Source: Candidatus Harrisonbacteria bacterium (lineage in GTDB: Bacteria; Patescibacteriota; Minisyncoccia; UBA6257; 1-14-0-10-44-23). Taken from it: DNA of 64,000 nt. Within the stretch, counting starts at the first letter, position 1. Every line of letters begins with the position of its first letter. Positions 1-64,000 of the stretch are shown here, one piece after another. Under the pieces are notes generated by a model. The model searched no databases and was not told the DNA's origin. It was given only the letters and a program-made list of their open reading frames with translations. The stretch covers positions 2,105-66,104 of the forward strand of contig JAHFLF010000003.1 of the NCBI GenBank assembly GCA_023255625.1. Direction: 5' to 3'. Made by a program: the position numbers and the translations under genes.

Positions 1-492
1 CCGCGCTTTGCAGGCAAGCGGCTCTCTAATGCTCTGGCAATCCTAGCCATTCACCAACTAAAAAAACTAGAACGGTTTAACACGCATCGTCAAAAAACCG
101 CCGCACTATATCAGGAACTTCTTAGCCCTCTCTTTGTCTCCCACCAACTAACTAGCCAACTAGCTAATTTACCCGCCGCGGCGGGCCGACTAACTGATAA
201 GCCCATTTGGCTACGCTATACTATCTGGACTGACCACGCTGATCGAGTAAAGACGGAGTGCGCAAAACAAGGCATACTTTCGGGCGACTGGTATGATACC
301 CCAATCGCGCCGCGCGGCGTCAGCTATGAAAGAATCGGCTACAAACTTGGCAGCTGTCCGGTCGCAGAAAAAATAGCGGCGCGAACTATCAATCTGCCAA
401 CTGATATTCATATTTCAGAAAACGACGCGCAAAAAATCTGTAATATCATAACCACATTCTATGGAAACAGCAATACACCCACTAAACGATAA
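1..492 (+). CDS. DegT/DnrJ/EryC1/StrS-family aminotransferase, C-terminal part (5' end lies outside the window)
   Basis: Frame 1 is open from nt 1 to the TAA at 490-492. The translation ...WYDTPIAPRGVSYERIGYKLGSCPVAEKIAARTINLPT... matches the C-terminal region of sugar aminotransferases. It contains an in-frame QLTSQLANL segment encoded by the CAACTAACTAGCCAAC repeat. Confidence 0.55.
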   Translation, partial: PRFAGKRLSNALAILAIHQLKKLERFNTHRQKTAALYQELLSPLFVSHQLTSQLANLPAAAGRLTDKPIWLRYTIWTDHADRVKTECAKQGILSGDWYDTPIAPRGVSYERIGYKLGSCPVAEKIAARTINLPTDIHISENDAQKICNIITTFYGNSNTPTKR

Positions 493-1489
493 AAAAATCT
501 GGGACGATTTTGTCGGCGGCGTGCAGCCCAACACCTTTTTGCACTCCTGGCAGTGGGGTGAGTTCAATCAGGCGACCCAGCATGAGATACACCGTTTTGG
601 TATTTATGGAGGCGAATCCCTCCTCGCCGTCGCCCTAATATTATATGTTCGCGCTCGCCGCGGTCATTTTCTTTTCTGCCCGCACGGACCTATCTTCAAA
701 AACGATGTCGACGCGCCAGAAGTCATGGCCGCGCTCACGGACCGACTCGTAGATCTCGCTAAAGAAAAAAAGTGTGTACTGATCCGCATCAGCCCGCTGC
801 TGCCACCAACCAAACAGAACGATGAATTATTTTTCCAGCTCGGCTACCGCAACGCGCCAATCCACATGGCCCATCCAGAGCTCGGCTGGATTCTTGATCT
901 CACGGCGACCGAAGACAAGCTGCTTGCCGGCATGCGCAAAACCACGCGTTATTCGATCAAAAAAGCCGAGAAGGACGGAGTCACGGTGACAATGAGCACG
1001 GACAGTAAAGATGTCGAAACTTTCTGGCAGGTTTACCAGACCACTTTCGCTAGGCAGCACTTCACTCCTTTTTCTAAAGATTATCTGCGCGCTGAATTCG
1101 AAACATTCGCGCGGGATAACAATGCCGCGCTGTTCTTCGCGCATTACAAAGGAGATGTCACCGCCACCGCCCTGATCATTTTCGATGAACACAGTGCTTA
1201 TTACCACCACGCCGCCACAACCCAGAAACACGCCGGCCTCACTGATGCCCAGCTGCTGCAATGGCACATTATTCAAGAAGCAAAGCGCCGCGGCTGCTCA
1301 CAATACAACTTCTGGGGGGTAGTACCCGAGGACGGCAAAAGGCACCCCTGGACCGGTCTTTCGATCTTCAAGCGCGGCTTTGGCGGGCGCGAAGAGGCGT
1401 ATGTCCACGCCAAAGACCTAGTTCTCTCGCCACGATACTGGCTAACATATACAATTGAGATGACTAGGCGCTGGAAACGCCGACTTTAA
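461..1489 (+). CDS. FemAB-family peptidoglycan bridge-formation (aminoacyltransferase) protein
   Basis: 342 aa. Segments GIYGGESLLAVALILYVRARRGHFLFCPHGPIF and AHYKGDVTATALIIFDEHSAYYHHAATTQ..NFWGV resemble FemX/FemA/MurM GNAT-fold proteins. It overlaps the DegT stop by 32 nt. Confidence 0.65.
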   Translation: METAIHPLNDKKIWDDFVGGVQPNTFLHSWQWGEFNQATQHEIHRFGIYGGESLLAVALILYVRARRGHFLFCPHGPIFKNDVDAPEVMAALTDRLVDLAKEKKCVLIRISPLLPPTKQNDELFFQLGYRNAPIHMAHPELGWILDLTATEDKLLAGMRKTTRYSIKKAEKDGVTVTMSTDSKDVETFWQVYQTTFARQHFTPFSKDYLRAEFETFARDNNAALFFAHYKGDVTATALIIFDEHSAYYHHAATTQKHAGLTDAQLLQWHIIQEAKRRGCSQYNFWGVVPEDGKRHPWTGLSIFKRGFGGREEAYVHAKDLVLSPRYWLTYTIEMTRRWKRRL

Positions 1490-1492
1490 AAA

Positions 1493-2281
1493 ATGAAACC
1501 TAAATCTCAATCGCAACGAAAATTTTTCCGACGGATCCGTTGGTATGCAATTATTGGCGGCGTAATACTGCTTGTCTTGCTGCTTGCGTTATTAGTTGTT
1601 AGATCACCATTTTTTAAGATAAATGAAATGATTGTCGTCGGCGTACCGTCAGAACTGCAGACAAAAATTATTGCCGAGCTGACGATCAACATTCTTCGCA
1701 TTCCGCGTTCTGCAATACTTGGGCCCGATAATTATTTTAGCTGGCCGGAAAAATTTCCATATACCGCCGATGAGGCAACGATGATTTCTATCAAAAAAGA
1801 CCTTTTTGACCGAAAGATTACTTTGACCGTAACGCCGCGCCAGCGATATGCGGTCTGGTGTCAGGGGCAACCGGAGGAATCCTTAAATTGTTTCTGGATT
1901 GATCAACTCGGAGTTATTTTTGAATCAGCGCCAATTGCAGATGGGCAATTAGTCCGGACGATTTATTCTGCGAGTCCAATTGGCCGCCCACTAACCGGGA
2001 CGCCTATATTAGCTCAAGAGATTTTTTCCGTAATTAAAAAAACGCTCGATGGATTATCTTCACTAGATATCGGTCTAGAAAAAATTGAATACAAGCAATC
2101 GCTACAGGAATTGCATCTGATAACCTCTGGCGGCACATTGCTCATGATCAGCACCCGCTTTGACCCCTCACCAACTGTTTTGCCGTCAATTCGCCGGCTT
2201 AGCTCTAACCCCGGGTTAGATAAATTAACTTATATAAATTTGACCGTCGAGAATCGGGCGTATGTGAAGTACCGGCAATAG
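1493..2281 (+). CDS. FtsQ/DivIB-like cell division protein (basic N-terminus, one TM, POTRA-like region)
   Basis: 262 aa. Basic cytoplasmic N-terminus, a single TM helix (AIIGGVILLVLLLALLVV), then SPFFKINEMIVVGVP typical of the FtsQ POTRA start. It starts 3 nt after the FemAB-like stop. Confidence 0.4.
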   Translation: MKPKSQSQRKFFRRIRWYAIIGGVILLVLLLALLVVRSPFFKINEMIVVGVPSELQTKIIAELTINILRIPRSAILGPDNYFSWPEKFPYTADEATMISIKKDLFDRKITLTVTPRQRYAVWCQGQPEESLNCFWIDQLGVIFESAPIADGQLVRTIYSASPIGRPLTGTPILAQEIFSVIKKTLDGLSSLDIGLEKIEYKQSLQELHLITSGGTLLMISTRFDPSPTVLPSIRRLSSNPGLDKLTYINLTVENRAYVKYRQ

Positions 2282-2365
2282 TTAATTAGTTAGCTGGTTA
2301 GTTTGTTAGTTAGCAGAAACTCAACCCACCAACTAACTAGCTAACCAAGTAACGAACTAACCATG
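2281..2365. repeat. Imperfect hairpin array of TTAGTTAG / CTAACTAA units (member of the CAACTAACTAGC repeat family)
   Basis: gttaattagttagctggttagtttgttagttagc ... caccaactaactagctaaccaagtaacgaactaacc. The two arms are reverse complements built from TTAGTT units, and every frame contains TAG/TAA. It follows the FtsQ-like stop. Confidence 0.6.
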
Positions 2366-2803
2366 CTAACCTTTCCCAAAGACACCGCGCAAATTAGCTG
2401 GACGCGCCACATCAAAAACAAGATGGTTTTTTATCATTTAAGCGGAGCGCAAATTTTGCGCATTTTTCGTAAGCCGGACAGGCGTGAGGAGGGGATAGCG
2501 CCGCAAACAATCGCAGCGATGCAGACTAAGGTCGCAAATCGCATATCGCAAAGCGCAAATCGTCTAAATCAAAAACCGAGAGGGGAGGAAATTTGGATAA
2601 TGTACCGAATTAACTCAAAACAAATAACTCATAACAAACAACTGAAACAGGAGTCTCCGTTATTAGTTATGAGTGATAAGTCATTAGTTAATAAGAGTCG
2701 TGTGACTCTTATTTCCGCCTGGCGCTACCCCGGCACCACCAAGCCCGGCGAACGACCACCAATTCCGGAGGATGTGCTCGCGGAGCTTGAAAGTATCGGC
2801 TAA
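2363..2803 (+). CDS. hypothetical protein (C-terminus WRYPGTTKPGERPPIPEDVLAELESIG is encoded by the upstream copy of a direct repeat)
   Basis: 146-aa ORF with no recognisable family. Its last 27 codons lie in the ~80-bp repeat at 2705-2803, which is duplicated at 4258-4352. Confidence 0.35.
   Translation: MLTFPKDTAQISWTRHIKNKMVFYHLSGAQILRIFRKPDRREEGIAPQTIAAMQTKVANRISQSANRLNQKPRGEEIWIMYRINSKQITHNKQLKQESPLLVMSDKSLVNKSRVTLISAWRYPGTTKPGERPPIPEDVLAELESIG
2705..2803. repeat. Direct repeat copy 1 (~80 bp) flanking the HEHEH gene
   Basis: ctggcgctaccccggcaccaccaagcccggcgaacgaccaccaattccggaggatgt... is repeated with few mismatches at 4258-4352. Confidence 0.7.
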
Positions 2804-2824
2804 AATAGGTATTCTTCATTCAGA

Positions 2825-4249
2825 ATGAAAGATTATTTATCGATAGAAAAGTCGGCGCAGGAAGTAATACCACAACCTCCCAAGCAAAAGGATCCCTTAA
2901 CCATGAAGGGGGCGATTAGATCTGCGAAAGACAGTCTAGTTTCGTTAGCCAAAGAACAAAACACAAAAATTAATTTACGGCTCAAAGAATATTTTTTTAA
3001 AAAAGATTTAACTCCGGAAGATTTTGAAAAACTATTAGAGTTTGATTTCCAAGACGAACTGAACGACAATCCTCCTGTTGAGGGAACAAGATGGGAGAGG
3101 CACCATATAAAGTTTTTCCCATTCAGCATAGAAATTGATAGGATCAAAAAACTGCCCCGCGAAGAAAAAAGGATTGCGCTTGAAGAACTAAAAGACAAGC
3201 TAGCACGGCAAAGAAAAGCGCTGGCAATGTGCCGTGTTTTTCTGGAGCGATGTATTGAATTTAACAATGACTACCCGCTAGAAAAACTTCATATAATCGT
3301 TAATAAATTCCAAGAAAGCTACGGCTTCAATGATGACCAAAAATGGAGCTTTCATGATGCGATCAGTAAATACAGTAATAATCGCCAAAAAGTTCTTGCA
3401 GCGCGCAACGAATTCCAAAATGACGCGGAGCTGGTAAAACACATAACTGGCATTCCCGTGAAGGATGGCACAGTCCGTGTTTCGGTCGGCCCGATGACCA
3501 TTGATATATATACAGATACTTTCACGGCTGGACAAATTTTTGATCGTTCTATAGAACCAGTCACGACCGTAAGCGGGTTTTTTAATGCGAATGGACAGGA
3601 TATCCCATTTGGAGATGGCATTGCATTTACAGTCGTCAATACTGACAACATAAAAAGCGATAAAGCCACGGCAGCAGTACTCGAACACGAGCATGAGCAC
3701 TCAAAAAATCATCTTGTATTTAAAGAATTATTCGGCATAGACGGCCGCTACGCGAAAAACGGAAAATGGGACGAAAAAAATCCACAAAAAGACTTATCTG
3801 AAGAATATGTAAAATATGCATCAGAAAAAGACCCGGATATAAAGAAGGCGCTGCTTGAATCCTGCTTCGAAGTAGAGATCCAGTATGCTCTCGAATCTGC
3901 AAAAGATGAAATAACCGCAATACTAAAGGGTAATATGTACGGCGAAGACACACTCTCCTTTCTTCAAGATAATTTCAACGGTTATTTTCTGAACGGCGAA
4001 CATAACCATTACGATTATTTAAGAGAATTAAGAAATCGAGAAGATCAAAAAGATAATCCGGATTGGCAAGAACTGTCTCGTAAAATTCTTATCGACGAAT
4101 ACGCTTCAATTTTAACAAAAGCAGTCGAGGCAATTACACTGCTCATCAAACAAGGAAAATACTCTATTCAGGAAAGCATCGCGCTTCTGACCGATAAACC
4201 GATTGTCGAATGGCCCAAGACGGTTAAAAGAATGCTTGATGCTAAATAG
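2825..4249 (+). CDS. hypothetical AT-rich protein with an HEHEH (HExxH-type) putative zinc-metallopeptidase motif
   Basis: 474 aa with no signal peptide. Motif AAVLEHEHEHSKNHL. Visibly more AT-rich than the flanking genes. Bracketed by ~80-bp direct repeats at 2705-2803 and 4258-4352. Confidence 0.45.
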   Translation: MKDYLSIEKSAQEVIPQPPKQKDPLTMKGAIRSAKDSLVSLAKEQNTKINLRLKEYFFKKDLTPEDFEKLLEFDFQDELNDNPPVEGTRWERHHIKFFPFSIEIDRIKKLPREEKRIALEELKDKLARQRKALAMCRVFLERCIEFNNDYPLEKLHIIVNKFQESYGFNDDQKWSFHDAISKYSNNRQKVLAARNEFQNDAELVKHITGIPVKDGTVRVSVGPMTIDIYTDTFTAGQIFDRSIEPVTTVSGFFNANGQDIPFGDGIAFTVVNTDNIKSDKATAAVLEHEHEHSKNHLVFKELFGIDGRYAKNGKWDEKNPQKDLSEEYVKYASEKDPDIKKALLESCFEVEIQYALESAKDEITAILKGNMYGEDTLSFLQDNFNGYFLNGEHNHYDYLRELRNREDQKDNPDWQELSRKILIDEYASILTKAVEAITLLIKQGKYSIQESIALLTDKPIVEWPKTVKRMLDAK

Positions 4250-4257
4250 CTAGCGCG

Positions 4258-4352
4258 GATATATCGTGCTGGCGCTACCCGGGCACCACCAAACCCGGCG
4301 AACGACCACCAATTCCGGAGGATGTATTAGCTGAACTTGCCAATATTGATTA
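4258..4352. repeat. Direct repeat copy 2 (~80 bp) flanking the HEHEH gene; remnant encodes ...WRYPGTTKPGERPPIPEDVLAELANID* in frame 1
   Basis: ctggcgctacccgggcaccaccaaacccggcgaacgaccaccaattccggaggatgtattagctgaacttgccaatattgattaa. It is out of frame with the upstream gene, so it is not part of it. Confidence 0.7.
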
Positions 4353-4371
4353 AAAGGAATATGCTAAATTT

Positions 4372-4560
4372 AAACTCCAACAAGGAAAAAGTGGCAGCGT
4401 CGGTCCGACCGATGCGGTCTTCCACGCTTCGCTCCCATGCGAAGTCACTTCATCCCTAGTATCGCAAGGCGACCACTTCCTTGCGAGCGTAGACGGATCG
4501 GCGGACGGAACTCGGAAGCCGAAAGCCAATTCCGCGCACGCAGTTTTCCTTGTTGGAGCT
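4372..4560. repeat. GC-rich ~190-bp structured element closed by a perfect 15-bp inverted repeat (CTCCAACAAGGAAAA ... TTTTCCTTGTTGGAG) with internal hairpins
   Basis: The terminal inverted repeat is read directly from the sequence. Internal hairpins: CTTCGC/GCGAAG, TCGCAAGG/CCTTGCGA, CCGACCGATGCGG. It lies immediately upstream of ychF. Confidence 0.5.
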
Positions 4561-4627
4561 CTTCAGCATGTCGGGCTCGCGCACAACCTTTCTAATCAAT
4601 TGTGTTGCCGCGAGCCCTTACTTCATT

Positions 4628-5623
4628 ATGAAACTCTCCATCGGCATAGTCGGTCTGCCCAATGTCGGGAAATCTACACTCTTTAAACTGCTCACGAGCA
4701 ACGATATTTTGATTGCCAACTATCCATTCGCCACGATTGATCCGAATGTCGGCGTGGTTGCTGTTCCGGACGAACGAGTGGATAAACTGAACGAAATGAG
4801 CAAGTCAAAAAAAAGAATTCCGGCTATCGTCGAGTTTTACGACATCGCCGGACTGGTCAAGGGCGCGGCAACAGGGGAGGGGCTTGGTAATCAGTTTTTG
4901 ACGCATATTCGCGACACCAGCGCCATCGTTCAAGTACTGCGTTGCTTTGCGGGCGATGAGATTGTCCATGTTGAAAATTCTGTTGATCCAGTGCGCGACA
5001 TGGGCATCATTAACACCGAACTTGCACTCAAAGATTTAGAGACTGTTGAAAAACGGATTGTCAAAGCCAACGCCGAGGCGCGGTCAGGTAAAAAAGAGGC
5101 AATTAAAGAGGTGGAAATTCTGACGAAAGTGAAGGATGCGCTGTCGGCAGGGAAATCAATTCTTGAATTTGCATCTGATCCAACAGTAAGAGGTCTTTTC
5201 TTGCTGACCGCAAAACCAAAATTTTATTTATTGAATGGACAAGAAAGCGATGTACCGCCTGCACTCAAAGACGCTATCGCTGCAGAAAAAAGTACATATG
5301 TCGTTGCCGACCTAGCTACTGCCACAGAAATTCCGCAACTTATTCGCAAGGCCTACGAAATTCTAGGGCTTATTAGTTTTTTTACAACCGGCGAGGACGA
5401 AACACGGGCCTGGACGATCACGAAGGGGGATAAAGCCCCACAGGCCGCCGGCGTCATCCATACTGATTTTGAAAAAAAGTTTATCCGGGCGGAAACGGTT
5501 TCGTATAAAGATTTTGTTGAGTGTGGCGGCTGGTCAGCCGCCCGGTCAAAAGGCAAACTGCGTGTTGAAGGCAAAGAGTATGTAGTCGCCGACGGAGATA
5601 TTCTCGAGATCCGGCACTCGTAG
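4628..5623 (+). CDS. ychF: ribosome-binding ATPase YchF (Obg-family GTPase)
   Basis: MKLSIGIVGLPNVGKSTLF (P-loop) and a C-terminal TGS-like region. The ORF track starts at 4550, but the conserved N-terminus begins at the ATG at 4628. Confidence 0.85.
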   Translation: MKLSIGIVGLPNVGKSTLFKLLTSNDILIANYPFATIDPNVGVVAVPDERVDKLNEMSKSKKRIPAIVEFYDIAGLVKGAATGEGLGNQFLTHIRDTSAIVQVLRCFAGDEIVHVENSVDPVRDMGIINTELALKDLETVEKRIVKANAEARSGKKEAIKEVEILTKVKDALSAGKSILEFASDPTVRGLFLLTAKPKFYLLNGQESDVPPALKDAIAAEKSTYVVADLATATEIPQLIRKAYEILGLISFFTTGEDETRAWTITKGDKAPQAAGVIHTDFEKKFIRAETVSYKDFVECGGWSAARSKGKLRVEGKEYVVADGDILEIRHS

Positions 5624-5825
5624 AAGGTTGGGATTTTCGCAGACCGACACCGCCTATCTTTTTCTGCTGAAAAAGCGTCTGCTCTCGGCCCTCTTCGGGC
5701 CTGCGAGAGTGCCGCCTCGCATCAAACTTTACAGAAATTCTTCTCATTTCGGGAATAGAGAACTAATGCCAAAAAACGTGAAGGAGCAGAGCGCCCCATC
5801 ACGGACGACACTGCTCCTGTTGCTG

Positions 5826-6323
5826 CTAGCCCGGCCTAATGCCGGGGTGATCGAGGGGATCGGGTTGCCTACCCCTCCCTGGCCGACACTCTGCTGGCAC
5901 GACTAGCTGGCTGCCGAGCTGCCGAAACACATCACGAGACTCATCTGCAAGGATCAGAACGCGGCCCATGTCCGCCATCGGCTTAGTTCCAGCCGGCCAC
6001 ATCTCCCCGAGCCGGGAGTGTCGTGTATTGATGTACCCATCAACCGCGGTGGCTATCCTGGAAGAGATACCGCGAACAGACCTCTCCGGCCGGTCAAATG
6101 CGCCAGCGAACCGTAACGGACGCTCGGCCTCACCGAAGCCCCTCTGGTCCAGCATCGTGAAGAACATGGGGGCACGACCAAGGTAGGTCAGGATCGCTTC
6201 ATCATCCGAGAGCTCGACTACCGCCATGTCAAGGAGCAGCACGCCCTGGTCAATCATACGGCCAAGAAACTGCATGCCGGCAGCATACCTGCTCGGCCCG
6301 TCCAGAATGATCCACCGTGGCAT
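5826..6323 (-). CDS. hypothetical protein within a GC-rich island (coding status uncertain)
   Basis: 165-aa ORF in a ~0.7-kb high-GC segment (5630-6360). No recognisable family. Overlapping ORFs on other frames are typical of GC-rich DNA. Confidence 0.25.
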   Translation of the reverse strand: MPRWIILDGPSRYAAGMQFLGRMIDQGVLLLDMAVVELSDDEAILTYLGRAPMFFTMLDQRGFGEAERPLRFAGAFDRPERSVRGISSRIATAVDGYINTRHSRLGEMWPAGTKPMADMGRVLILADESRDVFRQLGSQLVVPAECRPGRGRQPDPLDHPGIRPG

Positions 6324-6537
6324 ACGCCACCTCTCTCTGAAGACCTTGCCCCGATGATTGGTGCGGGAGCACTCACCTCACGCCTGGCGCCAACGCGACT
6401 CCAGACGACCCCAGCATACACCGAGGGATTACAAACCTTCTTTAACCTACTCTCGAATAATTATAGCGTCAAATCCCCGTGGTATACTGTATTTATTCGC
6501 GTTATTACCTTCCCATTCGCATTATCAGCGATTACTC

Positions 6538-7518
6538 ATGGATATTGTCTTCAGTCAAATAGTTCTAGCTGGCTCAATCGCCGTGATTATCAGTCTGATT
6601 GTCCGGCGTATCGGAAAAAAATGGCTTGCCCGAGAAAATTGGGTTCGGCTTTTATTCGTTATCCCCGAAGGAACAGTCAATCCTTTGGCTGTACATGACC
6701 AACATGAAATCGCGCTTTCTGCAGAACTTTACAAGCGCTTCAAAGAGCTCGGCATCCCATTCGGGCTTGAAGTAGTAGTGCAACTGCTCGGTGAAGAAAT
6801 TTATTTTTATATTATTGTTCGCAAAACCGATGCTCACCATGCCCATCAATTAATAGAAACACTTTGGCCGACTGGATATCTAAACGAATCAGAAGATTAC
6901 GATTTGTGGAGTAGCGGCAGTACCGCAATAAACCAAGCAACAGGCGCGTATCTGACATTACGAAACCCCTATAGTATTCCGCTTAAAATGGCTTCTAAGG
7001 GCAATTTTGAGCCATTCCTGGAGCTTTTAGCTAAGCTATCCCGACTATCTCCAGTAGGCGAGGGGGCAGCTATACAAATTATTACGCGACCAGCCAGTCA
7101 ACACCTACTACAGGCCGTTGGTACATATCTGCAAAAACTTGAATCCGGTCAGTATAGCCCTTCTAAATATATTCATGAAGAATTTATCATCACACCAGAA
7201 ACCGTTAAACTCGTCAGGAAAAAAGTGAGTTCACCGCTTTTTTCTGTTAATTTTCGAATCGTAACAAGTCATTCCCGCGGCGAAGCAGTCCGAATTTTAA
7301 GGACTATCACCGACCACCTGGAGAAAAAGTCTCATGACGAGCATCAGCAATATAATGAATTTGTCGCAAAAATTCCGAAGGATCAAAAATATTTCATAAA
7401 TGAATTTTTAAGATATACATTTGAACCAGCGCAGGAGATTGTTATGAGTGCCGATGAGCTGGCTACATATTTTCATTTTCCCGGTCCAACGACTGCCGGC
7501 GCAAAGATTAAGAGATAA
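6538..7518 (+). CDS. hypothetical membrane-anchored protein
   Basis: Begins MDIVFSQIVLAGSIAVIISLIV (N-terminal TM). The upstream 60 codons of the tracked ORF lie in the GC island and were discarded. No family recognised. Confidence 0.4.
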   Translation: MDIVFSQIVLAGSIAVIISLIVRRIGKKWLARENWVRLLFVIPEGTVNPLAVHDQHEIALSAELYKRFKELGIPFGLEVVVQLLGEEIYFYIIVRKTDAHHAHQLIETLWPTGYLNESEDYDLWSSGSTAINQATGAYLTLRNPYSIPLKMASKGNFEPFLELLAKLSRLSPVGEGAAIQIITRPASQHLLQAVGTYLQKLESGQYSPSKYIHEEFIITPETVKLVRKKVSSPLFSVNFRIVTSHSRGEAVRILRTITDHLEKKSHDEHQQYNEFVAKIPKDQKYFINEFLRYTFEPAQEIVMSADELATYFHFPGPTTAGAKIKR

Positions 7519-7622
7519 TTTTCAATTCTCAATTTCTAGTTTCTAAACAATTTCCAATTTAAAAATTCAGAAATTAAAACATTGTTTGGAAATTGAAAAT
7601 TATAAATTATAAATTAATGAAC
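7519..7622. repeat. AT-rich ~100-bp repeat cassette, copy A (family shared with 57325-57435 and the 23S helix-25 insert)
   Basis: ttttcaattctcaatttctagtttctaaacaatttccaatttaaaaattcagaaattaaaacattgtttggaaattgaaaattataaattataaatt. Internal palindrome AAACAAT..ATTGTTT. A TTGAAA ... A/T-rich stretch sits just before the downstream ATG, so it is probably a promoter. Confidence 0.6.
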
Positions 7623-7624
7623 CT

Positions 7625-7963
7625 ATGGATGGCCTTCCTCAACACCACATAAGTCTGCGCAAGCGTCTGTACGGCCGGCTTGAAGCATATCCGCACCCTA
7701 ACAAACTCAAACGTCGGGTAGACGACTTAGCATATATTTTTGGTATTGCGATACCGCTTTTCACTATTCCGCAGCTCTATGAAATTTGGAGTCACCATAA
7801 TGCAGGTAATAATTCGCTTATCACCTGGGGCGCATTCAGTATCTCATCGCTGTTTTGGCTTTTTTATGGTATCCTCCACAAAGTAAAGCCCGTTATTATT
7901 AGTCAATCGTTGTGGTTTATTTTACAACTTTTGATTGTTATAGGTATTCTTCTCTATAACTAA
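7625..7963 (+). CDS. SemiSWEET / PQ-loop family small sugar transporter
   Basis: 112 aa with three predicted TM helices and the PQ motif (FTIPQLYEIWSHH). Confidence 0.5.
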   Translation: MDGLPQHHISLRKRLYGRLEAYPHPNKLKRRVDDLAYIFGIAIPLFTIPQLYEIWSHHNAGNNSLITWGAFSISSLFWLFYGILHKVKPVIISQSLWFILQLLIVIGILLYN

Positions 7964-8346
7964 TGAGTATGGAAAAATTTACAGCATCAGTCATAAGAGG
8001 AAAGGGGAGAGGCAAAAAAACAGTTGGCTTTCCGACTTTTAATTTAATCGTCCCTGAAAAACTCGTAATGAAGGAGGGCGTATATGCCTGTCTTGTTTGG
8101 ATAGATGGAAAAGAATACCGCGGCGCGATGCATTACGGGCCGACGCCAACCTTCGACGAGCAAGAAAAAGTTTTGGAAATTTTTGTTCTTAATTTTGAGG
8201 ATGGGGGACAGTCGATTGCGGAACTGAAATTCGAAGTCGGCCCATATCTGCGACCGGTTGCAACATTTCTAACACCCGAAGCTCTGCGCCACCAGATTGC
8301 CTTAGATGTACAACGGGTGCGTAAGACAAAACTTTTGATTTCTTAA
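7963..8346 (+). CDS. riboflavin kinase domain protein (RibF C-terminal-like)
   Basis: 127 aa. GKGRGKKTVGFPTFNL ... GVYACLVWIDGKEYRGAMHYGPTPTF ... LEIFVLNFE ... matches riboflavin kinase motifs. Confidence 0.65.
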   Translation: MSMEKFTASVIRGKGRGKKTVGFPTFNLIVPEKLVMKEGVYACLVWIDGKEYRGAMHYGPTPTFDEQEKVLEIFVLNFEDGGQSIAELKFEVGPYLRPVATFLTPEALRHQIALDVQRVRKTKLLIS

Positions 8347-8350
8347 TCAT

Positions 8351-8422
8351 ACATTGGCCGGTTTTGTTTTTCAGCACTCCGTTTACGGTGAGCCCGTGCT
8401 GGAAAACAAAATCGGCCAATGT
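8351..8422. terminator. Bidirectional terminator hairpin (~30-bp stem) between convergent genes
   Basis: catacattggccggttttgtttttcagcac ... gtgctggaaaacaaaatcggccaatgtatg is a near-perfect inverted repeat with a T-run and an A-run. Confidence 0.55.
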
Positions 8423-8449
8423 ATGGAAAAATATAAATTGGCTATTAAA

Positions 8450-9247
8450 TTAATAGCCAATCTTCTTGAGCCAAGCGGAATGCTCCCATTCCCAAAGTGC
8501 TTTAGCGCCTAAAAAGGCCTTAAAGTCATCTTTCCAGTCGTGCAATTCTTTCAGTTCGACGACGCCGGTCGGCGCGCTCCATTCGTGCATCCCAACTGTA
8601 CACGGACTCGTTCCGTTGCTACGGCCGCCGTTATTCTGCCAACCGGACTTTATTTTTTCCCGCCCACCTTTGTCGCGCATAGTCGCACCGCAGCGAACGC
8701 AACTTTGAAATTGATCAATCCGTAAAATCCAACGAGTTTCTAAATTAGAAAATTCACGGGTCAGTGCATCCATATAAGCTGAAGTTTGAATACCATAGTC
8801 CCGATAAATTGACTCTGAAGTTTTGATGTCTAACACGCCGAACCTGCCGTCGATCTCGGCCATCACATCAATCGTGCCGGCATAACGATGCTCCGGATTC
8901 ATAATCCGCCGCTCAACATGCTCCGGATTAACTTTCAATTTTATTCCGCTGGTTTTTAAAAATTCCAAAAATCCTCGTACAGAGGGGAGTATGGAAACCG
9001 GAATATCGCCCGGGCGTTGGCCAATCAAAATTTTTTCAATGGCCTCGTGCACCGCCGTACCCATTTCCGCCGATTTAGCACTAATCTCCTTGGCGCGTGC
9101 AAAACCAACATCCGCATAAAACTTTAATAAAGCCGGCTTGGCCTTCATATCGGTTATCCTGGTTACGCGGGGATACCAGACGCCGTCAATATCGTAGCCG
9201 CACTGGGTTTTGAAATCTTGTTCGTCGGTAAATTCGGTGAAAGCCAT
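8450..9247 (-). CDS. PD-(D/E)xK nuclease, Cas4/RecB-like, with a C-terminal Cys cluster
   Basis: GTIDVMAEIDGRFGVLDIKTSE...QTSAYMDAL (D..D.K..Q..Y core). C-terminal C-x2-C ... C (QSCVRCGAT...SPCTV). Confidence 0.5.
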   Translation of the reverse strand: MAFTEFTDEQDFKTQCGYDIDGVWYPRVTRITDMKAKPALLKFYADVGFARAKEISAKSAEMGTAVHEAIEKILIGQRPGDIPVSILPSVRGFLEFLKTSGIKLKVNPEHVERRIMNPEHRYAGTIDVMAEIDGRFGVLDIKTSESIYRDYGIQTSAYMDALTREFSNLETRWILRIDQFQSCVRCGATMRDKGGREKIKSGWQNNGGRSNGTSPCTVGMHEWSAPTGVVELKELHDWKDDFKAFLGAKALWEWEHSAWLKKIGY

Positions 9248-9322
9248 GTATGCTTATTTTACATGAGTTGACGCCGATATTCTAGGAGAGTAAAGTCTTA
9301 TACAAGGAGGGCAATACCGCCC

Positions 9323-9718
9323 ATGACCACCACCGAAGTCGCAACAGTCACCGCTCCAGCCCTTTTGCGGAGGGGCGAAGTGCTAGTGTTCGTCGAAGAC
9401 CTGAAGTGGGCAAGACGACACTTCACTTACGAGGTACCCGGCGTGCCAGGCAAGTTCTGTCCGCATGCCCGAGATGCCTCAATCGACCCGGAGAAACCCG
9501 GCAAGGTTCTGGCAAGAGTCTCCGTCGTCGTCGTCACGATCTTCTATGTCGTAGAAGAGAAGCTGGCCGCGGCTACGCAAGATCGGGCGATTCGAGGATT
9601 TCACCGAAATGCCAGGTATGTGTCGTGTCTGACATGTCCGCACTGTGGCCGCGACGGGATGCCGGCGGCCCCGATGCCGACGATAGGCGATAGGCAGGTC
9701 GCACCCTGGGGCTCTTAA
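9323..9718 (+). CDS. hypothetical protein in a GC-rich island (good SD AAGGAGGG)
   Basis: 131-aa ORF preceded by aaggagggcaataccgcccATG. C..H...C..C residues present. No family recognised. Confidence 0.3.
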   Translation: MTTTEVATVTAPALLRRGEVLVFVEDLKWARRHFTYEVPGVPGKFCPHARDASIDPEKPGKVLARVSVVVVTIFYVVEEKLAAATQDRAIRGFHRNARYVSCLTCPHCGRDGMPAAPMPTIGDRQVAPWGS

Positions 9719-10175
9719 GAACCAGGTCACGACAAAGCACGAGGGGGCCCGTCTGGATTCGTTCCGGGGCCTTCGTACGTTTCGAAGCATTTGATTTTTT
9801 AATACAGCTATAGAGCACTCTTTATCTAATTAACTGGCCAACAATTAACTCACTGACCAGCCGGGGAGCACGCCGCGGCTGCTGGCCGACAGCTTTTTCA
9901 ATACTATATGTTTCGCACAATATATCTTTTAAGAAAGATATATAAAGTTTCTATTTTAGCCATTTCCAATCATGCCTGTTTCCACCCTTATATTTTTCCA
10001 TTAAACCCTTAATTTCTCGTAGTCGTATAAGATCTTGATCATCAAATTTTTTCCTCTTGTTACGAACAAATATATCCACTGCTTCTTTCCATAATCCAAA
10101 ATCAAAACGCTTTTTAGCATGTAATTTATATGATTCGAAAAACGGAACTACTATATTCTTTAGATGAGCGAAAAA

Positions 10176-10526
10176 CTACAACTGGCGCTTTATCAAATCA
10201 AAGAAAAATCCAACTGTCGAAAGAAACAAATGCCCGATCGCTTTTAAAATTCCAAATAAATCGATTCCGGCTTTATCCTTGAGCCAGTTGTTAATCCGGA
10301 CAAAAACATTTTCCGCACCGCGAACAATGCCAGATACATCTGTGGTTGATGAGGCGCCTAATTGCCCCTGAATCAAATTATTGATTGCATCGTTAACTTT
10401 TTGGGTCGTGGTTGCGGCAAATGGCGCCTGCAAATTATCGCTGCCATATCGAATGGCGGCTTGAGTAGAACCAAACAAAAAATACCAACCGATGAGCAGA
10501 AACAGGAAAATTTTCGTATATTTCAT
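10176..10526 (-). CDS. small secreted/membrane protein (signal peptide plus a C-terminal hydrophobic segment; pilin- or VirB2-like topology)
   Basis: MKYTKIFLFLLIGWYFLFGSTQAA signal peptide; C-terminal GIDLFGILKAIGHLFLSTVGFFF. Confidence 0.35.
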   Translation of the reverse strand: MKYTKIFLFLLIGWYFLFGSTQAAIRYGSDNLQAPFAATTTQKVNDAINNLIQGQLGASSTTDVSGIVRGAENVFVRINNWLKDKAGIDLFGILKAIGHLFLSTVGFFFDLIKRQL

Positions 10527-10566
10527 AATTTTATTGTAACTCTTCTGCCGATGAGTTACTACACCT

Positions 10567-11817
10567 CTACAGATAATCCAGCGGATTCAATGTCAGACCG
10601 ATTGGCACCAAGCCCGCGCCAGCGATTGCGGTTAATTTGACCGTTGAACCAAGATAAACCCCAAAGTGAAGGTGTGCGCCAAAAGCATAGCCCGTTTTCC
10701 CGGAATAGCCAATAATGTCTCCCCGCTTGACTAAATCACCCGTTTTCACTTGCTGGCGGGAAAGGTGGCCGTACAAAGTAGCTAAACCGTTATCATGTTT
10801 CAGTACAATGTAACGACCGTATTGCAGTTTACCGTTATTTCCGGCTGCAAAAACAGTTCCATCATCTGCTGCTAATACTGGCGTCCCGATCGGAATACCA
10901 AAATCAATACCGTTATGAAAACAGGTTTTTTTATACAATCGACAAGCATCCGGAGTTTTTCCGTAACCTTGAGTCATTGTTCCGCTGGCAATCGGTTTAC
11001 TAAAAACTCCGGGCCGTTTGAGTGGCAGATTACTCGTTCCGTATTTATCTCGCAACTGCTGCTCAATGTCTGCGATGTCATCGCTAATTTGCTGCTGTTG
11101 TTTTTGCAGCTCGTCAACAATCTTCTGATAATTTGCCTCACTCTTTTTTGTATCTGCGAGCAACTTTTGCTTATCAGCAAGCTGATCCTCGGCAATCGCT
11201 TTTCGTGCCTTCAGAGTCTCTGCCTCTCTTTGTGCGGACTGCTTTTTATCTGATTGCTGATTAAGCTGGCCGGAAAGTTGGCTCTTGAGCTGCCTAAGCT
11301 GGTTAACTTGTTCAAGCAGGCCGACATTAAAATCTTGGATAGACTGTGTTTCCGCTAAAACCTCGGATAGCGTTTTATCACTCAAAAACAAAAATAACAA
11401 ACCCTCATCGCTTCGGTCCTGATATTCCCGGAGCAATGTTGCAACGGCTCCCTGTTTGAGTAAAATAGATTGTTCACTTTGCGTAATCTGTCCACTAATC
11501 GATTCGATTTCCAGTCCCAATTTATCAACCGTCAGCTGACTAACTTGAATACCGAGATTTACCTTCTTGACATTATCATCAATGCGACTCACCTCTTGTT
11601 TGAGAGTTTTGCCCTGCGCCGCAACATCTAATAACTGAATCTGGGTACTTTGCAGCTGTTTGGCAACCTCGTCAAGTTGTTTGGCTTTCTGATCGATAGC
11701 AAACTGCAGATCTTCCTGGGTTGCAGATAGTGCCGACAGCGGAATAGCAAAAATAAAAACTGCCAGGCATGCTGCGAATGCTCTGTTTAGATAGTGTAAA
11801 AAATAATTTCTGGACAT
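10567..11817 (-). CDS. M23-family metallopeptidase with an N-terminal coiled coil (EnvC/LytM-like murein hydrolase or activator)
   Basis: Signal peptide, a long Q/E/K-rich coiled coil, and a C-terminal HNGIDFG...YGHLS...GAHLHFGV M23 motif set. Confidence 0.7.
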   Translation of the reverse strand: MSRNYFLHYLNRAFAACLAVFIFAIPLSALSATQEDLQFAIDQKAKQLDEVAKQLQSTQIQLLDVAAQGKTLKQEVSRIDDNVKKVNLGIQVSQLTVDKLGLEIESISGQITQSEQSILLKQGAVATLLREYQDRSDEGLLFLFLSDKTLSEVLAETQSIQDFNVGLLEQVNQLRQLKSQLSGQLNQQSDKKQSAQREAETLKARKAIAEDQLADKQKLLADTKKSEANYQKIVDELQKQQQQISDDIADIEQQLRDKYGTSNLPLKRPGVFSKPIASGTMTQGYGKTPDACRLYKKTCFHNGIDFGIPIGTPVLAADDGTVFAAGNNGKLQYGRYIVLKHDNGLATLYGHLSRQQVKTGDLVKRGDIIGYSGKTGYAFGAHLHFGVYLGSTVKLTAIAGAGLVPIGLTLNPLDYL

Positions 11818-11832
11818 GTTCTATACTTTTTC

Positions 11833-13365
11833 CTAAGCGACCGCAAGTTTTTGTAGCGCAATTTTGAGACGGCGAAGCGACTCATGTTTACCAAGTGCAA
11901 CAAGAATTTCAACCGGCGGTGGCGAATTCTCCTTGCCGGAAACAGCGACTCGAAGTGGCCACAGCACATCTCCCTTACCAAATTGTTCAGCAACTTTCAT
12001 AATCTTTGGCTCTAGAGATTCCTTCGTAAAAATCTGATCTGGTAATTCCTGCAGTAAATCAAAACAATACTGTAAATTAGTTTTGGCTGCGGCCGCATTA
12101 GATTTTTTCCAGACAAGCACGCTAGCAGCATATTCCGGTAACTCAAAGAAAAACCCGGACAGTTCTTGAAAATCTGCAAGTGTTACCATCCTTTCCTGCA
12201 CTAACGGAATAGCGAGAGCCAAGGATTCTTTGCTCCAACTAGGATCGCAAAATCCCCCCTCAACTAAGCAACTGACTAACCGACTAACTGATAACTGTTT
12301 GATGTAATGCGCATTAAAAAAATCCAGTTTTTGTTTATCAAATTTTGCTCCGCCTTTTTGCACACGGTCAAGCGAGAACAATTCTACCATTTCTTCAAAA
12401 GACAATATCTCTCGGCTACCAACCGGCCGGACCTCGCCCCGTACCGTGCTTTGCTCTGGTGCGGGGTGCCAGCCGATCAGCACCAAAAAGTTGATCAGCG
12501 CCTCGGGCAGGTAGCCGGCCTCGCGGTACTCGCGCACAGTTGTTCCCCCATCGCGCTTACTCATCTTCCCCTTCCCAGTGGCGCTTAAAATCAGTGGTAG
12601 GTGGGCGTACTGCGGCGAGCCAAAGCCAAGCGCCTGCGCAAGCGCAATCTGTTTGGGAGTGTTTGCCAGATGTTCCTCGCCGCGGATAACATGAGAAATC
12701 TGCATCTCGTGATCATCAATAACCACGGCAAAATTATACAGCGGCTCACTCATTGACTTTGCAATGACAATGTCGCCGCTAAGCGCATTATCAAATTCCA
12801 CCTCTCCGCGAATCAAGTCGGTCATCCCTATCTTTTCAGGAACAACCTTGAAGCGGATAACGCTCTCTTTACCCTCCGCCAGACTCTTCGCTATGTCTAG
12901 TTCCGTATATGAACGACATTTGCCGCTGTACTTCGGCACTTGGCCAGCTGACTCCTGACTCTGGCGTCTTGCTTCAAGCTCCTCTTTTGTACAAAAACAA
13001 TAGTACGCTTTGTGTTCACTAAGCAGTTGCTGCAAGTACTTTGCATACAGTTCTAGCCGGGCTTTTTGCCGGTACGGCCCGAATTCACCTTTTTCGGAAC
13101 CATCGGGTTTACCCGCCGTGGCGGGCATAACTCCTTCATCAAACACAATGCCCGCCCAATGAAAACTATTCAGGATGTCCTGCTCAAATTCTTTGGTTGA
13201 TCGCGCGTCATCGGTATCCTCAATTCGCAAAACAGCAGTTCCACCATGCTGCTTTGCGAATAAAATATTATAGAGTGCCGTGCGCACGCCGCCAATATGC
13301 AAACTGCCCGTTGGCGACGGGGCCATGCGAACACGAATTTTTTTATCTTTTTTAGATATCATCAT
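11833..13365 (-). CDS. gltX: glutamyl-tRNA synthetase
   Basis: RVRMAPSPTGSLHIGGVRTALYN (HIGH) and KMSKRDGG (KMSKS). Start placed at the MMISKK ATG pair (13360-13365); the tracked upstream start is a TTG. It carries an in-frame QLSVSRLVSCLVEG segment encoded by the TTAGTTAG repeat (12255-12300). Confidence 0.85.
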   Translation of the reverse strand: MMISKKDKKIRVRMAPSPTGSLHIGGVRTALYNILFAKQHGGTAVLRIEDTDDARSTKEFEQDILNSFHWAGIVFDEGVMPATAGKPDGSEKGEFGPYRQKARLELYAKYLQQLLSEHKAYYCFCTKEELEARRQSQESAGQVPKYSGKCRSYTELDIAKSLAEGKESVIRFKVVPEKIGMTDLIRGEVEFDNALSGDIVIAKSMSEPLYNFAVVIDDHEMQISHVIRGEEHLANTPKQIALAQALGFGSPQYAHLPLILSATGKGKMSKRDGGTTVREYREAGYLPEALINFLVLIGWHPAPEQSTVRGEVRPVGSREILSFEEMVELFSLDRVQKGGAKFDKQKLDFFNAHYIKQLSVSRLVSCLVEGGFCDPSWSKESLALAIPLVQERMVTLADFQELSGFFFELPEYAASVLVWKKSNAAAAKTNLQYCFDLLQELPDQIFTKESLEPKIMKVAEQFGKGDVLWPLRVAVSGKENSPPPVEILVALGKHESLRRLKIALQKLAVA

Positions 13366-13454
13366 GTCTTTGTTTGTCATTGCGAGGTACTCCGCGGCAA
13401 TCCATCTTTTATCTTTTTCCTGGATTGCTTCGCGTACTCGCAATGACAGACTAA

Positions 13455-14597
13455 CTAGGTCATCGCCCCGGCCACAGTTAAAATATCTTTGGCTATCTGA
13501 TCCGACGCCTCCGGCTTGTAAAACTGTTTTGCCTGTTGAACCATGCTGGAACGCAAATCATCGTTATCGATGATCTTCTGCAGCTGATTAAAAACTAAAC
13601 CGGGTAATAGATTCGGTTCTTCGATAATGATACCGGCACCGCAGAGTGCATACGCGTAAGCATTTTCAAACTGATGGTTATTCGCCGAACTGGCGATTGG
13701 GACAAGCAGCGCCGGCTTGCCATTAGCCGCTATTTCAAAAATCGAACTGCCGGCGCGCGAAATCACTATGTCTGCCGCACCAAATGCCGCGGCCATCTGC
13801 TCGTCAGAAAGAAAAGCGAATGGCCGATATCGCGCTATTAATTCCGGTTTGATAAATTTTGTGACAAAAGCGAATTCTTTTACATGCTGATCAAAATTTT
13901 CCCGCCCAATTTGGTGAACTACCTCAAATTGAGTTAGCAAAGTTTCGGTATTGGCGAGCACAAAATCATTCAAAATTTGCGCCCCCTGCGATCCGCCGAC
14001 GATAAAAAGAACGGGGCGATCATCGGCAAGTCCCAAAATTCGCCTACACTCCGCCGCACTCTGCTGGTTAATAACCTGTGGCCGCACCGGAAGGCCGACC
14101 ACATTCACTTGTTCATTCTTCGGAAAATATTGTTTTGCGTGCTGAAAAGCCAATTCAACAATCGCCGCATGTTTTGCAGAAATTTTGTTGGTCAGACCCG
14201 GTATCGCGTCAGATTCATGAATGACGAGTGGAATCCGATACCAGCGAGCAGCATAAATAATCGGCAACACGCCCGGCCCGGATTTAGAAAACACCACCTC
14301 CGGCATAAAAAAGTACAATTTAAAAAGCGCTTGAATGAAACCCCAGAAAAACTTGAAAAAATCTAGAATATTCAGTGCCGAAACATACCTTCTTAGCTTG
14401 CTGCTGACTACTCGCGATACTCGTATACTATTTTCCGCCAGAATACTGTCGTAACTGCCCGGATCGCCGAAATAACGGATATCTAATTCAAACTGCTTTT
14501 CCGATCCCAATTCCTTTAATTTTTGCGCAACGGAAATAAGCGGAAAAATGTGTCCGCCTGTTCCCCCGCCAATAAGTAAGATATGAGTTTTAGTCAT
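13455..14597 (-). CDS. murG: UDP-N-acetylglucosamine--N-acetylmuramyl-(pentapeptide) pyrophosphoryl-undecaprenol N-acetylglucosamine transferase
   Basis: MTKTHILLIGGGTGGHIFPLISVAQ... MurG N-terminal G-rich motif; GT28 fold overall. Confidence 0.85.
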   Translation of the reverse strand: MTKTHILLIGGGTGGHIFPLISVAQKLKELGSEKQFELDIRYFGDPGSYDSILAENSIRVSRVVSSKLRRYVSALNILDFFKFFWGFIQALFKLYFFMPEVVFSKSGPGVLPIIYAARWYRIPLVIHESDAIPGLTNKISAKHAAIVELAFQHAKQYFPKNEQVNVVGLPVRPQVINQQSAAECRRILGLADDRPVLFIVGGSQGAQILNDFVLANTETLLTQFEVVHQIGRENFDQHVKEFAFVTKFIKPELIARYRPFAFLSDEQMAAAFGAADIVISRAGSSIFEIAANGKPALLVPIASSANNHQFENAYAYALCGAGIIIEEPNLLPGLVFNQLQKIIDNDDLRSSMVQQAKQFYKPEASDQIAKDILTVAGAMT

Positions 14598-14650
14598 GAA
14601 AATTAACCATAAGCTCTATATATTCTACCTCAAGCCAACCAATTCATGAA

Positions 14651-14679
14651 TTGACAATATTGCCAAAAGCTGCTTTAAT
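14651..14679 (+). promoter_or_regulatory. sigma-70-like promoter (TTGACA - 17 nt - TTTAAT) upstream of the receiver-domain gene
   Basis: ttgacaatattgccaaaagctgctttaat, read directly. Confidence 0.4.
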
Positions 14680-14738
14680 ATAAATGATGGGCATGCCGCC
14701 CATCCCCTAGTTCTTGGGTTCTTCAAGGAAAGGAAAGG

Positions 14739-15113
14739 GTGATGAAAAAGCAGAAGTCAATCGAGGTCCTGGTGATCGAGGCGGACGACGACGCCCGAGA
14801 AGAGATGAAGAAGTTTCTCGAGGGGGTCGGCGGGTTCAATGTGCTCGCAATCAGTCGACTCTACGCCGCACAAACGCTGATCGAGGAAGCCCGTCCACCT
14901 TTCGATGTCGTCGTGATCGGCGATGTGGCACACAACATCGCGTGGGTCAGGCGAGTCAGAGCAGCGCACCCCACCCTGCAGATGAGCGGCAGGTCCAAGG
15001 ATGCAAGAGTCGCGCTCCAGCTACACGGAGCTGGCTGCAACGGCGCGAGTTCGGGACCAATCTCGCCCGACTACGCCAACATCCTTCGCCGCATGGCTAG
15101 CGGCGAGACATAG
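14739..15113 (+). CDS. stand-alone response-regulator receiver (CheY-like) domain protein, GC-rich
   Basis: IEVLVIEADDDAREEMKKFLEGVGGFNVLAISRLYAAQTLIEEARPPFDVVVIGD is consistent with a receiver fold. SD aggaaaggaaagggtgATG. The GC content is high relative to its neighbours. Confidence 0.5.
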   Translation: MMKKQKSIEVLVIEADDDAREEMKKFLEGVGGFNVLAISRLYAAQTLIEEARPPFDVVVIGDVAHNIAWVRRVRAAHPTLQMSGRSKDARVALQLHGAGCNGASSGPISPDYANILRRMASGET

Positions 15114-15129
15114 ATAGGGCCCGAAGCAA

Positions 15130-15171
15130 GGCCCGATGCGACCCGAGTCGCATCGGGCCGCATCATTTTTT
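15130..15171 (+). terminator. Rho-independent terminator after the receiver gene
   Basis: cccgatgcgacccgagtcgcatcggg hairpin followed by TTTTTTG. Confidence 0.6.
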
Positions 15172-15198
15172 GCCATATGCGAATGCGAGCGCGAAAAA

Positions 15199-15621
15199 CT
15201 ACTCGATTTTAGCTCCACACACTGTAGCCGAGTCGCCCGTAGAAAGAGCCCGATACGATTGATAGCAACCATACAGAATGGTGTCAGTTAAAAAAGTGAG
15301 TACTAACAAAGCGGCTAAATAGACTAATATCTTATGCCACGGCTTTTTTATTGAACGCCCGGAAAACTGATTCACAAAATAGAATGCGACCAGTAGAGCC
15401 GGAATGGTCAGGATAAAAATAGGATTCGAAAAAATGCTAATTAAAACGCCAAATAAACCGACAAAACCAATGGGAACGAATAAACCGACAAAATAAGTCA
15501 AGGTGCTCCCAAATGGGGAAACGAAACCAAGGAGAATATAAAACGCGGTCAGTAAAATCCACCAAAACCAAATTGTCTGCCAACCCTTTTGCCCCGCGCT
15601 CAAACTAAAAGTATTTTGCAT
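15199..15621 (-). CDS. hypothetical polytopic membrane protein
   Basis: 140 aa, 4-5 hydrophobic helices. No family recognised. Confidence 0.4.
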   Translation of the reverse strand: MQNTFSLSAGQKGWQTIWFWWILLTAFYILLGFVSPFGSTLTYFVGLFVPIGFVGLFGVLISIFSNPIFILTIPALLVAFYFVNQFSGRSIKKPWHKILVYLAALLVLTFLTDTILYGCYQSYRALSTGDSATVCGAKIE

Positions 15622-15644
15622 ATTAAATTAATTATAGCACTATT

Positions 15645-15750
15645 GCAGCGCACTTCGCGATAAGGCGGCACTCTCGCAGGCCCGAAGAGGGCCGAGGGCA
15701 GTCGCTGCGCCAGCAGGCGCAGATAGACGGTGCCGATCTATCGCGAAGTG
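15645..15750. repeat. GC-rich compound hairpin (12-bp inverted repeat CACTTCGCGATA/TATCGCGAAGTG enclosing CTCGCAGGCCCGAAGAGGGCCGAG); core repeated at 5672-5720
   Basis: A 34-nt identical core (CTCGGCCCTCTTCGGGCCTGCGAGAGTGCCGCCT) is shared with 5672-5720 in the opposite orientation. Both copies follow gene ends (ychF, ftsW). Confidence 0.55.
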
Positions 15751-15762
15751 GGCAAAAATAAA

Positions 15763-16875
15763 TCATTTATTTGTGTATTTTGAAACATTTACCACGATCC
15801 CCATCATCGTCATAAACACCGCCAAACTTGTGCCACCGTAACTAATAAACGGCAGGGGTGTACCGGTCAGCGGCAGCAGTCCGGTCATTGCTCCAACATT
15901 CACAAAAACCTGTATTGTGATAATTGAGCCAAAGCCAATCAGAAGTAATCGCCCAAAAGGATCCGGGGTATGGCGGGCAAGCATTAATATGCGTAAAACG
16001 AGAAAAAGAAAAAGGCCAAGCAGGATGACCGAGCCAACAAAACCAAATTCCTCCCCCGCTACAGCAAAAATAGAATCTCCGATCGGTTCCGGTAAACGAT
16101 ATTTAACGGTTGATTGGCCATATCCCACTCCGAAAATACCGCCTGCACCAATTGCAGTTTTGGCCTGTAGCAGATGATAGCCGCTCCCCTGCGCATCAGC
16201 TTCCGGGTTTAAAAATGACAATACGCGCTGCGCACGATAAGGCGTAACCGCAACGATAAGCGCAAGAGAAAAAAGGCCGGCCGCAATAATCGCGCCAAGA
16301 TAGCGCAACTTCGCGCCGCTGACAAAATACATAATTAGGGCAACCAAAATCAGCATTGCAACCGGGCTGGTGCTGTGCTGTAAAATCAAGATTCCGGAAA
16401 CAACTGTCAGGACAACTGCAAATGGTAAAAATCCCTGCCGCAGTGATTGCTGGGCATGATCTTTAAATGAGAGCCAGCTGGCCAGATAAATCAGCAATGT
16501 GATTTTCAATAATTCCGCCGGCTGAAAGGAAAATGGCCCAAGCGCCAGCCAGCGGGTTGCTCCTTTTGCCGTGAGCCCAAGCGGAGTAAATACCAGTAGC
16601 AAACCAATAATGCTCAAAACCAGCAGCCAAACGCTCAAAGAGCGTTTCACATAAGTACCATAGAAAAGTTTAGATGCACACCAAAAACCGATTAAACCCA
16701 GAGAAAGTCCGTAATAAATTTGGTGTTTCAAATAGTAATAGCTATCACCATATTGAGTGGCGGCTAGATTAGAAGAACTGCTGGCCAGAATTACGAAACC
16801 AAAAAGAATTAGTAATCCAAGGCAAAAAATTACAACAATATCTGGCGCGTGCTGCTTACGAGAAATAGCAAACAT
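15763..16875 (-). CDS. ftsW: SEDS-family peptidoglycan glycosyltransferase FtsW/RodA
   Basis: Ten TM segments. The C-terminal motif LPLTGTPLPFISYGGTSL is typical of SEDS proteins. It sits next to murG. Confidence 0.8.
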   Translation of the reverse strand: MFAISRKQHAPDIVVIFCLGLLILFGFVILASSSSNLAATQYGDSYYYLKHQIYYGLSLGLIGFWCASKLFYGTYVKRSLSVWLLVLSIIGLLLVFTPLGLTAKGATRWLALGPFSFQPAELLKITLLIYLASWLSFKDHAQQSLRQGFLPFAVVLTVVSGILILQHSTSPVAMLILVALIMYFVSGAKLRYLGAIIAAGLFSLALIVAVTPYRAQRVLSFLNPEADAQGSGYHLLQAKTAIGAGGIFGVGYGQSTVKYRLPEPIGDSIFAVAGEEFGFVGSVILLGLFLFLVLRILMLARHTPDPFGRLLLIGFGSIITIQVFVNVGAMTGLLPLTGTPLPFISYGGTSLAVFMTMMGIVVNVSKYTNK

Positions 16876-16888
16876 AATTCACGCAGGA

Positions 16889-18409
16889 CTAAGTCCGACG
16901 CAAAACTTTCCCGTTTCGCACTCCTTGAAAGATACCGTCGCGCACCGCAAGCTCGCCTCCAACAATCACATGCACCGGCTGAAACCCTCCTTGTTTTGAG
17001 TGTGGCAGGAGAAGCGGCTGCAACACAGCAAGATCAGCCACCATGCCCTCTTTGAGTATGCCGCGGTCTTTGAAGTTAAGAATTTTGGCCGGCTTTGCAG
17101 TTATTTTATTAATCGCCCACTCCAGCTTGAGCCCACGCTCCATGCAAATATTCAGAAATTTGGAAAAGGTCTTGCTGGCCCGTTCATTTTCAATCACATT
17201 ACGATTTTCCAGTAAACTTGGGCTGTTGCTGGCAACTAGCGCCTTCTCGCCCATTAAAGCGTCAACAACCATTGAATAATTGATGTTCTTCCGAAAAACC
17301 ACTGCCTTTAATCTGGTGTAGCGCATTAGATTCAAAAGTCCTTGCTGGGCATCAACCTCCTGGGTCGCCGCGTATTCGGTCAAAGTTTTACCGATGCTGT
17401 AATCAAAGCCGGGCGCCCGAGCAATCACAACCTGATCACCCTGAATTTTCGCAAATTCTTTTTTAAGTTCTACCTCCTGGCCGGTATCTTTAATCAATTC
17501 CTGCATCTTTTCCAAACTTCCCTGCTGCGCCCATTGCGGCAAAAGAGTATAAATAGGCACGATACTGTAATCGAACGGGTAGGCGTCAAAATAGATCGGC
17601 GCATCTGTAGCACGAATCAGTTCAAGCGCAGCAGTAAACTGTTTTTCAAAACCGATAATTGGCCGGAAATGACTAATGATAGTCGGCACGCCGGTTTCTT
17701 TCGCAATCGCAATAGTTTCAGTTACAGATTGTTCGACATTTTCGGTCTCGTCGCGCAAATGAGTACCATAAACACCGTTAAATCTGGCGGCAATACTCGC
17801 CAGCATTTTAATCTCCGCAAATGGCGTGCCCCGCGAATGATTGTAAGCCAAACCAGTAGAAACCCCGATGGCCCCCTCCTCAATCGCCTGCCGAACAATC
17901 GAACTAGAAAGCTGAACTTCTGATTCGTTCAAATCCCGGATCTCTTCTCCCAGAATCCCACGCCGAACAGTAGAATGGCCAACGAGCGTAGCAAAATTAA
18001 CTCCCGGCGACAGAGTTTGTAGTGTCCAAAGCAGCTCCTCCATAGTGTGCCAATTCACATTCACCAAATTTATATCGCCCCATTTTCGAATTGATTCTAA
18101 AGTACCCTTAATCAATGGAGCTAGCGAACTGCCGCATTGCCCGCCGACTATGGTCGTAACGCCCTGCAGTAAAAAATCCTGCTGTGCCGGATCCGTAAAT
18201 AAGCTTAAATAGTGGTCGCTGTCTGTATTAACATCAATAAATCCAGGCGTTGTAATCATCCCTGCTCCATCTAGAACAACATCTGCCTGATTCGCACTAA
18301 AGTTACCAATTGCAGAGATAAGATCGTTCTTAATCAGAATGTCCGTAACTACGCCGGGAGTTCCAGTCCCGTCAATCACTGTGCTGCCTTTAATAAGAAT
18401 TGTGCCCAT
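16889..18409 (-). CDS. amidohydrolase-family protein (D-aminoacylase / N-acyl-D-amino-acid deacylase-like)
   Basis: 506 aa. MGTILIKGSTVIDGTG...GMITTPGFIDVNTDSDHY... resembles the metal-dependent hydrolase N-terminus, but the metal-ligand motif is degenerate. Confidence 0.55.
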   Translation of the reverse strand: MGTILIKGSTVIDGTGTPGVVTDILIKNDLISAIGNFSANQADVVLDGAGMITTPGFIDVNTDSDHYLSLFTDPAQQDFLLQGVTTIVGGQCGSSLAPLIKGTLESIRKWGDINLVNVNWHTMEELLWTLQTLSPGVNFATLVGHSTVRRGILGEEIRDLNESEVQLSSSIVRQAIEEGAIGVSTGLAYNHSRGTPFAEIKMLASIAARFNGVYGTHLRDETENVEQSVTETIAIAKETGVPTIISHFRPIIGFEKQFTAALELIRATDAPIYFDAYPFDYSIVPIYTLLPQWAQQGSLEKMQELIKDTGQEVELKKEFAKIQGDQVVIARAPGFDYSIGKTLTEYAATQEVDAQQGLLNLMRYTRLKAVVFRKNINYSMVVDALMGEKALVASNSPSLLENRNVIENERASKTFSKFLNICMERGLKLEWAINKITAKPAKILNFKDRGILKEGMVADLAVLQPLLLPHSKQGGFQPVHVIVGGELAVRDGIFQGVRNGKVLRRT

Positions 18410-18437
18410 TATTTTGAGTATAACACTCTTCTGGGAA

Positions 18438-18989
18438 TCATTGAACCTTAATAATGCCGCGATATTTACTGTCTAAGCGATTATAGTAGCCGTAAATTTG
18501 CTGACTATCTGAACCTGCTGAACCGGTCGAAAAAGTGTAAGTATAAGACTCACCGGGCTGCAGCCCGAATGTCGAATCAAGCGGCGGGTTAGTCTCACCG
18601 GCCGCAATTGGCCATAGCAAATTTTTGCTGCGATTAATAAAAGTTACAATTGGCCGCTGGCCAGATAAAACTACAGAGTTGGGCGCAAAGCCACTATTGG
18701 TATATATAATCTGAATCGTGCTCGGTGTCGAAACAGAACCGCCCACAAGAACACCGGCAGAATTTCCAGAATTGATAATCCCGACATTAACTCCTTTTGT
18801 GTCAGCAGATGACTTTGCGCTATTACTGGTGATCGTAGTTCTATCCGTGCTTGAAGCGCCCGGATAATACTCTCCGGGTTTCTTACTAGGATTAAGCAAA
18901 TTCCCGGCAAAAAAGAAAAGCAAAAAACCGGTCGCGATTATTAAAAGAATGACGGCCGTTGTAGATCCTTTTGCAACAAAAAAACGCAT
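18438..18989 (-). CDS. hypothetical membrane-anchored, Ser/Thr-rich protein
   Basis: Start moved to MRFFVAKGSTTAVILLIIATG because the tracked N-terminus overlaps the 5S rRNA. No family recognised. Confidence 0.35.
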   Translation of the reverse strand: MRFFVAKGSTTAVILLIIATGFLLFFFAGNLLNPSKKPGEYYPGASSTDRTTITSNSAKSSADTKGVNVGIINSGNSAGVLVGGSVSTPSTIQIIYTNSGFAPNSVVLSGQRPIVTFINRSKNLLWPIAAGETNPPLDSTFGLQPGESYTYTFSTGSAGSDSQQIYGYYNRLDSKYRGIIKVQ

Positions 18990-19044
18990 ACATTTAGTAT
19001 AGCATCTGGCAAAATAAAATAGCACATCTGAAGCACCGGCAAAT

Positions 19045-19152
19045 CCTACTTTCCCAGCAGGCAGAACCCGCAAGTATCATCGGAATAATTGGCTTTCACT
19101 TCTCTGTTCGGAATGGGAAGAGGTGGGACACCAAATATCAAATCACCGGCAC
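19045..19152 (-). rRNA. rrf: 5S rRNA
   Basis: Reverse complement matches the 5S consensus segments ...CATCGG..GCTTTCACTTCT.TGTTCGG.ATGGG..AGGTGGGAC.ACC. The exact ends are uncertain. Confidence 0.6.
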
Positions 19153-19195
19153 ATCACATGCGCCATTTTTATTAGGGATTAGCACAGTTTCTCGA

Positions 19196-19240
19196 ATTTC
19201 TCATTCGTACTTTCGTACTAAATTCGTAATTCGTAGATCT
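19196..19240. repeat. TTCGTA iteron motif (4 x TTCGTA) in the 23S-5S spacer; second copy at 37578-37620
   Basis: tctcattcgtactttcgtactaaattcgtaattcgtagatct versus ttattcgtactttcgtgaattaattcgttattcgtagctct. Confidence 0.5.
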
Positions 19241-19596
19241 ACAGTGCTTGAATGATCAGTCTAGTATGTCATCTTTCAACGAGAACCCATATATATGGCG
19301 CTCGTTGAACGACAACATCATTAGCGTCCCGCCAAAGGCGGGACTAGTAGTTAGTTGCGATGGCATATTAGTACGTCTCGGCTACACACCTTACGGTGCT
19401 TACACCTAACGCCTATCAACGTAGTAGTCTTCTACGAACCATCAAACATCCTTTCGAATATTCTGGTATCTAATCCTGGAGTTGGCTTCGTGCTTAGATG
19501 CTTTCAGCGCTTATCCATTCCGAACGTAGCTACCCGGCACGTCTACTTGGTAGTAGAGCCGGTACACCAGCGGTTCGTTCAATCCGGTCCTCTCGT

Positions 19597-20117
19597 CACG
19601 ATATTCTTGCGAATACTTTTCCCCTCTCACGAGGAGCGTAGACTATATCTTGACCCACCCTAAATCGCTTTTGCGACCGGGTAAAGGGTCTCGGCATCTT
19701 ACAAATGCAGCCCTGTCTGCGAAACATATCGCAAACTTTCTGGAACTACATAAGTCCGCCCGTTATCCCGCTGTTAGCGGAACCGGAACAAGTCGTTACG
19801 GGGTCAAGCGCGAAATACGCGCAAGTTGAAAGTTTATCAAGTTTATAAAGTTATAAAGTAGAAACGGAAACCCGCATCCACTTGATGAACTTTACAAACT
19901 TTCAACTTTACAAACTTGCGTGCTTTGCACGCCGACTTCCCACGGTATTGTCTTATTACTTTTCTGGTCCTCAAGCTTGTACGCCTTTGGCGTATAAATT
20001 GTACCACGCGTTTGAGGACTAACTCTCGCTTGGTTATCAACAGACCAGACCGTCATAAGATTCCACCGTTATTAGCCGAATTTTCATCACGCATTACTGC
20101 ATGAAGTAGCAAACTTT
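19597..20117 (-). ncRNA. group I intron A (ORF-less, ~521 nt) in the 23S sarcin-ricin loop region (between U2656 and A2657, E. coli numbering, inferred)
   Basis: P7/P9.0 core AAGATATAGTCTACGC on the minus strand. Removing 19597-20117 reconstitutes CCTAGT|ACGAGAGGACCGG. It contains a copy of the AAGTT composite palindrome (19806-19933). Confidence 0.6.
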
Positions 20118-20315
20118 ACTAGGATCGACTCTCCTCCGATACCATACGCCTGCAACAGATAGAGACCAACCTGTCTCACGACGGTTTGAACCCAGCTCAC
20201 GTGCCCTTTTAATTGGCGAACAGACAAACGCTTGGGAGCTTCTTCACCCCCGCGCTAGGGCGAGCCGACATCGAGGTGCCGAGCGTTGCCGTCGATAGGA
20301 ACTCTCGAGCAACAC

Positions 20316-20350
<35 letters not shown>

Positions 20351-20705
20351 TCTTTGTGCTTTCTATAAAGCAACATCGGGTCACTAAGTTCTGCTTTCGC
20401 ATCGGCGCGACTTGTAGGTCTTGCCGTTAAGCCAGCATGTGCCTTTACACGTTCAGCCCGATTTCCATCCGGGCCAAGCTGACCTTAATAAACTCCTCCG
20501 CTACTCTTTAGGCTTGTTGTTAGTTGCATGCATCATTTCTGTGCATCGCTTCATGTCGCCATGAAGGTCAGACTATATCTTCAGCATATCCGGATATGAT
20601 TGCTGTTTGGCGTATAGTCGTTGAGGACTCTCTTATTGAAGCTGAAAGAAGGAGTGAAATAAATAATTAATACATAATAACTACTTCACGTCCACGCGAT
20701 GCGTG

Positions 20706-20781
20706 TGGTGGGCTCTGAAGGACTTAAACCTCCGACCTCCTGGATTTCAACCAGGTGCTCTAGCAGCTGAGCTAAGAGCCC
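20706..20781 (-). ncRNA. tRNA-like structure 1 inside intron B: full cloverleaf with a Phe(GAA) anticodon arm and encoded CCA, but the D/T tertiary invariants are altered
   Basis: Minus strand: GGGCTCT TA GCTC AGCTGCTA GAGC A CCTGG TTGAAAT CCAGG AGGTC GGAGG TTTAAGT CCTTC AGAGCCC A CCA. C19 and U56 replace G19/C56. T-loop is TTTAAGT. Confidence 0.5.
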
Positions 20782-20797
20782 ACTTGTTCGCATTTTT

Positions 20798-20889
20798 TGG
20801 AGCGGGCGAGAGGATTCGAACCTCTACCCTATCGCCGCCAAAGCCCTTGCGGGCTCAAGGGGCTTGCCCTGCCGTTAGACCACGCCCGC
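20798..20889 (-). ncRNA. tRNA-like structure 2 inside intron B: class II-like (long extra arm) with canonical acceptor, D and T arms but an aberrant anticodon region
   Basis: Minus strand: GCGGGCG TG GTC TAACGGCAG GGC A AGCCCCTTGAGCCCGCAAGGGCT ... AGAGG TTCGAAT CCTCT CGCCCGC T CCA. U8, GG in the D-loop and T-loop TTCGAAT are present. No 5-bp stem plus 7-nt anticodon loop can be drawn. A GCAA-tetraloop hairpin AGCCC/GGGCT occupies the region. Confidence 0.4.
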
Positions 20890-21407
20890 TCCGTTACAAC
20901 ATTGCTTGCGATTTTCCTCCTTCTTTCAACTTCAATAAGGTTGCCTGCTGATTGTCCGCATCGATCTTGAATTTTTACCCTTTTCGACAAGAGGTATCAA
21001 GATATGCCCGGATATTCCAGCATATAGCCAAATTTTTTACCGTTAACCCCCATATGCGCAGAGGCACATATATACTTGAGGATAACGCCCCATTAAAACT
21101 GCCCACCAGGCACTGTCCCGCGACGTTTTTGCCGTCGAGGTTAGAATCTAAAATTTTACAGATGGCTGTTTCATTGTTGGATCCATGTCTCCCGAAAGAG
21201 ACACTTCAAATCCTCGCCACTACGCTACGCAGTAAAATCCTAGAGCCAATACCAAGCTACAGTAAAGCTCCCGGGGTCTTTTCGTCTTGCTGCAGGTACC
21301 CAGCGTCTTCACTGGACTCGCATTTTCACCGAGCTCTTCGTTGAGACAGTTCTCCACTCGTTACACGATTCGTGCGCTTCGGAACTTACCCGAAAAGGAA
21401 TTGCGCT

Positions 21408-21956
21408 CACTATTGTTACTATCCGCCAGCTTGCGGACGGATGAATATTTCTATTCACCTCTATGCATTACTGCACAGGTCGGACTATATCTTCATATAT
21501 GCGTTATCAGGCGCATACTGTTCGGCGTGTAGTCTCTACAGGGTCATATTGAAGCTGAAAGAAGGATGCGAAGTGTATCGCTACTCCTTCGTATCCGCGC
21601 GGAAGGCGCGAAAGAGAGGTGACGGGTCTCATGTATTTACCCGCATTGCAATAAAGACTCGTAGTCTTTAATCTTGAGGCAACCGGCTCGCCCCGAATTG
21701 CACTGCAGCCCTTGCGGGTTCTGCAGGAAGCAGCCATACCATCCGAAGGCAACAGGCTCGAGTAGTCTGGTGGACGCTGTGCGCCACTCGAATCTCTTCC
21801 GCCTACATCGGAGCTAACCCTTGCTTCTCACACCCCTCTCATTTTCCTTCTTTCAACTTCAATAGACTTCCCTCGGTATTGTCCAAGACAAAATTTCCTT
21901 TCCTATATTCTTGGATGTTCACCGATATAGCCAAATTTTACTAAGGCAAGCAATTC
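21408..21956 (-). ncRNA. group I intron C (ORF-less, ~549 nt) at 23S helix 69, site L1917 (inferred)
   Basis: P7 3'/P9.0 AAGATATAGTCCGACC plus P9 hairpins GGTGAATAGAAATATTCATCC and TCCGCAAGCTGGCGGA. Removing the intron joins ...TAACTATAATCGTTCTAAGGT|AGCGCAATTCC, which matches the E. coli sequence CUAAGGU|AGCGAAAUUCC. Confidence 0.65.
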
Positions 21957-22004
21957 ACCTTAGAACGATTATAGTTATCGCTGACATTGACGAGGGCTTC
22001 GGGC

Positions 22005-22130
22005 AGTGCGCATGCCCTGCGCACAAGTCGCAAGTTTATCAAGTTCTTCAAGCTCGAAAGTAGAAACCGGAATTCGGCCTTACTTGATAAACTTGATGAA
22101 CTTTTTACTTGACGAACTGTGTGCAGAGCA
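22005..22130. repeat. AAGTT composite palindromic element, copy in the 23S helix 68 region
   Basis: GCGCACAAGTCGCAAGTTTATCAAGTTCTTCAAG ... CTTGATAAACTTGATGAACTTTTTACTTGACGAACTGTGTGC, flanked by small GCGCA..TGCGC hairpins. It replaces about 25 nt of E. coli sequence with about 135 nt. Confidence 0.6.
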
Positions 22131-22261
22131 CACACCCACCGTTAACCTTCTCGCATCGGTCACGTGTCACCCCCTATACATCCTCTTGCGAGTTAGCAGG
22201 GAGTTGTGTTTTTGATAAACAGTCGGCAGAGATACTTTCGCTGCGGCCCCGCGCGCACAGC

Positions 22262-22391
22262 GCGCAAGTCACAAGTTTATCAAGTTCATAAAGTTATAAA
22301 GTAGAAACGGGAATCGCTTCCGGTATTCACTTGATGAACTTTACGAACTTTCAACTTGATGAACTGCGTGCTGCGCACGCCGGGCAGGCCT
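22262..22391. repeat. AAGTT composite palindromic element, copy replacing 23S helix 63; about 85% identical to the copy inside intron A
   Basis: gcgcgcacagcgcgc + caagtcacaagtttatcaagttcataaagttataaagtagaaac...cacttgatgaactttacgaactttcaacttgatgaactg + cgtgctgcgcacgcc. Confidence 0.6.
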
Positions 22392-23595
22392 TATTGCTAA
22401 CTTACGGCCGCTTTTTTGCCGAGTTCCTTAACGAAGATTCACTCGTTCCCCTGAGGATACTCTCCTCACCCACCAGTGTCGGTTTACGGTACGATGCACA
22501 TGTTCTAAACTTAGAAGTTTTTCTTGGAAGGCTATTCTGCTGTATTAGTCTTGGAAAACCAAAACCTTATCGGAACGCGCGCACTACTACATTAAAGTAA
22601 GCTACCCGGATTTACCTGGATAACAGTGCTTATCGTCCTAAACGCCAAACCATTAAGGCGCACAGCTCTATGTCCTCCGTCACTCCATCGCACAAACATG
22701 CGCGGGCCGGAATATTAACCGGCTTCCCATTAGCTACGGTTCTCACCATTGCCTTAGGATCGCCTAACCCGCGGTTGATTGCCATTGCCGCGGAAACCTT
22801 GGATTTTCGGGGTACGCGTTTCTCACGCGTATTGTGGTTACTTGTGCCAACATTCTCTCTTCCAAACGCTCCACGGGCTCTCACGAGTCCCGCTTCACAG
22901 CTATATTCGTCCTTCAACGAATGATTGGAATGCTCTCCTACCGCGCCACCTGATAAATCAAGTGACACCCGCAATTTCGGTACTATGTTTAGCCCCGGTA
23001 CATTTTCGGCGCAGTCGCCCTCGAATAGTGAGTTGTTACACACTCTTTAAAGGATGGCTACCTCTAAGCCAACCTCCTATCTGTCTATGGGAAACTACTA
23101 CCTTTAACACTTAACATAGATTTAGGGACCTTAATTTGCGATCTGGGCTCTTCCCCTCGCGACCATGGAGCTTTGCCCCCACAGTCTAACTAGCTAGACG
23201 TTTTATGTGAGTATTCGGAGTTTAACTGAAATGTCGCCCTTTCGGGCTGTACACCTCAACTAGTAGCTCTACCCCTCACATGATGTCTCTAGCCGCTAGT
23301 CCGAAAACTATTTCGGAGAGAACCAGCTATTACCAAGCTCGATTAGCTTTTCACTTCTTATCCCAAGTCATCCCAGGGTTTTGCACAACCCACGAGTTCG
23401 GTCCTCCATAGGATTTTACTCCTACTTCAACCTGCTCAGGACAAGCTCGCCTTGGCTTCGGGTCTTATGTATGCCGCTTATTGTCGCGCTATTAACACTC
23501 GGTTTCCCTACGCCTCCACCGCCGAAGCGGCTTAGACTAATGCGACACACATAAACTCGTTGGCTCATTCTTCAATAGGCACATAGTCACCCCAC

Positions 23596-23735
23596 GCGCA
23601 CCTCACTGCTGTGACGTGCGCAATTTTCAATTACCAATTTTCAATTTTCAAACAATTTTGAAATTAATCAATTGTTTAGAAATTAGAAATTAGAAATTAG
23701 AAATTGCGCACTCTCACGACAGTGAGATGCGCGCT
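23596..23735. repeat. Insertion in 23S helix 25 region: AT-rich cassette (same family as 7519-7622 and 57325-57435) closed by GC-rich inverted repeats
   Basis: gcgcacctcactgctgtgacgtgcgc | aattttcaattaccaattttcaattttcaaacaattttgaaattaatcaattgtttagaaattagaaattagaaattagaaatt | gcgcactctcacgacagtgagatgcgcgc. Confidence 0.6.
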
Positions 23736-23798
23736 GGGGGCTCCTATTCATTGTAAGCGTACGGTTTCAGGTACTATTTCACCGCCCTTACCGGGCTG

Positions 23799-23839
<41 letters not shown>

Positions 23840-23935
23840 TGAAGTGTATTTAGCCTTACCGGATAGTACCGGTATGTTCCCGCATAGTTTATTTGCCACG
23901 CGGTACTCTAGAAATCTCATATTGCTACAAGACCA

Positions 23936-24195
23936 GTCCTGTATGTCACATATGCCGCGAAATGCGGAAGCATTAAAATTGTCGAGACCGCGACGCGAGT
24001 GGCGAGACATATGGCTATGCCATAAGCTCGACGCTCGCAACAAAGGTATCGACAATTTTAATGCTTTGACGGGCTAATTTTTGCCTGATTCTTTGTTGCT
24101 TGTCGTAGCCATAGCTAAAGCTATTGTCTACTCCGCGCGCCTAGAATCATGCCAAAATTCGCACCGCCGCATTCGTGTCATATGTGACATACAGG
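23936..24195. repeat. ~260-375-nt insertion in 23S domain I (between E. coli positions ~200 and ~460) with nested perfect inverted repeats
   Basis: Outer 17-bp inverted repeat: cctgtatgtcacatatg (23936-23952) / catatgtgacatacagg (24179-24195). Inner 16-bp inverted repeat: gcattaaaattgtcga (23967-23982) / tcgacaattttaatgc (24046-24061). There is an rRNA-length excess of about 375 nt here. Confidence 0.6.
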
Positions 24196-24694
24196 ACAAA
24201 AAACGAGAGTCAGAACTGTTTTCGCATACTGGGCTATCACCATCTTTGGCGCGTCTTTCCAGGCGCTTCTGCTAACAGACTGTTTTTTAACTCTCTTTTT
24301 ACAAATCACGCAGCAGCCGTAAAGCTGCTCCGTGAAAAGTAAAAGTGTTTTTCTCTAAACCCCCAAAAGATTTATTGCTAAATCCCTCGAGTTTGGGCTC
24401 TTCCGTTTTCGCTCGCCGCTACTAACGGAATACAATTTGTATCTTTTCCTCTGGTTACTGAGATGTTTCACTTCACCAGGTTGACGAACGCATCACTTAT
24501 GTATGCGAACTATGTCGGGTTACGACATAAGGTTTCCCCATTCGGAAATCTCCGGATCACAGGTTGCTAACACCTCCCCGAAGCTTATCGCAGCTACGCC
24601 ACGTCCTTCATCGCCACTTCATGCCAAGGCATCCACCGTACGCCCTTTAACGCTCTGACGCATGTCAGAGCTCACTAACCACATAATGCTCAAG

Positions 24695-24812
24695 CGCGCA
24701 TAGCGCGCAAGTAACAAGTGGCACAAGTGAAAACTGGTAAACAAGTGAATGCAAATCCACTTGCCTACTCGTGTCTACTTGTTTCTACTTGCGAACTGCG
24801 TGCTACGCACGC
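24695..24812. repeat. AAGTT composite palindromic element, copy in the 23S leader
   Basis: gcgcgcatagcgcgc aagtaacaagtggcacaagtgaaaactggtaaacaagtgaatgcaaatccacttgcctactcgtgtctacttgtttctacttgcgaactg cgtgctacgcacgcc. Confidence 0.55.
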
Positions 24813-25384
24813 CTGAGACTAGACTGATCATTCAAGCACTGCACCGCCTTCGCGGTGAAGTCGCCCGTCTTGCTTTCGCAAAACTTTGTTTACTCCGACG
24901 GCAAGTCGAAGCGAGCTATCTATTTTCAAATGCGACTAAGAAAAAAGAATCGCTCGATTTTGTCATAATTTCAAACATGGATATACAGTAAATACGATGT
25001 TTTACTTTCACGACTCCGGCACGCTTGCCCTAACAAGCGCATAGCCGGCTCTATATATAGAAGACACATTACTACTTAAGCGCCGCCCTACGGACGACTG
25101 GTAATAATGTCTTTTCTATACTGGATCTGTAAAGGTGCAACTTCACTTATCCAGTCCTACAAGCAACCAATGTTTCTTACTAGCCAGCGAAGGAATTACC
25201 CGCGCCGTTGGCGGGGTCAATTTCTTGGTAGAAATTGAAAACCGCTCTTTTCGAGCGGCTACGAAACCAACTCAAACTTTTCCTACTTGTCCGCCTCAGG
25301 CGGAATCGGAAAAGTTCAATGGTTTTTGTGCCGCAGGAATTAAGATAAAATTTAACATTTAGTAGCTAGTGACTGATGGGAAAG

Positions 25385-25412
25385 AGTATAGCAAAGACCA
25401 AAAAACTGTCAA
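25385..25412 (-). promoter_or_regulatory. Candidate rRNA operon promoter (TTGACA - 16 nt - TATACT), about 750 nt upstream of the mature 23S 5' end
   Basis: Minus strand TTGACAGTTTTTTGGTCTTTGCTATACT; near-consensus -35 and -10. Confidence 0.5.
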
Positions 25413-26116
25413 GTAGAACTTATGCACTTGACGAAAAAATAGAACTGCATGAGAATATAGATTCGATCCAATCCTACTCGAGTTCAAGGGATCGGGCGGA
25501 GTATCTACCGCCCTACCCGCGCGCAGAAACTGTGCGCCAAATTGAGCGAGTTAAGGGCGATGGTTAGCCACGAATCCAGCTCGTAGTGCGTCGAGCACCG
25601 AGCATCATGTAAGCCGACGCGGATAGCCGGCACCCCAACGAGGAGCTCACTCGGTAAGGCATGATGAAGTGGAAAGGCACTCGACAATCGAGAACCATCG
25701 CCCTAGGAAAAGGATCTCCGCGTCAATAACGCGGGTGCAGAGAAGCATGCGGCTTCCACGAACTCCACCCCCCTAACCGCATTGTGGATTTTGCACTCGC
25801 GCCAATCTCATGCTCACCCCAGCTTCGGCAAGGGTGGGCATGTCTATTTTTATACACTGGCAGTAATTTATTTTCAGAGTATAATAAAATAGCAAATCTC
25901 GAGCTGGTGGAGGGAAGCACAGCTGTCACACAAAAGTCCTGCCCGGACACCCGCGACAGCGCTTGGCTCATGCAGGTACGGACGCCGAGTTTCAGCTCAA
26001 AAACCGGTCGGCCCACACGCAACCTCTCTTCCGAGGCGCCTCTGCACTTCACCAGCTCCCCGCCTTACCGGACGATGTTCACTCCCGAACATCGTCCGTT
26101 CTCTATTCCAATTAAT

Positions 26117-27583
26117 TTAATAAAGACGCGGGAAGAGCGGTTGAGTTGGTTTAACCACACTCATCTTACCGTCTACCGGATGCATGCACGCATCGATTTT
26201 GCCCGCCGTTTCCGGCAGAAAAATCTTGAGTAGTTGCCGGACATTATTTAAAATTTCCAGAGCATTGACTAAAATAAGCCGCTGCTCGTTCGAGCCAGTT
26301 ACTAAACTCCAGGGCTTATTTTCAGCCAGATAGCGATCCCCAAAACTAACTAAGCTCCAGATTGCCGCCAGCGACTCATGTAATTTTCGTTCTTCAATAC
26401 CTTTTGTTACGGCGACTTTGGCCTGATTATTAGCAGCAGTAATCTCTGCAGCAAATTCCGGAGAAGCAAAACCAATCTCGCCGAGCTTTTCAGCCAGAGT
26501 CAAAACTCTGGAGGCAAAATTACCCAGTCCGTTCGCCAAATCCGCATTGTAGCGCAGTTTAAATTTTTCATCGCTAAAATCACCATCGCCGTCAGACGGA
26601 ATCTCGCGGAGAAGATAGTAGCGCACTGCGTCAACACCATATTTTTGAACAAGCTCTACGGGGTCAACAGTATTGCCAAGCGACTTAGACATCTTCTGGC
26701 CGTTCACCGTTATATAGCCATGCACAAATAACTCTTTAGGCAGGGTTAACTTTGCAGAAAGCAGCATCGCCGGCCAATAAATTGCGTGGAAACGGATAAT
26801 TCCTTTGCCGATAATATGCAGGTTCGGCGGCCACCAGTCCTGGCCAGTTTGATTATTACCGGATTCAGCGGCGGTTCGATAATAATTCAGCGCATCAAAC
26901 CAGACATACATAATCTGATCCGGATCGCCTGGCACTGGCACGCCCCAGTTATGCGCCCGTTCTTTTGAACGAGAGATACTAAAATCCTCTAGTCCTTGCT
27001 TAATAAAGCCAAGTGCTTCGTTTTTGCGGTGCTCGGGGACAATTTTATATTCATCAGAGTTCAAAATTTTAGCCAGCTGGCCCTGGTATTTGGAAAGTTT
27101 AAAAAAATAATTTTCCTCTTCAATCTCATCCAGTTTACGGCCAGGGTGTTCATGGCACTCCCCCTTCTCATTTAATTCATCTAATGTATAAAACTGCTCG
27201 CAGCCCACACAGTACAATCCTTTATATTTTTTCTTGTAAATATCGCCGGCATCGGCGCAACGAGTCCAAAGATCCTGCGCAGAGAGAAAATGTTCCGGTG
27301 CGGTTGTCCGCTGGAAATGGTCAAAACTAATATTATAGAGCTTACCCAAATCTAAAAATGCTTGAGCGTTGCGATCACACAACTGCTGCGTCGTGATGCC
27401 CTCTTTCTGCGCGGCCTGTACATTTTTTAGAGAATTTTCATCGGCGCCGTAGATAAAAAATACCTCGTCGCCTTTTTGGCGACGATAGCGCGCGATCACA
27501 TCGGCCTCGACTAGCTCCATCGCAAAACCGATATGCGGCTTAGCGTTCACATAAGGAATGGCGGTGGTCAGGTAGAAGCGCAT
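26117..27583 (-). CDS. metG: methionyl-tRNA synthetase (short form, no C-terminal tRNA-binding domain)
   Basis: MRFYLTTAIPYVNAKPHIGFA (HIGH-type motif); KMSKSLGN present. Confidence 0.85.
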   Translation of the reverse strand: MRFYLTTAIPYVNAKPHIGFAMELVEADVIARYRRQKGDEVFFIYGADENSLKNVQAAQKEGITTQQLCDRNAQAFLDLGKLYNISFDHFQRTTAPEHFLSAQDLWTRCADAGDIYKKKYKGLYCVGCEQFYTLDELNEKGECHEHPGRKLDEIEEENYFFKLSKYQGQLAKILNSDEYKIVPEHRKNEALGFIKQGLEDFSISRSKERAHNWGVPVPGDPDQIMYVWFDALNYYRTAAESGNNQTGQDWWPPNLHIIGKGIIRFHAIYWPAMLLSAKLTLPKELFVHGYITVNGQKMSKSLGNTVDPVELVQKYGVDAVRYYLLREIPSDGDGDFSDEKFKLRYNADLANGLGNFASRVLTLAEKLGEIGFASPEFAAEITAANNQAKVAVTKGIEERKLHESLAAIWSLVSFGDRYLAENKPWSLVTGSNEQRLILVNALEILNNVRQLLKIFLPETAGKIDACMHPVDGKMSVVKPTQPLFPRLY

Positions 27584-27700
27584 GGTAGGTAGTTAGCTAG
27601 TTAGTTGGTTACTTTGTTAGTTAGTTTAATACGGAAACGCTTTACTGCAAATTTCTTGACTGACTAACCGTCGACCGACTAACTGGCGACTACTCCGTCT
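27584..27700. repeat. TTAGTTAG / CTAACTAG hairpin array in the metG 5' region (member of the CAACTAACTAGC family)
   Basis: ggtaggtagttagctagttagttggttactttgttagttag ... gactgactaaccgtcgaccgactaactgg. Confidence 0.55.
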
Positions 27701-28701
27701 GGCTCCACTGGGTGATCATGGCCAAGATGTTTAATAATCTCTTGCAAGAGCACGGCAACCGGTACGGCAATCACCGCACCAATAACACCGAAGGCCTCGC
27801 CACCGATCAGTAACGCAACAATCACAATAACCGGATTCAAATTAAGCGTGTACCGGCTGATAATCGGCAAGATCAGGTTGCTCTCGATCTGTTGGACAGC
27901 CACGAAAAAAATCAAAGTGTATAAACCAAGCGAGCCAGATTGAGTAAAAGCAGTTAACACGGCTATACCACCGGTAAAAATCGGGCCGACAAACGGTACA
28001 AGCTCAAATGCCGCGGCGGCGACCGCTAAAACGAATGCATATTTAACGCCCAGCAAACTCAAGCCAATGAAAACAGAGATTCCAATAATCACGCTTAGCA
28101 AAATCTGTCCGGCGAACCAATAACCGATTTTTATCCGGATACGCTCGTAGACCATGAGCATCTTCTTATGATACTGAAAAGGTACAATCGCCTGCATAAA
28201 ACGCTCGACTCCGTCCCGGCCTAGCGTCAGATAAAAAGAAATTACAAAAACGATCGTTGCCAGCAGCAACCCGCCAAGCATCTGCGATAAAAATGAGACC
28301 AAAGTTGTCTGACCGCCGAGCAACCCGTTGGTAAACTCATTGATTGCGCTAATGATCGTCTGCAAAACTGTTGATTGAATGCCAAGCGATTCAATCAAGC
28401 TGCCAAAGATATCCTGCGAATTCTCTAAAATTCCGTTCATTTCAGTCAAAAAAATCGGCACAACAATATACAGCACAAGCGCTATCACAAACAGAAGCAG
28501 AATATAAACGGCCAATGTGCCGATCAGCCGAGGAATCCGCCGGCGCTCCAACCAGCTAACGAAAGGGTCGAGCGAGGCAGCGATAATGATAGCCAAAAGA
28601 ACGGCTATGAGTACATCACTCGCCAAATAAACCACAGCAACCAAAGCAAGCATGGCTAATAATTTCCACAAGCTGCTCCAAGAAATCGAAAGTTGAGACA
28701 T
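27679..28701 (-). CDS. AI-2E (UPF0118, PerM/YhhT-like) family transporter
   Basis: 340 aa, eight TM segments, typical AI-2E topology and length. Confidence 0.7.
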   Translation of the reverse strand: MSQLSISWSSLWKLLAMLALVAVVYLASDVLIAVLLAIIIAASLDPFVSWLERRRIPRLIGTLAVYILLLFVIALVLYIVVPIFLTEMNGILENSQDIFGSLIESLGIQSTVLQTIISAINEFTNGLLGGQTTLVSFLSQMLGGLLLATIVFVISFYLTLGRDGVERFMQAIVPFQYHKKMLMVYERIRIKIGYWFAGQILLSVIIGISVFIGLSLLGVKYAFVLAVAAAAFELVPFVGPIFTGGIAVLTAFTQSGSLGLYTLIFFVAVQQIESNLILPIISRYTLNLNPVIVIVALLIGGEAFGVIGAVIAVPVAVLLQEIIKHLGHDHPVEPDGVVAS

Positions 28702-28792
28702 CTACCCTATTCTAATCTAGATTTTTAAAAAGAGAAACAACGCCACGCCGCCGTATCAACCTATATAACGCAGCCGGACGGAAAATCTTACA

Positions 28793-30058
28793 CTAAAGCT
28801 TCAGCAACTCCTCAAACTCCTTCCCCTCTTTTTTCGGCCCAATCATCGCCAGGTTTAACCCGGCATTCTTAAATAATTCCTTAGCCAGCGTCTGAATCTC
28901 GGCAGAGGTAACTAACTCAATCTTCTTCAAAATTTCGTCCGGAGTCATTTCGCTTTTACGCAGAACCTCCTGCACACCATAATACACGGCAAGCGAGTCC
29001 GAGGTTTCTAGACCAAGCATCATCGTGCCAGAAAGATGACTCTTCGCTCGAGCCAACTCCTCTGCGCTAACCGGTTCATCAGTCAGTCGCTTAAACTCCG
29101 CTAAAATTGCCTGAATCACAATTTCCAGCTTGCTGTGCTCCACGCCAGCACCAGCGGCAATGTAACCGTGGTCTGTGTACAAATCTGCACTGGCATTAAT
29201 ATAGTATGCCGCACCTAACTCTTCGCGAATTTTATGAAAAAGCCGCGAGCTCATTCCGCCGCCTAAAATGTCGGCTAAAACTTCCAGCGTATAGCGGCGT
29301 GGATCAAACATTGAAAAAGCCCGAAAGCCGAGCATCAAGTGCGTTTGGTCTGATTCTTTATGTTTGACAAAAACTATCGGCTTTTCCTGCTTTTCAATCA
29401 CTGCCAGTTTAGTCCCCTTTCCGCCGGAGGACATATTGCCAAAAAGTTTCTCAATTTGCGCCAGCACCGCCGGCTCATCAAAAGCACCAGTAACAATTAC
29501 TGTAGTGGCCTGCGGTAAATAATGTTTGGCCCGATAGGCGACAAAATCCTCCTTAGTCAAAATCCGAATAATGTCTTTTTCTCCACCAACATCCCAGCCA
29601 GCCGGCTGGTCGCCATAAAGCAGGTGTAAAAAAATATCGCCAATCTTTCGCTGCGGCATATCCTCGTACATATTTAGCTCCTCGATAATCACGCCTTTTT
29701 CTTTTTCAATCTCCGCTTTATCAAAAATTGGGTTCAAGTATAAATCAGAAATCAAATCTATCGCCTGCTGCGCATGATGCTTCTCAACTTTGGCAAAATA
29801 ACCGGTCCATTCATGGCTGGTAAAGGCGTTGTAGTGAGCGCCGAGTCCGTCCAGCTCGGCAGAAATCAGCATCGAGGTCGGCCGATTGGTCGTGCCCTTA
29901 AAACACATGTGTTCTAAAAAGTGCGACAAACCGTTGATTTGTTTTTGCTCATACTTACTGCCGGCCTCAACCATGACTAAAACCGTCATGGCCATATTTG
30001 CCGGCTGCGGCACAGTGATAATCCGCAGACCATTTTTTAGAATTGTTTTTTTGTACAT
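28793..30058 (-). CDS. M16-family (pitrilysin/insulinase-like) zinc peptidase
   Basis: HFLEHMCFKGT inverted zinc-binding motif (HxxEH). Start set at MYKKTILKNGLRIITV; the tracked N-terminal 50 codons run through the upstream terminator hairpin. Confidence 0.75.
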   Translation of the reverse strand: MYKKTILKNGLRIITVPQPANMAMTVLVMVEAGSKYEQKQINGLSHFLEHMCFKGTTNRPTSMLISAELDGLGAHYNAFTSHEWTGYFAKVEKHHAQQAIDLISDLYLNPIFDKAEIEKEKGVIIEELNMYEDMPQRKIGDIFLHLLYGDQPAGWDVGGEKDIIRILTKEDFVAYRAKHYLPQATTVIVTGAFDEPAVLAQIEKLFGNMSSGGKGTKLAVIEKQEKPIVFVKHKESDQTHLMLGFRAFSMFDPRRYTLEVLADILGGGMSSRLFHKIREELGAAYYINASADLYTDHGYIAAGAGVEHSKLEIVIQAILAEFKRLTDEPVSAEELARAKSHLSGTMMLGLETSDSLAVYYGVQEVLRKSEMTPDEILKKIELVTSAEIQTLAKELFKNAGLNLAMIGPKKEGKEFEELLKL

Positions 30059-30138
30059 ACGAATGATTATGATACCAATATACAAATTGTACAAATAATA
30101 CGAATGTTTACAAATGATAGGGGCTATAAAACGCGATA

Positions 30139-30178
30139 AAAAGAAAGAGCGCCGCGAATCCCGAAGGATCGCGGCGCC
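30139..30178 (-). terminator. Rho-independent terminator of the upstream GC-rich gene
   Basis: GCGCCGCGATCCTTCGGGATTCGCGGCGC on the minus strand, followed by TCTTTCTTTTT. Confidence 0.55.
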
Positions 30179-30255
30179 CGGTGTCCGGCCGCCGAAGCGA
30201 CTGGACACTTTGTTGCTAGGGCAGCTGCATCAGCTGCCCGGAACTGCGGAACCGA

Positions 30256-31458
30256 TCAGTAGACCAGAAGATCCTGTCCGCTGACCGGACCCGGCGCGTA
30301 CACCGGGTTGCCAGTGTCGGTTCCATGGCCCGTTCCCCATCCGCCGAACTCGATCGGGGCGAGATAGGTTCCGGGATAAGAGTTCGCGAGGATGTCCCCG
30401 AAGAACTCCACATACATGGCCTCGCCTGATTGAGAGGTCGCGCTGTCGAAGAAGCCGCCGCCGAAGTAGTGCGATCCGCTGAAGACGAACGGGATGGTCG
30501 AACTGTACTTCTCACCGTTCACCCAGACCTGCAGGTTCTGCAGCCCCAGCGTGTTCGGCAGGTGGAACCAGAAGTCGAGCTGGTTCAACGACAGCCCCTC
30601 CTGCGACCCCGGGAAGATGTACCAGGCCCCGAGCTTGGCCATGTTCGTGCCCGCCGGGTGCACGATCGGGCCCTCGAAGACCGGATCGCGGATGACTGTA
30701 ACATCCTGCGGTCCGAAGACCGAGATGGTCCGGCGAAGCGCGGTGATGCTCGCGTCCTTCTGGTCGATCTCGACCTGCGCCTGAATGAACTTATCGGCCA
30801 CGGCCCCTCGCTCCTGCTCCCGCTGGTCAGCGAGCTTGGCCATGGCCATCTTCTCCGCGCCGAGCGTGACGATCTGCGTTTCGCGGGCGGCAATTCCTTC
30901 TTGCAGAACACGGATCTGGGCCTCTTTGTCGAGCCGCCCATCATGCTCCATGTCGGCCTCTGTTCGGAGGTCGCCGATCTGCTTCTGGAGCGCCGCGCTC
31001 TCGGTGGCCTTCGCCACCTTGAGATCGGCGAGCTCCTTCCGCAGGGCGAGAATCTGCTCGCCGTCAGTCGGCCGCCGAAGTGCCGGCATCTTGAAGACCG
31101 ACGGCCTCGCGCCGAGCGTGAAGGTCCGGTCGAACGGCGAAGCCGCGTGTTCCAGGTCCACTGCGTGGACCCAGTACCGGCCTCCGACACGCGCCTCCCG
31201 CCAGTTGAAGAACCGTGACGGGCCGACGAAGCGTGGCTGGCGCGGTGCCAGGACGAGCTCGAACCTTCCCTGCTCGTTCTTCTGGAAGATCGAGATGTCC
31301 AGCACGCGCCCCTCGTCCGCGCGCAGCCCGATCGCTCCGGGCACGCCGAGCGTGAGCCCGGAGCGCTCCTCGTCCTGGGCATTCGCCGAAACGGCGAAGC
31401 CCAGACCGATGAACAACGAGACCAGGAACGCCGCAAACGACTTCCGCGAGAAACCCAT
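30256..31458 (-). CDS. GC-rich secreted coiled-coil protein (hypothetical)
   Basis: ATG at 31456-31458 preceded by AGGTGGGGG. Signal peptide MGFSRKSFAAFLVSLFIGLGFAVSANA, a central coiled coil, and a Gly/Tyr-rich C-terminal domain. It sits in a high-GC island with overlapping spurious ORFs. Confidence 0.4.
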   Translation of the reverse strand: MGFSRKSFAAFLVSLFIGLGFAVSANAQDEERSGLTLGVPGAIGLRADEGRVLDISIFQKNEQGRFELVLAPRQPRFVGPSRFFNWREARVGGRYWVHAVDLEHAASPFDRTFTLGARPSVFKMPALRRPTDGEQILALRKELADLKVAKATESAALQKQIGDLRTEADMEHDGRLDKEAQIRVLQEGIAARETQIVTLGAEKMAMAKLADQREQERGAVADKFIQAQVEIDQKDASITALRRTISVFGPQDVTVIRDPVFEGPIVHPAGTNMAKLGAWYIFPGSQEGLSLNQLDFWFHLPNTLGLQNLQVWVNGEKYSSTIPFVFSGSHYFGGGFFDSATSQSGEAMYVEFFGDILANSYPGTYLAPIEFGGWGTGHGTDTGNPVYAPGPVSGQDLLVY

Positions 31459-31564
31459 CCTGCACCCCCACCTGAAAGCCACTGAATTTCTGCAAAAAAC
31501 GACCTCACGTTGAGGTCGCCAGCAGACAAATATGATAGCATTATTGTATTAAAATGTCAAATCT

Positions 31565-31598
31565 CTATGTTACAGCGTACTAGTACGCTGTAACATAG
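31565..31598. repeat. 34-bp perfect palindrome CTATGTTACAGCGTACTAGTACGCTGTAACATAG (copy 1)
   Basis: Read directly. A second copy at 40848-40881 differs only at a symmetric compensating pair (C/G to T/A). Confidence 0.7.
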
Positions 31599-31639
31599 CA
31601 GTAAAATATAAAACATTGCAAAGAATAGCTATATAAAAG

Positions 31640-32980
31640 CTATTCTGACAATTTTGCCAAAATGTATGCCGGTAACTCACTGATTTTTACCCGTTCCTGC
31701 TTCATAGTGTCGCGATCACGAACGGTAACAGTATCAATTTTGGCCTGGTCGCTCCCCTCCTCGCCAAGAGTTTCAAAATCAATAGTTACGCAAAATGGCG
31801 TGCCAATTTCGTCCTGACTGTAGTATCTTTTTCCGACATTTCCCCTATCGTCCCAGGCCACAGTTAGTTGGTTAGTTGGTTGGCTAGTTAGTTGGTTAAA
31901 TACTTCGCGGGCCTTTTCAACTAACGCGGGTTTGTTGGCTAAGAGTGGAAACACGGCAACTTTGTACGGGGCAACCCATTTTGGTAATTTCAAATAGACG
32001 CGATCATTTTCTTTATCTTCTGTAAACGCCTCAAGAAGAGTAACGAGCACGCTGCGGTCAAGACCGAAACTTGGCTCAATCACATACGGATAGATTTTTT
32101 CGTTGGTCTCGGGATCCTGATACGGCGGCTCGGCAAAGTGATTCTTTAAATCAAAATCAGTTCGCGAGGCAAGACCATAAAGCTCTTTCTGGCCAAATGG
32201 ATACTTGTATTCAACATCAATTGTTTTTGCGGAGTAGTGCGCGCGTTCACCGTCAGCAATAGGCACATACACAACATGCTCGTCTTTAACTCCCAAATCT
32301 TTGACCCACTGCTTCATCTGGGTAAGCCAGTAATCAAAATGCTGATCCCACTCGCTGGGTTTTACAAAATATTCAAATTCCATGAGGTCAAACTCACGCT
32401 GGCGGAAGATAAAGTTGCCGGGCGTTATCTCATTGCGAAATGCGCGGCCCTGACTGGCAATACCAAACGGCAACCGCTTACGGCTCGTGTCTAAAACATT
32501 TTTAAAATTAACAAACATCGCCTGGGCAATCTCCGGACGAAGATAGACCGTGCTCGCCTTTTCTTCGGTTGGCCCGAGCGAGGTCTTGAGCATTAGATTG
32601 AAATTCTTTGGCTCGGTGAAACCATCCTTTCCGCTGCATGCCTGGCACGGCTTCGCTGAATCAATTTGATCCGCTCGAAAACGCGCATGACATTTTTTGC
32701 ACTCCACCAGCGGGTCATTGAAAGTCGCCAGGTGGCCACTTTTCTCCCAAACCTTCGGATTCATAATGACAGCCGCATCCAGCCCAACCATGTCATCGCG
32801 ATGCTCCACGAACCGCCTCCACCACTCGTCCTTGATATTTTTCTTAAGCTGCGCCCCAAGCGGCCCGTAATCCCAGGAGTTTGCCAGCCCGCCATAAATT
32901 TCAGAGCCCGGAAATACAAAACCCCGCCGCTTACAGAGCGCAATTACTTTCTCCATCAAATCATCTTTTCCTTGTTCCAT
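31640..32980 (-). CDS. glyQS: glycyl-tRNA synthetase, dimeric class II (alpha2) type
   Basis: MEQGKDDLMEKVIALCKRRGFVFPGSEIYGGLANSWDYGPLG... is typical of the GlyRS alpha2 type. It contains an in-frame FNQLTSQPTNQLTV insert encoded by the CAACTAACTAGC repeat (31860-31905). Confidence 0.85.
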   Translation of the reverse strand: MEQGKDDLMEKVIALCKRRGFVFPGSEIYGGLANSWDYGPLGAQLKKNIKDEWWRRFVEHRDDMVGLDAAVIMNPKVWEKSGHLATFNDPLVECKKCHARFRADQIDSAKPCQACSGKDGFTEPKNFNLMLKTSLGPTEEKASTVYLRPEIAQAMFVNFKNVLDTSRKRLPFGIASQGRAFRNEITPGNFIFRQREFDLMEFEYFVKPSEWDQHFDYWLTQMKQWVKDLGVKDEHVVYVPIADGERAHYSAKTIDVEYKYPFGQKELYGLASRTDFDLKNHFAEPPYQDPETNEKIYPYVIEPSFGLDRSVLVTLLEAFTEDKENDRVYLKLPKWVAPYKVAVFPLLANKPALVEKAREVFNQLTSQPTNQLTVAWDDRGNVGKRYYSQDEIGTPFCVTIDFETLGEEGSDQAKIDTVTVRDRDTMKQERVKISELPAYILAKLSE

Positions 32981-32994
32981 AACTTTCCGATATT

Positions 32995-34851
32995 CTACTG
33001 CGACTTCACTCTTTTATCCACACTGGTAACGGTCAAATCATCTGGGAGCATAACGGTAACGGGCCCGTCTTGCAAGTTCAATTTTTCACCGGTAAAACTG
33101 TCGGTATATGTACCGGTTGTTTCGCGAATCAACTCTGGATATTGATCAACCTGGTCTATAGCCGGAGTTAGTTCAACCTGAAAAATTAGTTCGGTCGGAT
33201 CGCTCAAAATACCTTTGGTAGCCGGAATTTTTGCCACGCCCCAGGTCATTTCCTGAGTTCGGTCGTTATACACAGGAGCATCCGGCGTAGTTGATTTGTA
33301 TTTTCCGGTGTAGCGCACATTCGAGCCCAAAAATGCCTTTAGAGAAATATTTTCAACATCAGTTGAGGTATTTTTGAAAATCCAGTGGATTGTAAACTGG
33401 GTAGCCCGCCCGACTATAGCCGGAAAGACTCCGTCGTTGGCAAAACCCGAAGCCGCGTCGCGATAATAACCGCTGGAAATAAAACCAAGCATCCCCTTCA
33501 TCTTGCTGGTCAGCTGGGCTAAGCCAAGAGTTTTACTCAACGAAACTCCACGCGGGACGGTCGGCGACTCAATTTCTGCATTTACCGTGATCACAAAATT
33601 TTTCGAACTCAATCTTGTAATTGGATAAGCTGGTTTTGTGGTAATTGTAAAAGTAACTGCTCCGGTAGCACCGGGGGCAAGCGAGCTTAATTCCGGTACG
33701 CGCGAGGCATTCCAAACAATCGTGTTGTCGCTGCTGCGCAATACGCCATTCGTTTTCAAAGTCTTAATATCAAACATCTCGCCGGTTGTCTTCGCCCGAA
33801 CAATCACATCTTTAAGACCAATCTCGGTTGTGTTTGTGTAAGTCAGACGATACCGCAACGACTCGGCCGGCGCGACCACCTTGTTGTTACCACCCTCAAG
33901 CTCTATGCGGATAGAAAGCGGCGAAGGAGCCAGTGTCAAACTCACGCTAGTTTGCGCCAAATCGTAGCGCCCCTCGCCAATCTGCGCGCTCAAAACGCTG
34001 CCGATCTCAAAGATCGCCTCGTCCTGCCCGACAATAAATCCCTTGAGAACAAGTTTACCGCTCGCTCCGGCGGCGAGTGCAGCAATATTCCAAGATTGAG
34101 CATCCTCCGCGCTTACTTGAGGATCAGCACTGGTAACCGTAAATCCCTGCGGATATTTCATCGCCAATTTCACCGCTTCATAATCCAGATCCGTCGCATT
34201 ATGATAATTGATCTCGGTTACAAACTCTGAACTGCCGAGAACTTTCGTCGGCGCGGTAATCGAAAGATCAATGCCGGCCGCTCCAACCACAACATCTTTA
34301 CTGGCGATTTTTTCAAAACGAGAACTTAAAGCACCCGGAACATAAGAAACTGCCGCCTTAACCTGGAGTACGGTGTTTTCCTGGCCCGTTGCCATAATCA
34401 TAAAAGACTCCTTACGAACAATTGCGCTTTCCAGGACACCAACAGAGCGATTCTCAACAGTCCGCGATCCGGGCACGCCGACAAAAATGATATCCTCCGG
34501 AAGCGTTACGCTAACCTGCGCATCTTTCAAGGCATCTCCGGAATTATTGGCAATCTGCACAATCAGCTCGGTTGGCACTCCTCGGTGCAGCTGATCCGGT
34601 AGACCGATGCTGATCTCCAAACCATTACCGTTATTTGCTCGAAGAATAAAATAGCCAACCAAACCGACGACCGCGACTAAAACGACTGAACCGATTATCA
34701 AGATTTTTTTGCCGAAGGAAGAATGTGGCGGCGCAAGCACCGGCCCGCCGGCGGGCATTTGGTTCAGCCAAGAACCCTGCTGATCCGGAACCAGGGGCTG
34801 ATTTTGTCCGGGGACTTGTGGAGTATTTTGTGATGCGTCAAATTGATCCAT
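32995..34851 (-). CDS. large membrane-anchored surface protein with beta-rich (Ig-like / DUF11-like) repeats
   Basis: 618 aa. A single N-terminal TM (KKILIIGSVVLVAVVGLVGYFIL), then repetitive T/S/V-rich beta-strand-like segments. Confidence 0.4.
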   Translation of the reverse strand: MDQFDASQNTPQVPGQNQPLVPDQQGSWLNQMPAGGPVLAPPHSSFGKKILIIGSVVLVAVVGLVGYFILRANNGNGLEISIGLPDQLHRGVPTELIVQIANNSGDALKDAQVSVTLPEDIIFVGVPGSRTVENRSVGVLESAIVRKESFMIMATGQENTVLQVKAAVSYVPGALSSRFEKIASKDVVVGAAGIDLSITAPTKVLGSSEFVTEINYHNATDLDYEAVKLAMKYPQGFTVTSADPQVSAEDAQSWNIAALAAGASGKLVLKGFIVGQDEAIFEIGSVLSAQIGEGRYDLAQTSVSLTLAPSPLSIRIELEGGNNKVVAPAESLRYRLTYTNTTEIGLKDVIVRAKTTGEMFDIKTLKTNGVLRSSDNTIVWNASRVPELSSLAPGATGAVTFTITTKPAYPITRLSSKNFVITVNAEIESPTVPRGVSLSKTLGLAQLTSKMKGMLGFISSGYYRDAASGFANDGVFPAIVGRATQFTIHWIFKNTSTDVENISLKAFLGSNVRYTGKYKSTTPDAPVYNDRTQEMTWGVAKIPATKGILSDPTELIFQVELTPAIDQVDQYPELIRETTGTYTDSFTGEKLNLQDGPVTVMLPDDLTVTSVDKRVKSQ

Positions 34852-34881
34852 AGTATCTATTCATAATTCTTAACTTCGACA

Positions 34882-35426
34882 TTATACCATGAGGTGCTGA
34901 ATTCCCGGAGAGATCTGGCTGCCGCGGTTAAGACACGCGCTGCACATATAAATAGATTCTCGGATCAAAAAATGTTCTGGCTGCGATTTGTTACACTGGC
35001 TGCAATGTGAGTGCAAAGGATCAAAACCAAGCACGCGCAGAAGTTGAGCAGTGGCTAAATCACCTTTTTCGATTAGCTGCCAAAGTGCTGCGTCCGGTTG
35101 ATGCAAATCTGTCATTTTTAAAATCAAATGCGCGACGCCAATTTGGGTAGTTGTTTTTTGGATTTTTTTATCACTCGCACTCGCCAACTCGTTAATCGTA
35201 CTGATTGCCAGCGCATCGACTAACTGCATACCACGCCGTTCCACCAGACGAACTGTTACCAAAGATAGCGGCTGAATATGTCCGGCCAATTTACTGGTTG
35301 GTTTTCGGGCCGACCTCGCCAGGGCAACGACTCGACCCAGCGATTTCGTAAACAAATGAACCCGCAAATCACTCTCGCCCGATGGCTCAATATCTAAAAC
35401 AAAACCCGAGGTGCTGTGTTCTTGCA
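34882..35426 (-). CDS. recO: DNA repair protein RecO
   Basis: MQEHSTSGFVLDIEPSGESDLRVHLFTKSLGRVVALARSARK (OB fold) plus a C-terminal Cys4 (HCSQCNK...YMCSACLNRG). The upstream part of the tracked ORF is a GC-rich read-through. Confidence 0.6.
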
Positions 35427-35524
35427 TGTAGTCACAAAAATTAAAAAAGGAAGAAGAATTTCTGGCAAAATTACTTTGTGGCCGGTTGAGACGAGGGCGT
35501 CCTCGTCTCAACCGTGCCGGTGCT

Positions 35525-35968
35525 TCAAGCGGTCGCGATGTGCGGCCGCTTTTGTTCTTCGATCCACTTCTCGTACGCGGGCAGGCGTCCGAGCGCCTGG
35601 GCGATGGCCTGGTCAGCCGGTGTCTCGTGGCAAGCACGACTGAACCCAACTTCGACCAGTCGACCGATCTCCGTCAGATCTGCACGGACGAAAAGCTGCC
35701 CTCTGCTGACCACCGGATGCTTGCGACCAAGCCGCTTGGCCAGATCAACAAGCCGCGAGGTGGTAATCGGATGTTGTCGCACGACGATGAGCGCCGTGTA
35801 ACCCCTGCGCCGATCCTGTAGCGCAAGCCGAATCGCGTCGACGGGATGGTAGTGCCCGAGAATTGGCTCTCCCGCCCGGACAAAGTCAATTTCCAGTCCG
35901 AGCGCCACTTTCACCTGATGCGCGAGCCGCATGTCCTCGACATGCGGCGAGACGAAAAGAATCTTCAC
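35525..35968 (-). CDS. hypothetical protein in a GC-rich island
   Basis: 147 aa, begins MKILFVSPHVEDM. No family recognised. High GC. Confidence 0.3.
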   Translation of the reverse strand: MKILFVSPHVEDMRLAHQVKVALGLEIDFVRAGEPILGHYHPVDAIRLALQDRRRGYTALIVVRQHPITTSRLVDLAKRLGRKHPVVSRGQLFVRADLTEIGRLVEVGFSRACHETPADQAIAQALGRLPAYEKWIEEQKRPHIATA

Positions 35969-36117
35969 GGCCCCTCCCTGTCTTTGTCATGCGCCCCGTG
36001 CGCAGGAACAACTTCAGCATGCATCACTTTCATCGGCTCGTCAAAAGACAAAATCACCACATTTCACGGCCGTATGATATGGTGATTTTAGTTTTTCTTA
36101 GAATGATTATAGAACGA

Positions 36118-36840
36118 CTACTCAAGCGCTCCAACAAACACCTTTTTCAAAATTTCGCTTGTCAATAAATCATGCGTGCTGCCATGAATAATTATTTTCC
36201 CTTTATCTAAAACATATCCGCGATGCACTATTTCCATGAGTGATTTTATATTATGCTCAACGATCAAAATTGCCGTCTTGTGACGATCATTTATTGCTTT
36301 AATATTTGCAAAAACCTCCTTGACGATTTTTGGAGCCAGCCCCAGCGACGGCTCATCAAGCAGCAATACTTTCGGATCGGTCATTAAACCTCGAGCAAGG
36401 GCGAGCATCTGTTGCTGTCCGCCGGAGAGTAGACCACTTTTCGTGTAGCGTTTATCGTGTAGGGCCGGGAAAATACTAAAAACTTCAGTGATTCGCTCTT
36501 TAAGCAAATCTTTGTCGCGCACTACCACCCCGGCAATCTCTAGATTTTCTAACACAGTCAGATTGGCAAACACGCGCCGGCCCTGCGGCACAAAAGAAAT
36601 TCCCCTTTCAACCATCTCGTAGGAAATTGGCGCAACTTTTTGATCGTGCCAAAAAATCGAACCATGCGAAAGTGGGGCTAGCCCAAAAATTGCCTTCAAA
36701 ATTGTTGACTTGCCGGCGCCGTTTGGCCCCATGAGCGCCACAATCTCGCCCTCGTCAATCGCAACCGAAACGCCGTCAAGCGCCCTCACGCCCCCGTAGT
36801 CCACATGCACATCTTTGATTTGCAACAAAATATCTTTCAT
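36118..36840 (-). CDS. livF: branched-chain amino acid ABC transporter ATP-binding protein (LivF-like)
   Basis: Walker A GPNGAGKST, signature LSGGQQQM, Walker B LLLDEP. Confidence 0.8.
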   Translation of the reverse strand: MKDILLQIKDVHVDYGGVRALDGVSVAIDEGEIVALMGPNGAGKSTILKAIFGLAPLSHGSIFWHDQKVAPISYEMVERGISFVPQGRRVFANLTVLENLEIAGVVVRDKDLLKERITEVFSIFPALHDKRYTKSGLLSGGQQQMLALARGLMTDPKVLLLDEPSLGLAPKIVKEVFANIKAINDRHKTAILIVEHNIKSLMEIVHRGYVLDKGKIIIHGSTHDLLTSEILKKVFVGALE

Positions 36841-36841
36841 A

Positions 36842-37573
36842 TTATTTTCCTAAATACGCTTGGATAACATTGTGTTGGCTTAAAACACTCGCCGGTGCGC
36901 CTTCGGCCAAAAGCTGGCCGTTATCCATCACAACAATATGGTCTGCAAGCGATCGGATAAGTTCCATGTTGTGTTCAATAAGCACAACTACCTTCCCCTT
37001 CGCGCGCAAATCTATCAAAATCTCTGAAAGCATTTTTACCATTGACGCTGCCAGCCCAGCAAATGGTTCATCGAACAAATAAATGTCTGCCTCAATAGCC
37101 AGAGTGCGTCCAATCTCCAGCAATTTACGCTGACCATACGAAAGCTGACGCGCCAGCTGATGTCGCTTATCCCATAGACCAATCCGTTCTAAAATCTCCT
37201 GCGCTCGAACCTCATGCATCTTCCCGCGTGCAGACCGCAGCGATTTAAAAACTCCGCGCTCGGTCAGCACAACTAAAATATTATCAAGCACGGTTATTTG
37301 TTCAAATAACCGAACCTCTTGAAATGTACGCGTGATACCGAACTCAATCGCCTCGTAGGATTTGAGTCCGGTTATCTGCTCACCACCAATGATTAAGACG
37401 CCACTATCAATTGCAGCCATACCGCTTAGTACATTCGTCAAGGTACTTTTGCCGGAACCGTTTGGGCCAATAATGCCGGTTATCTTGCCCGGCGTAAGCA
37501 CGAACGATAAGCCATCAACGGCGCGAACGCCGCCGAAATTTTTGTGCAAATTTTTAATTTCCAGCGCCGACAT
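36842..37573 (-). CDS. livG: branched-chain amino acid ABC transporter ATP-binding protein (LivG-like)
   Basis: GPNGSGKST, LSYGQRKLLEIGR, YLFDEP. Confidence 0.8.
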   Translation of the reverse strand: MSALEIKNLHKNFGGVRAVDGLSFVLTPGKITGIIGPNGSGKSTLTNVLSGMAAIDSGVLIIGGEQITGLKSYEAIEFGITRTFQEVRLFEQITVLDNILVVLTERGVFKSLRSARGKMHEVRAQEILERIGLWDKRHQLARQLSYGQRKLLEIGRTLAIEADIYLFDEPFAGLAASMVKMLSEILIDLRAKGKVVVLIEHNMELIRSLADHIVVMDNGQLLAEGAPASVLSQHNVIQAYLGK

Positions 37574-37618
37574 AATTTTATTCGTACTTTCGTGAATTAA
37601 TTCGTTATTCGTAGCTCT

Positions 37619-38485
37619 CTAAAGTTTATACTCCCCAATTAACCCCTGCGGCCGCCAGAACATCATCACAATAAGTAACACGCCATAAATCACTTCACGC
37701 AACTGCGCAGCTACATCTGCAGGCAATCCGATGAGACGGGAGAATTCAATGATCATGACTAAAATTGCTGTGCCTAAAATCGCTCCTCTCACATTTGCCA
37801 AACCGCCAACGATAATACACGCCAACATAAATACAGAGTCAACAATAGTGAATGTGCTCGGGTCAATGTAGCGGATGTAGCCGGCAAAAAGTCCCCCGGC
37901 GAGCGCAGCCATACCGCAGCCAATCATAAAAATCAATAACTTAAAATGTTTTGTCCGATAGCCGAATACTGCAATCGCCTCTTCGTCTTCACGGATTGCC
38001 TTGAGAACTCTACCGAAGGGCGTGCTCACTATCCACTTCGCGAGCCAATACACTAAAATCAGCAAAGTCAGGCACAAAAGTAAAAAAGGCAAATTCTCCG
38101 CGAACGAAACGCCAAATAATGCCGGCCGAGTAATCCCGGCAACGCCCAGCGGTCCGCCGGTTACAGAATCCCAATTTTTCATAATGCTATTAATGATATA
38201 GAGAAATCCGATTGAACCAAGAATGTAGTAATCTCCGCGGAACTTACTCATGACGCTGCCAATCAGTAATGCCACAACTCCGGCAAGGAAAATACCGGCC
38301 AGCATGGCAACGAAGAAATTGACGCCGCCATGTATTAGCAAGAGCGCGGTCGTGTATGCTCCAATTCCGTAAAAAGCAGCGTGCGCCAAGGTAACCAATC
38401 CGGTATAGCCGGTAATTGAATTCATACTGATCGCCAAAATAGCGTAGATGGCAAAAATGCTGGCAAGATTAATCAAGTAACTCAT
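37619..38485 (-). CDS. livM: branched-chain amino acid ABC transporter permease (LivM-like)
   Basis: 288 aa polytopic. Overlaps the upstream livH stop by 4 nt. Confidence 0.75.
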   Translation of the reverse strand: MSYLINLASIFAIYAILAISMNSITGYTGLVTLAHAAFYGIGAYTTALLLIHGGVNFFVAMLAGIFLAGVVALLIGSVMSKFRGDYYILGSIGFLYIINSIMKNWDSVTGGPLGVAGITRPALFGVSFAENLPFLLLCLTLLILVYWLAKWIVSTPFGRVLKAIREDEEAIAVFGYRTKHFKLLIFMIGCGMAALAGGLFAGYIRYIDPSTFTIVDSVFMLACIIVGGLANVRGAILGTAILVMIIEFSRLIGLPADVAAQLREVIYGVLLIVMMFWRPQGLIGEYKL

Positions 38486-39348
38486 TGTTTCAATATTCCC
38501 TGCGGTTTAAAAATTAAAAATAGGATTAGCATACTGAACCCAATGATTGCCTTCCACTCTCCGCCTAAAAAACCTACACCGGCCGTCTCGGCAAAACTTA
38601 AAAAGAAAGCACCTAAAAAAGCGCCGGAGGTAATTCCCATGCCGCCGATGAGGGCCGCTGTGATTGCCAAAATAATACTGGTCAGACCGTACCCCGGACT
38701 CATGCCCAAATCAAGTCCGACCAAAATGCCACCAAGGCCTGCCAGAGCAGAACTCAAAAGAACCACCTTATTCAAGTGCTTGTTTGTATTCAGTCCCATG
38801 ATCTTCGCCACCTCTTCGTCATCAGCGATGGCGCGAGTGGCCTTACCAAAAAGTGTCTTGCGCGAAATCAGCATGAGTGACAAAAAAATCAAGATACTAA
38901 CTGCAATAGTAACAATCTGCACAGAAGTTATGGTAATGCTGCCAAATTCAAAAACATGCCATTGACTTGTTGCCGGCTGCAACGACTGATATTCACTACC
39001 AAACCCGATGATAGTAAAGGCCTGGAGAGCCGTCATCGCGCCGATAGCCCCAACGAGCAAAGTCATGTTTGACGATCCGCGTTTTCGCAGTGGTTCGTAA
39101 ATGCAGATATGTAGCAGCCAACCGAGCAGCGCGGCCCCGATGATTCCGGCGCAGAAACCAATCAAGGCAGGCATTTTGAGAAAACGCGTTACCGCTATAA
39201 AAATATAGGCCCCGGACATAAAGACCGGCGCGAGGGAAAGATTAAAAAACTTGAGTACGCTGTACTGCAGCGAAAAAGCCATGGCTAAAAAACTATATTG
39301 GGCCCCGGTAATCAATGCGGCGACGACAAGCTGTAAAACGAGCGCCAT
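38482..39348 (-). CDS. livH: branched-chain amino acid ABC transporter permease (LivH-like)
   Basis: 288 aa polytopic. Operon order livK-livH-livM-livG-livF. Confidence 0.75.
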   Translation of the reverse strand: MALVLQLVVAALITGAQYSFLAMAFSLQYSVLKFFNLSLAPVFMSGAYIFIAVTRFLKMPALIGFCAGIIGAALLGWLLHICIYEPLRKRGSSNMTLLVGAIGAMTALQAFTIIGFGSEYQSLQPATSQWHVFEFGSITITSVQIVTIAVSILIFLSLMLISRKTLFGKATRAIADDEEVAKIMGLNTNKHLNKVVLLSSALAGLGGILVGLDLGMSPGYGLTSIILAITAALIGGMGITSGAFLGAFFLSFAETAGVGFLGGEWKAIIGFSMLILFLIFKPQGILKQ

Positions 39349-39422
39349 ATATTGAGGATACCATGCGCGGCCGAAAACCCGTGGAAGCGGGTTTTCGGCC
39401 GCGCAAATAGATTAACTTCTTT

Positions 39423-40553
39423 CTACTCCATCGGGGCCGCCATACCGGCCTTTACAACTTTAACAACATAATTAGCACCGACAACATCTCCATTAATGTC
39501 AAACTTGATTTCGTCGGAAGAAACACCGCCTTTATAATTCGTCTGGTAGAGAGCATTTTTGATTGCGGTTGAGTCAGTGCCAACCTTCTTCATGATGTCC
39601 GCTAGAATATAGATTCCGTCATATGCGCCCGGGGTGCAGGCAATAACCTCTTCGCTCCCGGTCTTCGCTTTTAATTTTGCCCCAAGTGTATCGCCATGCG
39701 CCGCGCTGACGACGGTGTACATGGCGCCCTCGCCGATTGTCCCAACATCAGCCCAAATCTTCGGATCATCCCAGGCATCTCCGCCAAGCATCGGCACATT
39801 TAATTTCATATCCGCGGCCTGCTTGAGCCCGGGAATTGATGCATCAGTATAACTTAAGAAATAAACTAATTCCGGTTTCGCGGCTTTAATCTTAGCCAGT
39901 TGAGCGCGCAGATCATGAGATGTCTGCTCAAAACTCTCCTCGGCCACAATTGTACCGCCCATTTCGGTGAAAGATTTTTTGAACACGCCGGCGATACCAT
40001 CGCCCCAATCAGTTTTCACATTCAGAATCGCAACCTTGGTTTTGCCAAGCTGTTCTTTTACAAACTTCGCGCCATACGAACCTTGATAGGTGTCCGACGG
40101 GTAGTCACGGAAGATGTAATCGCCCGCCTCTGTAACCTTCGGCGCAGAAGAACAGTAACTCAACATGGTTGTTTTTGTCTGCTCGGCAATCGGCGCAATC
40201 GCCAGCGTCTCTCCAGAGCAGGCACCGCCAAGAATAACAGGCACATGATCAACATTGATAAGCTTATTACCCGCCTGGCTGGCATCGGCTCCGTTGCATT
40301 TACCGTCTTCGTAAATAACCTGAAGCGGGCGGCCATTAATACCTCCTGCACCGTTTACTTCGTCAACTGCAATCTCCACCGCTGATTTTGCATTAAGACC
40401 CAAGTTGGCTAAGTCGCCGTTGAGCGGCCCGACAAAACCGATCGTAATCGGACTCTTATCGGTTGCCCCCTCCTGATTCTTCGATCCAGACAGGATGACA
40501 ATCAGAACAACCACTATAATAATCACAACCGCCCAACCTATCTTTTTTCCCAT
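39423..40553 (-). CDS. livK: ABC transporter substrate-binding protein, Leu/Ile/Val-binding (LivK/LivJ) family
   Basis: N-terminal anchor MGKKIGWAVVIIIVVVLIVILSG. Type I periplasmic binding fold motifs (ITIGFVGPLNGDLANLG...). Confidence 0.75.
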   Translation of the reverse strand: MGKKIGWAVVIIIVVVLIVILSGSKNQEGATDKSPITIGFVGPLNGDLANLGLNAKSAVEIAVDEVNGAGGINGRPLQVIYEDGKCNGADASQAGNKLINVDHVPVILGGACSGETLAIAPIAEQTKTTMLSYCSSAPKVTEAGDYIFRDYPSDTYQGSYGAKFVKEQLGKTKVAILNVKTDWGDGIAGVFKKSFTEMGGTIVAEESFEQTSHDLRAQLAKIKAAKPELVYFLSYTDASIPGLKQAADMKLNVPMLGGDAWDDPKIWADVGTIGEGAMYTVVSAAHGDTLGAKLKAKTGSEEVIACTPGAYDGIYILADIMKKVGTDSTAIKNALYQTNYKGGVSSDEIKFDINGDVVGANYVVKVVKAGMAAPME

Positions 40554-40685
40554 AGTGTAAATTTAAATAAAATAATAATTTAATTTAAGAGTAGCAGACT
40601 ATCAAAAGCTGGCAAGTAACCTTGTGTCGGACGGCTTTAACAAAAACCCGCGCGGATCCGCTCTAAAATCCAAAGTTCTTTTTTG

Positions 40686-40766
40686 TGCTCGGGAGAGGAC
40701 TCGAACCTCCACGCCTTGCGGCGCTACCACCTCAAGGTAGTGCGTCTGCCATTTCGCCACCCGAGC
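40686..40766 (-). tRNA. tRNA-Leu (anticodon GAG)
   Basis: GCTCGGG TG GCG AAATGGCAGA CGC A CTACC TTGAGGT GGTAG CGCCGCAAGGCGT GGAGG TTCGAGT CCTCT CCCGAGC A. Long variable arm. Confidence 0.85.
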
Positions 40767-40847
40767 ATCAAATTAAATTTGATTTGGCCAGTATACCTAA
40801 AGTCCGCTTAATTTTCAAATTTTGAAAACCAAAAAAACTCCCCTGGT

Positions 40848-40881
40848 CTATGTTACAGTGTACTAGTACACTGTAACATAG
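40848..40881. repeat. 34-bp perfect palindrome CTATGTTACAGTGTACTAGTACACTGTAACATAG (copy 2)
   Basis: Read directly. It lies between rplS and tRNA-Leu. Confidence 0.7.
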
Positions 40882-40904
40882 CAAGAAATCAGAATCGCAA
40901 AGAA

Positions 40905-40953
40905 AATAAAACACAAGCGCGCCGCCCTTCTGGGCGGCGCGCTTGTGTTTTTA
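40905..40953. terminator. Bidirectional Rho-independent terminator (rplS end)
   Basis: aaaacacaagcgcgccgccc ttct gggcggcgcgcttgtgtttttac. Confidence 0.65.
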
Positions 40954-40965
40954 CTTGCTTATATC

Positions 40966-41349
40966 TTACTTGCTTACCTCTGCTTCTGCAACCTTCTCGC
41001 CTTTTGCCATCTTCGCAGTTCGCTCATACGCAACCGCGGTCTTGCGGCGCAGCTGGCGGCGGCTGATATCACGGACATAATAAATCTTACTGCGGCCAAC
41101 TTTTTTCGGTGAACTTAAAATTTCTACCTTTGAAATTGACTGGCAGTTAATCGGATATACTTTTTCCATTCCCTCACCGGCAACCGTTGCCCGGACAGTG
41201 AAAGAGGCGCCAGCTTCGCTGCCATGTTTACGGCAAAGTACAAGCCCTTCGAAACGGCTCTCCCGCGTCTTAGCGCCCTCTTTAACAGTCTCGATCACGC
41301 GCACAGTTGCGCCGGCTTTGATTTTTGGAAGTACTGATTCGTGGATCAT
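40966..41349 (-). CDS. rplS: 50S ribosomal protein L19
   Basis: RFEGLVLCRKHGSEAGASFTVR...SISKVEIL...IYYVRD matches bL19. Confidence 0.85.
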   Translation of the reverse strand: MIHESVLPKIKAGATVRVIETVKEGAKTRESRFEGLVLCRKHGSEAGASFTVRATVAGEGMEKVYPINCQSISKVEILSSPKKVGRSKIYYVRDISRRQLRRKTAVAYERTAKMAKGEKVAEAEVSK

Positions 41350-41578
41350 GAAAATTTAGTAAAATTTTCACCCCATGAGATGGCGTACTCGCCTATCTCT
41401 TCGGGGTGGCTTCTAATAACTCTTGCGAGTGAGAATAACAGAAAAGGAGAAATCGCGCAACTACTCGTTTAAAAACTCACAGCCGCCTGACCCGGCTGGA
41501 GTCGGCGGCTGGCCGCGGCGGGTCCTTTCAACCCGCAAAAAAAGAGAAACAATACTACTTGTATATCAGGAAGCCCGG

Positions 41579-42181
41579 CTAATCGCGCTTCGCACGCCGT
41601 CTCGCAGCCAACCTCAATTCGGGGCCGAGATAAGATTCCACCGGCAAACCCATTGCCGCGAGACGCCCGAACAGATGGCGACGAGCTCGCGACAGAGCCA
41701 TGCCGAAGGCCTCCGGCCGAAGTCCGCAGGCAGCAGCTGCAGCTAGGTTGTTCTCATGAACTTCCAGCATTCGGATAACCAGCTGCTCATGCGGCGTGAG
41801 CTTAGCCAGTTCTATCAGCACCACCTGCCGTAATTCGACATCGCAGAGATCGCCTGCCGGATCGTCTGCTTGCCGACTCGCGGCCTGTATTTTCGCCACC
41901 TTCTCCATCCATCGCAACCTTACATTCCGCTGACGTAGTTCCTCGAGAAAAAAGTTCTTGCACAGCGTGACGAGCAGGCCGATGGCGCTTAGACGGATTG
42001 TGTTTCGCTTGGCGTAGCTTAGATAACGCAGGACCGCCTGCTGGAAATGCTCGTCGAACTCCTCAAGGGACATATGAACATTCTGCCTCTTCAAGGTGCA
42101 ATGTACAGATCTCTTGACCATGAGATACAGCTCTGAATCAGAAAGAGCAGCAAGGAGCTGCTCGTGCGTCAGCAACTCCAT
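41579..42181 (-). CDS. sigma-70 family (ECF-like) RNA polymerase sigma factor
   Basis: Region 2-like and region 4 HTH (LTPHEQLVIRMLEVHENNLAAAAACGLRPEAFGMALSRARRHL). Start placed at MELLTHEQ. Confidence 0.5.
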   Translation of the reverse strand: MELLTHEQLLAALSDSELYLMVKRSVHCTLKRQNVHMSLEEFDEHFQQAVLRYLSYAKRNTIRLSAIGLLVTLCKNFFLEELRQRNVRLRWMEKVAKIQAASRQADDPAGDLCDVELRQVVLIELAKLTPHEQLVIRMLEVHENNLAAAAACGLRPEAFGMALSRARRHLFGRLAAMGLPVESYLGPELRLAARRRAKRD

Positions 42182-42279
42182 CACTCCCTCCTTCTGGAGA
42201 AAAAGTCTGGATCCCCGCATTACCCGCATTCAATGTATCTTACGGCCTCTAAATTTGCAAACTAAGGTATTATAGAACT

Positions 42280-43425
42280 ATGCGCATTACCGTAGATCTT
42301 CGGCCGCTGGGCAGCGGCAGCCGCACCGGCATTCCCGGGTACACCTCTGATATTATTGGCGCACTACTTGCATACAAAGCCGGACACCAGTACACGCTTT
42401 TCCAAAATGGTTTCCGCACTCAATCGCTGCTGACCCAGTGGCGCGATTCAGCAAATGTGCATATTATCGAGAAGCGGATACCAAATCGCCTGCTGAATCT
42501 TTCAATGCGTCTTTTTAATCTGCCGCGGCTCGAGAAATATGCGCCGGCCGATGTTATCTTCAGCCCAAACTTTTATCTGCTGCCTAAGACAAAAACTCCG
42601 CGCGTTATCACTTTCCACGATTTATCCTTTCTGCATTATCCGGAGTTTTTCCGGCGCAAAGATCACGTCTGGCACCAGATGCAGCAGTACGCCCAGCAGG
42701 CGGCGCAGGCGACGCATCTGATCGCCGTTTCGGAGTTTACCAAAAATGACCTAGTCACATTACTCAACATTCCGGAGGGAAAAATAACGGTTATTTATCC
42801 TGGAATCAGTCAGCATTTTATACCGTACTCGGCCGGCGACGGACGACTAGCTGCTTATCGTATCGAAAAAAAACTACACCGGCCTTTTATTCTTTATCTT
42901 GGTTCGCTGGAACCGCGTAAAAATCTTTCGCTACTCATCCGGGCTTTTGATGAGTTCCGTGCCGACCCGCGATTTAAAGGATATGAACTCGTTATCGCCG
43001 GTCGCGATGGACTGGGGGCGGGCTCTTTGCGGCGGCTCGCCAGCGATCTGGCGAGCCGCTCCGCCATCCGCTTTCTCGGCCCCGTCACCGACGAAGAGCG
43101 CGTGCTGCTTTACAACTGCGCACGAGTATTTGTCTTCCCAAGCTGGTTTGAAGGGTTCGGTTTTCCGCCGCTTGAGGCGCAATGCTGCGGTGTGCCAGTT
43201 ATAGCCGCCGACCGCACCTCGCTTCCGGAGATCCTTGGCGACTCGGCGGTGCTTATAAATCCTTGGCGTCCGGGCGAACTGGCGCAGGCGATAGTTTCGC
43301 TGGAAACCAATTCAGATTTACGATCAGGTATAATTGCGAAGGGGCTAAAAAATTCTGCGCGCTTTACCTGGGAAAAAGCTGCCGAAGAAACACTCGCGGT
43401 ACTCGAGAAAACCCAAATCGCATGA
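42280..43425 (+). CDS. glycosyltransferase family 1 (GT4-type)
   Basis: EPRKNLSLLIRAFDEF ... FVFPSWFEGFGFPPLEAQCCGVPVIA is typical of GT1 C-terminal motifs. Confidence 0.75.
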   Translation: MRITVDLRPLGSGSRTGIPGYTSDIIGALLAYKAGHQYTLFQNGFRTQSLLTQWRDSANVHIIEKRIPNRLLNLSMRLFNLPRLEKYAPADVIFSPNFYLLPKTKTPRVITFHDLSFLHYPEFFRRKDHVWHQMQQYAQQAAQATHLIAVSEFTKNDLVTLLNIPEGKITVIYPGISQHFIPYSAGDGRLAAYRIEKKLHRPFILYLGSLEPRKNLSLLIRAFDEFRADPRFKGYELVIAGRDGLGAGSLRRLASDLASRSAIRFLGPVTDEERVLLYNCARVFVFPSWFEGFGFPPLEAQCCGVPVIAADRTSLPEILGDSAVLINPWRPGELAQAIVSLETNSDLRSGIIAKGLKNSARFTWEKAAEETLAVLEKTQIA

Positions 43426-43480
43426 GAACCCTGAACCCATTCGCATATTCGGATCATTAGCATGTTAGCGAATACTGACA

Positions 43481-45457
43481 ATGAAAGACGAAATAAAAAT
43501 TGTAAAAATTAAAAGGCCGGGAAGAAAAACTAAGCGGCTGCACCGCAAGCGGAAAATTAGCATATTTATTATTTGTGGCGTCATATTACTTATCTGTATC
43601 TTCTACGGCTGGCGACTTTTAACATTGAGAGATTTTGCGGCGCAATCAAAAACTCAAATTATTTCCCAGCTTGCGGAGGCACGGCTCGCGCTCTCCTCGC
43701 TCAACCCGGATGGTGCTACCCTGCCGCTCTCGCAGGTTAATGCCGAACTAAAAACTCTAAATATTGAAGCGGAAAAATACGGCGTCTTAAAGCTGGCCGG
43801 CTGGTGGGGCAATGTGCAAGATAAATTTAAAGCGCTACCGACAATTTTGCAAAATCTTACCGGCATTTCCGGCGTAGCTATTCATGTGAATGAGGATATT
43901 AGCTATCTCAAAGAGCACACCGTTGGACTGATGATGAGCGGTCGCGGCGACGAGCTACTGATAAAACTCGGCTCCCTGCAGGACAAACTGGCCCGGCTAA
44001 ATTTTTATCTGGCGAATGCGGCTTTCCAGCAAGCCGTTGATGCCAAAACGCAAACATCACTCTCTAAATTCAGCCAAGAGATTGGTCAGGCAACCAAAGC
44101 ACTTTCTTCGTTACGCGAATTTTTAAACCCGGTAACTCCCAGGCATGCGCTGGTCATGTTTCAAAATGAAAGTGAGCTGCGACCGGCCGGTGGTTTTTTA
44201 GGCAGCTACGCCGACATTACAATCGCGCATGGCGCCGTAGCTGGCATTGATGTGCGCGATATTTATGACCCGGACGGCCAACTAGATATCCAAATGACCC
44301 CGCCCAGACCGCTGCAACGGCTGACTAAGGATTGGGAAATCCGCGACGCAAATTGGTTTTTTGATTTTCCGGCATCAGCGAAGCAGGTATTAAGTTTTAT
44401 CAATCAATCGAAAATGTATACCGAACACAATATCCATTTCGACGGCGCGATGTCGGTCAATACAAAAGTTCTGGCCAGCATTATCGGCCTAGTCGGGCCG
44501 ATTGAACTCCCTGAATACAAGCTGACGATAACGCCGGAAACTTTTATGCGCGAGCTGCAGCGAGAGGTTGAGCAGGGCTACAATAAAAAAATTAATCAAC
44601 CGAAAAAAATACTTCAGGCACTTGCGCCAATTTTGCTGGAACGGCTCAAAACACGAACCCCTGAACAAAATCAAAAACTCCTGGAGAGCGTTAATTATCA
44701 CCTTTCACGCCGCGACATTCAGCTTTATCTTGACGATCCGGTGCTCGAAGCACAATTCAAAGAGCGCAATGTCGCCGGAGAATTATTGCCGCTGTCAAAA
44801 GCCAGCACATCGAGCATCATCGATTACCTTGGCGTCGCAACCGCAAATATGGCCGGCGGCAAGAGCGACTACTTCACCCAGCAAGATATTGCACTGGAAA
44901 GTTTTTTCTCGGCCAGCGGCACATTGGTCAGCAACCTAAAAATCACCCGCAAACACTCCGGACAAAACGAAACCGACTGGTGGTACACCGCACCAAACAA
45001 AACCTATACGCAAATTTATCTGCCGCTCGGCTCCCGGATATATAATGCGACCGGCACGCGCCCGTGGCCGGATCCGATTACTCGAGATTATAGCAGCTAT
45101 CATACTGAACCGACCGTCGTCGAAATCGAAAGCTCACACCGTTTTTTTGAAGATGAACAGCTGGATCGCTTTATTGCTTTTGGCAAAACTGTCTTTGCCG
45201 GCTGGATCACTACGCGTGCCGGAGCAACCTCAACTTTTAAGATGAGCTATCGTAATCCGAAAAAATTTAGCGCGGCCGTAAAAAATTATGAATTCATTTT
45301 TGAGAAACAATCCGGGGCGAATACTTCTTTTTCATTCAGCATAACTGCGCCGCCGGGATATAAGTGGCAGGAAACTGGCAGCGCCAACCTAAAATACGAA
45401 TCCGCCGATCCCCCCGGCCGCGTCCATATCCGTCAAACGCTTATTCCAATTCGATAA
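43481..45457 (+). CDS. large N-terminally anchored envelope protein (DUF4012-like; low confidence)
   Basis: 658 aa. Basic N-terminus, one TM, a long extracytoplasmic domain. It lies downstream of the glycosyltransferase. Confidence 0.35.
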   Translation: MKDEIKIVKIKRPGRKTKRLHRKRKISIFIICGVILLICIFYGWRLLTLRDFAAQSKTQIISQLAEARLALSSLNPDGATLPLSQVNAELKTLNIEAEKYGVLKLAGWWGNVQDKFKALPTILQNLTGISGVAIHVNEDISYLKEHTVGLMMSGRGDELLIKLGSLQDKLARLNFYLANAAFQQAVDAKTQTSLSKFSQEIGQATKALSSLREFLNPVTPRHALVMFQNESELRPAGGFLGSYADITIAHGAVAGIDVRDIYDPDGQLDIQMTPPRPLQRLTKDWEIRDANWFFDFPASAKQVLSFINQSKMYTEHNIHFDGAMSVNTKVLASIIGLVGPIELPEYKLTITPETFMRELQREVEQGYNKKINQPKKILQALAPILLERLKTRTPEQNQKLLESVNYHLSRRDIQLYLDDPVLEAQFKERNVAGELLPLSKASTSSIIDYLGVATANMAGGKSDYFTQQDIALESFFSASGTLVSNLKITRKHSGQNETDWWYTAPNKTYTQIYLPLGSRIYNATGTRPWPDPITRDYSSYHTEPTVVEIESSHRFFEDEQLDRFIAFGKTVFAGWITTRAGATSTFKMSYRNPKKFSAAVKNYEFIFEKQSGANTSFSFSITAPPGYKWQETGSANLKYESADPPGRVHIRQTLIPIR

Positions 45458-45514
45458 AAAAGAAAACCCCCGCACCAGCAAGCTGGATATAGGGGGAATG
45501 TTCATGAACAGATT

Positions 45515-45802
45515 TCAGCACCTCCTCCATCTGTTCATGGCTGAATCGAAATCCTTGTCACCGTCGCTTTTCCTCCCCCGGCAGATCTTGACTGCCAAGC
45601 AGATGAGCGCGACGCCGGGCAGAATCGGAATCGCGACCATTAGCACCACTGCCAGGACGATCACGCTGAAGATGAGCATCCCGCGTGAGCTCGGGTGCGC
45701 AGCGTATTCCCGATCATTCTCAATCTGCCGACGCCTTTCACGCCAGCAAAGCAGGAAAGATAGGGCGATGCACACCACTGCATAAATCTCGAGCCAGTCC
45801 AT
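45515..45802 (-). CDS. small GC-rich membrane protein (hypothetical)
   Basis: 95 aa, two hydrophobic helices. High-GC island. Confidence 0.3.
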   Translation of the reverse strand: MDWLEIYAVVCIALSFLLCWRERRRQIENDREYAAHPSSRGMLIFSVIVLAVVLMVAIPILPGVALICLAVKICRGRKSDGDKDFDSAMNRWRRC

Positions 45803-45811
45803 GGGAACCTC

Positions 45812-46099
45812 CTAGCTGCGCGTGTGGTGCCGACTTGAGTAGTCAACGAGCCACAGGAGAAACAGCGCCTGTCCCAGGCCGCCGATGACCGCCCCAATCG
45901 ACCACACTGCCAGATTCGGCGGCATCCACAACCACTCAATCCAAGTCCATCGAGCACTGGCCGTTGACAGGCCGCCGATGCGAAACATCGCAACGACTCC
46001 GAGGGCGCCGCAGATGAGCCACAACGCAGAGATGACCGCGACAATATAGTCGAACATGAGACACCTCCCATCACAGCCGGACACTCCGGCTGCGTCCAT
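45812..46099 (-). CDS. small GC-rich membrane protein (hypothetical)
   Basis: 95 aa, three hydrophobic segments. High-GC island. Confidence 0.3.
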   Translation of the reverse strand: MDAAGVSGCDGRCLMFDYIVAVISALWLICGALGVVAMFRIGGLSTASARWTWIEWLWMPPNLAVWSIGAVIGGLGQALFLLWLVDYSSRHHTRS

Positions 46100-46100
46100 A

Positions 46101-46832
46101 CTACCCTAGCAAATCCAGCAAAGATTGCAATTCGGATGGCAATGATGCGTCGATACTTATTTTCTTGCCGCCTGGAGTTTTAAACTCCAAATGTTGCGCA
46201 TGTAAAAATTGCCGCCCAAGCTCAAAAATATCCTTGTGCTTGCCGTACAGCTTATCGCCATAAACCTCGTGACCGATTGAACTCAAGTGTACGCGAATCT
46301 GGTGCGTCCTGCCGGTCTTTGGCATCACGCGCAAAAGTGTAAACTCATCTTTGCCACGCATGTAATGAGCAAGTGTTGCATATTCCGTTACGGCCTCACG
46401 CGGCATTTTGCCCTTAAACACAGTCCGCCTCACAGTTCCATCTTTGATACTGATGGGCTTATCAATCACGCCGCTCTTTTCGTGAATCCTCCCCCACACA
46501 AGGGCGAGATATGTTTTTTTAACCGCCCGGCCTTGGAAAAGTTTTTTCAAATATTCAAATGCTTTTTGATTGCGAGCGATAACCATTGCGCCACTCGTCT
46601 CACGGTCTAGCCGGTGCACAATTCCCCCGCGCTGCTGTTTGATAAGCCCCTCCTCGGACTTGTCGCCCACCTCTTTTGTCTCTGGATATTTCTCCGCGAG
46701 CCAGTCAACGAGCGTCGGCTCGTTGTGTAACTGACCCGTTTTATTAAAAATCCCGTGCACCAAAAGCCCGGCTGGTTTATTAATGACCAACACATCTTTG
46801 TCTTCGTATAAAACTGGAATTTTCATATTCAT
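46101..46832 (-). CDS. rluD: RluA-family 23S rRNA pseudouridine synthase (RluD-like)
   Basis: HRLDRETSGAMVIARN catalytic motif. Confidence 0.8.
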   Translation of the reverse strand: MNMKIPVLYEDKDVLVINKPAGLLVHGIFNKTGQLHNEPTLVDWLAEKYPETKEVGDKSEEGLIKQQRGGIVHRLDRETSGAMVIARNQKAFEYLKKLFQGRAVKKTYLALVWGRIHEKSGVIDKPISIKDGTVRRTVFKGKMPREAVTEYATLAHYMRGKDEFTLLRVMPKTGRTHQIRVHLSSIGHEVYGDKLYGKHKDIFELGRQFLHAQHLEFKTPGGKKISIDASLPSELQSLLDLLG

Positions 46833-46872
46833 TATTCTCTAATTCTGCAGAATATTGGTATAAGCAATGATT

Positions 46873-47736
46873 CTAAATTTGTTTAATCCAATTAGTGATC
46901 TTTTTTGCGAACTCTTTTTCTTTACCTTTGAAACTATGACTGGCGTCCTTAATCTCCATCGCATCAACAACGGGCGAACTAAAAAGATGACCGACGATCT
47001 CAGTAAAATACTTGTGCACCGGCAACGATAGATGCTCATCTTTATCTCCAATAATGACGCAAACCGGTACATTGATCCTGCTTAAAATATTCCACTTTCC
47101 ACCATAGCCGTGATATGGGAAGGTGTCCTCAACTCCGCCAGGAGTAAATAAACTTACATATCTCTGCGCATTCATAAAAACGTCAAATTTCTTATATGAC
47201 AAAATCTCCGATGGGTTGTGTTCTGCAACTTTAGTCGCTTCAGCCAACAACTTACGCATTTTTTTATCGAGCGGACGCACATCAGTTAATCCTGCCGCAA
47301 AAACCGCCCCACAGACCATAGCGCTGGGCTTCCTAGATAAATAATATGAAATTTTGTTTGCACCGGTACTGTGACCGATGAGAATCACTTTTTTGCAGCC
47401 ACGAGAACGCATGAAACGGATGGTCGCATCAATATCTTTAACGCAATCGGTGAATTTCTCAAACCCACCTCCGATAAAATATCTTGTACCATCTTTTCTT
47501 TTTTCGCTATCAACCATATCGTGCCCACGATTGTTAAAAACTGCGTATGCATAACCTGCATCAGTTGCTGTTTGCGCGAGCGTCTGCATAAGTCCGGCAT
47601 TGTGCGAAAAGGCACTTGTCAATCCGTGAACCCAGACAATGCCAATGTTCGCATTACGCTTTGGAACAGCAAAAAGGCCCTCATGAGTGAGGCCATCGCT
47701 TGTCGTGATCTGCGCCAATTCAAAAAGTTGCTTCAT
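46873..47736 (-). CDS. alpha/beta-hydrolase fold protein (esterase/lipase-like)
   Basis: GHSTG nucleophile elbow. Its start codon is 1 nt from the tRNA-Val 3' end. Confidence 0.55.
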   Translation of the reverse strand: MKQLFELAQITTSDGLTHEGLFAVPKRNANIGIVWVHGLTSAFSHNAGLMQTLAQTATDAGYAYAVFNNRGHDMVDSEKRKDGTRYFIGGGFEKFTDCVKDIDATIRFMRSRGCKKVILIGHSTGANKISYYLSRKPSAMVCGAVFAAGLTDVRPLDKKMRKLLAEATKVAEHNPSEILSYKKFDVFMNAQRYVSLFTPGGVEDTFPYHGYGGKWNILSRINVPVCVIIGDKDEHLSLPVHKYFTEIVGHLFSSPVVDAMEIKDASHSFKGKEKEFAKKITNWIKQI

Positions 47737-47737
47737 G

Positions 47738-47811
47738 TGCGCGTGCCCTGATTCGAACAGGGTACCTCGTCGATGTCAACGACGCGCTCTAACCAAGTGA
47801 GCTACACGCGC
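47738..47811 (-). tRNA. tRNA-Val (anticodon GAC)
   Basis: GCGCGTG TA GCTC ACTTGGTTA GAGC G CGTCG TTGACAT CGACG AGGTA CCCTG TTCGAAT CAGGG CACGCGC A. Confidence 0.85.
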
Positions 47812-48494
47812 AATAAAAGCCTCTCGCAAAAATCTCTACTAATATTAATCAATTTACGCTGAATTGCAACATTAGCACATCTTAGAGAGCAAACGCCATG
47901 GTAGGCGGGGTATGTCTTTGATCCAATGGTTCGTTTGTCAAAATTCACTTGTTTAAAATTTTCAACCGGAATATCCAGCTCTTTTGACCAATGTCGTTTC
48001 ATTGCGTCGCCATCTTGGTCTGCTCTGAGATACAATTCACATCTGATTTTCTGAGTATCAATTTTATAATTTTTTCTAAGAATATATAAGAAAGTTTTGA
48101 GAATTAAGGGGTCAGAATTGCCAATTCCTGTTTCATCGTTACTCTTAAAGCCCTCGCCGAAATACAAAAATGCTAATGCCAAATCAAGAATGTCTGGATT
48201 ATCCAAATCTAAATTTTCTAAAACTGCATCTGATTGCTTTCTCGCCTCAGCAAGCCTACCAGCCTTCTGGGCATTATGCCATTCAACTGCCTTGAAACGC
48301 GCTTTAATCAGCCCCTCCCGCCAATCTCTTTTTAACTTATCTTTTTGTTTCCTACTTAACTCAACATCCTTAAGCCAAGGAGATACCGTGGACTGATTGA
48401 TTCCTAAGTGCTTAGCGATCCGTCCGATAGAAAGCCCTTTTATTCGCAAACGAATCGCTTCTTCTCTTTCTTTAACAAATTTAATACCACGCAT
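47802..48494 (-). CDS. HTH-domain protein with a single LAGLIDADG-like motif (putative free-standing homing-endonuclease-like gene)
   Basis: N-terminal HTH (LSIGRIAKHLGINQSTVSPWLK). LDLALAFLYFGEGFKSND resembles LAGLIDADG / GEGxF. Its stop overlaps the tRNA-Val 5' end by 10 nt. Confidence 0.45.
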   Translation of the reverse strand: MRGIKFVKEREEAIRLRIKGLSIGRIAKHLGINQSTVSPWLKDVELSRKQKDKLKRDWREGLIKARFKAVEWHNAQKAGRLAEARKQSDAVLENLDLDNPDILDLALAFLYFGEGFKSNDETGIGNSDPLILKTFLYILRKNYKIDTQKIRCELYLRADQDGDAMKRHWSKELDIPVENFKQVNFDKRTIGSKTYPAYHGVCSLRCANVAIQRKLINISRDFCERLLLRV

Positions 48495-48658
48495 GTATAC
48501 ATTATACCATCAGTAGTCCGAAAGTTATCAACAAAAAATGCCCGTTTGGGCAAATGCATAAATAAAGATTCTGTCGGGTCGGAGCACGCTTGCGCGCGCT
48601 CCGACCCGAACGATTGCTTCTTACTCCGAGCTACACACTCGGAGCGACGAAGCCGGAG

Positions 48659-50149
48659 TCAGACTCGAACATCTGCACCTGCTTCGTCACTTGTCTGAAC
48701 ACTGTGCCCGCTGCGCACCAGCGCCTCGGCCACCTCACCATCTAGGAATTCACGAACCTGCTCTTTCGACCGGCCCAGGAAACGAGCCGGGTCGAGCATG
48801 AAGCCCAAGTCATCGCGAACTGATGCGAAGTCCGGATCCGTCTCGATCCGGTCAAGAAGGTCGCTGTCAACCCCCTCTGCCCGCACGCGCTGCATCGCCT
48901 CCCGAGAGTGGCCGCGAATTAGCTCGTGCAATTGCTGCCGATCGCCACCGCTCTTCACGGCGAGCATGAGGATCTCCTCGGTGGCCATCGCCGGCAGCTC
49001 GCGCCGGAGGTCGCGCAGTAGCGCCGCCGGGTAGACGACGAGCCCCTTCGCGACATTCGCCTGCAGCAGCAATGCCGCGTCGATCGCGAGGAACGCCTCT
49101 GGCAGTGCGATTCGCTTGCCCGCGCTGTCATCGAGCGTCCGCTCGAACCACTGCTCCGCCGCCGTCTGTTCCGCAACGCTCGCAAGGGCCATTGCGACAC
49201 GAGCCAGCGAGGTCATCCGCTCGGAGCGCATCGGGTTGCGCTTGTACGCCATCGCCGAGGAGCCGATCTGCCCCGCAGTGACGGGTTCGTCGACATGCCC
49301 GAGCCCCATGAGCAGCCGGATGTCGTTCGCGAACTTGTGGACGGACTGGCCCACACCCGAGAGCAACTGCATCGCCTGTGCGTCGACCTTGCGCGGCGGG
49401 GTCTGCCCCGTAACCGAGAAAGTCCGGTCAAACCCCATTGACGCCGCGACACGCCGGTCGAGCTCGCGCACCTTGGCGTGGTCGCCGCCGAACAGAGTCA
49501 GGAACGATGCCTGGGTGCCGGTGGCCCCCTTGCATCCGAGGAACCGGAGATTCCGACGCCTCCATTCGCAGTCTTCGAGATCCAGGAGAAGATCCTGGAT
49601 CCAGAGGCAGACCCGCCGACCGAAGGTCGTCGGCTGTGCCGGCTGGAAGTGCGTGTACGACAGACACGGCGTCGAGATGTGCGCTTCGGCGAGATCCAGA
49701 AGCGCCACGATGACTGCGACGAGCCGCAGCTTGATCGTCTCGAGCGCCTCGCGCAGGATGATCAAGTCAGTGTTGTCGACCACATAGGCACTCGTGGCGC
49801 CCAGATGGATGATCGCGGCTGCCTTCGGACACTGGAGACCGTACGCGTGTACATGCGCCATCACATCGTGGCGCACCTCGCGTTCGCGGCGATCCGCGGC
49901 GTCGTAGTCGATGTCGTCGAGGTGCGACTCCAGCTCGACGATCTGCTCGTCCGTAATGGCGAGTCCGAGCTCCTGCTCGGCCCGCGCAAGGGCGAGCCAC
50001 AGCCGCCGCCAAGTGCGGAACTTCCGGTTGTCGCCGAACAGCTCGAGCATCACACGGCTGGCGTACCTAGTTGTGAGCGGGTTGACATATGTCTCGTGCG
50101 GATCGCCCGCATCGGTTGTCATAGCTTTCCTTCCTTCCTGGGAAATCAC
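48659..50149 (-). CDS. purB: adenylosuccinate lyase (high-GC gene)
   Basis: Lyase family 1 blocks: HLGATSAYV, HFQPAQPTTFG, GSSAMAYKRNPMRSE, LDDSA. Judged by eye at about 65% GC. Confidence 0.8.
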   Translation of the reverse strand: MISQEGRKAMTTDAGDPHETYVNPLTTRYASRVMLELFGDNRKFRTWRRLWLALARAEQELGLAITDEQIVELESHLDDIDYDAADRREREVRHDVMAHVHAYGLQCPKAAAIIHLGATSAYVVDNTDLIILREALETIKLRLVAVIVALLDLAEAHISTPCLSYTHFQPAQPTTFGRRVCLWIQDLLLDLEDCEWRRRNLRFLGCKGATGTQASFLTLFGGDHAKVRELDRRVAASMGFDRTFSVTGQTPPRKVDAQAMQLLSGVGQSVHKFANDIRLLMGLGHVDEPVTAGQIGSSAMAYKRNPMRSERMTSLARVAMALASVAEQTAAEQWFERTLDDSAGKRIALPEAFLAIDAALLLQANVAKGLVVYPAALLRDLRRELPAMATEEILMLAVKSGGDRQQLHELIRGHSREAMQRVRAEGVDSDLLDRIETDPDFASVRDDLGFMLDPARFLGRSKEQVREFLDGEVAEALVRSGHSVQTSDEAGADVRV

Positions 50150-50206
50150 GCAGACACCATGCCTGCTTTGTTCCCTGACTGTACCCTACACCAAAATAGA
50201 GCAATT

Positions 50207-50290
50207 TTGCAAAAACCTCCTGATTATCTTAGTTAGAAAATATGAATTTTGCACAAAGGGAGCACTAAATCTTATGTGCTCATCTTGTGC
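50207..50290. terminator. Long perfect hairpin (28-bp stem) between purB and folD; putative terminator or attenuator
   Basis: ttagttagaaaatatgaattttgcacaa ... ttgtgcaaaattcatattttctaactaa. Confidence 0.4.
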
Positions 50291-50314
50291 AAAATTCATA
50301 TTTTCTAACTAAAT

Positions 50315-51100
50315 TTAATTCGCTAGCTTATAAAAATTACTAAAAAGCATTGCAACGACAATCGGCCCTGTACCGCCCGGAGTTGGCGTCACGAATCCGG
50401 CAACACGGGAGACAGATTTAAAATCAACGTCACCGGAAAGTGTGTCGCTTTCGTCGCGACCGTAGCCGTAGTCAATAATCACGGCACCGTTTTTTATATC
50501 GTCCCCCTTGATGAGGCGCGGCACGCCTGTCCCGCTGACCACTAAGTCGGCATTGCGAACAACAGAAGATTCATATCCTCCTTTATTCATAATCGTAAGT
50601 TTTCTTGCTTTACCCATCAGCCAATCAGCAATCGGCCGTCCGATAAGCAAACCCGAGCCAACGATTACAACATCTTTTTCGACTACATTAAAATTGATCT
50701 CTTGCAAAATCCGCTGCAGGGCGCCAGCCGCCGGCGCCAAAATCTTGCTGGTCTCGCCGTTTAAAACATCAACATCTTTATCGATGCCTATTTCGTTCAG
50801 AACGGCAACGCGATCATATTTTTGCGGCAGCGGTAGCTGAATAATCACCGCGCCTACATCAGGATTTTCATAAATCGCTCGCACCTTTTTCTGCAATTCA
50901 ACCTGCGCAAGCGAATCCGCAAAACGATACAGATGAAATTTCACACCAAGCGACCGCGCCGCCATTTCTTTTTGCTTTAGAAAACTTAATGATGCCGAAT
51001 CATCACCAACCAAAATTGCCGCAAACTCCTTCTCTGGCACGAGTTGTTTGCGTAATTCCTTCAATATTTTTCCAGCTATATTGTTCCCGTCAATAATCAT
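50315..51100 (-). CDS. folD: bifunctional methylenetetrahydrofolate dehydrogenase/cyclohydrolase
   Basis: AAILVGDDSAS ... IIQLPLP ... VVIVGSGLLIGRP ... PGGTGPIVVAML. Confidence 0.85.
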   Translation of the reverse strand: MIIDGNNIAGKILKELRKQLVPEKEFAAILVGDDSASLSFLKQKEMAARSLGVKFHLYRFADSLAQVELQKKVRAIYENPDVGAVIIQLPLPQKYDRVAVLNEIGIDKDVDVLNGETSKILAPAAGALQRILQEINFNVVEKDVVIVGSGLLIGRPIADWLMGKARKLTIMNKGGYESSVVRNADLVVSGTGVPRLIKGDDIKNGAVIIDYGYGRDESDTLSGDVDFKSVSRVAGFVTPTPGGTGPIVVAMLFSNFYKLAN

Positions 51101-51129
51101 AAAATTAACTATACCCTTATTCGGGCGAA

Positions 51130-51390
51130 TTAGACCATAGTAAGAATCTGCTTAAAGGCGCTCGGCATTTCTTTCGCAAGTCGATAATATACATAAATGC
51201 TCCGCTGCTCTTTTTCTAATAAATCGGCCAAGAAAAGTGTTCGCAAGTGGCGCGAGGTTGCCTTAAATGATAAATGTATCTCGCCGGCAATATCCTGCAC
51301 CGTCGCCTCTCGTTCTTGCTTGAGATACTTTAATATTTGTAAGCGGCGCAAATTAGCAACTGCTTTTAATTTTTTCTCAACTTCTTTCAT
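51130..51390 (-). CDS. ArsR/SmtB-family transcriptional regulator
   Basis: LANLRRLQILKYLKQEREATVQDIAGEIHLSFKATSRHLRTL winged HTH. Confidence 0.7.
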   Translation of the reverse strand: MKEVEKKLKAVANLRRLQILKYLKQEREATVQDIAGEIHLSFKATSRHLRTLFLADLLEKEQRSIYVYYRLAKEMPSAFKQILTMV

Positions 51391-51460
51391 AATCTTTTAC
51401 TATCTTATTAAAGTATACCATGCCCTTATTCGGCCGAATGAGTCTATAGTAGATCCTTCA

Positions 51461-52735
51461 CTAATATGGGAGAGGGAAATTTTTGCAGAGCGCTACGACC
51501 TCTTTTCGGATTTTTGCTGGTGATTCTTTCTGGTCAATCAGCCGATGAATCCAGCCGGCAATAATTTTCATTTCTTTTTCTTTCATGCCGCGACTAGTAA
51601 CAAGCGGCGTGCCCATGCGAATACCGGTTGGTCGGAACGGCTTGTCGTCGCCGGGCACCGAATTACGGTTAGCAATAATGCCTGCTTTTTCAAGTAATTG
51701 CTCACCCTCGGAACCAGTCACATTTTTATTTTTTAGGTCAATGAGCAGCAAGTGGTTTTCTGTGCCGCCGGAGTAAATGGTAAATCCGTACTTCGCAAGC
51801 TCCTGCGCAAGCACCTTCGCATTTTTTACAATCTGTACCCCGTACCTCTTAAACTTCGGATCCTGCATTAGCTTGAACATAAGGGCAATCGCCGCCGTCT
51901 GGTTATTGTGTGGGCCGCCTTGAATCCCCGGGATAATGGCCTTATTGATGGCCATACCCAGCTGCTGCCCCTTCGCAAAGATAACGGCACCGCGAGGGCC
52001 CCGCATCGTCTTGTGCGTCGTCGCCATGACTGCGTCAGTGTGCGGAAACGGACTTGGATGCTGCCCCGTCGCAACTAAGCCGGCAATATGGCTGATATCG
52101 GCAACATGATACGCGCCAACTTTTTTAGCAATCTCGCCGATGCGTTTAAAATCAATCAGCCGTGAATAGGCCGTCGCACCAGAATAAATAACTTTCGGCT
52201 TGTGCTCCATCGCCAGTTTTTCAATCTGTGCATAATCAAGCAGACCGGTCTTCTCATCTAAGCCGTACTGCACCGATTTGTAAAAGATGCCTGAAAAATT
52301 CAACTTAAATCCATGAGTCAAGTGTCCGCCGTGTGCAAGCGACATACCAAGCACAGTGTCGCCCGGTTTCATGAGCGCGAAATAAATTGCCATGTTTGCC
52401 GCAGAACCAGAAGCCGCCTGCACATTCAAAAACCAAGTATCTTTATCCGCCGGATTTACCTCGTCCGATTTCATTGGCAGTTCGGTTGAGGGTTTGCCAT
52501 TTATACCGAATGCTTTAAATCCCTCGGTTTGCGCGAGCAACTCAATCTCATCGCAGAACTCATTGCCCGGATAGTAACGCCGGCGCGGATACCCTTCAGA
52601 ATATTTATTGACGAGCGGCGTGCCGAGCACTTTTAGAATTTCCGGATCAGCAATATTTTCTGACGGAATCAGCCCAATCGTCTCCTGCTGGCGCTTAGTT
52701 TCGGCATTTATTAACTTCCACAGTTTTGTATACAT
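51461..52735 (-). CDS. glyA: serine hydroxymethyltransferase
   Basis: PLP-lysine region ATTHKTMRGPRG and the overall SHMT pattern. Confidence 0.9.
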   Translation of the reverse strand: MYTKLWKLINAETKRQQETIGLIPSENIADPEILKVLGTPLVNKYSEGYPRRRYYPGNEFCDEIELLAQTEGFKAFGINGKPSTELPMKSDEVNPADKDTWFLNVQAASGSAANMAIYFALMKPGDTVLGMSLAHGGHLTHGFKLNFSGIFYKSVQYGLDEKTGLLDYAQIEKLAMEHKPKVIYSGATAYSRLIDFKRIGEIAKKVGAYHVADISHIAGLVATGQHPSPFPHTDAVMATTHKTMRGPRGAVIFAKGQQLGMAINKAIIPGIQGGPHNNQTAAIALMFKLMQDPKFKRYGVQIVKNAKVLAQELAKYGFTIYSGGTENHLLLIDLKNKNVTGSEGEQLLEKAGIIANRNSVPGDDKPFRPTGIRMGTPLVTSRGMKEKEMKIIAGWIHRLIDQKESPAKIRKEVVALCKNFPLPY

Positions 52736-52827
52736 GATGATTTTGTATAAATTGTACTCGATTTATTTACAAAATCTTCACCCCGCCAACGGCGCGGGTA
52801 ACGACTCTGTAAGATTTACTTTACCAT

Positions 52828-53592
52828 TTACTCCAATCTGATTCCACCTTTTCCTTTCTTCCACTTCGCTTTTTTAAGCAGCGGGTAAAATACATCATCC
52901 TGCGGGCGCACAAGCAGACCATCATTTTTATTTTTGGGCTTGTATGGCTTATCCGTAAACTGCACAAACGGAATGTCGGTAATAAGCGCCGCCGGCGTAG
53001 ACTCATTCCCCTCTCCCATCACAACAACAGCAGCGGCTGCAAATCCATCAGCGATATTGCGCAATGTTACCTTGAGCGGCTCGCCAAATAAATCGGGCGT
53101 ACCGCGATAATCAGTCAGTGGCACAAAACCATACGAGCCGATTGAGATGCCAACCGTGCCGCGGCGAAAAGGCAACAGATGCGAATCAGTAATTAATACA
53201 CCAACGCGCTTTACGCCATACTCTTTGCGCAGCCACTGCCAAATCTTTTTCGCCGATTCATTCGGGCTGATCGGCAGAAGAGTAAAATACTTCGCACTAT
53301 TACTCATATCAATCCCCGCAGAAGAAATGAATGCGCTGTGCTTGACCGTTGCCTGGTAATCGCCAAATCGGGTTTCCGTTTTTGGAAAATAATAATCTGC
53401 TTCAAGACGCATGAGCGCATCTTTTGTATTCCCCTTTTGTAACACACACCGCCCCTCCCAAATGCTCACCGCTTTTGAAGTAACCACCAAAACTGAATTT
53501 TCCGGCACATGCCTAATTGACCTGCGCAAAACTGCCAGCAGGTCATCCTGCGGTGGCTGTAGAACCCGAGTTTTAATTGGTTTAACGAACAT
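52828..53592 (-). CDS. CofE-like gamma-glutamyl ligase family protein
   Basis: VLVVTSKAVSIWEGR ... is typical of F420-0:gamma-glutamyl ligase-like proteins. Function in this organism unknown. Confidence 0.5.
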   Translation of the reverse strand: MFVKPIKTRVLQPPQDDLLAVLRRSIRHVPENSVLVVTSKAVSIWEGRCVLQKGNTKDALMRLEADYYFPKTETRFGDYQATVKHSAFISSAGIDMSNSAKYFTLLPISPNESAKKIWQWLRKEYGVKRVGVLITDSHLLPFRRGTVGISIGSYGFVPLTDYRGTPDLFGEPLKVTLRNIADGFAAAAVVVMGEGNESTPAALITDIPFVQFTDKPYKPKNKNDGLLVRPQDDVFYPLLKKAKWKKGKGGIRLE

Positions 53593-54109
53593 ATTTCAGT
53601 AGTAATGTCCCCCGTTTATTTAATTTCTTAACACTCGCAAGCTTAAATTTTTCCTCAAACGACCCTTCGGCAATGAGCGACTTTCCGTTACCAAAGATGA
53701 ACGGCTCAATCGTCAGTAGTATTTCGTCAATCAGCTTTGCTTTGAAAAACAAAGCGTTGATTTCACCGCCGCCAACCAAAAACAATTGCGTATACCCCTT
53801 CTTTGCATACTCTTCAACCAACTTCTGCGCAGTCGCGCTCGTAAACTCTAGTTGGCCTGGCCGTACATGTTTGCCATACCGCTTCGGCGTGCGCGTCATC
53901 ACCACACGAAGCTGCCCCGGACGAAACTCCATAAAGTCACGCGCAGCATCATAGGTTTTACTGCCCATCACGACCAGCTTCTGCTTTTTGAGTGTTCCGT
54001 AAAACAACTCTTGGTCTTCTCCAGATGCCCACTCTTGGATATCAACACTCGTCGTGCCCTTCGTAATCCGTCCGTTGATTGTAGAAACCATCATGAGCAC
54101 GACTCGCAT
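53582..54109 (-). CDS. dihydrofolate reductase-like (RibD C-terminal domain family) protein
   Basis: MVSTINGRITKG ... LVVMGSKTYDA ... LFLVGGGEINALF ... pattern. Confidence 0.55.
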   Translation of the reverse strand: MRVVLMMVSTINGRITKGTTSVDIQEWASGEDQELFYGTLKKQKLVVMGSKTYDAARDFMEFRPGQLRVVMTRTPKRYGKHVRPGQLEFTSATAQKLVEEYAKKGYTQLFLVGGGEINALFFKAKLIDEILLTIEPFIFGNGKSLIAEGSFEEKFKLASVKKLNKRGTLLLKYVR

Positions 54110-54112
54110 ATT

Positions 54113-54766
54113 CTATGCTTTCTGAATTTGCTTTTTTTCACCGCGCAGCCAGCGAATTCCAAGATACGAAAGTGGCGTAAAGGCAAAACCCATCGCAACC
54201 TTGTAGACCCACCAGGAAAGAGTAGTCGTAATGAGCACTGGCCAGGAATACACGCCGATAAATGCAATGCTCATGAACAAGACGCTGTCAAGAAACTGCG
54301 ACCAGATGTTAGACATAAGCGACCGGAGCCAAAAGTGCCGCGAACCAAACCGTGCCTTGAAAAAGAAAAACGAAAGCACATCCTGATACTCGGCAACAAT
54401 ATAGGCAACCAGCGAGGCAATCGTAATCCGCGCCGTAATACCAAACACCGTCCCGTACGCACCCTGTACCCAGCTAGCGTCATGCGACCAGGGCATGGCC
54501 AGCGAAATCATCGCGTAGATAAGAAAGACCAGATTGCTCAAGAATCCGGCAATCACAAATGACTTGGCCGTCTCCTTGCCAAACACCTCGCCGACAACAT
54601 CGGTCATGATAAAGACAATCGGAAACGAAAATACTGCCACCGACAGATGCGTGCCGAAAAGAAATGGCATTAATTTAAGTCCAAGCGTATTGGCCGCAAA
54701 CAGAGAGGTCAGGTACAGAGTCAGCGCGACGAGCAGCCGCCGCGAGGTAAAGATAGTAAGATCCAT
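54113..54766 (-). CDS. yhhQ: queuosine-precursor transporter YhhQ (VUT/DUF165) family membrane protein
   Basis: 217 aa, six TM segments, TDVVGEVFGKETAKS motif. Confidence 0.6.
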   Translation of the reverse strand: MDLTIFTSRRLLVALTLYLTSLFAANTLGLKLMPFLFGTHLSVAVFSFPIVFIMTDVVGEVFGKETAKSFVIAGFLSNLVFLIYAMISLAMPWSHDASWVQGAYGTVFGITARITIASLVAYIVAEYQDVLSFFFFKARFGSRHFWLRSLMSNIWSQFLDSVLFMSIAFIGVYSWPVLITTTLSWWVYKVAMGFAFTPLSYLGIRWLRGEKKQIQKA

Positions 54767-54934
54767 GCGAGAAATAATTTAATGGTAAAACAAAACCGCC
54801 TAACAGTGGCGGTTTCTAAACAATAACATAAGAAGCCGCCAAAAACTATGAGGCGACTCGCGAGGTAAATGAAGACCAGGTTGTGATGTGAGCGTTGTGA
54901 AGCATAGGATTAGTATAGCATAAGTTTGTCTTTG

Positions 54935-55006
54935 TGCGCGTGGGAGGGATCGAACCTCCGGCCTTTTCATTATCAGTGAAATGCTCTACCACTGAGCTAC
55001 ACGCGC
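54935..55006 (-). tRNA. tRNA-Ile (anticodon GAT)
   Basis: GCGCGTG TA GCTC AGTGGTA GAGC A TTTCA CTGATAA TGAAA AGGCC GGAGG TTCGATC CCTCC CACGCGC A. Confidence 0.85.
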
Positions 55007-55260
55007 CCTTCTTCGCTTAGCTTGGTAACTAAGCTTCGCAAGGGCAAGAGATGGTATATCTGTATCTCTCGTCCTTCCGAAGCTCGAGTACTCACGAGCG
55101 TAGGAGGAAGCTACACGCGCCCTTCTTCGCTTAGCTTGGTAACTAAGCTTCGCAAGGGCAAGAGATGGTATATCTGTATCTCTCGTCCTTCCGAAGCTCG
55201 AGTACTCACGAGCGTAGGAGGAAGCTACACGCGCCCTTCTTCGTTAAAGCTTCGCAGGGC
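55007..55260. repeat. Tandem direct repeat (107-bp unit, about 2.4 copies) abutting the tRNA-Ile 5' end; each unit ends with a mimic of the tRNA 5' end (AGCTACACGCGC)
   Basis: Unit cccttcttcgcttagcttggtaactaagcttcgcaagggcaagagatggtatatctgtatctctcgtccttccgaagctcgagtactcacgagcgtaggaggaagctacacgcg repeated at 55007-55113 and 55114-55220, then truncated to 55260. Confidence 0.8.
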
Positions 55261-55315
55261 AAGCATTAACTTAGCTATTATTTTTACCTGAATACGGCTG
55301 GTTAGTCAATGAAGG

Positions 55316-55675
55316 TTACGGCCTAGTTGTGGTCGGCTTAGCCGACGGGATTGTTGATGTCGCCAAGGTCGTTGTTGAGCCATTCGTTGTAGTCGCCACG
55401 GTTGTCGTTGCAACACTTGGCCCGGGGATTGAATATGCGCTTAAAAGAGTCGTGCTGCCCGGGTAAAGACGCTTGACAATTTCATCATATTTCGCAAAGT
55501 TAAAGGCCTGATTTTTATCAGCATCTAACTGTTCCTCGCCAAAAACAGCATCGGCTTTTTGCGTTATAGCACTCACCAGATAAATAAAGTAAGTAATCAA
55601 ACCGAGAGCCAGCAAACTAGCCGCCACCATATAAATAACCTCCCGCCGATGATTGCCAGCATTTTTAATTCTCAT
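55316..55675 (-). CDS. hypothetical membrane-anchored protein with a Thr-rich C-terminal tail
   Basis: One TM (VIYMVAASLLALGLITYFIYLV); C-terminal TTTVATTTNGSTTTLATST low complexity. Confidence 0.3.
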   Translation of the reverse strand: MRIKNAGNHRREVIYMVAASLLALGLITYFIYLVSAITQKADAVFGEEQLDADKNQAFNFAKYDEIVKRLYPGSTTLLSAYSIPGPSVATTTVATTTNGSTTTLATSTIPSAKPTTTRP

Positions 55676-56221
55676 TTATTTAGTATAAATCAACCCGTTT
55701 GTTGTTAAATTATACTTGTCTTCCAGCTGATAATTAACTGTAATGTTGTCAAAATGAATAAAGTACGGATGTGCCTCCAAAAATTTGATGAATCCAACCA
55801 GAGCGTCATATGTGCCGCTAGTGCTTAAGTCAAAATGAATGCTGCCGGGACTTTGCCCTGTCGCCTTCTTCTGTTCTCCATATTCAAATCCGGCCGTAAC
55901 GCCAAACTCTTTCGGGTAAACATTATTCATCTTGCGTCGAAAACTTAATAAATCATTTTCTCCCGGAAGCACCGTTTCAAGCCAGGTAAGCAGTGGCTCT
56001 GCCCGCTTCAAGTCGCTGTTGCCGCCGGCCAAAAGCTCAACCATCCGGTTACGCAGAGCAATCTCGTTCTTTTGAGCTCGAATATCCGCCGCTTGTTTGG
56101 TAGTATGAATATTCAGAATAACAACTGCGGCCGCCAAAACAACTATCGTAGCGACTGCGATTACCACTTGCACCAATAAGCGTCTGTAAAAATTAGTTAA
56201 AGTCATCGTATAGTATTCCAA
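55676..56221 (-). CDS. hypothetical membrane-anchored protein (PilO/PilN-like topology; low confidence)
   Basis: N-terminal TM, coiled-coil segment, then a C-terminal alpha/beta domain. Confidence 0.3.
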   Translation of the reverse strand: MEYYTMTLTNFYRRLLVQVVIAVATIVVLAAAVVILNIHTTKQAADIRAQKNEIALRNRMVELLAGGNSDLKRAEPLLTWLETVLPGENDLLSFRRKMNNVYPKEFGVTAGFEYGEQKKATGQSPGSIHFDLSTSGTYDALVGFIKFLEAHPYFIHFDNITVNYQLEDKYNLTTNGLIYTK

Positions 56222-56288
56222 ACACGCTAATCATCATGAATACGCTAAAAAAATAATCGGGAATAATTATAGTATATCATAATAAGAT

Positions 56289-57323
56289 ATGGCTGCGATC
56301 TCTGAACATTCCTTCTACAATGCGCTCGCTCTCCGCTATCGTGCGAATTACGGAGCTCTTAAAAAATTGCGGCAGCGATTTTCCAGCTGGGGAAAAGCGT
56401 ACGCTGCCACTCGCGATCGAGAGACGCCGGATCCGGAAGAAGCATTTGCGGAACTTGAAAAATTTGGCATCCAGTGTATTCTGCGCGAAGACAAAATTTT
56501 TCCGGCACAACTTTTAGAAATTTCCTGGCCGCCATTCGCGCTGTATGTTCGTGGCCAGTTGCCAAAAAAGTGGACTCCGGCCTTGGCGATGGTCGGTACG
56601 CGTAAAGCAACGCCGGTTGGCCTCCGATTTGCCGAACAGCTGGCCGGCGATCTAGCCAGACGCGGTGTCATAATTATTAGCGGGCTGGCTCTGGGGGTTG
56701 ACGCGGCCAGCCAACATGGTGCAATTGCCGGCGGCGGCATCACCGTGGCCGTCCTTGCCTCCGGATTAGATCGGATCACGCCGCAAACTAATAGCCGGCT
56801 GGGAGAACAAATTTTGCAAAAAGGCGGCGCGATTATCTCTGAATATCCAATCGGCACCGAATCTGTACCGCGACTTTTCCTGGAAAGAAACCGAATTGTC
56901 AGCGGTCTATCACAAGCCGCTCTGATTATTGAGGCGCCTAAGCGCTCCGGCACGCTCTCAACCGCCCGTTTTGCAATTGAACAAAATCGGGATGTCCTGG
57001 TTGTGCCCGGCGGAATAAATAACCCAAATTATGAGGGTTCAAATGAGCTACTCAAGCAAGGTGCACAACTCGTTACCGGCATTAGCGATGTACTCCAAAC
57101 GCTGGGTCTTGATGAGCAGCCGGAAAAAGCAACTATGCGCTTTCCTTTTCTTGATGATCCGCAGCAAAAAATCATGGCATATTTGACAGAGCTCGGCGAG
57201 CCCGTGCATACTGACGCCTTGTCCGATGCGCTAAAAATCTCCGGACAACAAATTAGCGAATCGCTGGCTATGCTAACTATTATGAGCATCGTCAAAGAAG
57301 AAGGCGGCCGATATTATATATGA
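56289..57323 (+). CDS. dprA: DNA processing protein A (SMF family)
   Basis: MVGTRKATPVGLRFAEQLAGDLARRGVIIISGLALGVDAASQHGAI...VPGGINNPNYEGSNELLKQGAQLV. Confidence 0.85.
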   Translation: MAAISEHSFYNALALRYRANYGALKKLRQRFSSWGKAYAATRDRETPDPEEAFAELEKFGIQCILREDKIFPAQLLEISWPPFALYVRGQLPKKWTPALAMVGTRKATPVGLRFAEQLAGDLARRGVIIISGLALGVDAASQHGAIAGGGITVAVLASGLDRITPQTNSRLGEQILQKGGAIISEYPIGTESVPRLFLERNRIVSGLSQAALIIEAPKRSGTLSTARFAIEQNRDVLVVPGGINNPNYEGSNELLKQGAQLVTGISDVLQTLGLDEQPEKATMRFPFLDDPQQKIMAYLTELGEPVHTDALSDALKISGQQISESLAMLTIMSIVKEEGGRYYI

Positions 57324-57324
57324 A

Positions 57325-57435
57325 TGCAAATTTCTATTTTTCAATTTCTAATTCCTAAACAATTTCCAATTTATAAATTTCAAAATTAAAATATTGTTTG
57401 AAAATTGATAATTAAAAATTAGAAATTTTACACCC
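57325..57435. repeat. AT-rich ~100-bp repeat cassette, copy B (about 85% identical to 7519-7622), immediately upstream of topA
   Basis: ttttcaatttctaattcctaaacaatttccaatttataaatttcaaaattaaaatattgtttgaaaattgataattaaaaattagaaatt. Confidence 0.6.
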
Positions 57436-59652
57436 ATGAAACTCCTCATCGTCGAATCCCCCACCAAAGCGAAAACAATCGGCAAATATATCGGCAGCGG
57501 CTACACCGTCGTCGCTTCGGTCGGCCATGTGCGAGATCTGCCGAAGTCAAATAAAAAAGCGATTGATATCGCCGCTGGGTTTGTGCCGCACTATGAAGTG
57601 AGCGCCGGCAAAGAGAAAGTGATAGCAGAAATCAAATCTCTGGCGCACAAAGCCGACGAGACTATTTTAGCAACCGACCCGGATCGAGAGGGCGAGGCCA
57701 TCGCCTGGCACATCGCGCAGGCCGTAGGATTAAAAAACCCAGACCGCGTTGTTTTTCATGAAATCACCAAAGAGGCGGTGCTGGAGGCACTTATGCATCC
57801 GCGCAAAATTGACATGCAACTTAAAGAAGCGCAGGAGGCGCGGCGGGTTTTAGACCGCTTAGTCGGCTATGACCTCTCCGGACTGATTTGGAAAAAAGTT
57901 CGTTACGGACTTTCGGCTGGCCGCGTCCAGTCCCCGGCGCTGCGAATTCTCATGGAACGCGAACGCGAAATCCGCGCTTTCAAACCAGACACCTTCTTCT
58001 CTATTTCTGTCTTGCTTCGCAAGATCCCGCATAGCGGGACAGAATCGCAAGAAGACACCTTTACCGCTGTCTGCGAAAAAGAACCGGCAACTGCAGCCGA
58101 GGCCGAGCTGATTTGCACCGCCGCCAAAAATGGAAAGTGGGCGGTTGTCTCGGTTACAGAAACGCAGGTGAATCGCTCTCCTCTTCCGCCGTTTACAACC
58201 AGCACGCTCCAGCAGGTCGCCTCTAACCGACTTGGTTTTTCACCAAAAAGAACGATGATGGCGGCGCAAAAGCTCTATGAGCATGGGCACATAACTTATA
58301 TGCGCACCGACAGCGTGAACATCTCTGCTGTTGCGCTGGAGCAGATAAAGTCGGCGGTTGTTAAAAAATTTGGCGCGGCGGCGCACCAACCGCGCGTTTA
58401 CAAAACCACCTCAAAAAATGCGCAGGAGGCCCACGAGGCCATCCGTCCATCGCATTTTGAAAAAGAAACCGCTGGGCTAAGCGATGACCAGCATGAACTT
58501 TATCGGCTGATCTGGCAGCGGACAGTCTCTTCGCAGATGCAGGACGCAGTTATGATGCGCACGCGGGTTATTTCTAATATTCAAACGAAAACAATTCCCG
58601 ACTTTGTGGTGAACGGCTCACGCGTCATAAGCGCCGGCTGGCTGGCCGCCGATCCGGAGGCCAAGGGCGAGGACAAGTCAGTGCCAAAAGTTGCCGCGCA
58701 CGATCCGCTCTCGCTCATAAAAATCACGCCGGAAGAAAAGCAGACCCAGCCGCCAAACCGATATTCAGAGGCAGGGCTCATTAAAGAACTGGAAAAGCGC
58801 GGCATCGGTCGCCCGTCAACCTATGCCTCAATTATCAACACGATTATTGAGCGCGGCTACGTTGATAAAGATGGACGGACGCTGAAGCCGACAGACACCG
58901 GCGATGTGGTCTCCACATTTTTGGAGCAAAATTTTGAAAACTATATCAGCGATACCTTTACGGCCGAGATGGAGGACGAGCTGGATGATATCGCCACCGG
59001 TAAGCGAAAATATTTGCCGACTCTCAAGGACTTTTACGGGCCGTTTTCAAAAGATGTAAAGTCAAAAGAAAAAACCGCAAAGTTGACCACGCTTGGCGAT
59101 GCCGATCCAAAACTCAAGTGCCCAAAATGCGGTGCCGCGATGATTATTAAGCTAGGCCGCGGCGGTAAGTTTTTGAGCTGCGAGACATTTCCGGAATGCA
59201 AAGGTATGCGGAACATTGACGGCAGCGAAATTAAAGAAGCAGCGGCAATCGGCACTGATCCAGTGAGCGGCTTGCCGGTGTTTATCATGACCGGCCAATA
59301 TGGACCGTATGTTCAATTAGGTATTAAAGACGACAAAAAAAATAATAAGAACAAAAAACCGCGCCGATCATCAGTACCAAAAGAAAAAGACCCGGCAACC
59401 GTCACGCTTGAAGAGGCCCTGAAATATCTTTCCCTGCCGCGCCAGCTTGGCGCGCATCCGGACACAAAGGAAATAATCTCCGCCAATATCGGCATGTTCG
59501 GTCCGTATATTGTTCATCAAAAAGATTTTCGTTCGCTGAAACCGGCTGATGGAGACGATGTCTATACTATTAATCTTGACCGCGCCTTAGAAATTTTCAA
59601 AGAGCCAAAAAAGTTTGGCCGCCGCGGCCGCCAGAAAAAGGAAACTCCATAG
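57436..59652 (+). CDS. topA: DNA topoisomerase I
   Basis: Toprim N-terminus MKLLIVESPTKAKTIGKY, active-site region GHITYMRTDS, a C-terminal zinc ribbon (CPKCGAAM...CETFPECKG), and a basic tail. Confidence 0.9.
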   Translation: MKLLIVESPTKAKTIGKYIGSGYTVVASVGHVRDLPKSNKKAIDIAAGFVPHYEVSAGKEKVIAEIKSLAHKADETILATDPDREGEAIAWHIAQAVGLKNPDRVVFHEITKEAVLEALMHPRKIDMQLKEAQEARRVLDRLVGYDLSGLIWKKVRYGLSAGRVQSPALRILMEREREIRAFKPDTFFSISVLLRKIPHSGTESQEDTFTAVCEKEPATAAEAELICTAAKNGKWAVVSVTETQVNRSPLPPFTTSTLQQVASNRLGFSPKRTMMAAQKLYEHGHITYMRTDSVNISAVALEQIKSAVVKKFGAAAHQPRVYKTTSKNAQEAHEAIRPSHFEKETAGLSDDQHELYRLIWQRTVSSQMQDAVMMRTRVISNIQTKTIPDFVVNGSRVISAGWLAADPEAKGEDKSVPKVAAHDPLSLIKITPEEKQTQPPNRYSEAGLIKELEKRGIGRPSTYASIINTIIERGYVDKDGRTLKPTDTGDVVSTFLEQNFENYISDTFTAEMEDELDDIATGKRKYLPTLKDFYGPFSKDVKSKEKTAKLTTLGDADPKLKCPKCGAAMIIKLGRGGKFLSCETFPECKGMRNIDGSEIKEAAAIGTDPVSGLPVFIMTGQYGPYVQLGIKDDKKNNKNKKPRRSSVPKEKDPATVTLEEALKYLSLPRQLGAHPDTKEIISANIGMFGPYIVHQKDFRSLKPADGDDVYTINLDRALEIFKEPKKFGRRGRQKKETP

Positions 59653-59869
59653 TATGTCATTGCGAGGTACTCCGTGGCAATCCAGAATCCCTAAAATGAA
59701 AAATCCCCCAGAGGTTATCTGAGGGTTTTCTCTCTTTCGAGAGTGAACGGCTGCTGGTGGTAATGACCACCGACATAAGACAGACTCACAAAACTGCAAA
59801 AAGAAACGGACAACAAGTTCTACGAACGACACGAGAAAACAGTCACGAAGCTACTTCAATGGAGCTAAA

Positions 59870-60181
59870 TCAGTACTGACCTCCGTTCTGAAAGATATCA
59901 ATTTTCGGGAGGTCGATCTCCGAAAGGACTAACGGCTCAGCCCCAAGCATCGGGGTCGGATAATACCACCTCCGAAACAGGCGCTGCGCCTGCGCGCTGC
60001 CGCGATCTCGCGGCTCAAAGACGGCCACATCGAATGAATCGCCGCACAAGCCGGTTGGAATTAACAACCGCTCGTCATTTTTCAAGGGCTCCAGAACCCG
60101 GTCTAGGTTCTTTTCCCAGACCGTTGGCTTCCTACCCAACTTCTTGAAAATGTTGGGTCCTACTGCGTCGATCAGCGTCAT
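59870..60181 (-). CDS. hypothetical protein (GC-rich segment)
   Basis: 103-aa ORF. No family recognised. Confidence 0.25.
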   Translation of the reverse strand: MTLIDAVGPNIFKKLGRKPTVWEKNLDRVLEPLKNDERLLIPTGLCGDSFDVAVFEPRDRGSAQAQRLFRRWYYPTPMLGAEPLVLSEIDLPKIDIFQNGGQY

Positions 60182-60655
60182 GCCCGCCTCCGTGTCTGCG
60201 GCATTACATAGCCGCGGAGTTTAGGCATTTCCGGGTTGGAAACGACCAAGCTACGCGGCTACGAAAATTAACAAAGTACTCCATATAGAGTACACCCTTT
60301 TGAGTATTTTGTCAATATCACTAAAAACCTTGATTTTATGGGCTTAAACAGCCATGTGCCTATTTAAAAATGCGTCGCGGGGAACCAAAGGTTCCCCGCT
60401 CGCGCTAGCGCAGACGCCGGCTTCTTCGCCCGAATCGACGAAGGTGGATTCCCCGCTGTCGTCCGTACAGAGCGTACAGAGCCAGCACGGCACCTTGCCG
60501 TCCGGCGTGAGCGGAAGTCTCGCGTCCGCTTGCTGCTCCGGAGTCAGGTGAACATCGTGTCCAACCTGACATTTCAAACTCGCCGGGTGAAGCATAGTCC
60601 CCCTCCTAAGTTGGGCCCTGACTACTCCGTGCAGTCTTAGTAAATCAAAAATAAA

Positions 60656-61723
60656 CTATAAAGTAAATTCCTGTTCGCCCTCCGTAGCTGTCTCCGTTGC
60701 CGAGCCATTGGCAACTAGGCCGTCTGGGGCAGGCTCGCCTACAACGGCCACAGGATCAGAATGACGCGGGGAGGAATCCGGAATTGCTTTAAATTCTTCA
60801 TTCTTAATTCTTAATTCTTCATTCGCCGCATCCTGCACTATCTGATTTTCTTCCTGACTAACTGTCGTCTGACTAACCGACGACTGACCCATCGTCATCT
60901 TCTGCAAAAGCGCATACAACTCCTCCGGCGTTGAAAAGGCAATTGTAATTTTTCCGATCGCTCCATTTCTTTCAACCTGGACCGTTGAGCCGAGATGCTC
61001 TTCAAGCTGCGTTTTAATACTCATCGCCTCCGCATCCACCGTGCCCACTTGTGCTACTTGCCCACTTGTAACTGGCGCCTGTGGCGCCTTTATATACGCA
61101 ATCTTATTGCGAATCTCGCGCACCGAAAGTCCGCGCAAAATAATATCATCAAAAAGTTGCTGCTGTTGCTTCACATCATCCAGCGATAAAATCAGACGCG
61201 CCTGACTTTCGTTAATTTTTCCGGCCGAAACCGCGTCTTGAATTCCCGTCGGCAAATTTAAGAGCCGCATTGTATTTGCAACAACCTCACGGCTCTTGCC
61301 AATGCGCTGCGCGATCTCCCGCTGTGTCAGCCGAAATTCTTCTTGAAGACGGGCGTACGCGCGCGCCGCTTCGATTGGATTTAAGTCTGCCCGTTGCACA
61401 TTTTCAACAATGGCCAGCTCCAGCTTCTCTTTATCCAGCCCGACATTTTTAATGACCGCCGGTACGCGTTCCAGACCAACCAATTGCGCGGCTCGAAAAC
61501 GCCGTTCACCGGCAACAAGCTGGTAACGAACTATTGTACCGGTTTCTGTAACCTCTTCAATCTTGGTAACGACAAGCGGCTGTAAAATACCGTAATCGCG
61601 AATTGAATTAGCCAGCTCGCCTAGTTGCTCATCATTAAAAACCCGCCTTGGCTGATACGGGTTTGGCTCAATTTTATTAACCTCAATTAAAAAAACATGT
61701 TCTTGAATCTGGGGCTGTTGCAT
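60656..61723 (-). CDS. parB: ParB/Spo0J-family partition protein with a long low-complexity C-terminal extension
   Basis: ParB box GERRFRAAQLVGLERVPAVI, HTH, and a C-terminal acidic/Thr-rich tail. No parA is adjacent. Confidence 0.75.
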   Translation of the reverse strand: MQQPQIQEHVFLIEVNKIEPNPYQPRRVFNDEQLGELANSIRDYGILQPLVVTKIEEVTETGTIVRYQLVAGERRFRAAQLVGLERVPAVIKNVGLDKEKLELAIVENVQRADLNPIEAARAYARLQEEFRLTQREIAQRIGKSREVVANTMRLLNLPTGIQDAVSAGKINESQARLILSLDDVKQQQQLFDDIILRGLSVREIRNKIAYIKAPQAPVTSGQVAQVGTVDAEAMSIKTQLEEHLGSTVQVERNGAIGKITIAFSTPEELYALLQKMTMGQSSVSQTTVSQEENQIVQDAANEELRIKNEEFKAIPDSSPRHSDPVAVVGEPAPDGLVANGSATETATEGEQEFTL

Positions 61724-61724
61724 A

Positions 61725-61805
61725 GCTTTTTAGCTGGTCAGCTGTTTAGCTTCTTAGCTTTAAAATGACTCGCCGGAAAAGCTGACTAGCTGATAAGCTA
61801 AGGAG
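61725..61805. repeat. TAGCT/CAGCT-unit imperfect hairpin array upstream of parB (related in style to the TTAGTTAG arrays)
   Basis: agctttttagctggtcagctgtttagcttcttagcttt ... aaaagctgactagctgataagctaaggagctg. Confidence 0.45.
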
Positions 61806-61856
61806 CTGTCCACGCCTCTTTATTTTACAACATTATTCTGTTATATTCAAAGCCAA

Positions 61857-61940
61857 GCCCGGGTGGCGGAACTGGCAGACGCGATGGATTCAAGACCCAT
61901 TGGCCGAAAGGCCTTGAGAGTTCAACTCTCTCCCCGGGCA
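61857..61940 (+). tRNA. tRNA-Leu (anticodon CAA)
   Basis: GCCCGGG TG GCG GAACTGGCAGA CGC G ATGGA TTCAAGA CCCAT TGGCCGAAAGGCCT GAGAG TTCAACT CTCTC CCCGGGC A. One A.C mismatch closes the anticodon stem. Confidence 0.75.
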
Positions 61941-61943
61941 CAC

Positions 61944-62624
61944 ATGGCCAAACCAAAATTGCCTGATATAGATTTTCCATGGACGCCTAATCTAGCTTAT
62001 GCAGTTGGTCTCTTAACAACTGATGGCAATCTTTCTCCGGATGGTAGACATATCAACTTTACCTCGAAAGATGAAGAGCTAGTTCTCTCCGTCAAGTCCT
62101 GCCTGAATCTAAAAAATCGAATCGGTAAAAAAGGAAATGGCTCTTATCTTAACGAGAAAAAATACTTCGTCTTACAATTTGGGAATATACAATTGTATCG
62201 CTGGTTGGTGAGGATTGGATTGACTCCGCGAAAAAGTAGGACGATCGGTGCGCTGGAAATTCCCAACGAGTTTTTCAGAGATTTTCTCCGAGGTCACCTA
62301 GACGGTGACGGCGGGATAACTACATGTACTGACTACTATAACGCATCAATAAAACCAGAATATGTATACATCCGCCTTTGCGCTCGTTTCATTTCGGCGA
62401 GTGAAAAACATATGCGATGGATGAAAGAAAAAATAGAAGAGACTCTTCAAATTTTTGGAAGTCTGCATAAAGCAAAGGCTCGTAGTGAGGTACACGCCAA
62501 TATGTGGATACTCAAATTCGGCAAAAAAGAAAGCATCAAACTCCTTAGTAAGCTTTACTATGACAAAAATCTTCCCTCACTCTCGCGCAAACGGCTGATT
62601 GCCGAAAAATTCATTTCGTTATAA
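61944..62624 (+). CDS. double-motif LAGLIDADG homing endonuclease (free-standing)
   Basis: Motif 1 LAYAVGLLTTDGNL and motif 2 FLRGHLDGDGGI. The ATG is 4 nt after the tRNA-Leu(CAA) 3' end; the tracked start at 61863 would lie inside the tRNA. Confidence 0.7.
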   Translation: MAKPKLPDIDFPWTPNLAYAVGLLTTDGNLSPDGRHINFTSKDEELVLSVKSCLNLKNRIGKKGNGSYLNEKKYFVLQFGNIQLYRWLVRIGLTPRKSRTIGALEIPNEFFRDFLRGHLDGDGGITTCTDYYNASIKPEYVYIRLCARFISASEKHMRWMKEKIEETLQIFGSLHKAKARSEVHANMWILKFGKKESIKLLSKLYYDKNLPSLSRKRLIAEKFISL

Positions 62625-62695
62625 ACTGAAAGTATTGGCTAAAAAAAGAGAATTTTAACCATAAAGTTGATTATAAATTTTTTGAATAATATTTT

Positions 62696-63169
62696 ATGGG
62701 TATAGAGAAATATCAGCCTTCGGAAAGTGAAGCGAAGAACGCTGAACGCTCAATGACCGAAGAGGACAGAGCACGAACACAAATGAGAGAAAATTATCTC
62801 AACTTTTTGCGGGCAAGAGGAGAACATCTGGGATTTACAATTGATACAGAGCGTATAACTTGGAATGGTCTCGAAGGGTGCATCGAGGGCTCTATTAAGG
62901 GCCACAAAGTTGAATTTTATTTGAAAAACCCTGAAGGTGGAAGACCGGACGATCCGGATATTTTTGTTTCTATAGACGGCGCCAATATCGATGACAAGAA
63001 AATAAAATATGATTTATATCAAAAGTATGGTGCGTCGTTAATTCGTGATATAAAATTTATTTCAAGTATCGAAGACCCTGACTCGGTTAAAGGAGGAGAA
63101 CAGATCCGCGACCGGATCGATGAAAACTGGAAAAAAGCGATGGATGTGGCCCAAGAGCTTCTGAAGTAG
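62696..63169 (+). CDS. hypothetical protein
   Basis: 157-aa acidic protein. No family recognised. Confidence 0.35.
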   Translation: MGIEKYQPSESEAKNAERSMTEEDRARTQMRENYLNFLRARGEHLGFTIDTERITWNGLEGCIEGSIKGHKVEFYLKNPEGGRPDDPDIFVSIDGANIDDKKIKYDLYQKYGASLIRDIKFISSIEDPDSVKGGEQIRDRIDENWKKAMDVAQELLK

Positions 63170-63351
63170 ATATTCGCATCGTGATTTTTTTGGTTTGCCG
63201 TCAAAGAAAACCTGTCATACCTTCGGCAGATCTCCCGAAGGGAAAGAAATTGTTAAAGACCGGTGCGCCTTTCGCTTGCGCCGCTCCGGGCTAAGCCGCG
63301 AACCAAGTTCGGACTATTTCAAGAATGGAGCACACAGTTACATGAAAAATC

Positions 63352-64000
63352 CTTTACTGTATCTTTTCTCAAAAATGTGGGGTTACTCTAAAGGCAACCG
63401 CCGGAATGTGTTGTTTTATATTTTCCTGTGTATTTCAGCAAATTTACTTTTAGCCCTTGAACCTTTAATAATAGGGCTTTTTTTAAACACTCTCCAAATT
63501 GGAGGCGTTCATCAAGAGACTTTATCTCGCCTATTTTTTATTTTAATGCTTTTACCACTCCTTGAACTTGGCTTTTGGTCTATGCACGGACCAGCGCGAG
63601 TTATTGAAAATAAAAACGCCTTCTTTGTAAGGAAAAACTATAAGAATTATCTTTTGCGCGGTACTATGGCACTACCGATGGAGTGGCATACAGATCATCA
63701 CTCCGGCGATACGATAGACAAAATTGAAAAAGGAACAACGGCTTTATTCAATTTCTCGGAGCGAACTTTTGAAGTTATCCAAGGGATGATCAGCTTACTT
63801 ACTGCTTTTGTTGTTATGTTTTTCTTTGACCCGCTCGCAGCTGGAGCCGCTTTAGTCATTAGTATCTTTACTTTTTATGTTCTCACCTTGTTTGATAGAA
63901 GACTTATCCCGGGCTATAAGTCCGTCAATAAAATGGAAAATACAATCTCTGCGAAAATTTTTGACGCTTTAAGCAATGTAACAACAGTTATTATTTTGCG
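63352..64000 (+). CDS. ABC exporter, N-terminal transmembrane domain (MsbA/type I exporter-like; continues beyond the window)
   Basis: Six-helix TMD pattern. LFYIFLCISANLLLALEPLIIGLFLN ... is typical of ABC_membrane domains. Confidence 0.7.

Follow-up and report, generated by a model that had tools for sequence, protein, structure and literature searches.

The window, by which we mean the whole stretch of DNA analysed, comprises 64,000 nt of Candidatus Harrisonbacteria bacterium (Patescibacteriota, CPR; GCA_023255625.1, JAHFLF010000003.1, positions 2,105-66,104, forward). An earlier note had described a short repeat in three unrelated housekeeping genes, those of a DegT aminotransferase, GltX and GlyRS (glyQS), and in hairpin arrays after an FtsQ-like gene and in the 5' regions of metG and parB. 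We find repeat DNA at all six places, with the translations HQLTSQLANL, NQLTSQPTNQLT and QLSVSRLVSCLVEG as quoted there. An exact 17-mer, CCAACTAACTAGCYAAC, occurs four times in the 64-kb window, at 144(+), 2329(+), 27592(-) and 31879(-). The assertion that the repeat exceeds background is borne out in the window, where 11 matches to the 17-mer with up to three mismatches are present versus 0.16 expected, and where a scan for tetramer runs returns 8 tracts versus 0.24 in Markov-3 simulations. For coding tracts of equal strength, the corresponding figures are 3 observed versus 0.03 after synonymous-codon shuffling of all CDS. No CTAA-type repeat was found in 80 related CPR loci (1.3 Mb). The CTAA-type tracts are real, and in this Patescibacteria (CPR) genome they form a family of degenerate, short-period repeats specific to the lineage.

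The repeat is a degenerate tetramer tract composed of CTAA and its one-transition derivatives (CCAA, CTAG, CTGA and CCGA), with CTAA accounting for 21, CCAA for 9 and CTAG for 5 of about 60 units. Tandem periods detected by TRF are 4, 8 and 12 in interrupted tracts (74-84% matches), and the higher-order period is 8 nt (TAAC-N4), or 12 nt in translated copies. Tracts are 30-45 nt long, with 29-47 nt per arm, and the sequences of the coding and intergenic sites, including a tract upstream of DegT, display neither fixed ends, nor a fixed length, nor target-site duplications. The repeat is a tract of variable length and not a discrete element with fixed ends. The G-poor tract carries stop codons in every frame, and the Y position is C in both coding copies (CAA, Gln) and T in both intergenic copies (TAA). 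Across CPR DNA generally, period-7 and period-8 tracts occur at 1.06 and 0.12 per 10 kb, respectively, versus 0.01-0.19 for periods 5, 6 and 9-11; inside the window, separate heptamer tracts occur at 1.09 per 10 kb.

The main, regular habitat of the tracts, which the earlier note does not mention, is the few bases before start codons. The G-poor tract adjoins the ATG of DegT, ORF2363, metG and parB, with its end only 0-3 nt away, and in three cases the stop codon of the upstream gene lies inside the tract (2279-2281, 27679-27681 and 1301-1303 of L211). An inverted G/T-rich partner arm is present in 3/4 of these start-codon cases; there, an imperfect 80-100-nt hairpin that spans the interval between stop and start codon can form in the transcript. 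The three arrays noted earlier do fold as long imperfect hairpins, with stems of at least 25 bp that include many G-U pairs and mismatches. In hairpin 1 (z = -4.7), the G/T-rich 5' arm (2279-2314, +) begins with TAG (2279-2281), the stop of the upstream ORF 1493-2281, while the G-poor 3' arm (2325-2371, +) contains the exact 17-mer and extends into and past the ORF2363 ATG (2363-2365), a start codon backed by the N-termini of homologues. In hairpin 2 (z = -2.3), the G-poor arm (27584-27628, -) also contains the exact 17-mer and ends at the metG ATG (27583-27581), and the G-rich 5' arm of the minus-strand transcript (27657-27697, -) holds the stop of an AI-2E-family gene (27681-27679) together with its last codons. 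Hairpin 3 (61724-61808; z = -2.8/-4.4) has an arm adjoining the parB ATG (61723-61721) and is built from AGCT-N4 octamers, unlike the TAAC-N4 units elsewhere. With a promoter-like site upstream of it at 61850-61822(-), this hairpin probably forms the 5' leader of parB. The fourth tract, just upstream of the DegT start (1290-1333 of L211, outside the window), is absent from the earlier note and has no partner arm.

The two co-directional spacers contain no promoter or terminator consensus sites. SD-like 4-mers precede only 10/56 ORF starts and a TATAAT-like box lies 6-8 nt ahead of many ATGs; the genome is almost devoid of Shine-Dalgarno sites, and most of its genes look leaderless. At the AI-2E/metG junction, two other loci, L010 (z = -4.6) and L031, have periodic-arm hairpins of other sequence. 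In low-GC metagenome contigs (group b) that share the same 21-mer, G-poor tracts outnumber G-rich ones 71 to 26 at 16-100 nt upstream of starts, whereas in the 80 CPR relatives the G-poor bias toward starts is weak (20 versus 12). Other hairpin families of this genome recur at unrelated places, both intergenic and inside the 23S rRNA gene, which has similar periodic-arm hairpins at three or four positions (z = -5 to -8).

The coding copies are single, unstructured arms of 29-38 nt, and the proposal that they represent three in-frame insertions fares differently in each gene. In DegT, a G-poor forward tract with the exact 17-mer core (142-170, +) reads HQLTSQLAN and is followed by a perfect palindrome, CCCGCCGCGGCGGG (172-185), and a second forward piece, CCGACTAACTGATAAG, which together (172-201, +) read PAAAGRLTDK. 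The region 142-170 is an insertion relative to P0122-P0125, and the protein is ~7-16 residues longer than four homologues. One relative (L204, 61% identical) shares the insert, built there from a different unit: its PINRLTDQPINQ is encoded by 4.5 copies of CCGATTAA, and RLTD is common to both proteins. Judged by these alignments, DegT carries a real lineage-specific insert.

In glyQS, the forward tract (31862-31897, -) consists of three 12-nt units reading NQLT SQPT NQLT and includes the exact 17-mer, but the net gain relative to the nearest orthologues is only 4 residues (12 nt), as the first NQLT takes the place of ancestral DQLA-type residues at a helix end. In the AF2 model, residues 366-373 make up a loop ahead of the strand 374-376, and residues 362-365 close a helix. 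The length of this helix-to-strand loop varies among lineages, and it is lengthened in 25/120 of the nearest homologues. Where DNA is available for the lengthened loops, 7/12 are G-poor and periodic at 7, 8 or 12 nt, with a different unit in each. A new point is that this GlyRS loop has gained 7-8-nt repeats, differing in unit, in at least seven lineages of CPR.

The tract in gltX (12260-12297, +; the gene is on the minus strand) reads QLSVSRLVSCLV and is only repeat-like, having two mismatches to the 12-mer CAACTAACTAGC and no 17-mer core. GltX matches solved GluRS structures and 59 CPR orthologues in length, and three orthologues have identical GTT AGT CAG TTR GTN AGT codons at the same site, so that across four genomes the tract shows conservation at its synonymous positions. 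We therefore reject an insertion here: orthologues carry homologous residues and even the same codons, and the peptide (QLSVSQLVS-type) is ancestral. The idea of a lineage-specific repeat tolerated as peptide in essential enzymes survives for DegT and GlyRS, but not for GltX, and not in the form of a discrete element. The remark that the reading frames used avoid TAA and TAG is true, but it reflects survivorship.

Together with the tract upstream of DegT, two further coding copies are additions to the earlier account. The C-terminal tail of ParB, past the dimerisation domain (60786-60888, -), contains two periodic tracts, AATTCTT x4.7 (60792-60824) and CTGACTAACCGACGA x2.3 (60854-60888), the latter reading SSVSQTTVSQ. 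In ORF2363, a heptamer tract (2528-2564, +; TCGCAAA x4.4) encodes VANRISQSANRLN in a segment missing from most homologues.

Several explanations can be weighed against these observations. The model closest to the earlier note, in which a small palindromic element of the MITE, REPIN or RPE-like kind transposed and was inserted in-frame in housekeeping genes, draws on the identical 17-mer at four loci, the inverted-arm architecture of the hairpins, the recurrence of other hairpin families at unrelated sites including the 23S rRNA gene, the true insert in DegT and the precedent of RPEs for in-frame insertion (PMC10969869). The order CCAA-CTAA-CTAG also occurs 4 times versus 0.19 expected when the unit vocabulary is taken into account. 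An element of this kind is nevertheless improbable given the lack of fixed ends, fixed length and target-site duplications, the internally periodic and degenerate arms, coding copies that are single arms rather than hairpins, the absence of an insertion in gltX and the gain of only 12 nt in GlyRS, and no transposase or RAYT gene is seen among the part of the window's proteins that was scanned. Moreover, relatives have different units at the same DegT and GlyRS sites, which is more readily explained by local expansion than by a single element striking there again and again. If the tracts and hairpins were instead purely neutral, decayed (CTAA)n microsatellites that slip under weak selection and have no role, one would understand why the units are single transitions from CTAA, why period-7 and period-8 tracts are enriched across CPR DNA and why tracts lie in variable loops, tails and rRNA insertions. 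Slippage does not yield inverted arm pairs, however, and neutrality is at odds with the regular span from stop codon to start codon, the presence in other lineages of hairpins at a corresponding gene junction, the strong orientation bias in the group-b contigs and also in a Beggiatoaceae genome, and the synonymous-site conservation of the gltX tract; we regard this possibility as unlikely, if somewhat less so than a mobile element.

The hairpins might also be RNase III-type processing sites that split cistrons or make near-leaderless 5' ends, with the coding copies as by-products. RNase III typically removes the intervening sequences of bacterial 23S genes, and the long imperfect stems (at least 25 bp), the four similar periodic-arm hairpins in the 23S rRNA gene and a genome that looks leaderless-dominated are all compatible with such a function. 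A simple-repeat-dependent 5'-UTR element of H. influenzae is reported to be targeted by RNase III (PMC12721329). The stems here are rich in G-U pairs and mismatches, though, and a partner arm is missing from the tract before DegT, which leaves processing about as improbable as transposition. The window encodes DprA, CPR bacteria are believed to rely on taking up DNA, and the DUS of Neisseria also occurs as inverted pairs and inside genes, all of which would suit an uptake-sequence-like motif that is over-represented for natural transformation, lies between genes in inverted pairs and is accepted within coding DNA. This is very improbable: CAACTAACTAGC has only four exact occurrences in 64 kb (~1 per 16 kb, versus ~1 per kb for DUS/USS) and no copy in an additional 9 kb on the window's right-hand side, and the tracts are degenerate, variable in length and positioned at start codons rather than downstream of genes. 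A DUS/USS assignment, which calls for a fixed 9-12-mer, is rejected on these grounds.

The explanation that we consider probable as a whole is a short-period repeat family that originates by slippage and copying and whose G-poor tract has a role at start codons. Tracts would arise and change length by slippage or tandem duplication, and also by short-patch copying between loci. Against slippage on its own, the same 17-mer at four loci and the recurring hairpin families, intergenic and in the 23S gene, point to dispersal of ready-made copies. Coding copies would survive only in the one open frame, with in-frame TAA changed to CAA, and only at permissive places, namely the DegT insert, the GlyRS helix-strand loop, the ParB tail and the variable segment of ORF2363. 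Because the G-poor strand encodes T, P, Q, N and S, it would be the sense strand in exposed loops. Given the few Shine-Dalgarno sites and the apparent leaderlessness of most genes, the G-poor single-stranded tract may be where ribosomes land or re-initiate on the few genes with a leader or intercistronic spacer, possibly bound by S1 or Csp-type proteins as proposed for TAACTGA repeats, and the inverted arm would keep the tract covered until either the upstream ORF had been translated (coupling) or the stem had been processed. This translational role, drawn by analogy, is the weakest step of the explanation. The orientation rule inside the window concerns only four spacers, any hairpin that fills a spacer must touch both neighbouring genes, and the hairpin would conceal the very tract proposed to recruit ribosomes. 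The synonymous-site conservation of the gltX tract in four genomes is likewise unaccounted for. As a broader and tentative conjecture, which we think doubtful in its full extent, G-poor short-period tracts and hairpins could form a general SD-independent system of translation initiation or coupling in Patescibacteria and in an unrelated low-GC sediment lineage, with the same slippage-prone tracts repeatedly supplying new peptide segments to essential proteins, the GlyRS loop (at least seven lineages, independently) as a hotspot and rRNA helix tips as a third sink.

When compared to known systems, several candidates can be set aside. TIGR arrays have ~36-nt units with edge and loop repeats and two spacers beside a Nop-domain Tas gene (PMC12045711); a TIGR-Tas array is rejected here, as the repeats have a 4/8-nt period and are scattered over separate sites, and the annotated neighbours include no Nop-domain protein. 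Phase-variable simple sequence repeats (contingency loci) consist of perfect tandem units, and changes in their copy number alter the frame or the promoter spacing of non-essential surface genes; they are rejected because the tracts here are interrupted and lie in essential genes (glyQS and gltX), where a frameshift would be lethal. RPEs are in-frame peptide insertions in unrelated metabolic genes that are apparently compatible with the fold (PMC10969869). The tracts here resemble them as in-frame peptides in unrelated genes, but RPEs are discrete elements of ~150 bp in defined families with a conserved encoded peptide, whereas our coding tracts are degenerate and 29-38 nt long, one coding copy involves no insertion and most of the family's regular sites are spacers that precede start codons. 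REP, REPIN and MITE sequences share the dispersed intergenic inverted repeats that form hairpins and the presence of several families per genome; they differ in that the arms here are internally periodic, with no conserved head motif (in REP/REPIN a 5' tetranucleotide), fixed length or target-site duplication seen, and no RAYT (Y1 transposase) or other transposase is found in the subset of the window's proteins that was scanned. Arms of 29-47 nt, variable ends and the lack of flanking duplications do not match a discrete RPE or MITE with conserved ends and terminal inverted repeats. Borg repeats are described as perfect tandem direct repeats of recent formation, which give rise to disordered regions in proteins (PMC9879509). 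They are similar in being fast-evolving, both intergenic and in-frame, and in adding polar, probably disordered segments, but the tracts here are degenerate and come in inverted pairs, and their period is not divisible by three.

The closest relatives are found elsewhere. TAACTGA direct repeats, over-represented and arranged head to tail in sets of at least two copies, occur in marine Beggiatoaceae, some Cyanobacteria and Bacteroidetes (MacGregor 2015, PMC4679880), where 132/170 sets are oriented toward a start codon and the largest class ends 1 nt upstream, SD sites are rare, 14 sets overlap an upstream stop, ~10 lie in ORFs and translational regulation has been proposed (PMC4679880). Both families have a G-poor, stop-rich unit with a common TAAC core, end in forward orientation a few nt from a start codon (0-3 nt here, with no SD-like site between), in some cases overlap the stop of the upstream ORF, and have reverse copies translated in ORFs (LSVISYQ there and QLSVSRLVS here); in the window, such reverse copies are found in gltX and in the tail of parB. 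The period, however, is 7 there and 4/8 here, with units such as CTAACTAG, CCAACTAA and similar, and the TAACTGA heptamer itself is not enriched in the window (8 versus 4.9 expected), with only one partial doublet, TAACTGATAACTG, at 12285 within the gltX tract. Our copies are also mostly inverted pairs forming hairpins, whereas a single inverted repeat is described in that work; forward copies persist in CDS here via TAA-to-CAA changes, and the host is a CPR bacterium. Cyanobacterial STRRs are short-period tandem repeats with possible hairpins between co-transcribed genes such as hupS-hupL (PMC2670836). Intergenic short-period arrays able to form hairpins are common to both, although STRRs have 7-bp units of other sequence versus 4/8 nt in the focal family, and they were not reported at start codons or in loops of essential enzymes. 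The CTAA-type repeats are a variant of a kind known from other bacteria, the TAACTGA/STRR repeats, and what is new relative to these systems is the 4/8 period, the hairpin form and the occurrence in CPR.

The focal repeat is built from degenerate CTAA-type tetramers, and its core CCAACTAACTAGCYAAC occurs exactly at 144 and 2329 on the forward strand and at 27592 and 31879 on the reverse strand. When up to three mismatches are allowed, 11 matches are found versus 0.16 expected, and a scan of the window for CTAA-like tetramer runs recovers 8 tracts versus 0.24 in Markov-3 simulations; the same scan returns no tracts in 80 related CPR loci (1.3 Mb). Among 3-unit words, recurrence is significant only for the specific low-probability word, with a generic test for any 3-unit word recurring at least four times being not significant (P = 0.19). 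The roughly 60 units that lie in register are dominated by CTAA (21), CCAA (9), and CTAG (5), the remainder being other single-transition derivatives, and the periods given by TRF are 4, 8, and 12, with TAAC-N4 as the clearest higher-order unit.

A pure (CTAA)n tract, like its complement, carries stops in all three frames. In the forward coding copies (DegT and GlyRS), CCAA appears as every third unit, exactly where an in-frame TAA would otherwise come, and the sole variable position of the 17-mer core is C (CAA) in both coding copies and T (TAA) in both intergenic ones. The avoidance of TAA/TAG frames that the earlier note described is therefore real, as are the sequences it quoted, all of which lie where it placed them and are correctly translated. 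Open frames are used in the coding copies because survival in a CDS demands it. When synonymous codons are shuffled with all proteins kept, 0.03 coding tracts of such strength are obtained versus 3 observed, and thus the coding copies are features of the DNA rather than by-products of the peptide.

The best matches to the GlyRS, GluRS, and MetRS sequences of the window come from Patescibacteria/CPR (Parcubacteria-type) genomes (60-78% identity). Shine-Dalgarno sites are almost absent, as SD-like 4-mers precede just 10 of 56 ORF starts, and in many genes a TATAAT-like box stands 6-8 nt 5' of the ATG (e.g., 47812-47830, 16410-16430, and 42260-42279), which is the geometry of leaderless mRNAs. 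Taken together, these two features suggest that leaderless mRNAs dominate this genome.

Against this background, the main biology of the repeat is at start codons. Hairpin 1 (2279-2371) starts with the TAG stop of ORF 1493-2281, which was previously described as FtsQ-like and has no Pfam match, and ends over the ATG of the ORF starting at 2363 (ORF2363), a start codon confirmed by N-termini across a 259-member protein family. Hairpin 2 (27584-27697) takes in the stop codon of an AI-2E-family gene and extends to the metG ATG. Hairpin 3 (61724-61808), made of AGCT-N4 units, extends to the parB ATG; with a promoter-like site upstream of it, it is probably the 5' leader of parB. In all three hairpins, the G/T-rich arm is 5' and the G-poor arm is 3', adjoining the start codon, and RNA folding gives z-scores of -4.7, -2.3, and -2.8 for hairpins 1, 2, and 3, respectively. 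A fourth copy sits immediately beyond the left edge of the window as a lone G-poor tract; the TAA stop of a transglutaminase-like gene falls within it, and 3 nt separate its end from the DegT ATG. We find neither a promoter nor a terminator consensus in the two co-directional spacers, and an intrinsic terminator or own promoter is rejected there for this reason.

Within genes, the copies have different histories. Relative to four homologues, the DegT segment SPLFVSHQLTSQLANLPAAAGRLTDKP has 7-16 extra residues, and a relative with 61% identity carries an insert in that position as well, encoded by 4.5 copies of CCGATTAA (PINRLTDQPINQ). The DegT segment is a true insertion that is shared and evolving. 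For GlyRS, comparison with 80 genome-derived orthologues and the 120 nearest database proteins gives a DQLAKNFT-like base state in place of which the window has NQLTSQPTNQLT, with a net gain of 4 residues and three copies of a 12-nt unit. In an AlphaFold model (mean pLDDT of 83), residues 362-365 form the end of helix 351-365, and the loop leading into strand 374-376 spans residues 366-373 (local pLDDT of ~83-88). The loop placement expected in the earlier note thus holds, although part of the tract lies over ancestral residues.

The proposal that the repeat was inserted in-frame into three genes stands for DegT and GlyRS but not for GltX, which shows no length difference relative to the enzymes of T. 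maritima and E. coli, other solved GluRS, or 59 CPR orthologues. The peptide that the tract encodes in GltX (QLPVSQLVSLL, QLSVSQLVSELV) is ancestral. In three other metagenomes, orthologue DNA reads GTT AGT CAG TTR GTN AGT at the same codons, which the closest orthologue (69% identity) lacks. Even with the peptide fixed, the codon choice is improbable (P about 0.0008), and the synonymous positions (GTT AGT ... AGT) are conserved in four genomes whose GluRS are 54-64% identical (window 12260-12297 and comparison loci L206 1047-1090, L207 3137-3156, and L208 7005-7036), which hints that selection may act on the DNA or RNA of the tract itself. On these alignments, the gltX tract is an old, shared, repeat-like stretch and not an insertion, a warning that a repeat-like coding tract need not be one. 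Additional coding tracts, absent from the initial list, are found in the ParB tail past the dimerisation domain (two tracts) and in the variable segment of ORF2363 (a heptamer tract).

Among the 120 nearest homologues, 25 have a lengthened GlyRS loop, and of the 12 lengthened loops with available DNA, 7 are periodic at 7, 8, or 12 nt. These seven all have a G-poor sense strand, and no two share a unit: CCAACTAA in the window, and CCGATTAA, CAACTCAT (four copies), AGCTTCC, CCAATTAC, ACTACTA, and GCTCCAA in comparison loci L212, L213, L214, L012, L014, and L020, respectively. These inserts occupy the helix-strand loop before VAWDD and are independent in at least seven CPR lineages, the window included. 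Around genes, periodic-arm hairpins of unrelated sequence occur at the AI-2E/metG junction in two other lineages, and one relative (L045) has such hairpins on both flanks of glyQS. A period-based scan reveals periodic tracts with non-CTAA units in the 80 CPR loci (L002-L081; 1.3 Mb), where period-7 tracts reach 1.06 per 10 kb versus 0.01-0.19 for periods 5, 6, 9, 10, and 11; period-8 tracts in the window reach 0.78 per 10 kb. The period-7 enrichment suggests that heptamer repeats resembling the cyanobacterial STRR are a general CPR feature. The focal repeat is one case of a general habit in such genomes, in which short-period repeats and their hairpins settle in spacers and rRNA insertions, with single arms turning up in the loops and tails of proteins.

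The window itself has another periodic-arm hairpin family (7519-7624 and 57324-57435; arms CAATTTCYAATTYCTAAACAATTTCCAATTT ... ATTGTTTGRAAATTGA), located in co-directional spacers before ORF 7625 and between dprA and topA. The 23S rRNA gene (19360-24659, reverse strand) is enlarged by insertions to ~5.3 kb versus the 2.9-kb model, and such insertion-swollen 23S genes are common in CPR. Four of its insertions are long hairpins with arms of 7-9-nt tandem repeats (19812-19932, 22020-22112, 22262-22372, and 23612-23716; z = -5 to -8); the one at 23612-23716 is similar to the hairpins in the spacers at 7519 and 57324. The gene also contains a group I intron (20549-21075), within whose span lie two tRNA-like genes (20706-20889, reverse strand; Phe-GAA, 67 bits, and Lys-CTT, 42 bits). 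Elsewhere, a LAGLIDADG-type homing-endonuclease-like ORF (61944-62624, forward strand; Pfam LAGLIDADG_3, E = 3e-5) directly follows tRNA-Leu(CAA), and a 114-bp unit repeated 2.2 times at 100% identity (54995-55243) begins inside the 5' end of tRNA-Ile (54934-55006, reverse strand) and may reflect either duplication at an integration site or an assembly artefact. A near-perfect 34-nt palindrome, CTATGTTACAGYGTACTAGTACRCTGTAACATAG, occurs at about 31566-31600 and about 40868-40902, each copy just downstream of a reverse-strand gene (glyQS and ORF 40966-41349), as a terminator-like repeat family. A small repeat, GTCATTGCGAGGTACTCCGYGGCAATCC, is found at 13372-13454, as one hairpin arm between gltX and murG, and at 59653-59690.

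A metagenome scan with the 21-mer MACCAACTAACTAGCYAACYA matched more than 120 contigs, some of which are eukaryote-like (CTAA)n microsatellites, while most are low-GC (0.30-0.36) sediment contigs. The latter carry many different periodic tracts, at 3.9 per 10 kb for period 7 and 3.5 per 10 kb for period 8, have intergenic regions of 300-750 nt almost full of them (e.g., 273-599, 1611-2209, and 11520-11993 in metagenome contig L107), and share a conserved 40-mer, TTAACYAGYTAACCAGGTAACCAACTAACTAGCTAACTAA, that contains the query. G-poor tracts outnumber G-rich ones 71 to 26 at 16-100 nt upstream of their starts. As the JABUB* records among them come from Atribacteria-dominated hydrate sediments, these contigs are possibly Atribacterota, an assignment made by sample origin only; four of their proteins gave no match in an exact-sequence look-up. 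With so few kinds of unit available, the shared 21-23-mers may have arisen convergently, and we do not claim cross-phylum transfer of one element. A phage link was likewise set aside, with single copies in ordinary sequence of two near-identical viral contigs being treated as chance.

These observations are consistent with a scheme in which tracts would arise by slippage or duplication, plus copying, and a selective filter would leave only open-frame copies at permissive places. Exposed loops would favor G-poor sense strands because these encode T, P, Q, N, and S. Whatever the function, the coding copies show a concrete route by which non-coding simple repeats enter the protein sequence of essential enzymes, and the GlyRS loop, where independent repeats recur, offers a natural experiment on mutation hotspot versus structural tolerance. 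The recurrent GlyRS-loop repeats and the CPR-wide period-7/8 excess are the parts most worth pursuing.

The closest known counterparts are the TAACTGA repeats of Beggiatoaceae (MacGregor 2015, PMC4679880), which have further occurrences in Cyanobacteria and in a few Bacteroidetes. Their sets are mostly forward, with the largest class ending 1 nt 5' of the start codon; Shine-Dalgarno sites are rare, 14 sets overlap the stop codon of the upstream ORF, and about 10 lie within ORFs in reverse orientation (LSVISYQ). Their proposed role is translational, via S1, Csp, or CsrA-type binding (PMC4679880). By analogy, the G-poor tract of the window could be an SD-independent ribosome entry or re-initiation site, with the 5' arm as an occluding or coupling partner or a processing site. 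If functional, the start-proximal tracts would offer a clue to how ribosomes find internal starts in an SD-less, otherwise leaderless CPR genome, and would add a third major bacterial group to the hosts of the unexplained TAACTGA/STRR phenomenon. The geometry is the same and both units have a TAAC core; however, the window tracts lack the TAACTGA heptamer in period-7 arrays that defines the published repeats (PMC4679880), and their hairpin form is new relative to them. The heptamer hairpins of the cyanobacterial STRR between hupS and hupL provide a second precedent (PMC2670836), while Rickettsia palindromic elements provide one for in-frame tolerance, although as discrete elements of about 150 bp they differ from what is seen here (PMC10969869). 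TIGR arrays, with a different unit size and gene context, and a DNA-uptake motif, for which the density is too low, were rejected. The repeat of the window thus works like the TAACTGA/STRR class without being a member of it, and is a new variant, found in a host group that is itself new.

What the first reader, a model, noticed from the sequence alone, without database searches (positions are those of the whole stretch)
2281..4627. AT-rich accessory segment: HEHEH-motif protein bracketed by ~80-bp direct repeats
Between the FtsQ-like gene and ychF lie, in order: a TTAGTTAG hairpin array; a 146-aa ORF; an AT-rich 474-aa ORF with an HEHEH (HExxH-type) motif and no signal peptide; a second ~80-bp copy of the sequence that encodes the last 27 residues of the 146-aa ORF; and a GC-rich 190-bp element closed by a perfect 15-bp inverted repeat. 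The direct repeats (2705-2803 and 4258-4352, with a few mismatches) look like the product of insertion or recombination of the 474-aa gene into the 3' end of the upstream gene. Together with the compositional shift, this argues for a recently acquired cargo gene, possibly a zinc-dependent peptidase/effector or toxin-like protein.
Basis: partly seen in the sequence, partly recalled or inferred. Interest (0 to 1): 0.6.

Follow-up and report, generated by a model that had tools for sequence, protein, structure and literature searches.

The report
Inserted putative zinc peptidase gene
In this Patescibacteria genome, recombination placed a gene for an uncharacterised, probably zinc-dependent peptidase behind a conserved small gene and left a stranded second copy of that gene's last 30 codons; this is a clean case of gene gain, not a new kind of element.

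Summary
The 474-aa gene (2825-4249) is a lineage-specific insertion. Relatives keep the order FtsQ-like, p146, spacer, ychF without it. None of 80 other species has a homolog within 5 kb of p146. Its homologs sit in unrelated contexts elsewhere.

The bracketing repeats (about 2708-2820 and 4258-4370; 85% identity over 87 nt) are two versions of the p146 3' end. Copy 2 cannot be translated, yet in the conserved 26 codons the copies differ at 8 synonymous codons and 1 non-synonymous codon. They therefore diverged as working genes in two related lineages. This points to recombination with foreign DNA anchored on p146, not to in-place duplication.

The protein belongs to a large unannotated family (908 clusters at 50% identity; no Pfam or NCBIfam model). 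Its only invariant residues are H288, E289, H292 and E362, a gluzincin-type HExxH...E signature. No known peptidase family or solved fold matches it significantly.

Nothing supports a toxin, an effector or a self-mobile element. The TTAGTTAG hairpin is a genome-wide repeat word. The GC-rich element lies outside the repeats, folds strongly and remains unexplained. Overall interest is modest.

The parts
1493..2281 (+). FtsQ-like bitopic membrane protein (262 aa). Native left neighbour.
   Evidence: ORF. N-terminal membrane helix, KD 3.07 at residues 18-36. No Pfam hit. It lies directly upstream of p146 in most related loci.
2281..2362 (.). Imperfect long hairpin built from TTAGTTAG/CTAACTAA words. 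Genome-wide intergenic repeat word, not part of the insertion.
   Evidence: MFE -25.8 kcal/mol, z -4.9. Word enriched, 6 versus 1.26 expected. Similar copies at 27592-27624 and 31863-31896. Only chance-level miRNA-hairpin matches in Rfam.
2363..2803 (+). p146: conserved small protein of Patescibacteria. It is the anchor or target gene of the recombination.
   Evidence: 88 homologs in the protein database. 574 of 599 candidate stretches in GTDB species genomes are relatives. Conserved blocks are WTRHIKNKM..., EEIWIMY and ISAWRYPGxTKPGERPxIP. Only a weak DUF4258 signal, 3 of 28 members, best E 0.007.
2609..2692 (.). 40-nt imperfect inverted repeat inside the variable loop of p146, made of the same TTAGTTA-type words.
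   Evidence: I1. Fold z -2.8. The loop is of variable length or absent in homologs.
2708..2820 (+). Repeat copy 1: the in-use last 31 codons of p146, its stop codon and about 17 nt beyond.
   Evidence: GC3 0.65. Promoter-like TTGAAA-17-TATTCT at 2787-2815 (consensus match only).
2825..4249 (+). p474: the inserted gene, a member of an unannotated HExxH...E family and a putative cytoplasmic zinc metallopeptidase.
   Evidence: 46 homologs, none more than 45% identical. 908 clusters by profile search. No Pfam, NCBIfam, PADLOC or PHROG model. AlphaFold2 pLDDT 84, pTM 0.83. GC 0.396.
3686..3700 (+). HEHEH. H288, E289 and H292 form the HExxH motif on the predicted helix 279-297.
   Evidence: Invariant in 85 diverse homologs. 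Helix assignment.
3908..3910 (+). Codon of E362, the candidate third zinc ligand, in KDEITA on the predicted helix 337-369.
   Evidence: Fourth and last invariant column among 85 homologs. Helix assignment. Spatial proximity to the His pair was not measured.
4258..4370 (+). Repeat copy 2: an orphan, untranslatable p146 3' fragment (DISCWRYPGTTKPGERPPIPEDVLAELANID*, stop at 4350-4352) plus about 17 nt.
   Evidence: It has no start codon, has in-frame TGA and TAA just upstream, and is out of frame with p474. Core of 26 codons: 8 synonymous and 1 non-synonymous differences, pS 0.40, pN 0.05. GC3 0.45. Promoter-like TTGCCA-17-TATGCT at 4337-4365.
4375..4558 (+). GC-rich, strongly folding element closed by a perfect 15-bp stem. 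It lies outside the repeats, in the native spacer position. Function unknown.
   Evidence: I5. RNA MFE -83.3 kcal/mol, z -5.6 on the + strand and z -4.4 on the - strand. No Rfam hit. Single copy, with homologs only in same-species contigs. Not matched by covariance model R1.
4573..4617 (+). GC-rich hairpin directly upstream of the ychF start codon.
   Evidence: MFE -21.8 kcal/mol, z -4.3. Relatives have a terminator-like hairpin at the same place.
4628..5623 (+). ychF GTPase. Native right neighbour.
   Evidence: Pfam YchF-GTPase_C 2e-37 and MMR_HSR1 2e-18. 88% identical to the L006 ortholog.

Best explanation
The native locus is FtsQ-like gene, p146, a structured spacer, then ychF.

Inferred event: a DNA fragment from a related but distinct Patescibacteria lineage entered the slot behind p146. 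The fragment carried the 3' end of that lineage's own p146 next to a 474-aa gene. It entered either by recombination anchored on p146 homology with an illegitimate join at the other end, or by single-crossover integration of a circular fragment.

Shown result: p146 remains intact with one version of its last 31 codons. It is followed 21 nt later by the new gene. After that comes a stranded, untranslatable second version of the same 31 codons, and then the original spacer and ychF.

Inferred function of the cargo: a soluble cytoplasmic protein of a large unannotated Patescibacteria family. It has an N-terminal helical domain, a small beta-sheet followed by a helix carrying HExxH, a downstream helix carrying an invariant Glu, and a C-terminal helical bundle. 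It most likely binds zinc through H288, H292 and E362 and hydrolyses peptide bonds with E289 as the general base, like a gluzincin. Its substrate is unknown.

The gene does not move itself. It is probably expressed with p146 or from promoter-like hexamers in the repeat tail.
For: Insertion:
- The same gene order without p474 occurs in L006/L011 (281-nt spacer), L012, L018, L020, L021, L022, L023 and L127.
- None of 80 GTDB species loci holding p146 has a p474 homolog within 5 kb.
- p474 homologs lie in unrelated contexts, for example between a ferredoxin gene and a superoxide dismutase gene in a suf cluster. No neighbour family is shared by more than 4 of 37 loci.
- The slot behind p146 holds different content in each relative.

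Repeats are two alleles:
- They are 85% identical over 87 nt.
- Copy 2 cannot be translated.
- In the 26 conserved codons there are 8 synonymous and 1 non-synonymous differences. pS is 0.40 and pN is 0.05. Of 20,000 random-substitution trials, none gave 1 or fewer non-synonymous codons.
- Each copy is closer to the other (84% nt) than to any of 84 relatives (79% or less).

Not an assembly artefact: the arrangement is identical in independent assemblies ERZ27297344 and ERZ27280176, and a Logan contig of the same species runs into p146.

Peptidase reading:
- H288, E289, H292 and E362 are the only invariant columns in 85 homologs that are 23-40% identical to the query.
- The AlphaFold2 model (pLDDT 84) puts strands at 217-272, the HExxH on helix 279-297 and E362 on helix 337-369.
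- Weak, non-significant matches lean towards zincins: Peptidase_M48 around the motif in one fused homolog (E 0.007), and M3 peptidase and SprT as viral fold hits.
- There is no membrane helix or signal peptide.

Mechanism precedent: homology-facilitated illegitimate recombination, and the stranding of 3' fragments in Rhs and T6SS loci (PMC5361080).
Against: - No donor arrangement (p146 next to p474 in another lineage) was found in 132 loci. The nearest p474 homolog is only about 45% identical.
- I cannot tell which repeat copy is the foreign one. GC3 values (copy 1 0.65, copy 2 0.45, p474 0.38, p146 N-terminus 0.58) hint that copy 2 travelled with p474, but the samples are tiny.
- The compositional deviation of p474 is only about 1.5 SD.
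- The peptidase assignment rests on a motif and a predicted topology. There is no significant hit to any Pfam or NCBIfam model, any PDB sequence or any PDB fold.
- The best Foldseek hits to the catalytic half were nucleotidyltransferases, at probability 0.35 or less.
- The closeness of E362 to the two His residues in the model could not be measured.
Confidence: 0.7

Rival explanations
1. In-place tandem duplication of the p146 3' end, followed by neutral decay of the unused copy. The 474-aa gene arrived or arose independently.
For: The two copies are each other's closest relatives. Copy 2 carries a change at the nearly invariant Ala119.
Against: Neutral decay should produce mostly non-synonymous changes. 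Observed: 8 synonymous and 1 non-synonymous codon, with no frameshift or stop in 31 codons (p < 5e-5 by simulation). pS of 0.40 is too large for a fragment that otherwise looks undamaged.
Confidence: 0.07
2. p474 is ancestral in this slot and was lost in all sampled relatives. The repeat is unrelated to its presence.
For: The nearest sampled relatives are distant (FtsQ-like 45-47% identity, p146 60-68%), so many losses are possible in principle.
Against: None of about 85 p146 loci has p474 nearby. p474 homologs share no synteny. The bracketing repeat is a positive insertion footprint. The slot contents differ in every relative.
Confidence: 0.08
3. The segment is a self-mobile element. In this reading p474 is a new kind of recombinase or transposase, and the repeats are attachment sites or a target duplication. 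Alternatively, the GC-rich element with its 15-bp terminal inverted repeat is a MITE.
For: Direct repeats bracket the gene here and, in a different form, in L001. The GC-rich element has a perfect 15-bp inverted repeat. A 14/15 copy of its arm lies inside the p474 3' end.
Against: Only 1 of 17 other loci with 500 nt or more on both sides shows flanking repeats. There is no integrase, transposase or terminal inverted repeat at the segment ends. There is no phage or defence link. The conserved residues form a zincin motif, not a recombinase motif. The GC-rich element is single-copy in 64 kb, is absent from other genomes, and has no target-site duplication.
Confidence: 0.05
4. p474 is not a peptidase. 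On this reading the HExxH...E residues bind a metal for another reaction, for example a nucleotidyltransferase-like or other hydrolase activity, or they have a structural role.
For: No significant similarity to any peptidase family. The top Foldseek hits for the catalytic half are Pol-beta-type nucleotidyltransferases, at probability 0.35 or less.
Against: The nucleotidyltransferase-type Gly and Asp positions (G222, D227) are not invariant in the wider family, whereas H, E, H and E are. The order sheet, HExxH helix, Glu helix is the zincin layout.
Confidence: 0.25

Closest known systems
Gluzincin metallopeptidases (MEROPS clan MA(E): HExxH plus a downstream Glu ligand, e.g. families M48, M13, M3)
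   Same: An invariant HExxH on a helix preceded by a beta-sheet, and an invariant Glu on a later helix 70 residues downstream. That spacing is comparable with M48 and M13 (my own knowledge of those families). Soluble, about 450 aa.
   Different: No detectable sequence or fold relationship to any of these families. A long N-terminal helical domain and a C-terminal helical bundle of its own. So far the family has been seen only in Patescibacteria-type contigs.
Homology-facilitated illegitimate recombination, and displacement of 3' modules in Rhs, CDI and T6SS effector loci (PMC5361080 and references therein)
   Same: Foreign DNA anchored by a conserved stretch of a resident gene. The new gene is placed downstream and an orphaned older 3' fragment is pushed further downstream.
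   Different: The anchor gene is a conserved housekeeping-like small protein, not a polymorphic toxin. Its C-terminus is conserved, not variable. There is only one orphan fragment and no immunity gene.
Integrative islands that insert into the 3' end of a tRNA or protein gene and restore it with their own copy
   Same: The target gene stays intact, and imperfect direct repeats of its 3' end bracket the insert.
   Different: No integrase or excisionase, only one cargo gene (1.55 kb), and no recurrence of the pattern at other p474 loci.
DUF4258 (PF14076) small proteins, as a lead for p146 only
   Same: Size and the order of conserved blocks. 3 of 28 family members give weak DUF4258 matches (best E 0.007).
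   Different: Below Pfam thresholds. p146 is syntenic with the FtsQ-like gene in hundreds of species and carries a conserved C-terminal peptide, PGxTKPGERPxIPxDxLxEL.

Membership tests
Zincin / gluzincin metallopeptidase | HExxH motif, conserved, on an alpha-helix | tested here: met
   H288, E289 and H292 are invariant in 85 homologs. They lie on predicted helix 279-297.
Zincin / gluzincin metallopeptidase | Third zinc ligand (Glu) on a downstream helix, next to the His pair in space | tested here: inconclusive
   E362 is the only other invariant residue and lies on helix 337-369.
Zincin / gluzincin metallopeptidase | Mixed beta-sheet whose edge strand precedes the active-site helix | tested here: met
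   Predicted strands 217-221, 226-230, 251-255 and 267-272, directly before helix 279-297 (repeated in the half-length model).
Zincin / gluzincin metallopeptidase | Significant sequence or fold similarity to a recognised peptidase family | tested here: not met
Zincin / gluzincin metallopeptidase | Zinc binding and peptide-bond hydrolysis | not testable with these tools
   Needs biochemistry.
Recombination-mediated gene insertion (HFIR or Campbell type) | Empty site in related genomes with the same flanking genes | tested here: met
   L006/L011, L012, L018, L020, L021, L023 and L127 have FtsQ-like, p146, spacer and ychF without p474.
Recombination-mediated gene insertion (HFIR or Campbell type) | Duplicated anchor sequence bracketing the insert, with the copies derived from two alleles | tested here: met
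   87 nt at 85% identity. 8 synonymous and 1 non-synonymous codon differences, although copy 2 is untranslatable.
Recombination-mediated gene insertion (HFIR or Campbell type) | A donor lineage with p146 and p474 adjacent | tested here: not met
   Not found in 80 GTDB p146 loci, 34 metagenome p474 loci or the look-ups. Sampling is sparse.
Self-mobile element (IS, MITE or integrase island) | Recombinase or transposase gene, terminal inverted repeats, target duplication, and multiple copies or recurrence | tested here: not met
   No such gene or segment-end inverted repeats. Repeats flank only 1 of 17 other p474 loci. The GC-rich element is single-copy.
Secreted effector / polymorphic toxin | Secretion signal or secretion-system neighbour, adjacent immunity gene, variable toxin domain | tested here: not met
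   No signal peptide or membrane helix. No conserved neighbour. No PADLOC or PHROG match.
Known RNA families (Rfam 15), for the GC-rich element 4375-4558 | Covariance-model match | tested here: not met
   No match at E <= 1 in 1-8000, and none at gathering score in the window or in 10 related loci.

The most novel reading that the evidence does not exclude
p474-type genes may spread among Patescibacteria as small passenger cassettes. Each cassette would carry a piece of a conserved host sequence (here the p146 3' end; in L001 a tRNA leader) as a homology handle for RecA-dependent capture after DNA uptake. That would be a recombinase-free mode of gene mobility. In the same reading, p474 founds a structurally new gluzincin-like peptidase family specific to these reduced bacteria. 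The evidence does not exclude this: 2 of 18 testable loci show bracketing repeats of local sequence, and the family has no structural neighbour.
Probability: 0.12. Interest if true: 0.6.

Novelty: new variant of a known kind. Interest (0 to 1): 0.33.

Why it matters
The locus is a well-resolved example of how streamlined Patescibacteria genomes gain single genes without mobile-element machinery. The stranded but codon-clean gene fragment records that the donor was a related lineage.

It also flags a large protein family (about 900 clusters at 50% identity) whose only invariant residues form a zinc-peptidase signature. The family has no Pfam or NCBIfam model and no recognisable solved fold, so it is a reasonable target for structural and biochemical work.

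It does not reveal a new class of element or a toxin system.

Tried and rejected

2. Family naming. Pfam, NCBIfam, PADLOC and PHROGs, run on the protein and on 46-85 homologs, gave no recurrent family. Extra domains in long fused homologs (TPR, FHA with PP2C, weak DnaJ) suggest intracellular roles but no function.

3. Phage or plasmid origin. There was no match in INPHARED phages or IMG/VR.

4. Conserved partner gene. Neighbour clustering over 37 loci found none.

5. General association of p474 with flanking repeats. Only L001 shows it.

6. Homologs of the GC-rich element. blastn and nhmmer over 132 loci, Rfam, and a covariance model built from the equally placed L013/L015 element (R1) gave no cross-match. 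MITE reading rejected: single copy, no target duplication.

7. Translation of copy 2 by read-through or frameshift from p474. Rejected because TAG read-through stays in the wrong frame, in-frame stops lie just upstream of copy 2, and there is no slippery site.

8. Same-species empty-site allele. None was found. A short Logan contig ends inside the repeat, which is explained by the 32-nt identical stretch.

9. The 165-aa GC-rich ORF downstream of ychF has no homologs.


Full report
**Observation**

- An FtsQ-like bitopic membrane protein gene lies at 1493-2281.
- An 82-nt hairpin of TTAGTTAG/CTAACTAA words follows at 2281-2362. It folds at -25.8 kcal/mol, z = -4.9.
- A 146-aa ORF ('p146') lies at 2363-2803.
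- A 474-aa ORF ('p474') lies at 2825-4249, with HEHEH at residues 288-292 (nt 3686-3700).
- A second copy of the p146 3' end follows.
- A 184-nt GC-rich element at 4375-4558 is closed by a perfect 15-bp stem.
- ychF lies at 4628-5623 (Pfam).

The direct repeat is real. The stretches 2710-2820 and 4260-4370 are 78% identical over 111 nt. The core is 85% identical over 87 nt, E = 1e-23.

p474 is AT-richer than average. Its GC is 0.396 and its GC3 is 0.379, against 0.48 +/- 0.055 and 0.50 +/- 0.10 for 42 long ORFs of the window. The native FtsQ-like gene and p146 are also below average, so composition is weak evidence.

**The genome and the native locus**

Homologs of all these genes come from Patescibacteria (CPR) assemblies.

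p146 is a widespread small protein. 574 of 599 candidate stretches in GTDB species genomes are relatives. It has conserved N-terminal, central (EEIWIMY) and C-terminal (ISAWRYPGxTKPGERPxIPxDxLxEL) blocks, separated by loops of variable length.

In most of the closest loci p146 directly follows the FtsQ-like gene. In the nearest relatives ychF follows 190-650 nt later. Locus L006/L011 (GCA_964549935; YchF 88% identical) has DegT, FemAB, FtsQ-like, p146, a 281-nt spacer, ychF, DUF8128, PQ-loop and flavokinase. This is the window's order without p474.

**p474 is an insertion**

- None of 80 GTDB loci centred on p146, and none of four further close relatives, has a p474 homolog within about 5 kb.
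- p474 homologs sit in unrelated places. One lies between a ferredoxin gene and a superoxide dismutase gene in a suf cluster (L003-L005). Another lies next to tRNA genes (L001).
- Clustering of neighbours over 37 loci found no family shared by more than four loci.
- The slot behind p146 is a turnover site. It holds a 194-aa membrane ORF in L126, about 500 nt of non-coding sequence in L127, a helix-turn-helix ORF in L128 and small ORFs in L008 and L125.
- The arrangement is identical in independent assemblies of the same species, so it is not a chimeric contig.

**What the repeats say**

Copy 2 (4258-4352) would encode DISCWRYPGTTKPGERPPIPEDVLAELANID*. It has no start codon, it has TGA and TAA in frame just upstream, and it is out of frame with p474.

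In the 26 conserved codons the two copies differ at 11 nucleotides in 9 codons. Eight of those codons are synonymous and one is not. pS is 0.40 and pN is 0.05. In 20,000 random-substitution trials, none gave one or fewer non-synonymous codons.

A fragment that cannot be translated cannot have been kept codon-clean where it now sits. The divergence must therefore have accumulated while both versions were working gene ends, in two lineages. This step is an inference, but a strong one.

The copies are closer to each other (84% nt) than to any of 84 relatives (79% or less), so the donor was a fairly close relative.

Two mechanisms fit. One is homology-facilitated illegitimate recombination, with an anchor in p146 and an illegitimate joint near 4258. 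The other is single-crossover integration of a circular fragment carrying a p146 3' end and p474. The first has precedent, including the stranding of older 3' modules in Rhs and T6SS loci (PMC5361080).

I could not decide which copy is foreign. GC3 values (copy 1 0.65, copy 2 0.45, p474 0.38) weakly suggest that copy 2 came with p474. No donor arrangement was found.

**What p474 is**

It has no Pfam, NCBIfam, PADLOC or PHROG match. Its nearest homologs are 40-45% identical.

A profile search of 1.84 billion representatives found 908 clusters at E <= 1e-3 and 266 at E <= 1e-30. In an alignment of 85 diverse members (23-40% identical to the query) exactly four columns are invariant: H288, E289, H292 and E362.

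The AlphaFold2 model (pLDDT 84, pTM 0.83) shows these features:
- an N-terminal helical domain;
- four strands at 217-272;
- a helix at 279-297 bearing HExxH;
- a disordered loop;
- a helix at 337-369 bearing E362;
- a C-terminal helical bundle.

This is the gluzincin layout (my own knowledge of clan MA). The protein has no signal peptide or membrane helix.

No solved structure or known family matches significantly. Weak hints point to M48, M3 and SprT and, for the catalytic half, to nucleotidyltransferases. The nucleotidyltransferase-type Gly and Asp positions are not invariant in the wide family.

Some homologs are fused to TPR repeats or to FHA and PP2C domains, which suggests intracellular roles.

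I put about 0.6 on a zinc metallopeptidase. Nothing supports a toxin or an effector.

**The other two features**

The TTAGTTAG hairpin is one instance of a genome-wide word family. The word occurs 6 times against 1.26 expected, and related copies lie at 27592-27624, 31863-31896 and 50215-50325. It is not part of the insertion.

The GC-rich element lies outside the repeats, where relatives also carry strongly folding GC-rich spacers followed by a hairpin before ychF (z from -3 to -6.6). It folds at -83.3 kcal/mol, z = -5.6.

The element has no Rfam match. It has no homolog outside the species. A covariance model of the L013/L015 spacer does not hit it. With a single sequence, covariation cannot be tested. 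It may be a fast-evolving ychF leader or a small RNA, and this stays unexplained.

**Verdict**

The insertion-by-recombination reading is supported and sharpened: the repeats come from two alleles. The peptidase motif is supported. The toxin or effector reading, and membership of the hairpin and the GC-rich element in the cargo, are not supported.

The finding is a clean but ordinary gene gain. Its cargo belongs to an unannotated, probably zincin-like family.

Noticed in passing
window 95-130; 2609-2692; 2281-2362; 27592-27680; 31863-31896; 50215-50325: Genome-specific TTAGTTAG/CTAACTAA word hairpins occur between genes and also in frame inside coding sequence. They form the variable loop of p146. 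In the DegT aminotransferase they encode a 10-aa insertion (LTSQLANLPA) that three relatives lack. Relatives use different word families in the same p146 loop. This looks like palindromic repeat elements tolerated within protein loops.
   Followed up: partly
window 20042-24659 (-), especially 20500-21078: The 23S rRNA gene spans 4618 nt against a 2925-position model. A 579-nt insertion near model position 2290 scores as a group I intron (20549-21075). The intron itself contains a strong tRNA-Phe(gaa) at 20706-20781 and a tRNA-Lys(ctt)-like sequence at 20798-20889. The 3' terminal helices of the 23S also appear shortened.
   Followed up: partly
window 5624-6537: A GC-rich stretch (GC 0.57, peaks of 0.63) lies between ychF and the DUF8128 gene and is absent from relative L006. 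Its 165-aa minus-strand ORF (5826-6323, GC3 0.68) has no homolog in 5.8 billion proteins other than itself. It is a second lineage-specific insertion, with the opposite compositional bias to p474.
   Followed up: partly
L001 5500-5717 and 7793-7965: In another Patescibacteria contig, direct repeats of about 220 nt (70-94% identical) bracket a block of tRNA-Arg, a p474 homolog and a receiver-domain gene. The repeats are the upstream leaders of tRNA-Arg and tRNA-Pro. This is the only other p474 locus, of 17 testable, with flanking repeats.
   Followed up: partly
window 30256-31458 (-), 48659-50122 (-), 41579-42229 (-): Other compositional outliers. A 400-aa ORF with GC 0.65 and GC3 0.84 has no Pfam hit. 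An adenylosuccinate-lyase-like ORF has GC 0.645 and GC3 0.80. The genome background is GC 0.48.
   Followed up: no
window 50215-50325: A near-perfect hairpin of about 40 bp (-48.2 kcal/mol, z = -11.7) lies between two genes and is capped at both ends by the TTAGTTAG word.
   Followed up: no
window 4145-4159 versus 4375-4389 and 4544-4558: A 14-of-15 match to the left arm of the GC-rich element lies inside the 3' end of p474, so it could pair with the element's right arm instead. It may be chance: 6 matches at 3 or fewer mismatches against 2.6 expected.
   Followed up: no
L013 6588-6746, L015 5828-5978, L018 and L020 (about 5470-5700), L006 5433-5712, L127 3078-3586: Relatives carry strongly folding, GC-rich, mutually unalignable non-coding spacers, each ending in a terminator-like hairpin, between p146 (or its neighbour) and ychF. 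Only the pairs L013/L015 and L018/L020 are alignable. None matches Rfam.
   Followed up: partly

Follow-up and report, generated by a model that had tools for sequence, protein, structure and literature searches.

The 64,000-nucleotide stretch of DNA analyzed here (the window) appears to be a segment of a Patescibacteria/CPR chromosome in which GC-rich islands represent accessory single-gene cassettes, most of which would lie in hypervariable intergenic slots, with conserved core genes in syntenic order on either side. We find it probable that the cassettes share variable slots while differing in origin, with a foreign purB on the one hand and ORFans from an unsampled, higher-GC gene pool on the other. 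The ORFan cassettes seem to be lineage restricted; among their predicted products are a coiled-coil protein that would be secreted, a protein resembling ECF sigma factors, and small proteins of membrane and alpha/beta type. Our case is built on observations of composition, of synteny, of presence and absence among relatives, and of a purB phylogeny that gives the direction of transfer.

The window has a GC content of 47.8%. A two-state HMM recognized nine islands of 295 to 1541 bp with 60 to 65% GC, which together cover 6117 bp, or 9.6% of the window. The island mean is 0.633, compared to a background of 0.462 outside the islands, and in binomial terms the excess exceeds 6 SD for the smallest island and reaches about 14 SD for the two large ones. 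The islands, with their GC content and the features associated with them, are as follows:

5783-6427, minus strand: GC island (0.62, HMM) with the near-ORFan 5826-6323 (165 aa; GC1/2/3 of 0.67/0.49/0.68)
9317-9771, plus strand: GC island (0.61, HMM) with the ORFan 9323-9718 (131 aa)
14762-15161, plus strand: GC island (0.63, HMM) with ORF 14739-15113 (124 aa)
15130-15159, plus strand: terminator-like palindrome after ORF 14739-15113 (sequence reading)
30149-31472, minus strand: GC island (0.65, HMM) with a secreted-protein gene
35480-36006, minus strand: GC island (0.62, HMM) with the ORFan 35525-35968 (147 aa)
35483-35514, minus strand: terminator-like palindrome of the 35.5-kb island (sequence reading)
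41482-42181, minus strand: GC island (0.61 over the HMM call, 41482-41885) that covers the 3' half of gene 41579-42181 (200 aa)
41480-41498, minus strand: terminator-like site of the 41.5-kb gene (sequence scan)
42996-43290, plus strand: intragenic GC-rich patch (0.65, HMM) in a native GT4 glycosyltransferase gene, 42280-43425
45515-46097, minus strand: GC island (0.60; HMM call, 45572-46097) with two predicted small membrane proteins
45515-45802 (95 aa) and 45812-46057 (81 aa), minus strand: the ORFs of these predicted membrane proteins
48575-50115, minus strand: GC island (0.65, HMM) with purB
59690-60650, minus strand: mildly GC-elevated segment (0.50-0.57, GC scan) with ORFs 59870-60181 (103 aa) and 60344-60595 (83 aa)

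An initial annotation had described eight GC-rich segments with sharp edges and the size of single genes. Seven of them match HMM islands, with offsets of no more than about 150 bp, and are real, while the eighth (59690-60650) is only mildly elevated and received no HMM call. Its list was also incomplete, since the islands at 41.5 and 43.0 kb were missed. The sliding GC and tetranucleotide analysis that it had recommended sets the islands apart, with a GC of 0.60 to 0.65 and a composition-normalized tetranucleotide signature that correlates with background at r = 0.25 for the two large islands and r = 0.54 for the seven small ones, compared to 0.85 +/- 0.03 for random background chunks of equal length.

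The shift extends into codon usage and beyond the coding sequences. GC3 of island genes is 0.66-0.84 versus about 0.5 in the genome. ORFs overlap in several frames within the islands, as is expected in GC-rich DNA, and the alternative frames of the small islands had no matches in Pfam. Noncoding 3' flanks remain GC rich for about 100 bp beyond the genes, which is easier to reconcile with imported DNA or a regional process than with selection at the codon level. GC-rich hairpins lie 3' of the 30-kb, purB, and 41.5-kb genes, and promoter-like or terminator-like sites border several islands at a frequency not above that in shuffled sequence; most island genes seem to form transcription units of their own. 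When the islands and their 150-bp flanks were compared with one another, no common sequence or repeats were found, and the only matches were local palindromes inside single islands.

It is highly improbable that the islands are an assembly artefact in which fragments of high-GC genomes were joined chimerically into a metagenome contig. The window does derive from a MEGAHIT metagenome contig or MAG, and it differs from the ENA contig by one copy of a 114-bp repeat, so the assemblies are not error-free. However, both junctions of the 30-kb, 45.5-kb, and purB islands were reproduced by Logan, which uses a different assembler. Specifically, contigs of run SRR14366769 were 100% identical over 27093-31593 and 99.99% identical over 44174-52198; assembly L003 was identical across both junctions of the 30-kb island, and L004 was 99.99% identical across the 45.5-kb island. 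In addition, the gene tables of a second run (SRR14366772) have the same gene order, island edges coincide with gene edges, and orthologous islands occupy the same slots in relatives. Within what independent assemblies reveal at both junctions of these three islands, the chimeric joins against which the initial annotation had cautioned are absent.

The purB island lies in a slot between folD and a tRNA gene, with the following features:

47737-47811, minus strand: tRNA-Val(GAC), the lower slot edge, conserved in relatives L006 and L007
47802-48494, minus strand: low-GC (0.39) gene with a transposase-type HTH_23/HTH_28 domain, absent from L006 and L007
48575-50160, minus strand: GC island (0.65) comprising purB, its GC-rich 3' flank, and a ribosome-binding site (HMM, Pfam)
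48659-50122, minus strand: purB, adenylosuccinate lyase (PF00206, E = 1.5e-24; PF10397, E = 1.9e-18)
50229-50312, minus strand: AT-rich hairpin of 84 bp past the folD stop codon (sequence reading)
50315-51100, minus strand: folD, the upper slot edge, with orthologues in L006 and L007

The window's purB is clearly a true xenolog whose donor lineage was very GC rich and Planctomycetota-like. The initial annotation had correctly named it as an island gene: it encodes a full-length protein with Lyase_1 and ADSL_C domains that aligns end to end with annotated adenylosuccinate lyases (~480 aa). It is 78-81% identical in amino acids and 76.6% in nucleotides to purBs on Planctomycetota-type contigs of 70-76% GC, and its best non-self matches (79-82%) include a Planctomycetes MAG. 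Three related purBs reside on contigs of 70-76% GC, and two contigs (L005 and L008) share the full HEAT-giant/NUDIX/purB/DUF2520/PfkB order. In a neighbor-joining tree, the window purB nests inside the Planctomycetota-type clade, and its GC3 of 0.80 lies between that of the donor clade (0.90-0.99) and that of its flanks (about 0.50). Four-fold identity to sampled Planctomycetota is about 0.4, that is, synonymously saturated. By its phylogeny and direction of transfer, then, the gene would be an inter-phylum capture.

Comparison with relatives reveals how variable this slot is. The comparison drew on only two to four syntenic relatives (L006, L007, L014, and L016, labelled uncultured Ca. Saccharibacteria). 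The folD/tRNA-Val slot is empty in L007, and in L006 it holds an unrelated GC-rich purB (purB-B) that is 54% identical to the window gene (purB-A) and at most 62% identical to anything. The surrounding genes are well conserved, with folD 84% identical in L006 (85% by tblastn) and 81% in L007, and with flanking folD and glyA at 83-85%. The resemblance of purB-A to Planctomycetota purBs runs the entire length of the gene. It therefore contains no chimeric junction with a purB-B-like resident, and displacement by recombination inside the gene is unsupported. Among viral contigs, relatives of purB were found only at 45-55% identity and those of the HTH gene not at all, so these searches give no sign of a vector. 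A folD alignment scan of metagenomes returned one distant locus only (31% identity), and its search patterns were uninformative.

The identity of the purB donor bears on the proposal in the initial annotation that the islands were acquired repeatedly from a single high-GC donor, perhaps Actinobacteria that host episymbiotic Patescibacteria. In culture, the hosts of Saccharibacteria are Actinobacteria, whose GC content is about 65-72%. The GC content (60-65%) and codon usage of the islands are compatible with any high-GC donor, Actinobacteria included, and a dprA gene is present in the window. Yet the nearest relatives and named best matches of purB are of the Planctomycetota type, and no Actinobacterial name occurs among the top 120 matches for either purB type. 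Moreover, none of the six other island proteins searched had a detectable homologue outside Saccharibacteria-labelled loci even though Actinobacteria are heavily sampled. We therefore regard an Actinobacterial source as improbable. The idea of one high-GC donor is not supported either: the only donor that can be traced is that of purB, and three islands retain GC-rich orthologues in the same slots of relatives.

For these six proteins, an exhaustive HMMER search over 1.84 billion cluster representatives recovered no donor homologues. Four of the six had one non-self cluster at 31-52% identity, two had nothing significant, and the three homologues whose context was examined sit in syntenic loci labelled Saccharibacteria. 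One of these loci concerns the 30-kb island, which has the following features:

30256-31458, minus strand: 400-aa secreted-protein gene with a predicted signal peptide, central coiled coil, and C-terminal beta-rich domain
30149-30255, inside the island: three GC-rich 3' stem-loops (sequence reading)
31532-31560, just outside the island: near-consensus promoter (sequence scan)

The 30-kb gene has a GC3 of 0.84. That it encodes a secreted coiled-coil protein, as initially suggested, is plausible from the sequence and from weak matches to coiled-coil families. Its orthologue P0126 is 51% identical (GC 0.60, GC3 0.77) and occupies the same ProRS|X|M16 slot; the window has no remnant, downstream of the gene, of an extra 137-aa gene found in the relative. 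The C-terminal domain is common to PG_binding_1/Ig-like secreted proteins, the best of which is encoded on a CPR-like contig with an ordinary GC of 48.5%. No match to the 400-aa protein was found among plasmids, phages, and viral contigs. Likewise, the 131-aa ORF at 9.3 kb has a syntenic orthologue, P0133 (L014:10001-10348), with 43% identity, a GC of 0.66, and a GC3 of 0.78, beside the same PD-(D/E)XK neighbor as in the window (88% amino acid identity). The 147-aa ORF at 35.5 kb has an orthologue, P0131 (45% identity, GC 0.61), directly upstream of RecO in L016. Its AF2 model (pLDDT 57) had no significant fold match in Foldseek. In L006, L19 and RecO are neighbors, so that position lacks everything corresponding to the 35.5-40.9 kb block.

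These three orthologous genes share only 43-51% of their amino acids and are still GC rich (GC3 of 0.68-0.78), while third-base identity at four-fold sites of neighboring core genes is 0.28-0.46 and thus saturated. Consequently, one ancient acquisition followed by amelioration cannot explain these three islands. The pattern suggests that genes in fixed hot-spot slots turn over repeatedly or that a local force maintains GC; it would be unparsimonious to suppose that homologous genes from unsampled donors had entered the same slot independently and recently. It also limits how far the horizontal origin put forward in the initial annotation extends: such an origin holds for purB and agrees with four islands that relatives lack, and at 9.3, 30, and 35.5 kb it runs into the counter-evidence that the annotation itself had named, similar, GC-rich counterparts within the same lineage.

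An argument can be made that the heterogeneity is intrinsic to the lineage, with native, fast-evolving ORFans, a gene-local process that keeps GC high, and only purB being foreign. Candidate processes include GC-biased gene conversion at hot spots, local mutation bias, and selection on mRNA or protein composition. In keeping with this argument, the orthologues at 9.3, 30, and 35.5 kb are GC rich in both genomes alongside saturated flanks, the C-terminal domain of the 30-kb protein recurs on a CPR-like contig, and non-self homologues of the ORFans are rare, with the three in known context being syntenic Saccharibacterial loci. Single-gene GC islands also occur in other CPR-like loci. Furthermore, GC1 and GC2 are shifted too, which points to long-term GC pressure. 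Nevertheless, the GC3 excess is very large (0.66-0.84 versus about 0.5), and reported effects of GC-biased gene conversion in bacteria are much smaller. Four islands are simply absent from close relatives, and for purB the pattern of GC-rich, divergent genes in one slot results from two independent foreign genes. On balance, we think that intrinsic heterogeneity is unlikely, although less so than the Actinobacterial source. It is conceivable but doubtful that fixed slots hold fast-evolving ORFans (secreted and membrane proteins included) kept at a GC3 of 0.66-0.84, across divergence that saturates synonymous sites, by a gene-local process not yet described for CPR. That process could be continual allele replacement from a higher-GC pool via natural competence or strong recombination-linked GC-biased conversion, and the same slots would also take foreign metabolic genes, such as the two independent purB xenologs. 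Strain-level SNPs were too few to reveal a recombination hot spot or to compare their distribution.

The reading that we favor, cassettes in variable slots, draws on the patchy presence of the remaining islands. In relatives, the orthologous core genes that would flank the islands at 5.8, 14.8, 41.5, and 45.5 kb lie next to each other with no island between them. At 5.8 kb, this holds for the YchF and DUF8128 orthologues of L014; the 165-aa ORF of the island had no match in Pfam or NCBIfam, and its sole non-self match among the 1.84 billion representatives was 29% identical (E = 5e-4). At 14.8 kb, the MurG/FtsW interval of L014 lacks both the island and a low-GC ORF (15199-15621). The 124-aa ORF in that island, for which no homologue was found among the 1.84 billion representatives, had been described as an orphan receiver domain. 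This assignment was not borne out: there was no Pfam match at E <= 0.01, NCBIfam response-regulator models reached E = 0.07-0.18, and the AF2 model (pLDDT 49) has only a generic beta-alpha pattern, with no Foldseek match at E <= 0.001 that would support a CheY-like fold.

L006 and L007 both lack the 41.5-kb gene in the interval between GT4 and L19. The gene product is weakly ECF-sigma-like (NCBIfam E = 6e-7 to 5e-5), with scores of 23-29 bits that fall below curated cut-offs of 43-130, and it had no Pfam match at 0.01. The only relative, P0136, is 31% identical and itself has a weak Sigma70_r2 match. At 45.5 kb, L006 lacks the island and has a gap of 65 bp between RluD and DUF4012, and L007 has no homologue in a gap of 480 bp; the description of its two products as small membrane proteins is plausible. 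The patch at 43.0 kb differs in being intragenic. Counterpart segments of GT4 in L006 and L007 have a GC of 0.41-0.56, and the patch starts at the point where identity drops; it may be a recombination tract. Finally, the TopA-adjacent slot (59690-60650) is hypervariable, holding unrelated DNA in three genomes. L006 and L007 carry 1.2-1.3 kb of nonhomologous, GC-elevated DNA there, which reaches 0.65-0.67 in L006.

How cassettes came to occupy such slots can be proposed in outline. In our reading, purB at least was acquired intact from a donor that was Planctomycetota-like and very GC rich. It was placed between folD and tRNA-Val, close to genes of folate and one-carbon metabolism, where PurB would supply the adenylosuccinate-to-AMP and SAICAR-to-AICAR step. 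The ORFan cassettes most likely circulate in an unsampled higher-GC gene pool, which is probably Patescibacterial. Cassettes would enter hot-spot slots, or be replaced in them, by DNA uptake and recombination, consistent with the presence of DprA. Profile searches found no integrase and no transposase catalytic (DDE) domain, the sole hint being the HTH_23/28 gene next to purB. In line with the assignment to CPR, the window encodes an expanded 23S rRNA with a group I intron.

Islands of horizontally acquired genes have already been documented in Patescibacteria, and those described here are one more case. CPR genomes contain many single genes and islands that are compositionally or phylogenetically foreign; exchange is mostly within Patescibacteria, with occasional donors from other phyla, and transcription factors and metabolic functions are among what is acquired (Gios et al. 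2025, mSystems, PMC12455944). In contrast to the islands in that study, ours are uniformly GC rich, one gene long, and located in fixed slots, and three are positionally conserved yet unameliorated. Planctomycetota are not in its donor table, whereas the traceable donor here is Planctomycetota-like.

The slots also resemble chromosomal hot spots of horizontal transfer and xenologous displacement, in that one slot holds different genes or xenologs across relatives (purB-A, purB-B, or empty). At such hot spots, accessory genes gather in few slots between core genes. Unlike them, the slots here are without mobility genes or repeats, and purB-A has no intragenic junction. Classical tRNA-associated genomic islands, for their part, have an integrase and direct repeats at the 3' end of a tRNA gene. 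The purB slot is similar in adjoining a conserved tRNA-Val and in containing a transposase-type HTH gene. It differs in that the insert is on the 5' side of tRNA-Val rather than at its 3' end, that there is no integrase or transposase catalytic domain, that no flanking direct repeats were seen, and that the purB island is only 1.5-2.3 kb.

The purB island represents a clean, junction-validated case in which an ultra-small bacterium that depends on a host has taken up a gene from another phylum. The acquired gene would patch purine nucleotide interconversion next to folate and one-carbon genes. More generally, composition alone misleads on donors: the obvious idea of an Actinobacterial host fails, and most GC-rich cassettes are without a traceable donor. 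Where a donor can be identified, its identity might hint at partners or co-habitants. Two unrelated purBs in one slot, together with syntenic ORFans that are GC rich despite saturation, could show how CPR genomes renew their surface and accessory genes.

The GC-rich mosaic is best explained as single-gene accessory cassettes that occupy hot-spot slots in the chromosome of a Saccharibacterium. Using a two-state HMM together with sliding-window GC, we called nine islands in the window (47.8 % GC overall), which total 6117 bp, or 9.6 % of it, and have a mean GC of 0.633 vs 0.462 for the background. The initial annotation had listed eight GC-rich segments, seven of which coincide with HMM islands; the eighth, 59690-60650, reaches just 0.50-0.57 GC, and the 41.5-kb and 43.0-kb islands were absent from that list. 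The HMM islands and their principal genes are as follows.

5783-6427, GC 0.62: 5.8-kb island
9317-9771, GC 0.61: 9.3-kb island
14762-15161, GC 0.63: 14.8-kb island
30149-31472, GC 0.65: 30-kb island; 400-aa protein (30256-31458, minus strand) with signal peptide, central coiled coil and C-terminal domain
35480-36006, GC 0.62: 35.5-kb island
41482-41885, GC 0.61: 41.5-kb island
42996-43290, GC 0.65: 43.0-kb island; GC-rich patch (42952-43290) in a native GT4 glycosyltransferase gene (42280-43425)
45572-46097, GC 0.60: 45.5-kb island; two small membrane proteins (45.5-46.1 kb)
48575-50115, GC 0.65: purB island; purB (48659-50122, minus strand) with Lyase_1 and ADSL_C

Both GC and tetranucleotide usage, the check suggested with the initial annotation, set the islands apart from the background. 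With the signature corrected for base composition and background chunks matched in size, tetranucleotide correlation with the background was 0.25 for the two large islands and 0.54 for the seven small ones, vs 0.85 +/- 0.03 for equal-size background chunks. Candidate island ORFs follow the order GC3 > GC1 > GC2 of genuine high-GC coding sequence (GC1/GC2/GC3 of 0.65/0.45/0.84 in the 400-aa gene and 0.70/0.44/0.79 in purB), and the 3' non-coding flanks of the 30-kb, purB and 41.5-kb genes stay GC-rich for ~100 bp. Two genes beside GC-rich cassettes fall below background GC, namely 47802-48494 (minus strand, 0.39) and a 140-aa ORF adjoining the 14.8-kb island (15199-15621, minus strand, 0.41). 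Their slots are empty or differently filled in relatives, and their co-residence with GC-rich cassettes indicates that the inserted blocks are compositionally mixed.

It is very unlikely that the islands reflect chimeric assembly. Independent Logan contigs from run SRR14366769, built by another assembler, match the window at 100 % identity over 27093-31593 and 99.99 % over 44174-52198. The 30-kb, 45.5-kb and purB islands are thereby each covered across their two junctions, and the same gene order appears in the gene tables of run SRR14366772. The purB protein occurs on a 183.7-kb ENA metagenome contig of the same organism (ERZ27297344:k141_5146887). Between 20 and 41 kb, SNPs against this contig lie solely in the 23S rRNA span (22773, 22789, 23049). 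That gene (20042-24659, minus strand) is 4.6 kb long vs a 2.9-kb model and contains a group I intron match (20549-21075); such introns are common in the 23S rRNA of CPR bacteria. The span also holds a tRNA-Phe-like element (20706-20781, 67 bits), an odd 92-nt tRNA-Lys-like element (20798-20889) and, in a separate insertion, a 137-aa ORF (22630-23043). Elsewhere, a 114-bp sequence is perfectly repeated in tandem (2.2 copies, 54995-55243), overlapping the 5' end of tRNA-Ile (54934-55006, minus strand); the ENA contig has one copy fewer, which reflects either true copy-number variation or a discrepancy between assemblies.

On sequence comparison, purB is proven to be a xenolog acquired by horizontal transfer from a Planctomycetota-like donor. 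Its closest non-self matches (79-82 % amino acid identity) include a Planctomycetes MAG, and three of them sit on contigs of 70-76 % GC. Two of these contigs (L005 and L008) have in common the full order HEAT-repeat giant, NUDIX, purB, DUF2520 and PfkB, and the third (L009) shares the purB-DUF2520 pair. Neighbor-joining analysis of 119 purBs nests the window's copy within this Planctomycetota-type clade, which it resembles along its entire length; its GC3 is 0.80, vs 0.90-0.99 in the donor clade and ~0.50 in its flanks. In the Planctomycetota-type contigs purB has typical composition and conserved synteny, whereas among Saccharibacteria its composition is anomalous and its occurrence patchy; the Saccharibacterium is therefore the recipient. 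Compared with the sampled donors, the gene shows saturation at synonymous sites (four-fold identity ~0.4), so the true donor is an unsampled relative and the event is not datable. The Actinobacterial donor initially suggested gives way to Planctomycetota in these matches, and the Actinobacterial-host idea finds no support.

The purB slot lies between folD and a tRNA-Val(GAC) kept downstream of it in all three genomes compared (the window and the syntenic contigs L006 and L007), and its contents differ among them. The syntenic relatives recovered by a folD search carry the label uncultured Candidatus Saccharibacteria. The slot is empty in L007 (folD 81 %), holds a different GC-rich purB in L006 (GC 0.62, GC3 0.84; folD 84 %, or 85 % by tblastn), and in the window holds purB plus the low-GC gene at 47802-48494, which encodes an HTH_23/HTH_28 (transposase-type HTH) protein. 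The L006 purB is 54 % identical to the window's and at most 62 % to any database entry, and branches elsewhere in the tree; thus two unrelated purBs occupy one slot. At its upper edge, directly 3' of the folD stop, an 84-bp AT-rich imperfect palindrome (50229-50312, 85.7 % self-complementary) is probably the folD terminator.

Other islands are also lineage specific. The 5.8-kb and 14.8-kb islands are missing from another relative, L014, where YchF adjoins DUF8128 and MurG adjoins FtsW. The 41.5-kb gene is missing between GT4 and L19 in both L006 and L007, and the 45.5-kb genes are missing in L006 and have no homologue in the 480-bp gap of L007. Horizontal transfer is plausible for these four. 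The GT4 patch reaches 0.74 GC and has a GC3 of 0.80; two relatives lack GC enrichment in the corresponding segment, and recombination with a higher-GC relative may have introduced the tract. The window, L006 and L007 each fill the TopA-adjacent slot with GC-elevated DNA unrelated to that of the others. Single-gene GC islands are also found in related Saccharibacteria and on CPR-like contigs, some in the window's slots and others elsewhere (L006:1-517, L006:2654-3306, L014:10014-10415, L020:7616-9035); none occurred in the 20.8 kb of L007 surveyed. L19 and RecO adjoin in L006, so that position lacks the 35.5-kb island as well as a branched-chain-type ABC transporter operon (36118-40553; binding protein, two permeases, two ATPases). 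L007 retains transporter genes that are distantly homologous (27-39 % identity). The tRNA-Leu(GAG) beside L19 (tRNA-Leu, 40685-40766) is kept in both, and in the window L19 is followed by a hairpin that has a GC-rich stem of 20 bp and a T-tail (40908-40951).

Three islands behave differently, having orthologues in the same slots of relatives: the 30-kb gene between ProRS and M16 (P0126), the 9.3-kb gene adjoining a PD-(D/E)XK gene (P0133) and the 35.5-kb gene upstream of RecO (P0131). These orthologues are 43-51 % identical, vs 50-88 % for flanking genes. In either genome the island gene is GC-rich (GC3 0.66-0.84 vs 0.42-0.64 in flanks), while flanking four-fold sites are saturated (third-base identity 0.28-0.46). 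Acquisition from a high-GC donor, as initially proposed, holds for purB, but these conserved-slot ORFans contradict a simple scheme of one high-GC donor followed by amelioration. They require either that alleles were replaced repeatedly from a higher-GC pool yet to be sampled, or that some local force maintains their GC.

Gene content was consistent with the initial annotation for purB, but its "orphan receiver domain" (14739-15113) was not upheld, with a profile E of ~0.1 and an AlphaFold2 model (pLDDT 49) lacking any significant fold match. The 400-aa protein has no Pfam family, profile searches assigned none to the 165-, 131-, 124- and 147-aa island ORFs, and a 200-aa ORF shows weak ECF-sigma likeness with scores under cut-offs. 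Hairpins bracket several island genes, and a near-consensus sigma-70 promoter is predicted at the AT-rich edge of the 30-kb island; a perfect 34-bp palindrome (31565-31598) lies between its gene and ProRS.

Six island proteins were searched exhaustively with HMMER against a library of 1.84 billion representatives (clustered at 50 % identity, such that closer relatives could hide behind self representatives). The search returned self matches and, for four of the six, one relative each at 31-52 % identity. It also found ~20 larger proteins with PG_binding_1 and Ig-like domains that match the 400-aa protein in its C-terminal domain; the best of these is encoded at ordinary GC on a CPR-like contig of 48.5 % GC. 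Plasmid and phage searches gave no matches for the 400-aa protein, and viral contigs held just distant purB relatives (45-55 %). Given this CPR-like context and the predominance of within-phylum transfer reported for Patescibacteria (PMC12455944), the higher-GC pool is probably Patescibacterial. DNA may be taken up by natural competence; a DprA gene lies at 56289-57323, and comparison among the islands and their edges, together with domain searches, revealed no recognisable integration scars. Horizontal transfer and genomic islands are already documented in Patescibacteria. What is modestly surprising here is that two xenologous purBs have come to occupy one slot, and that syntenic ORFan islands have remained unameliorated.
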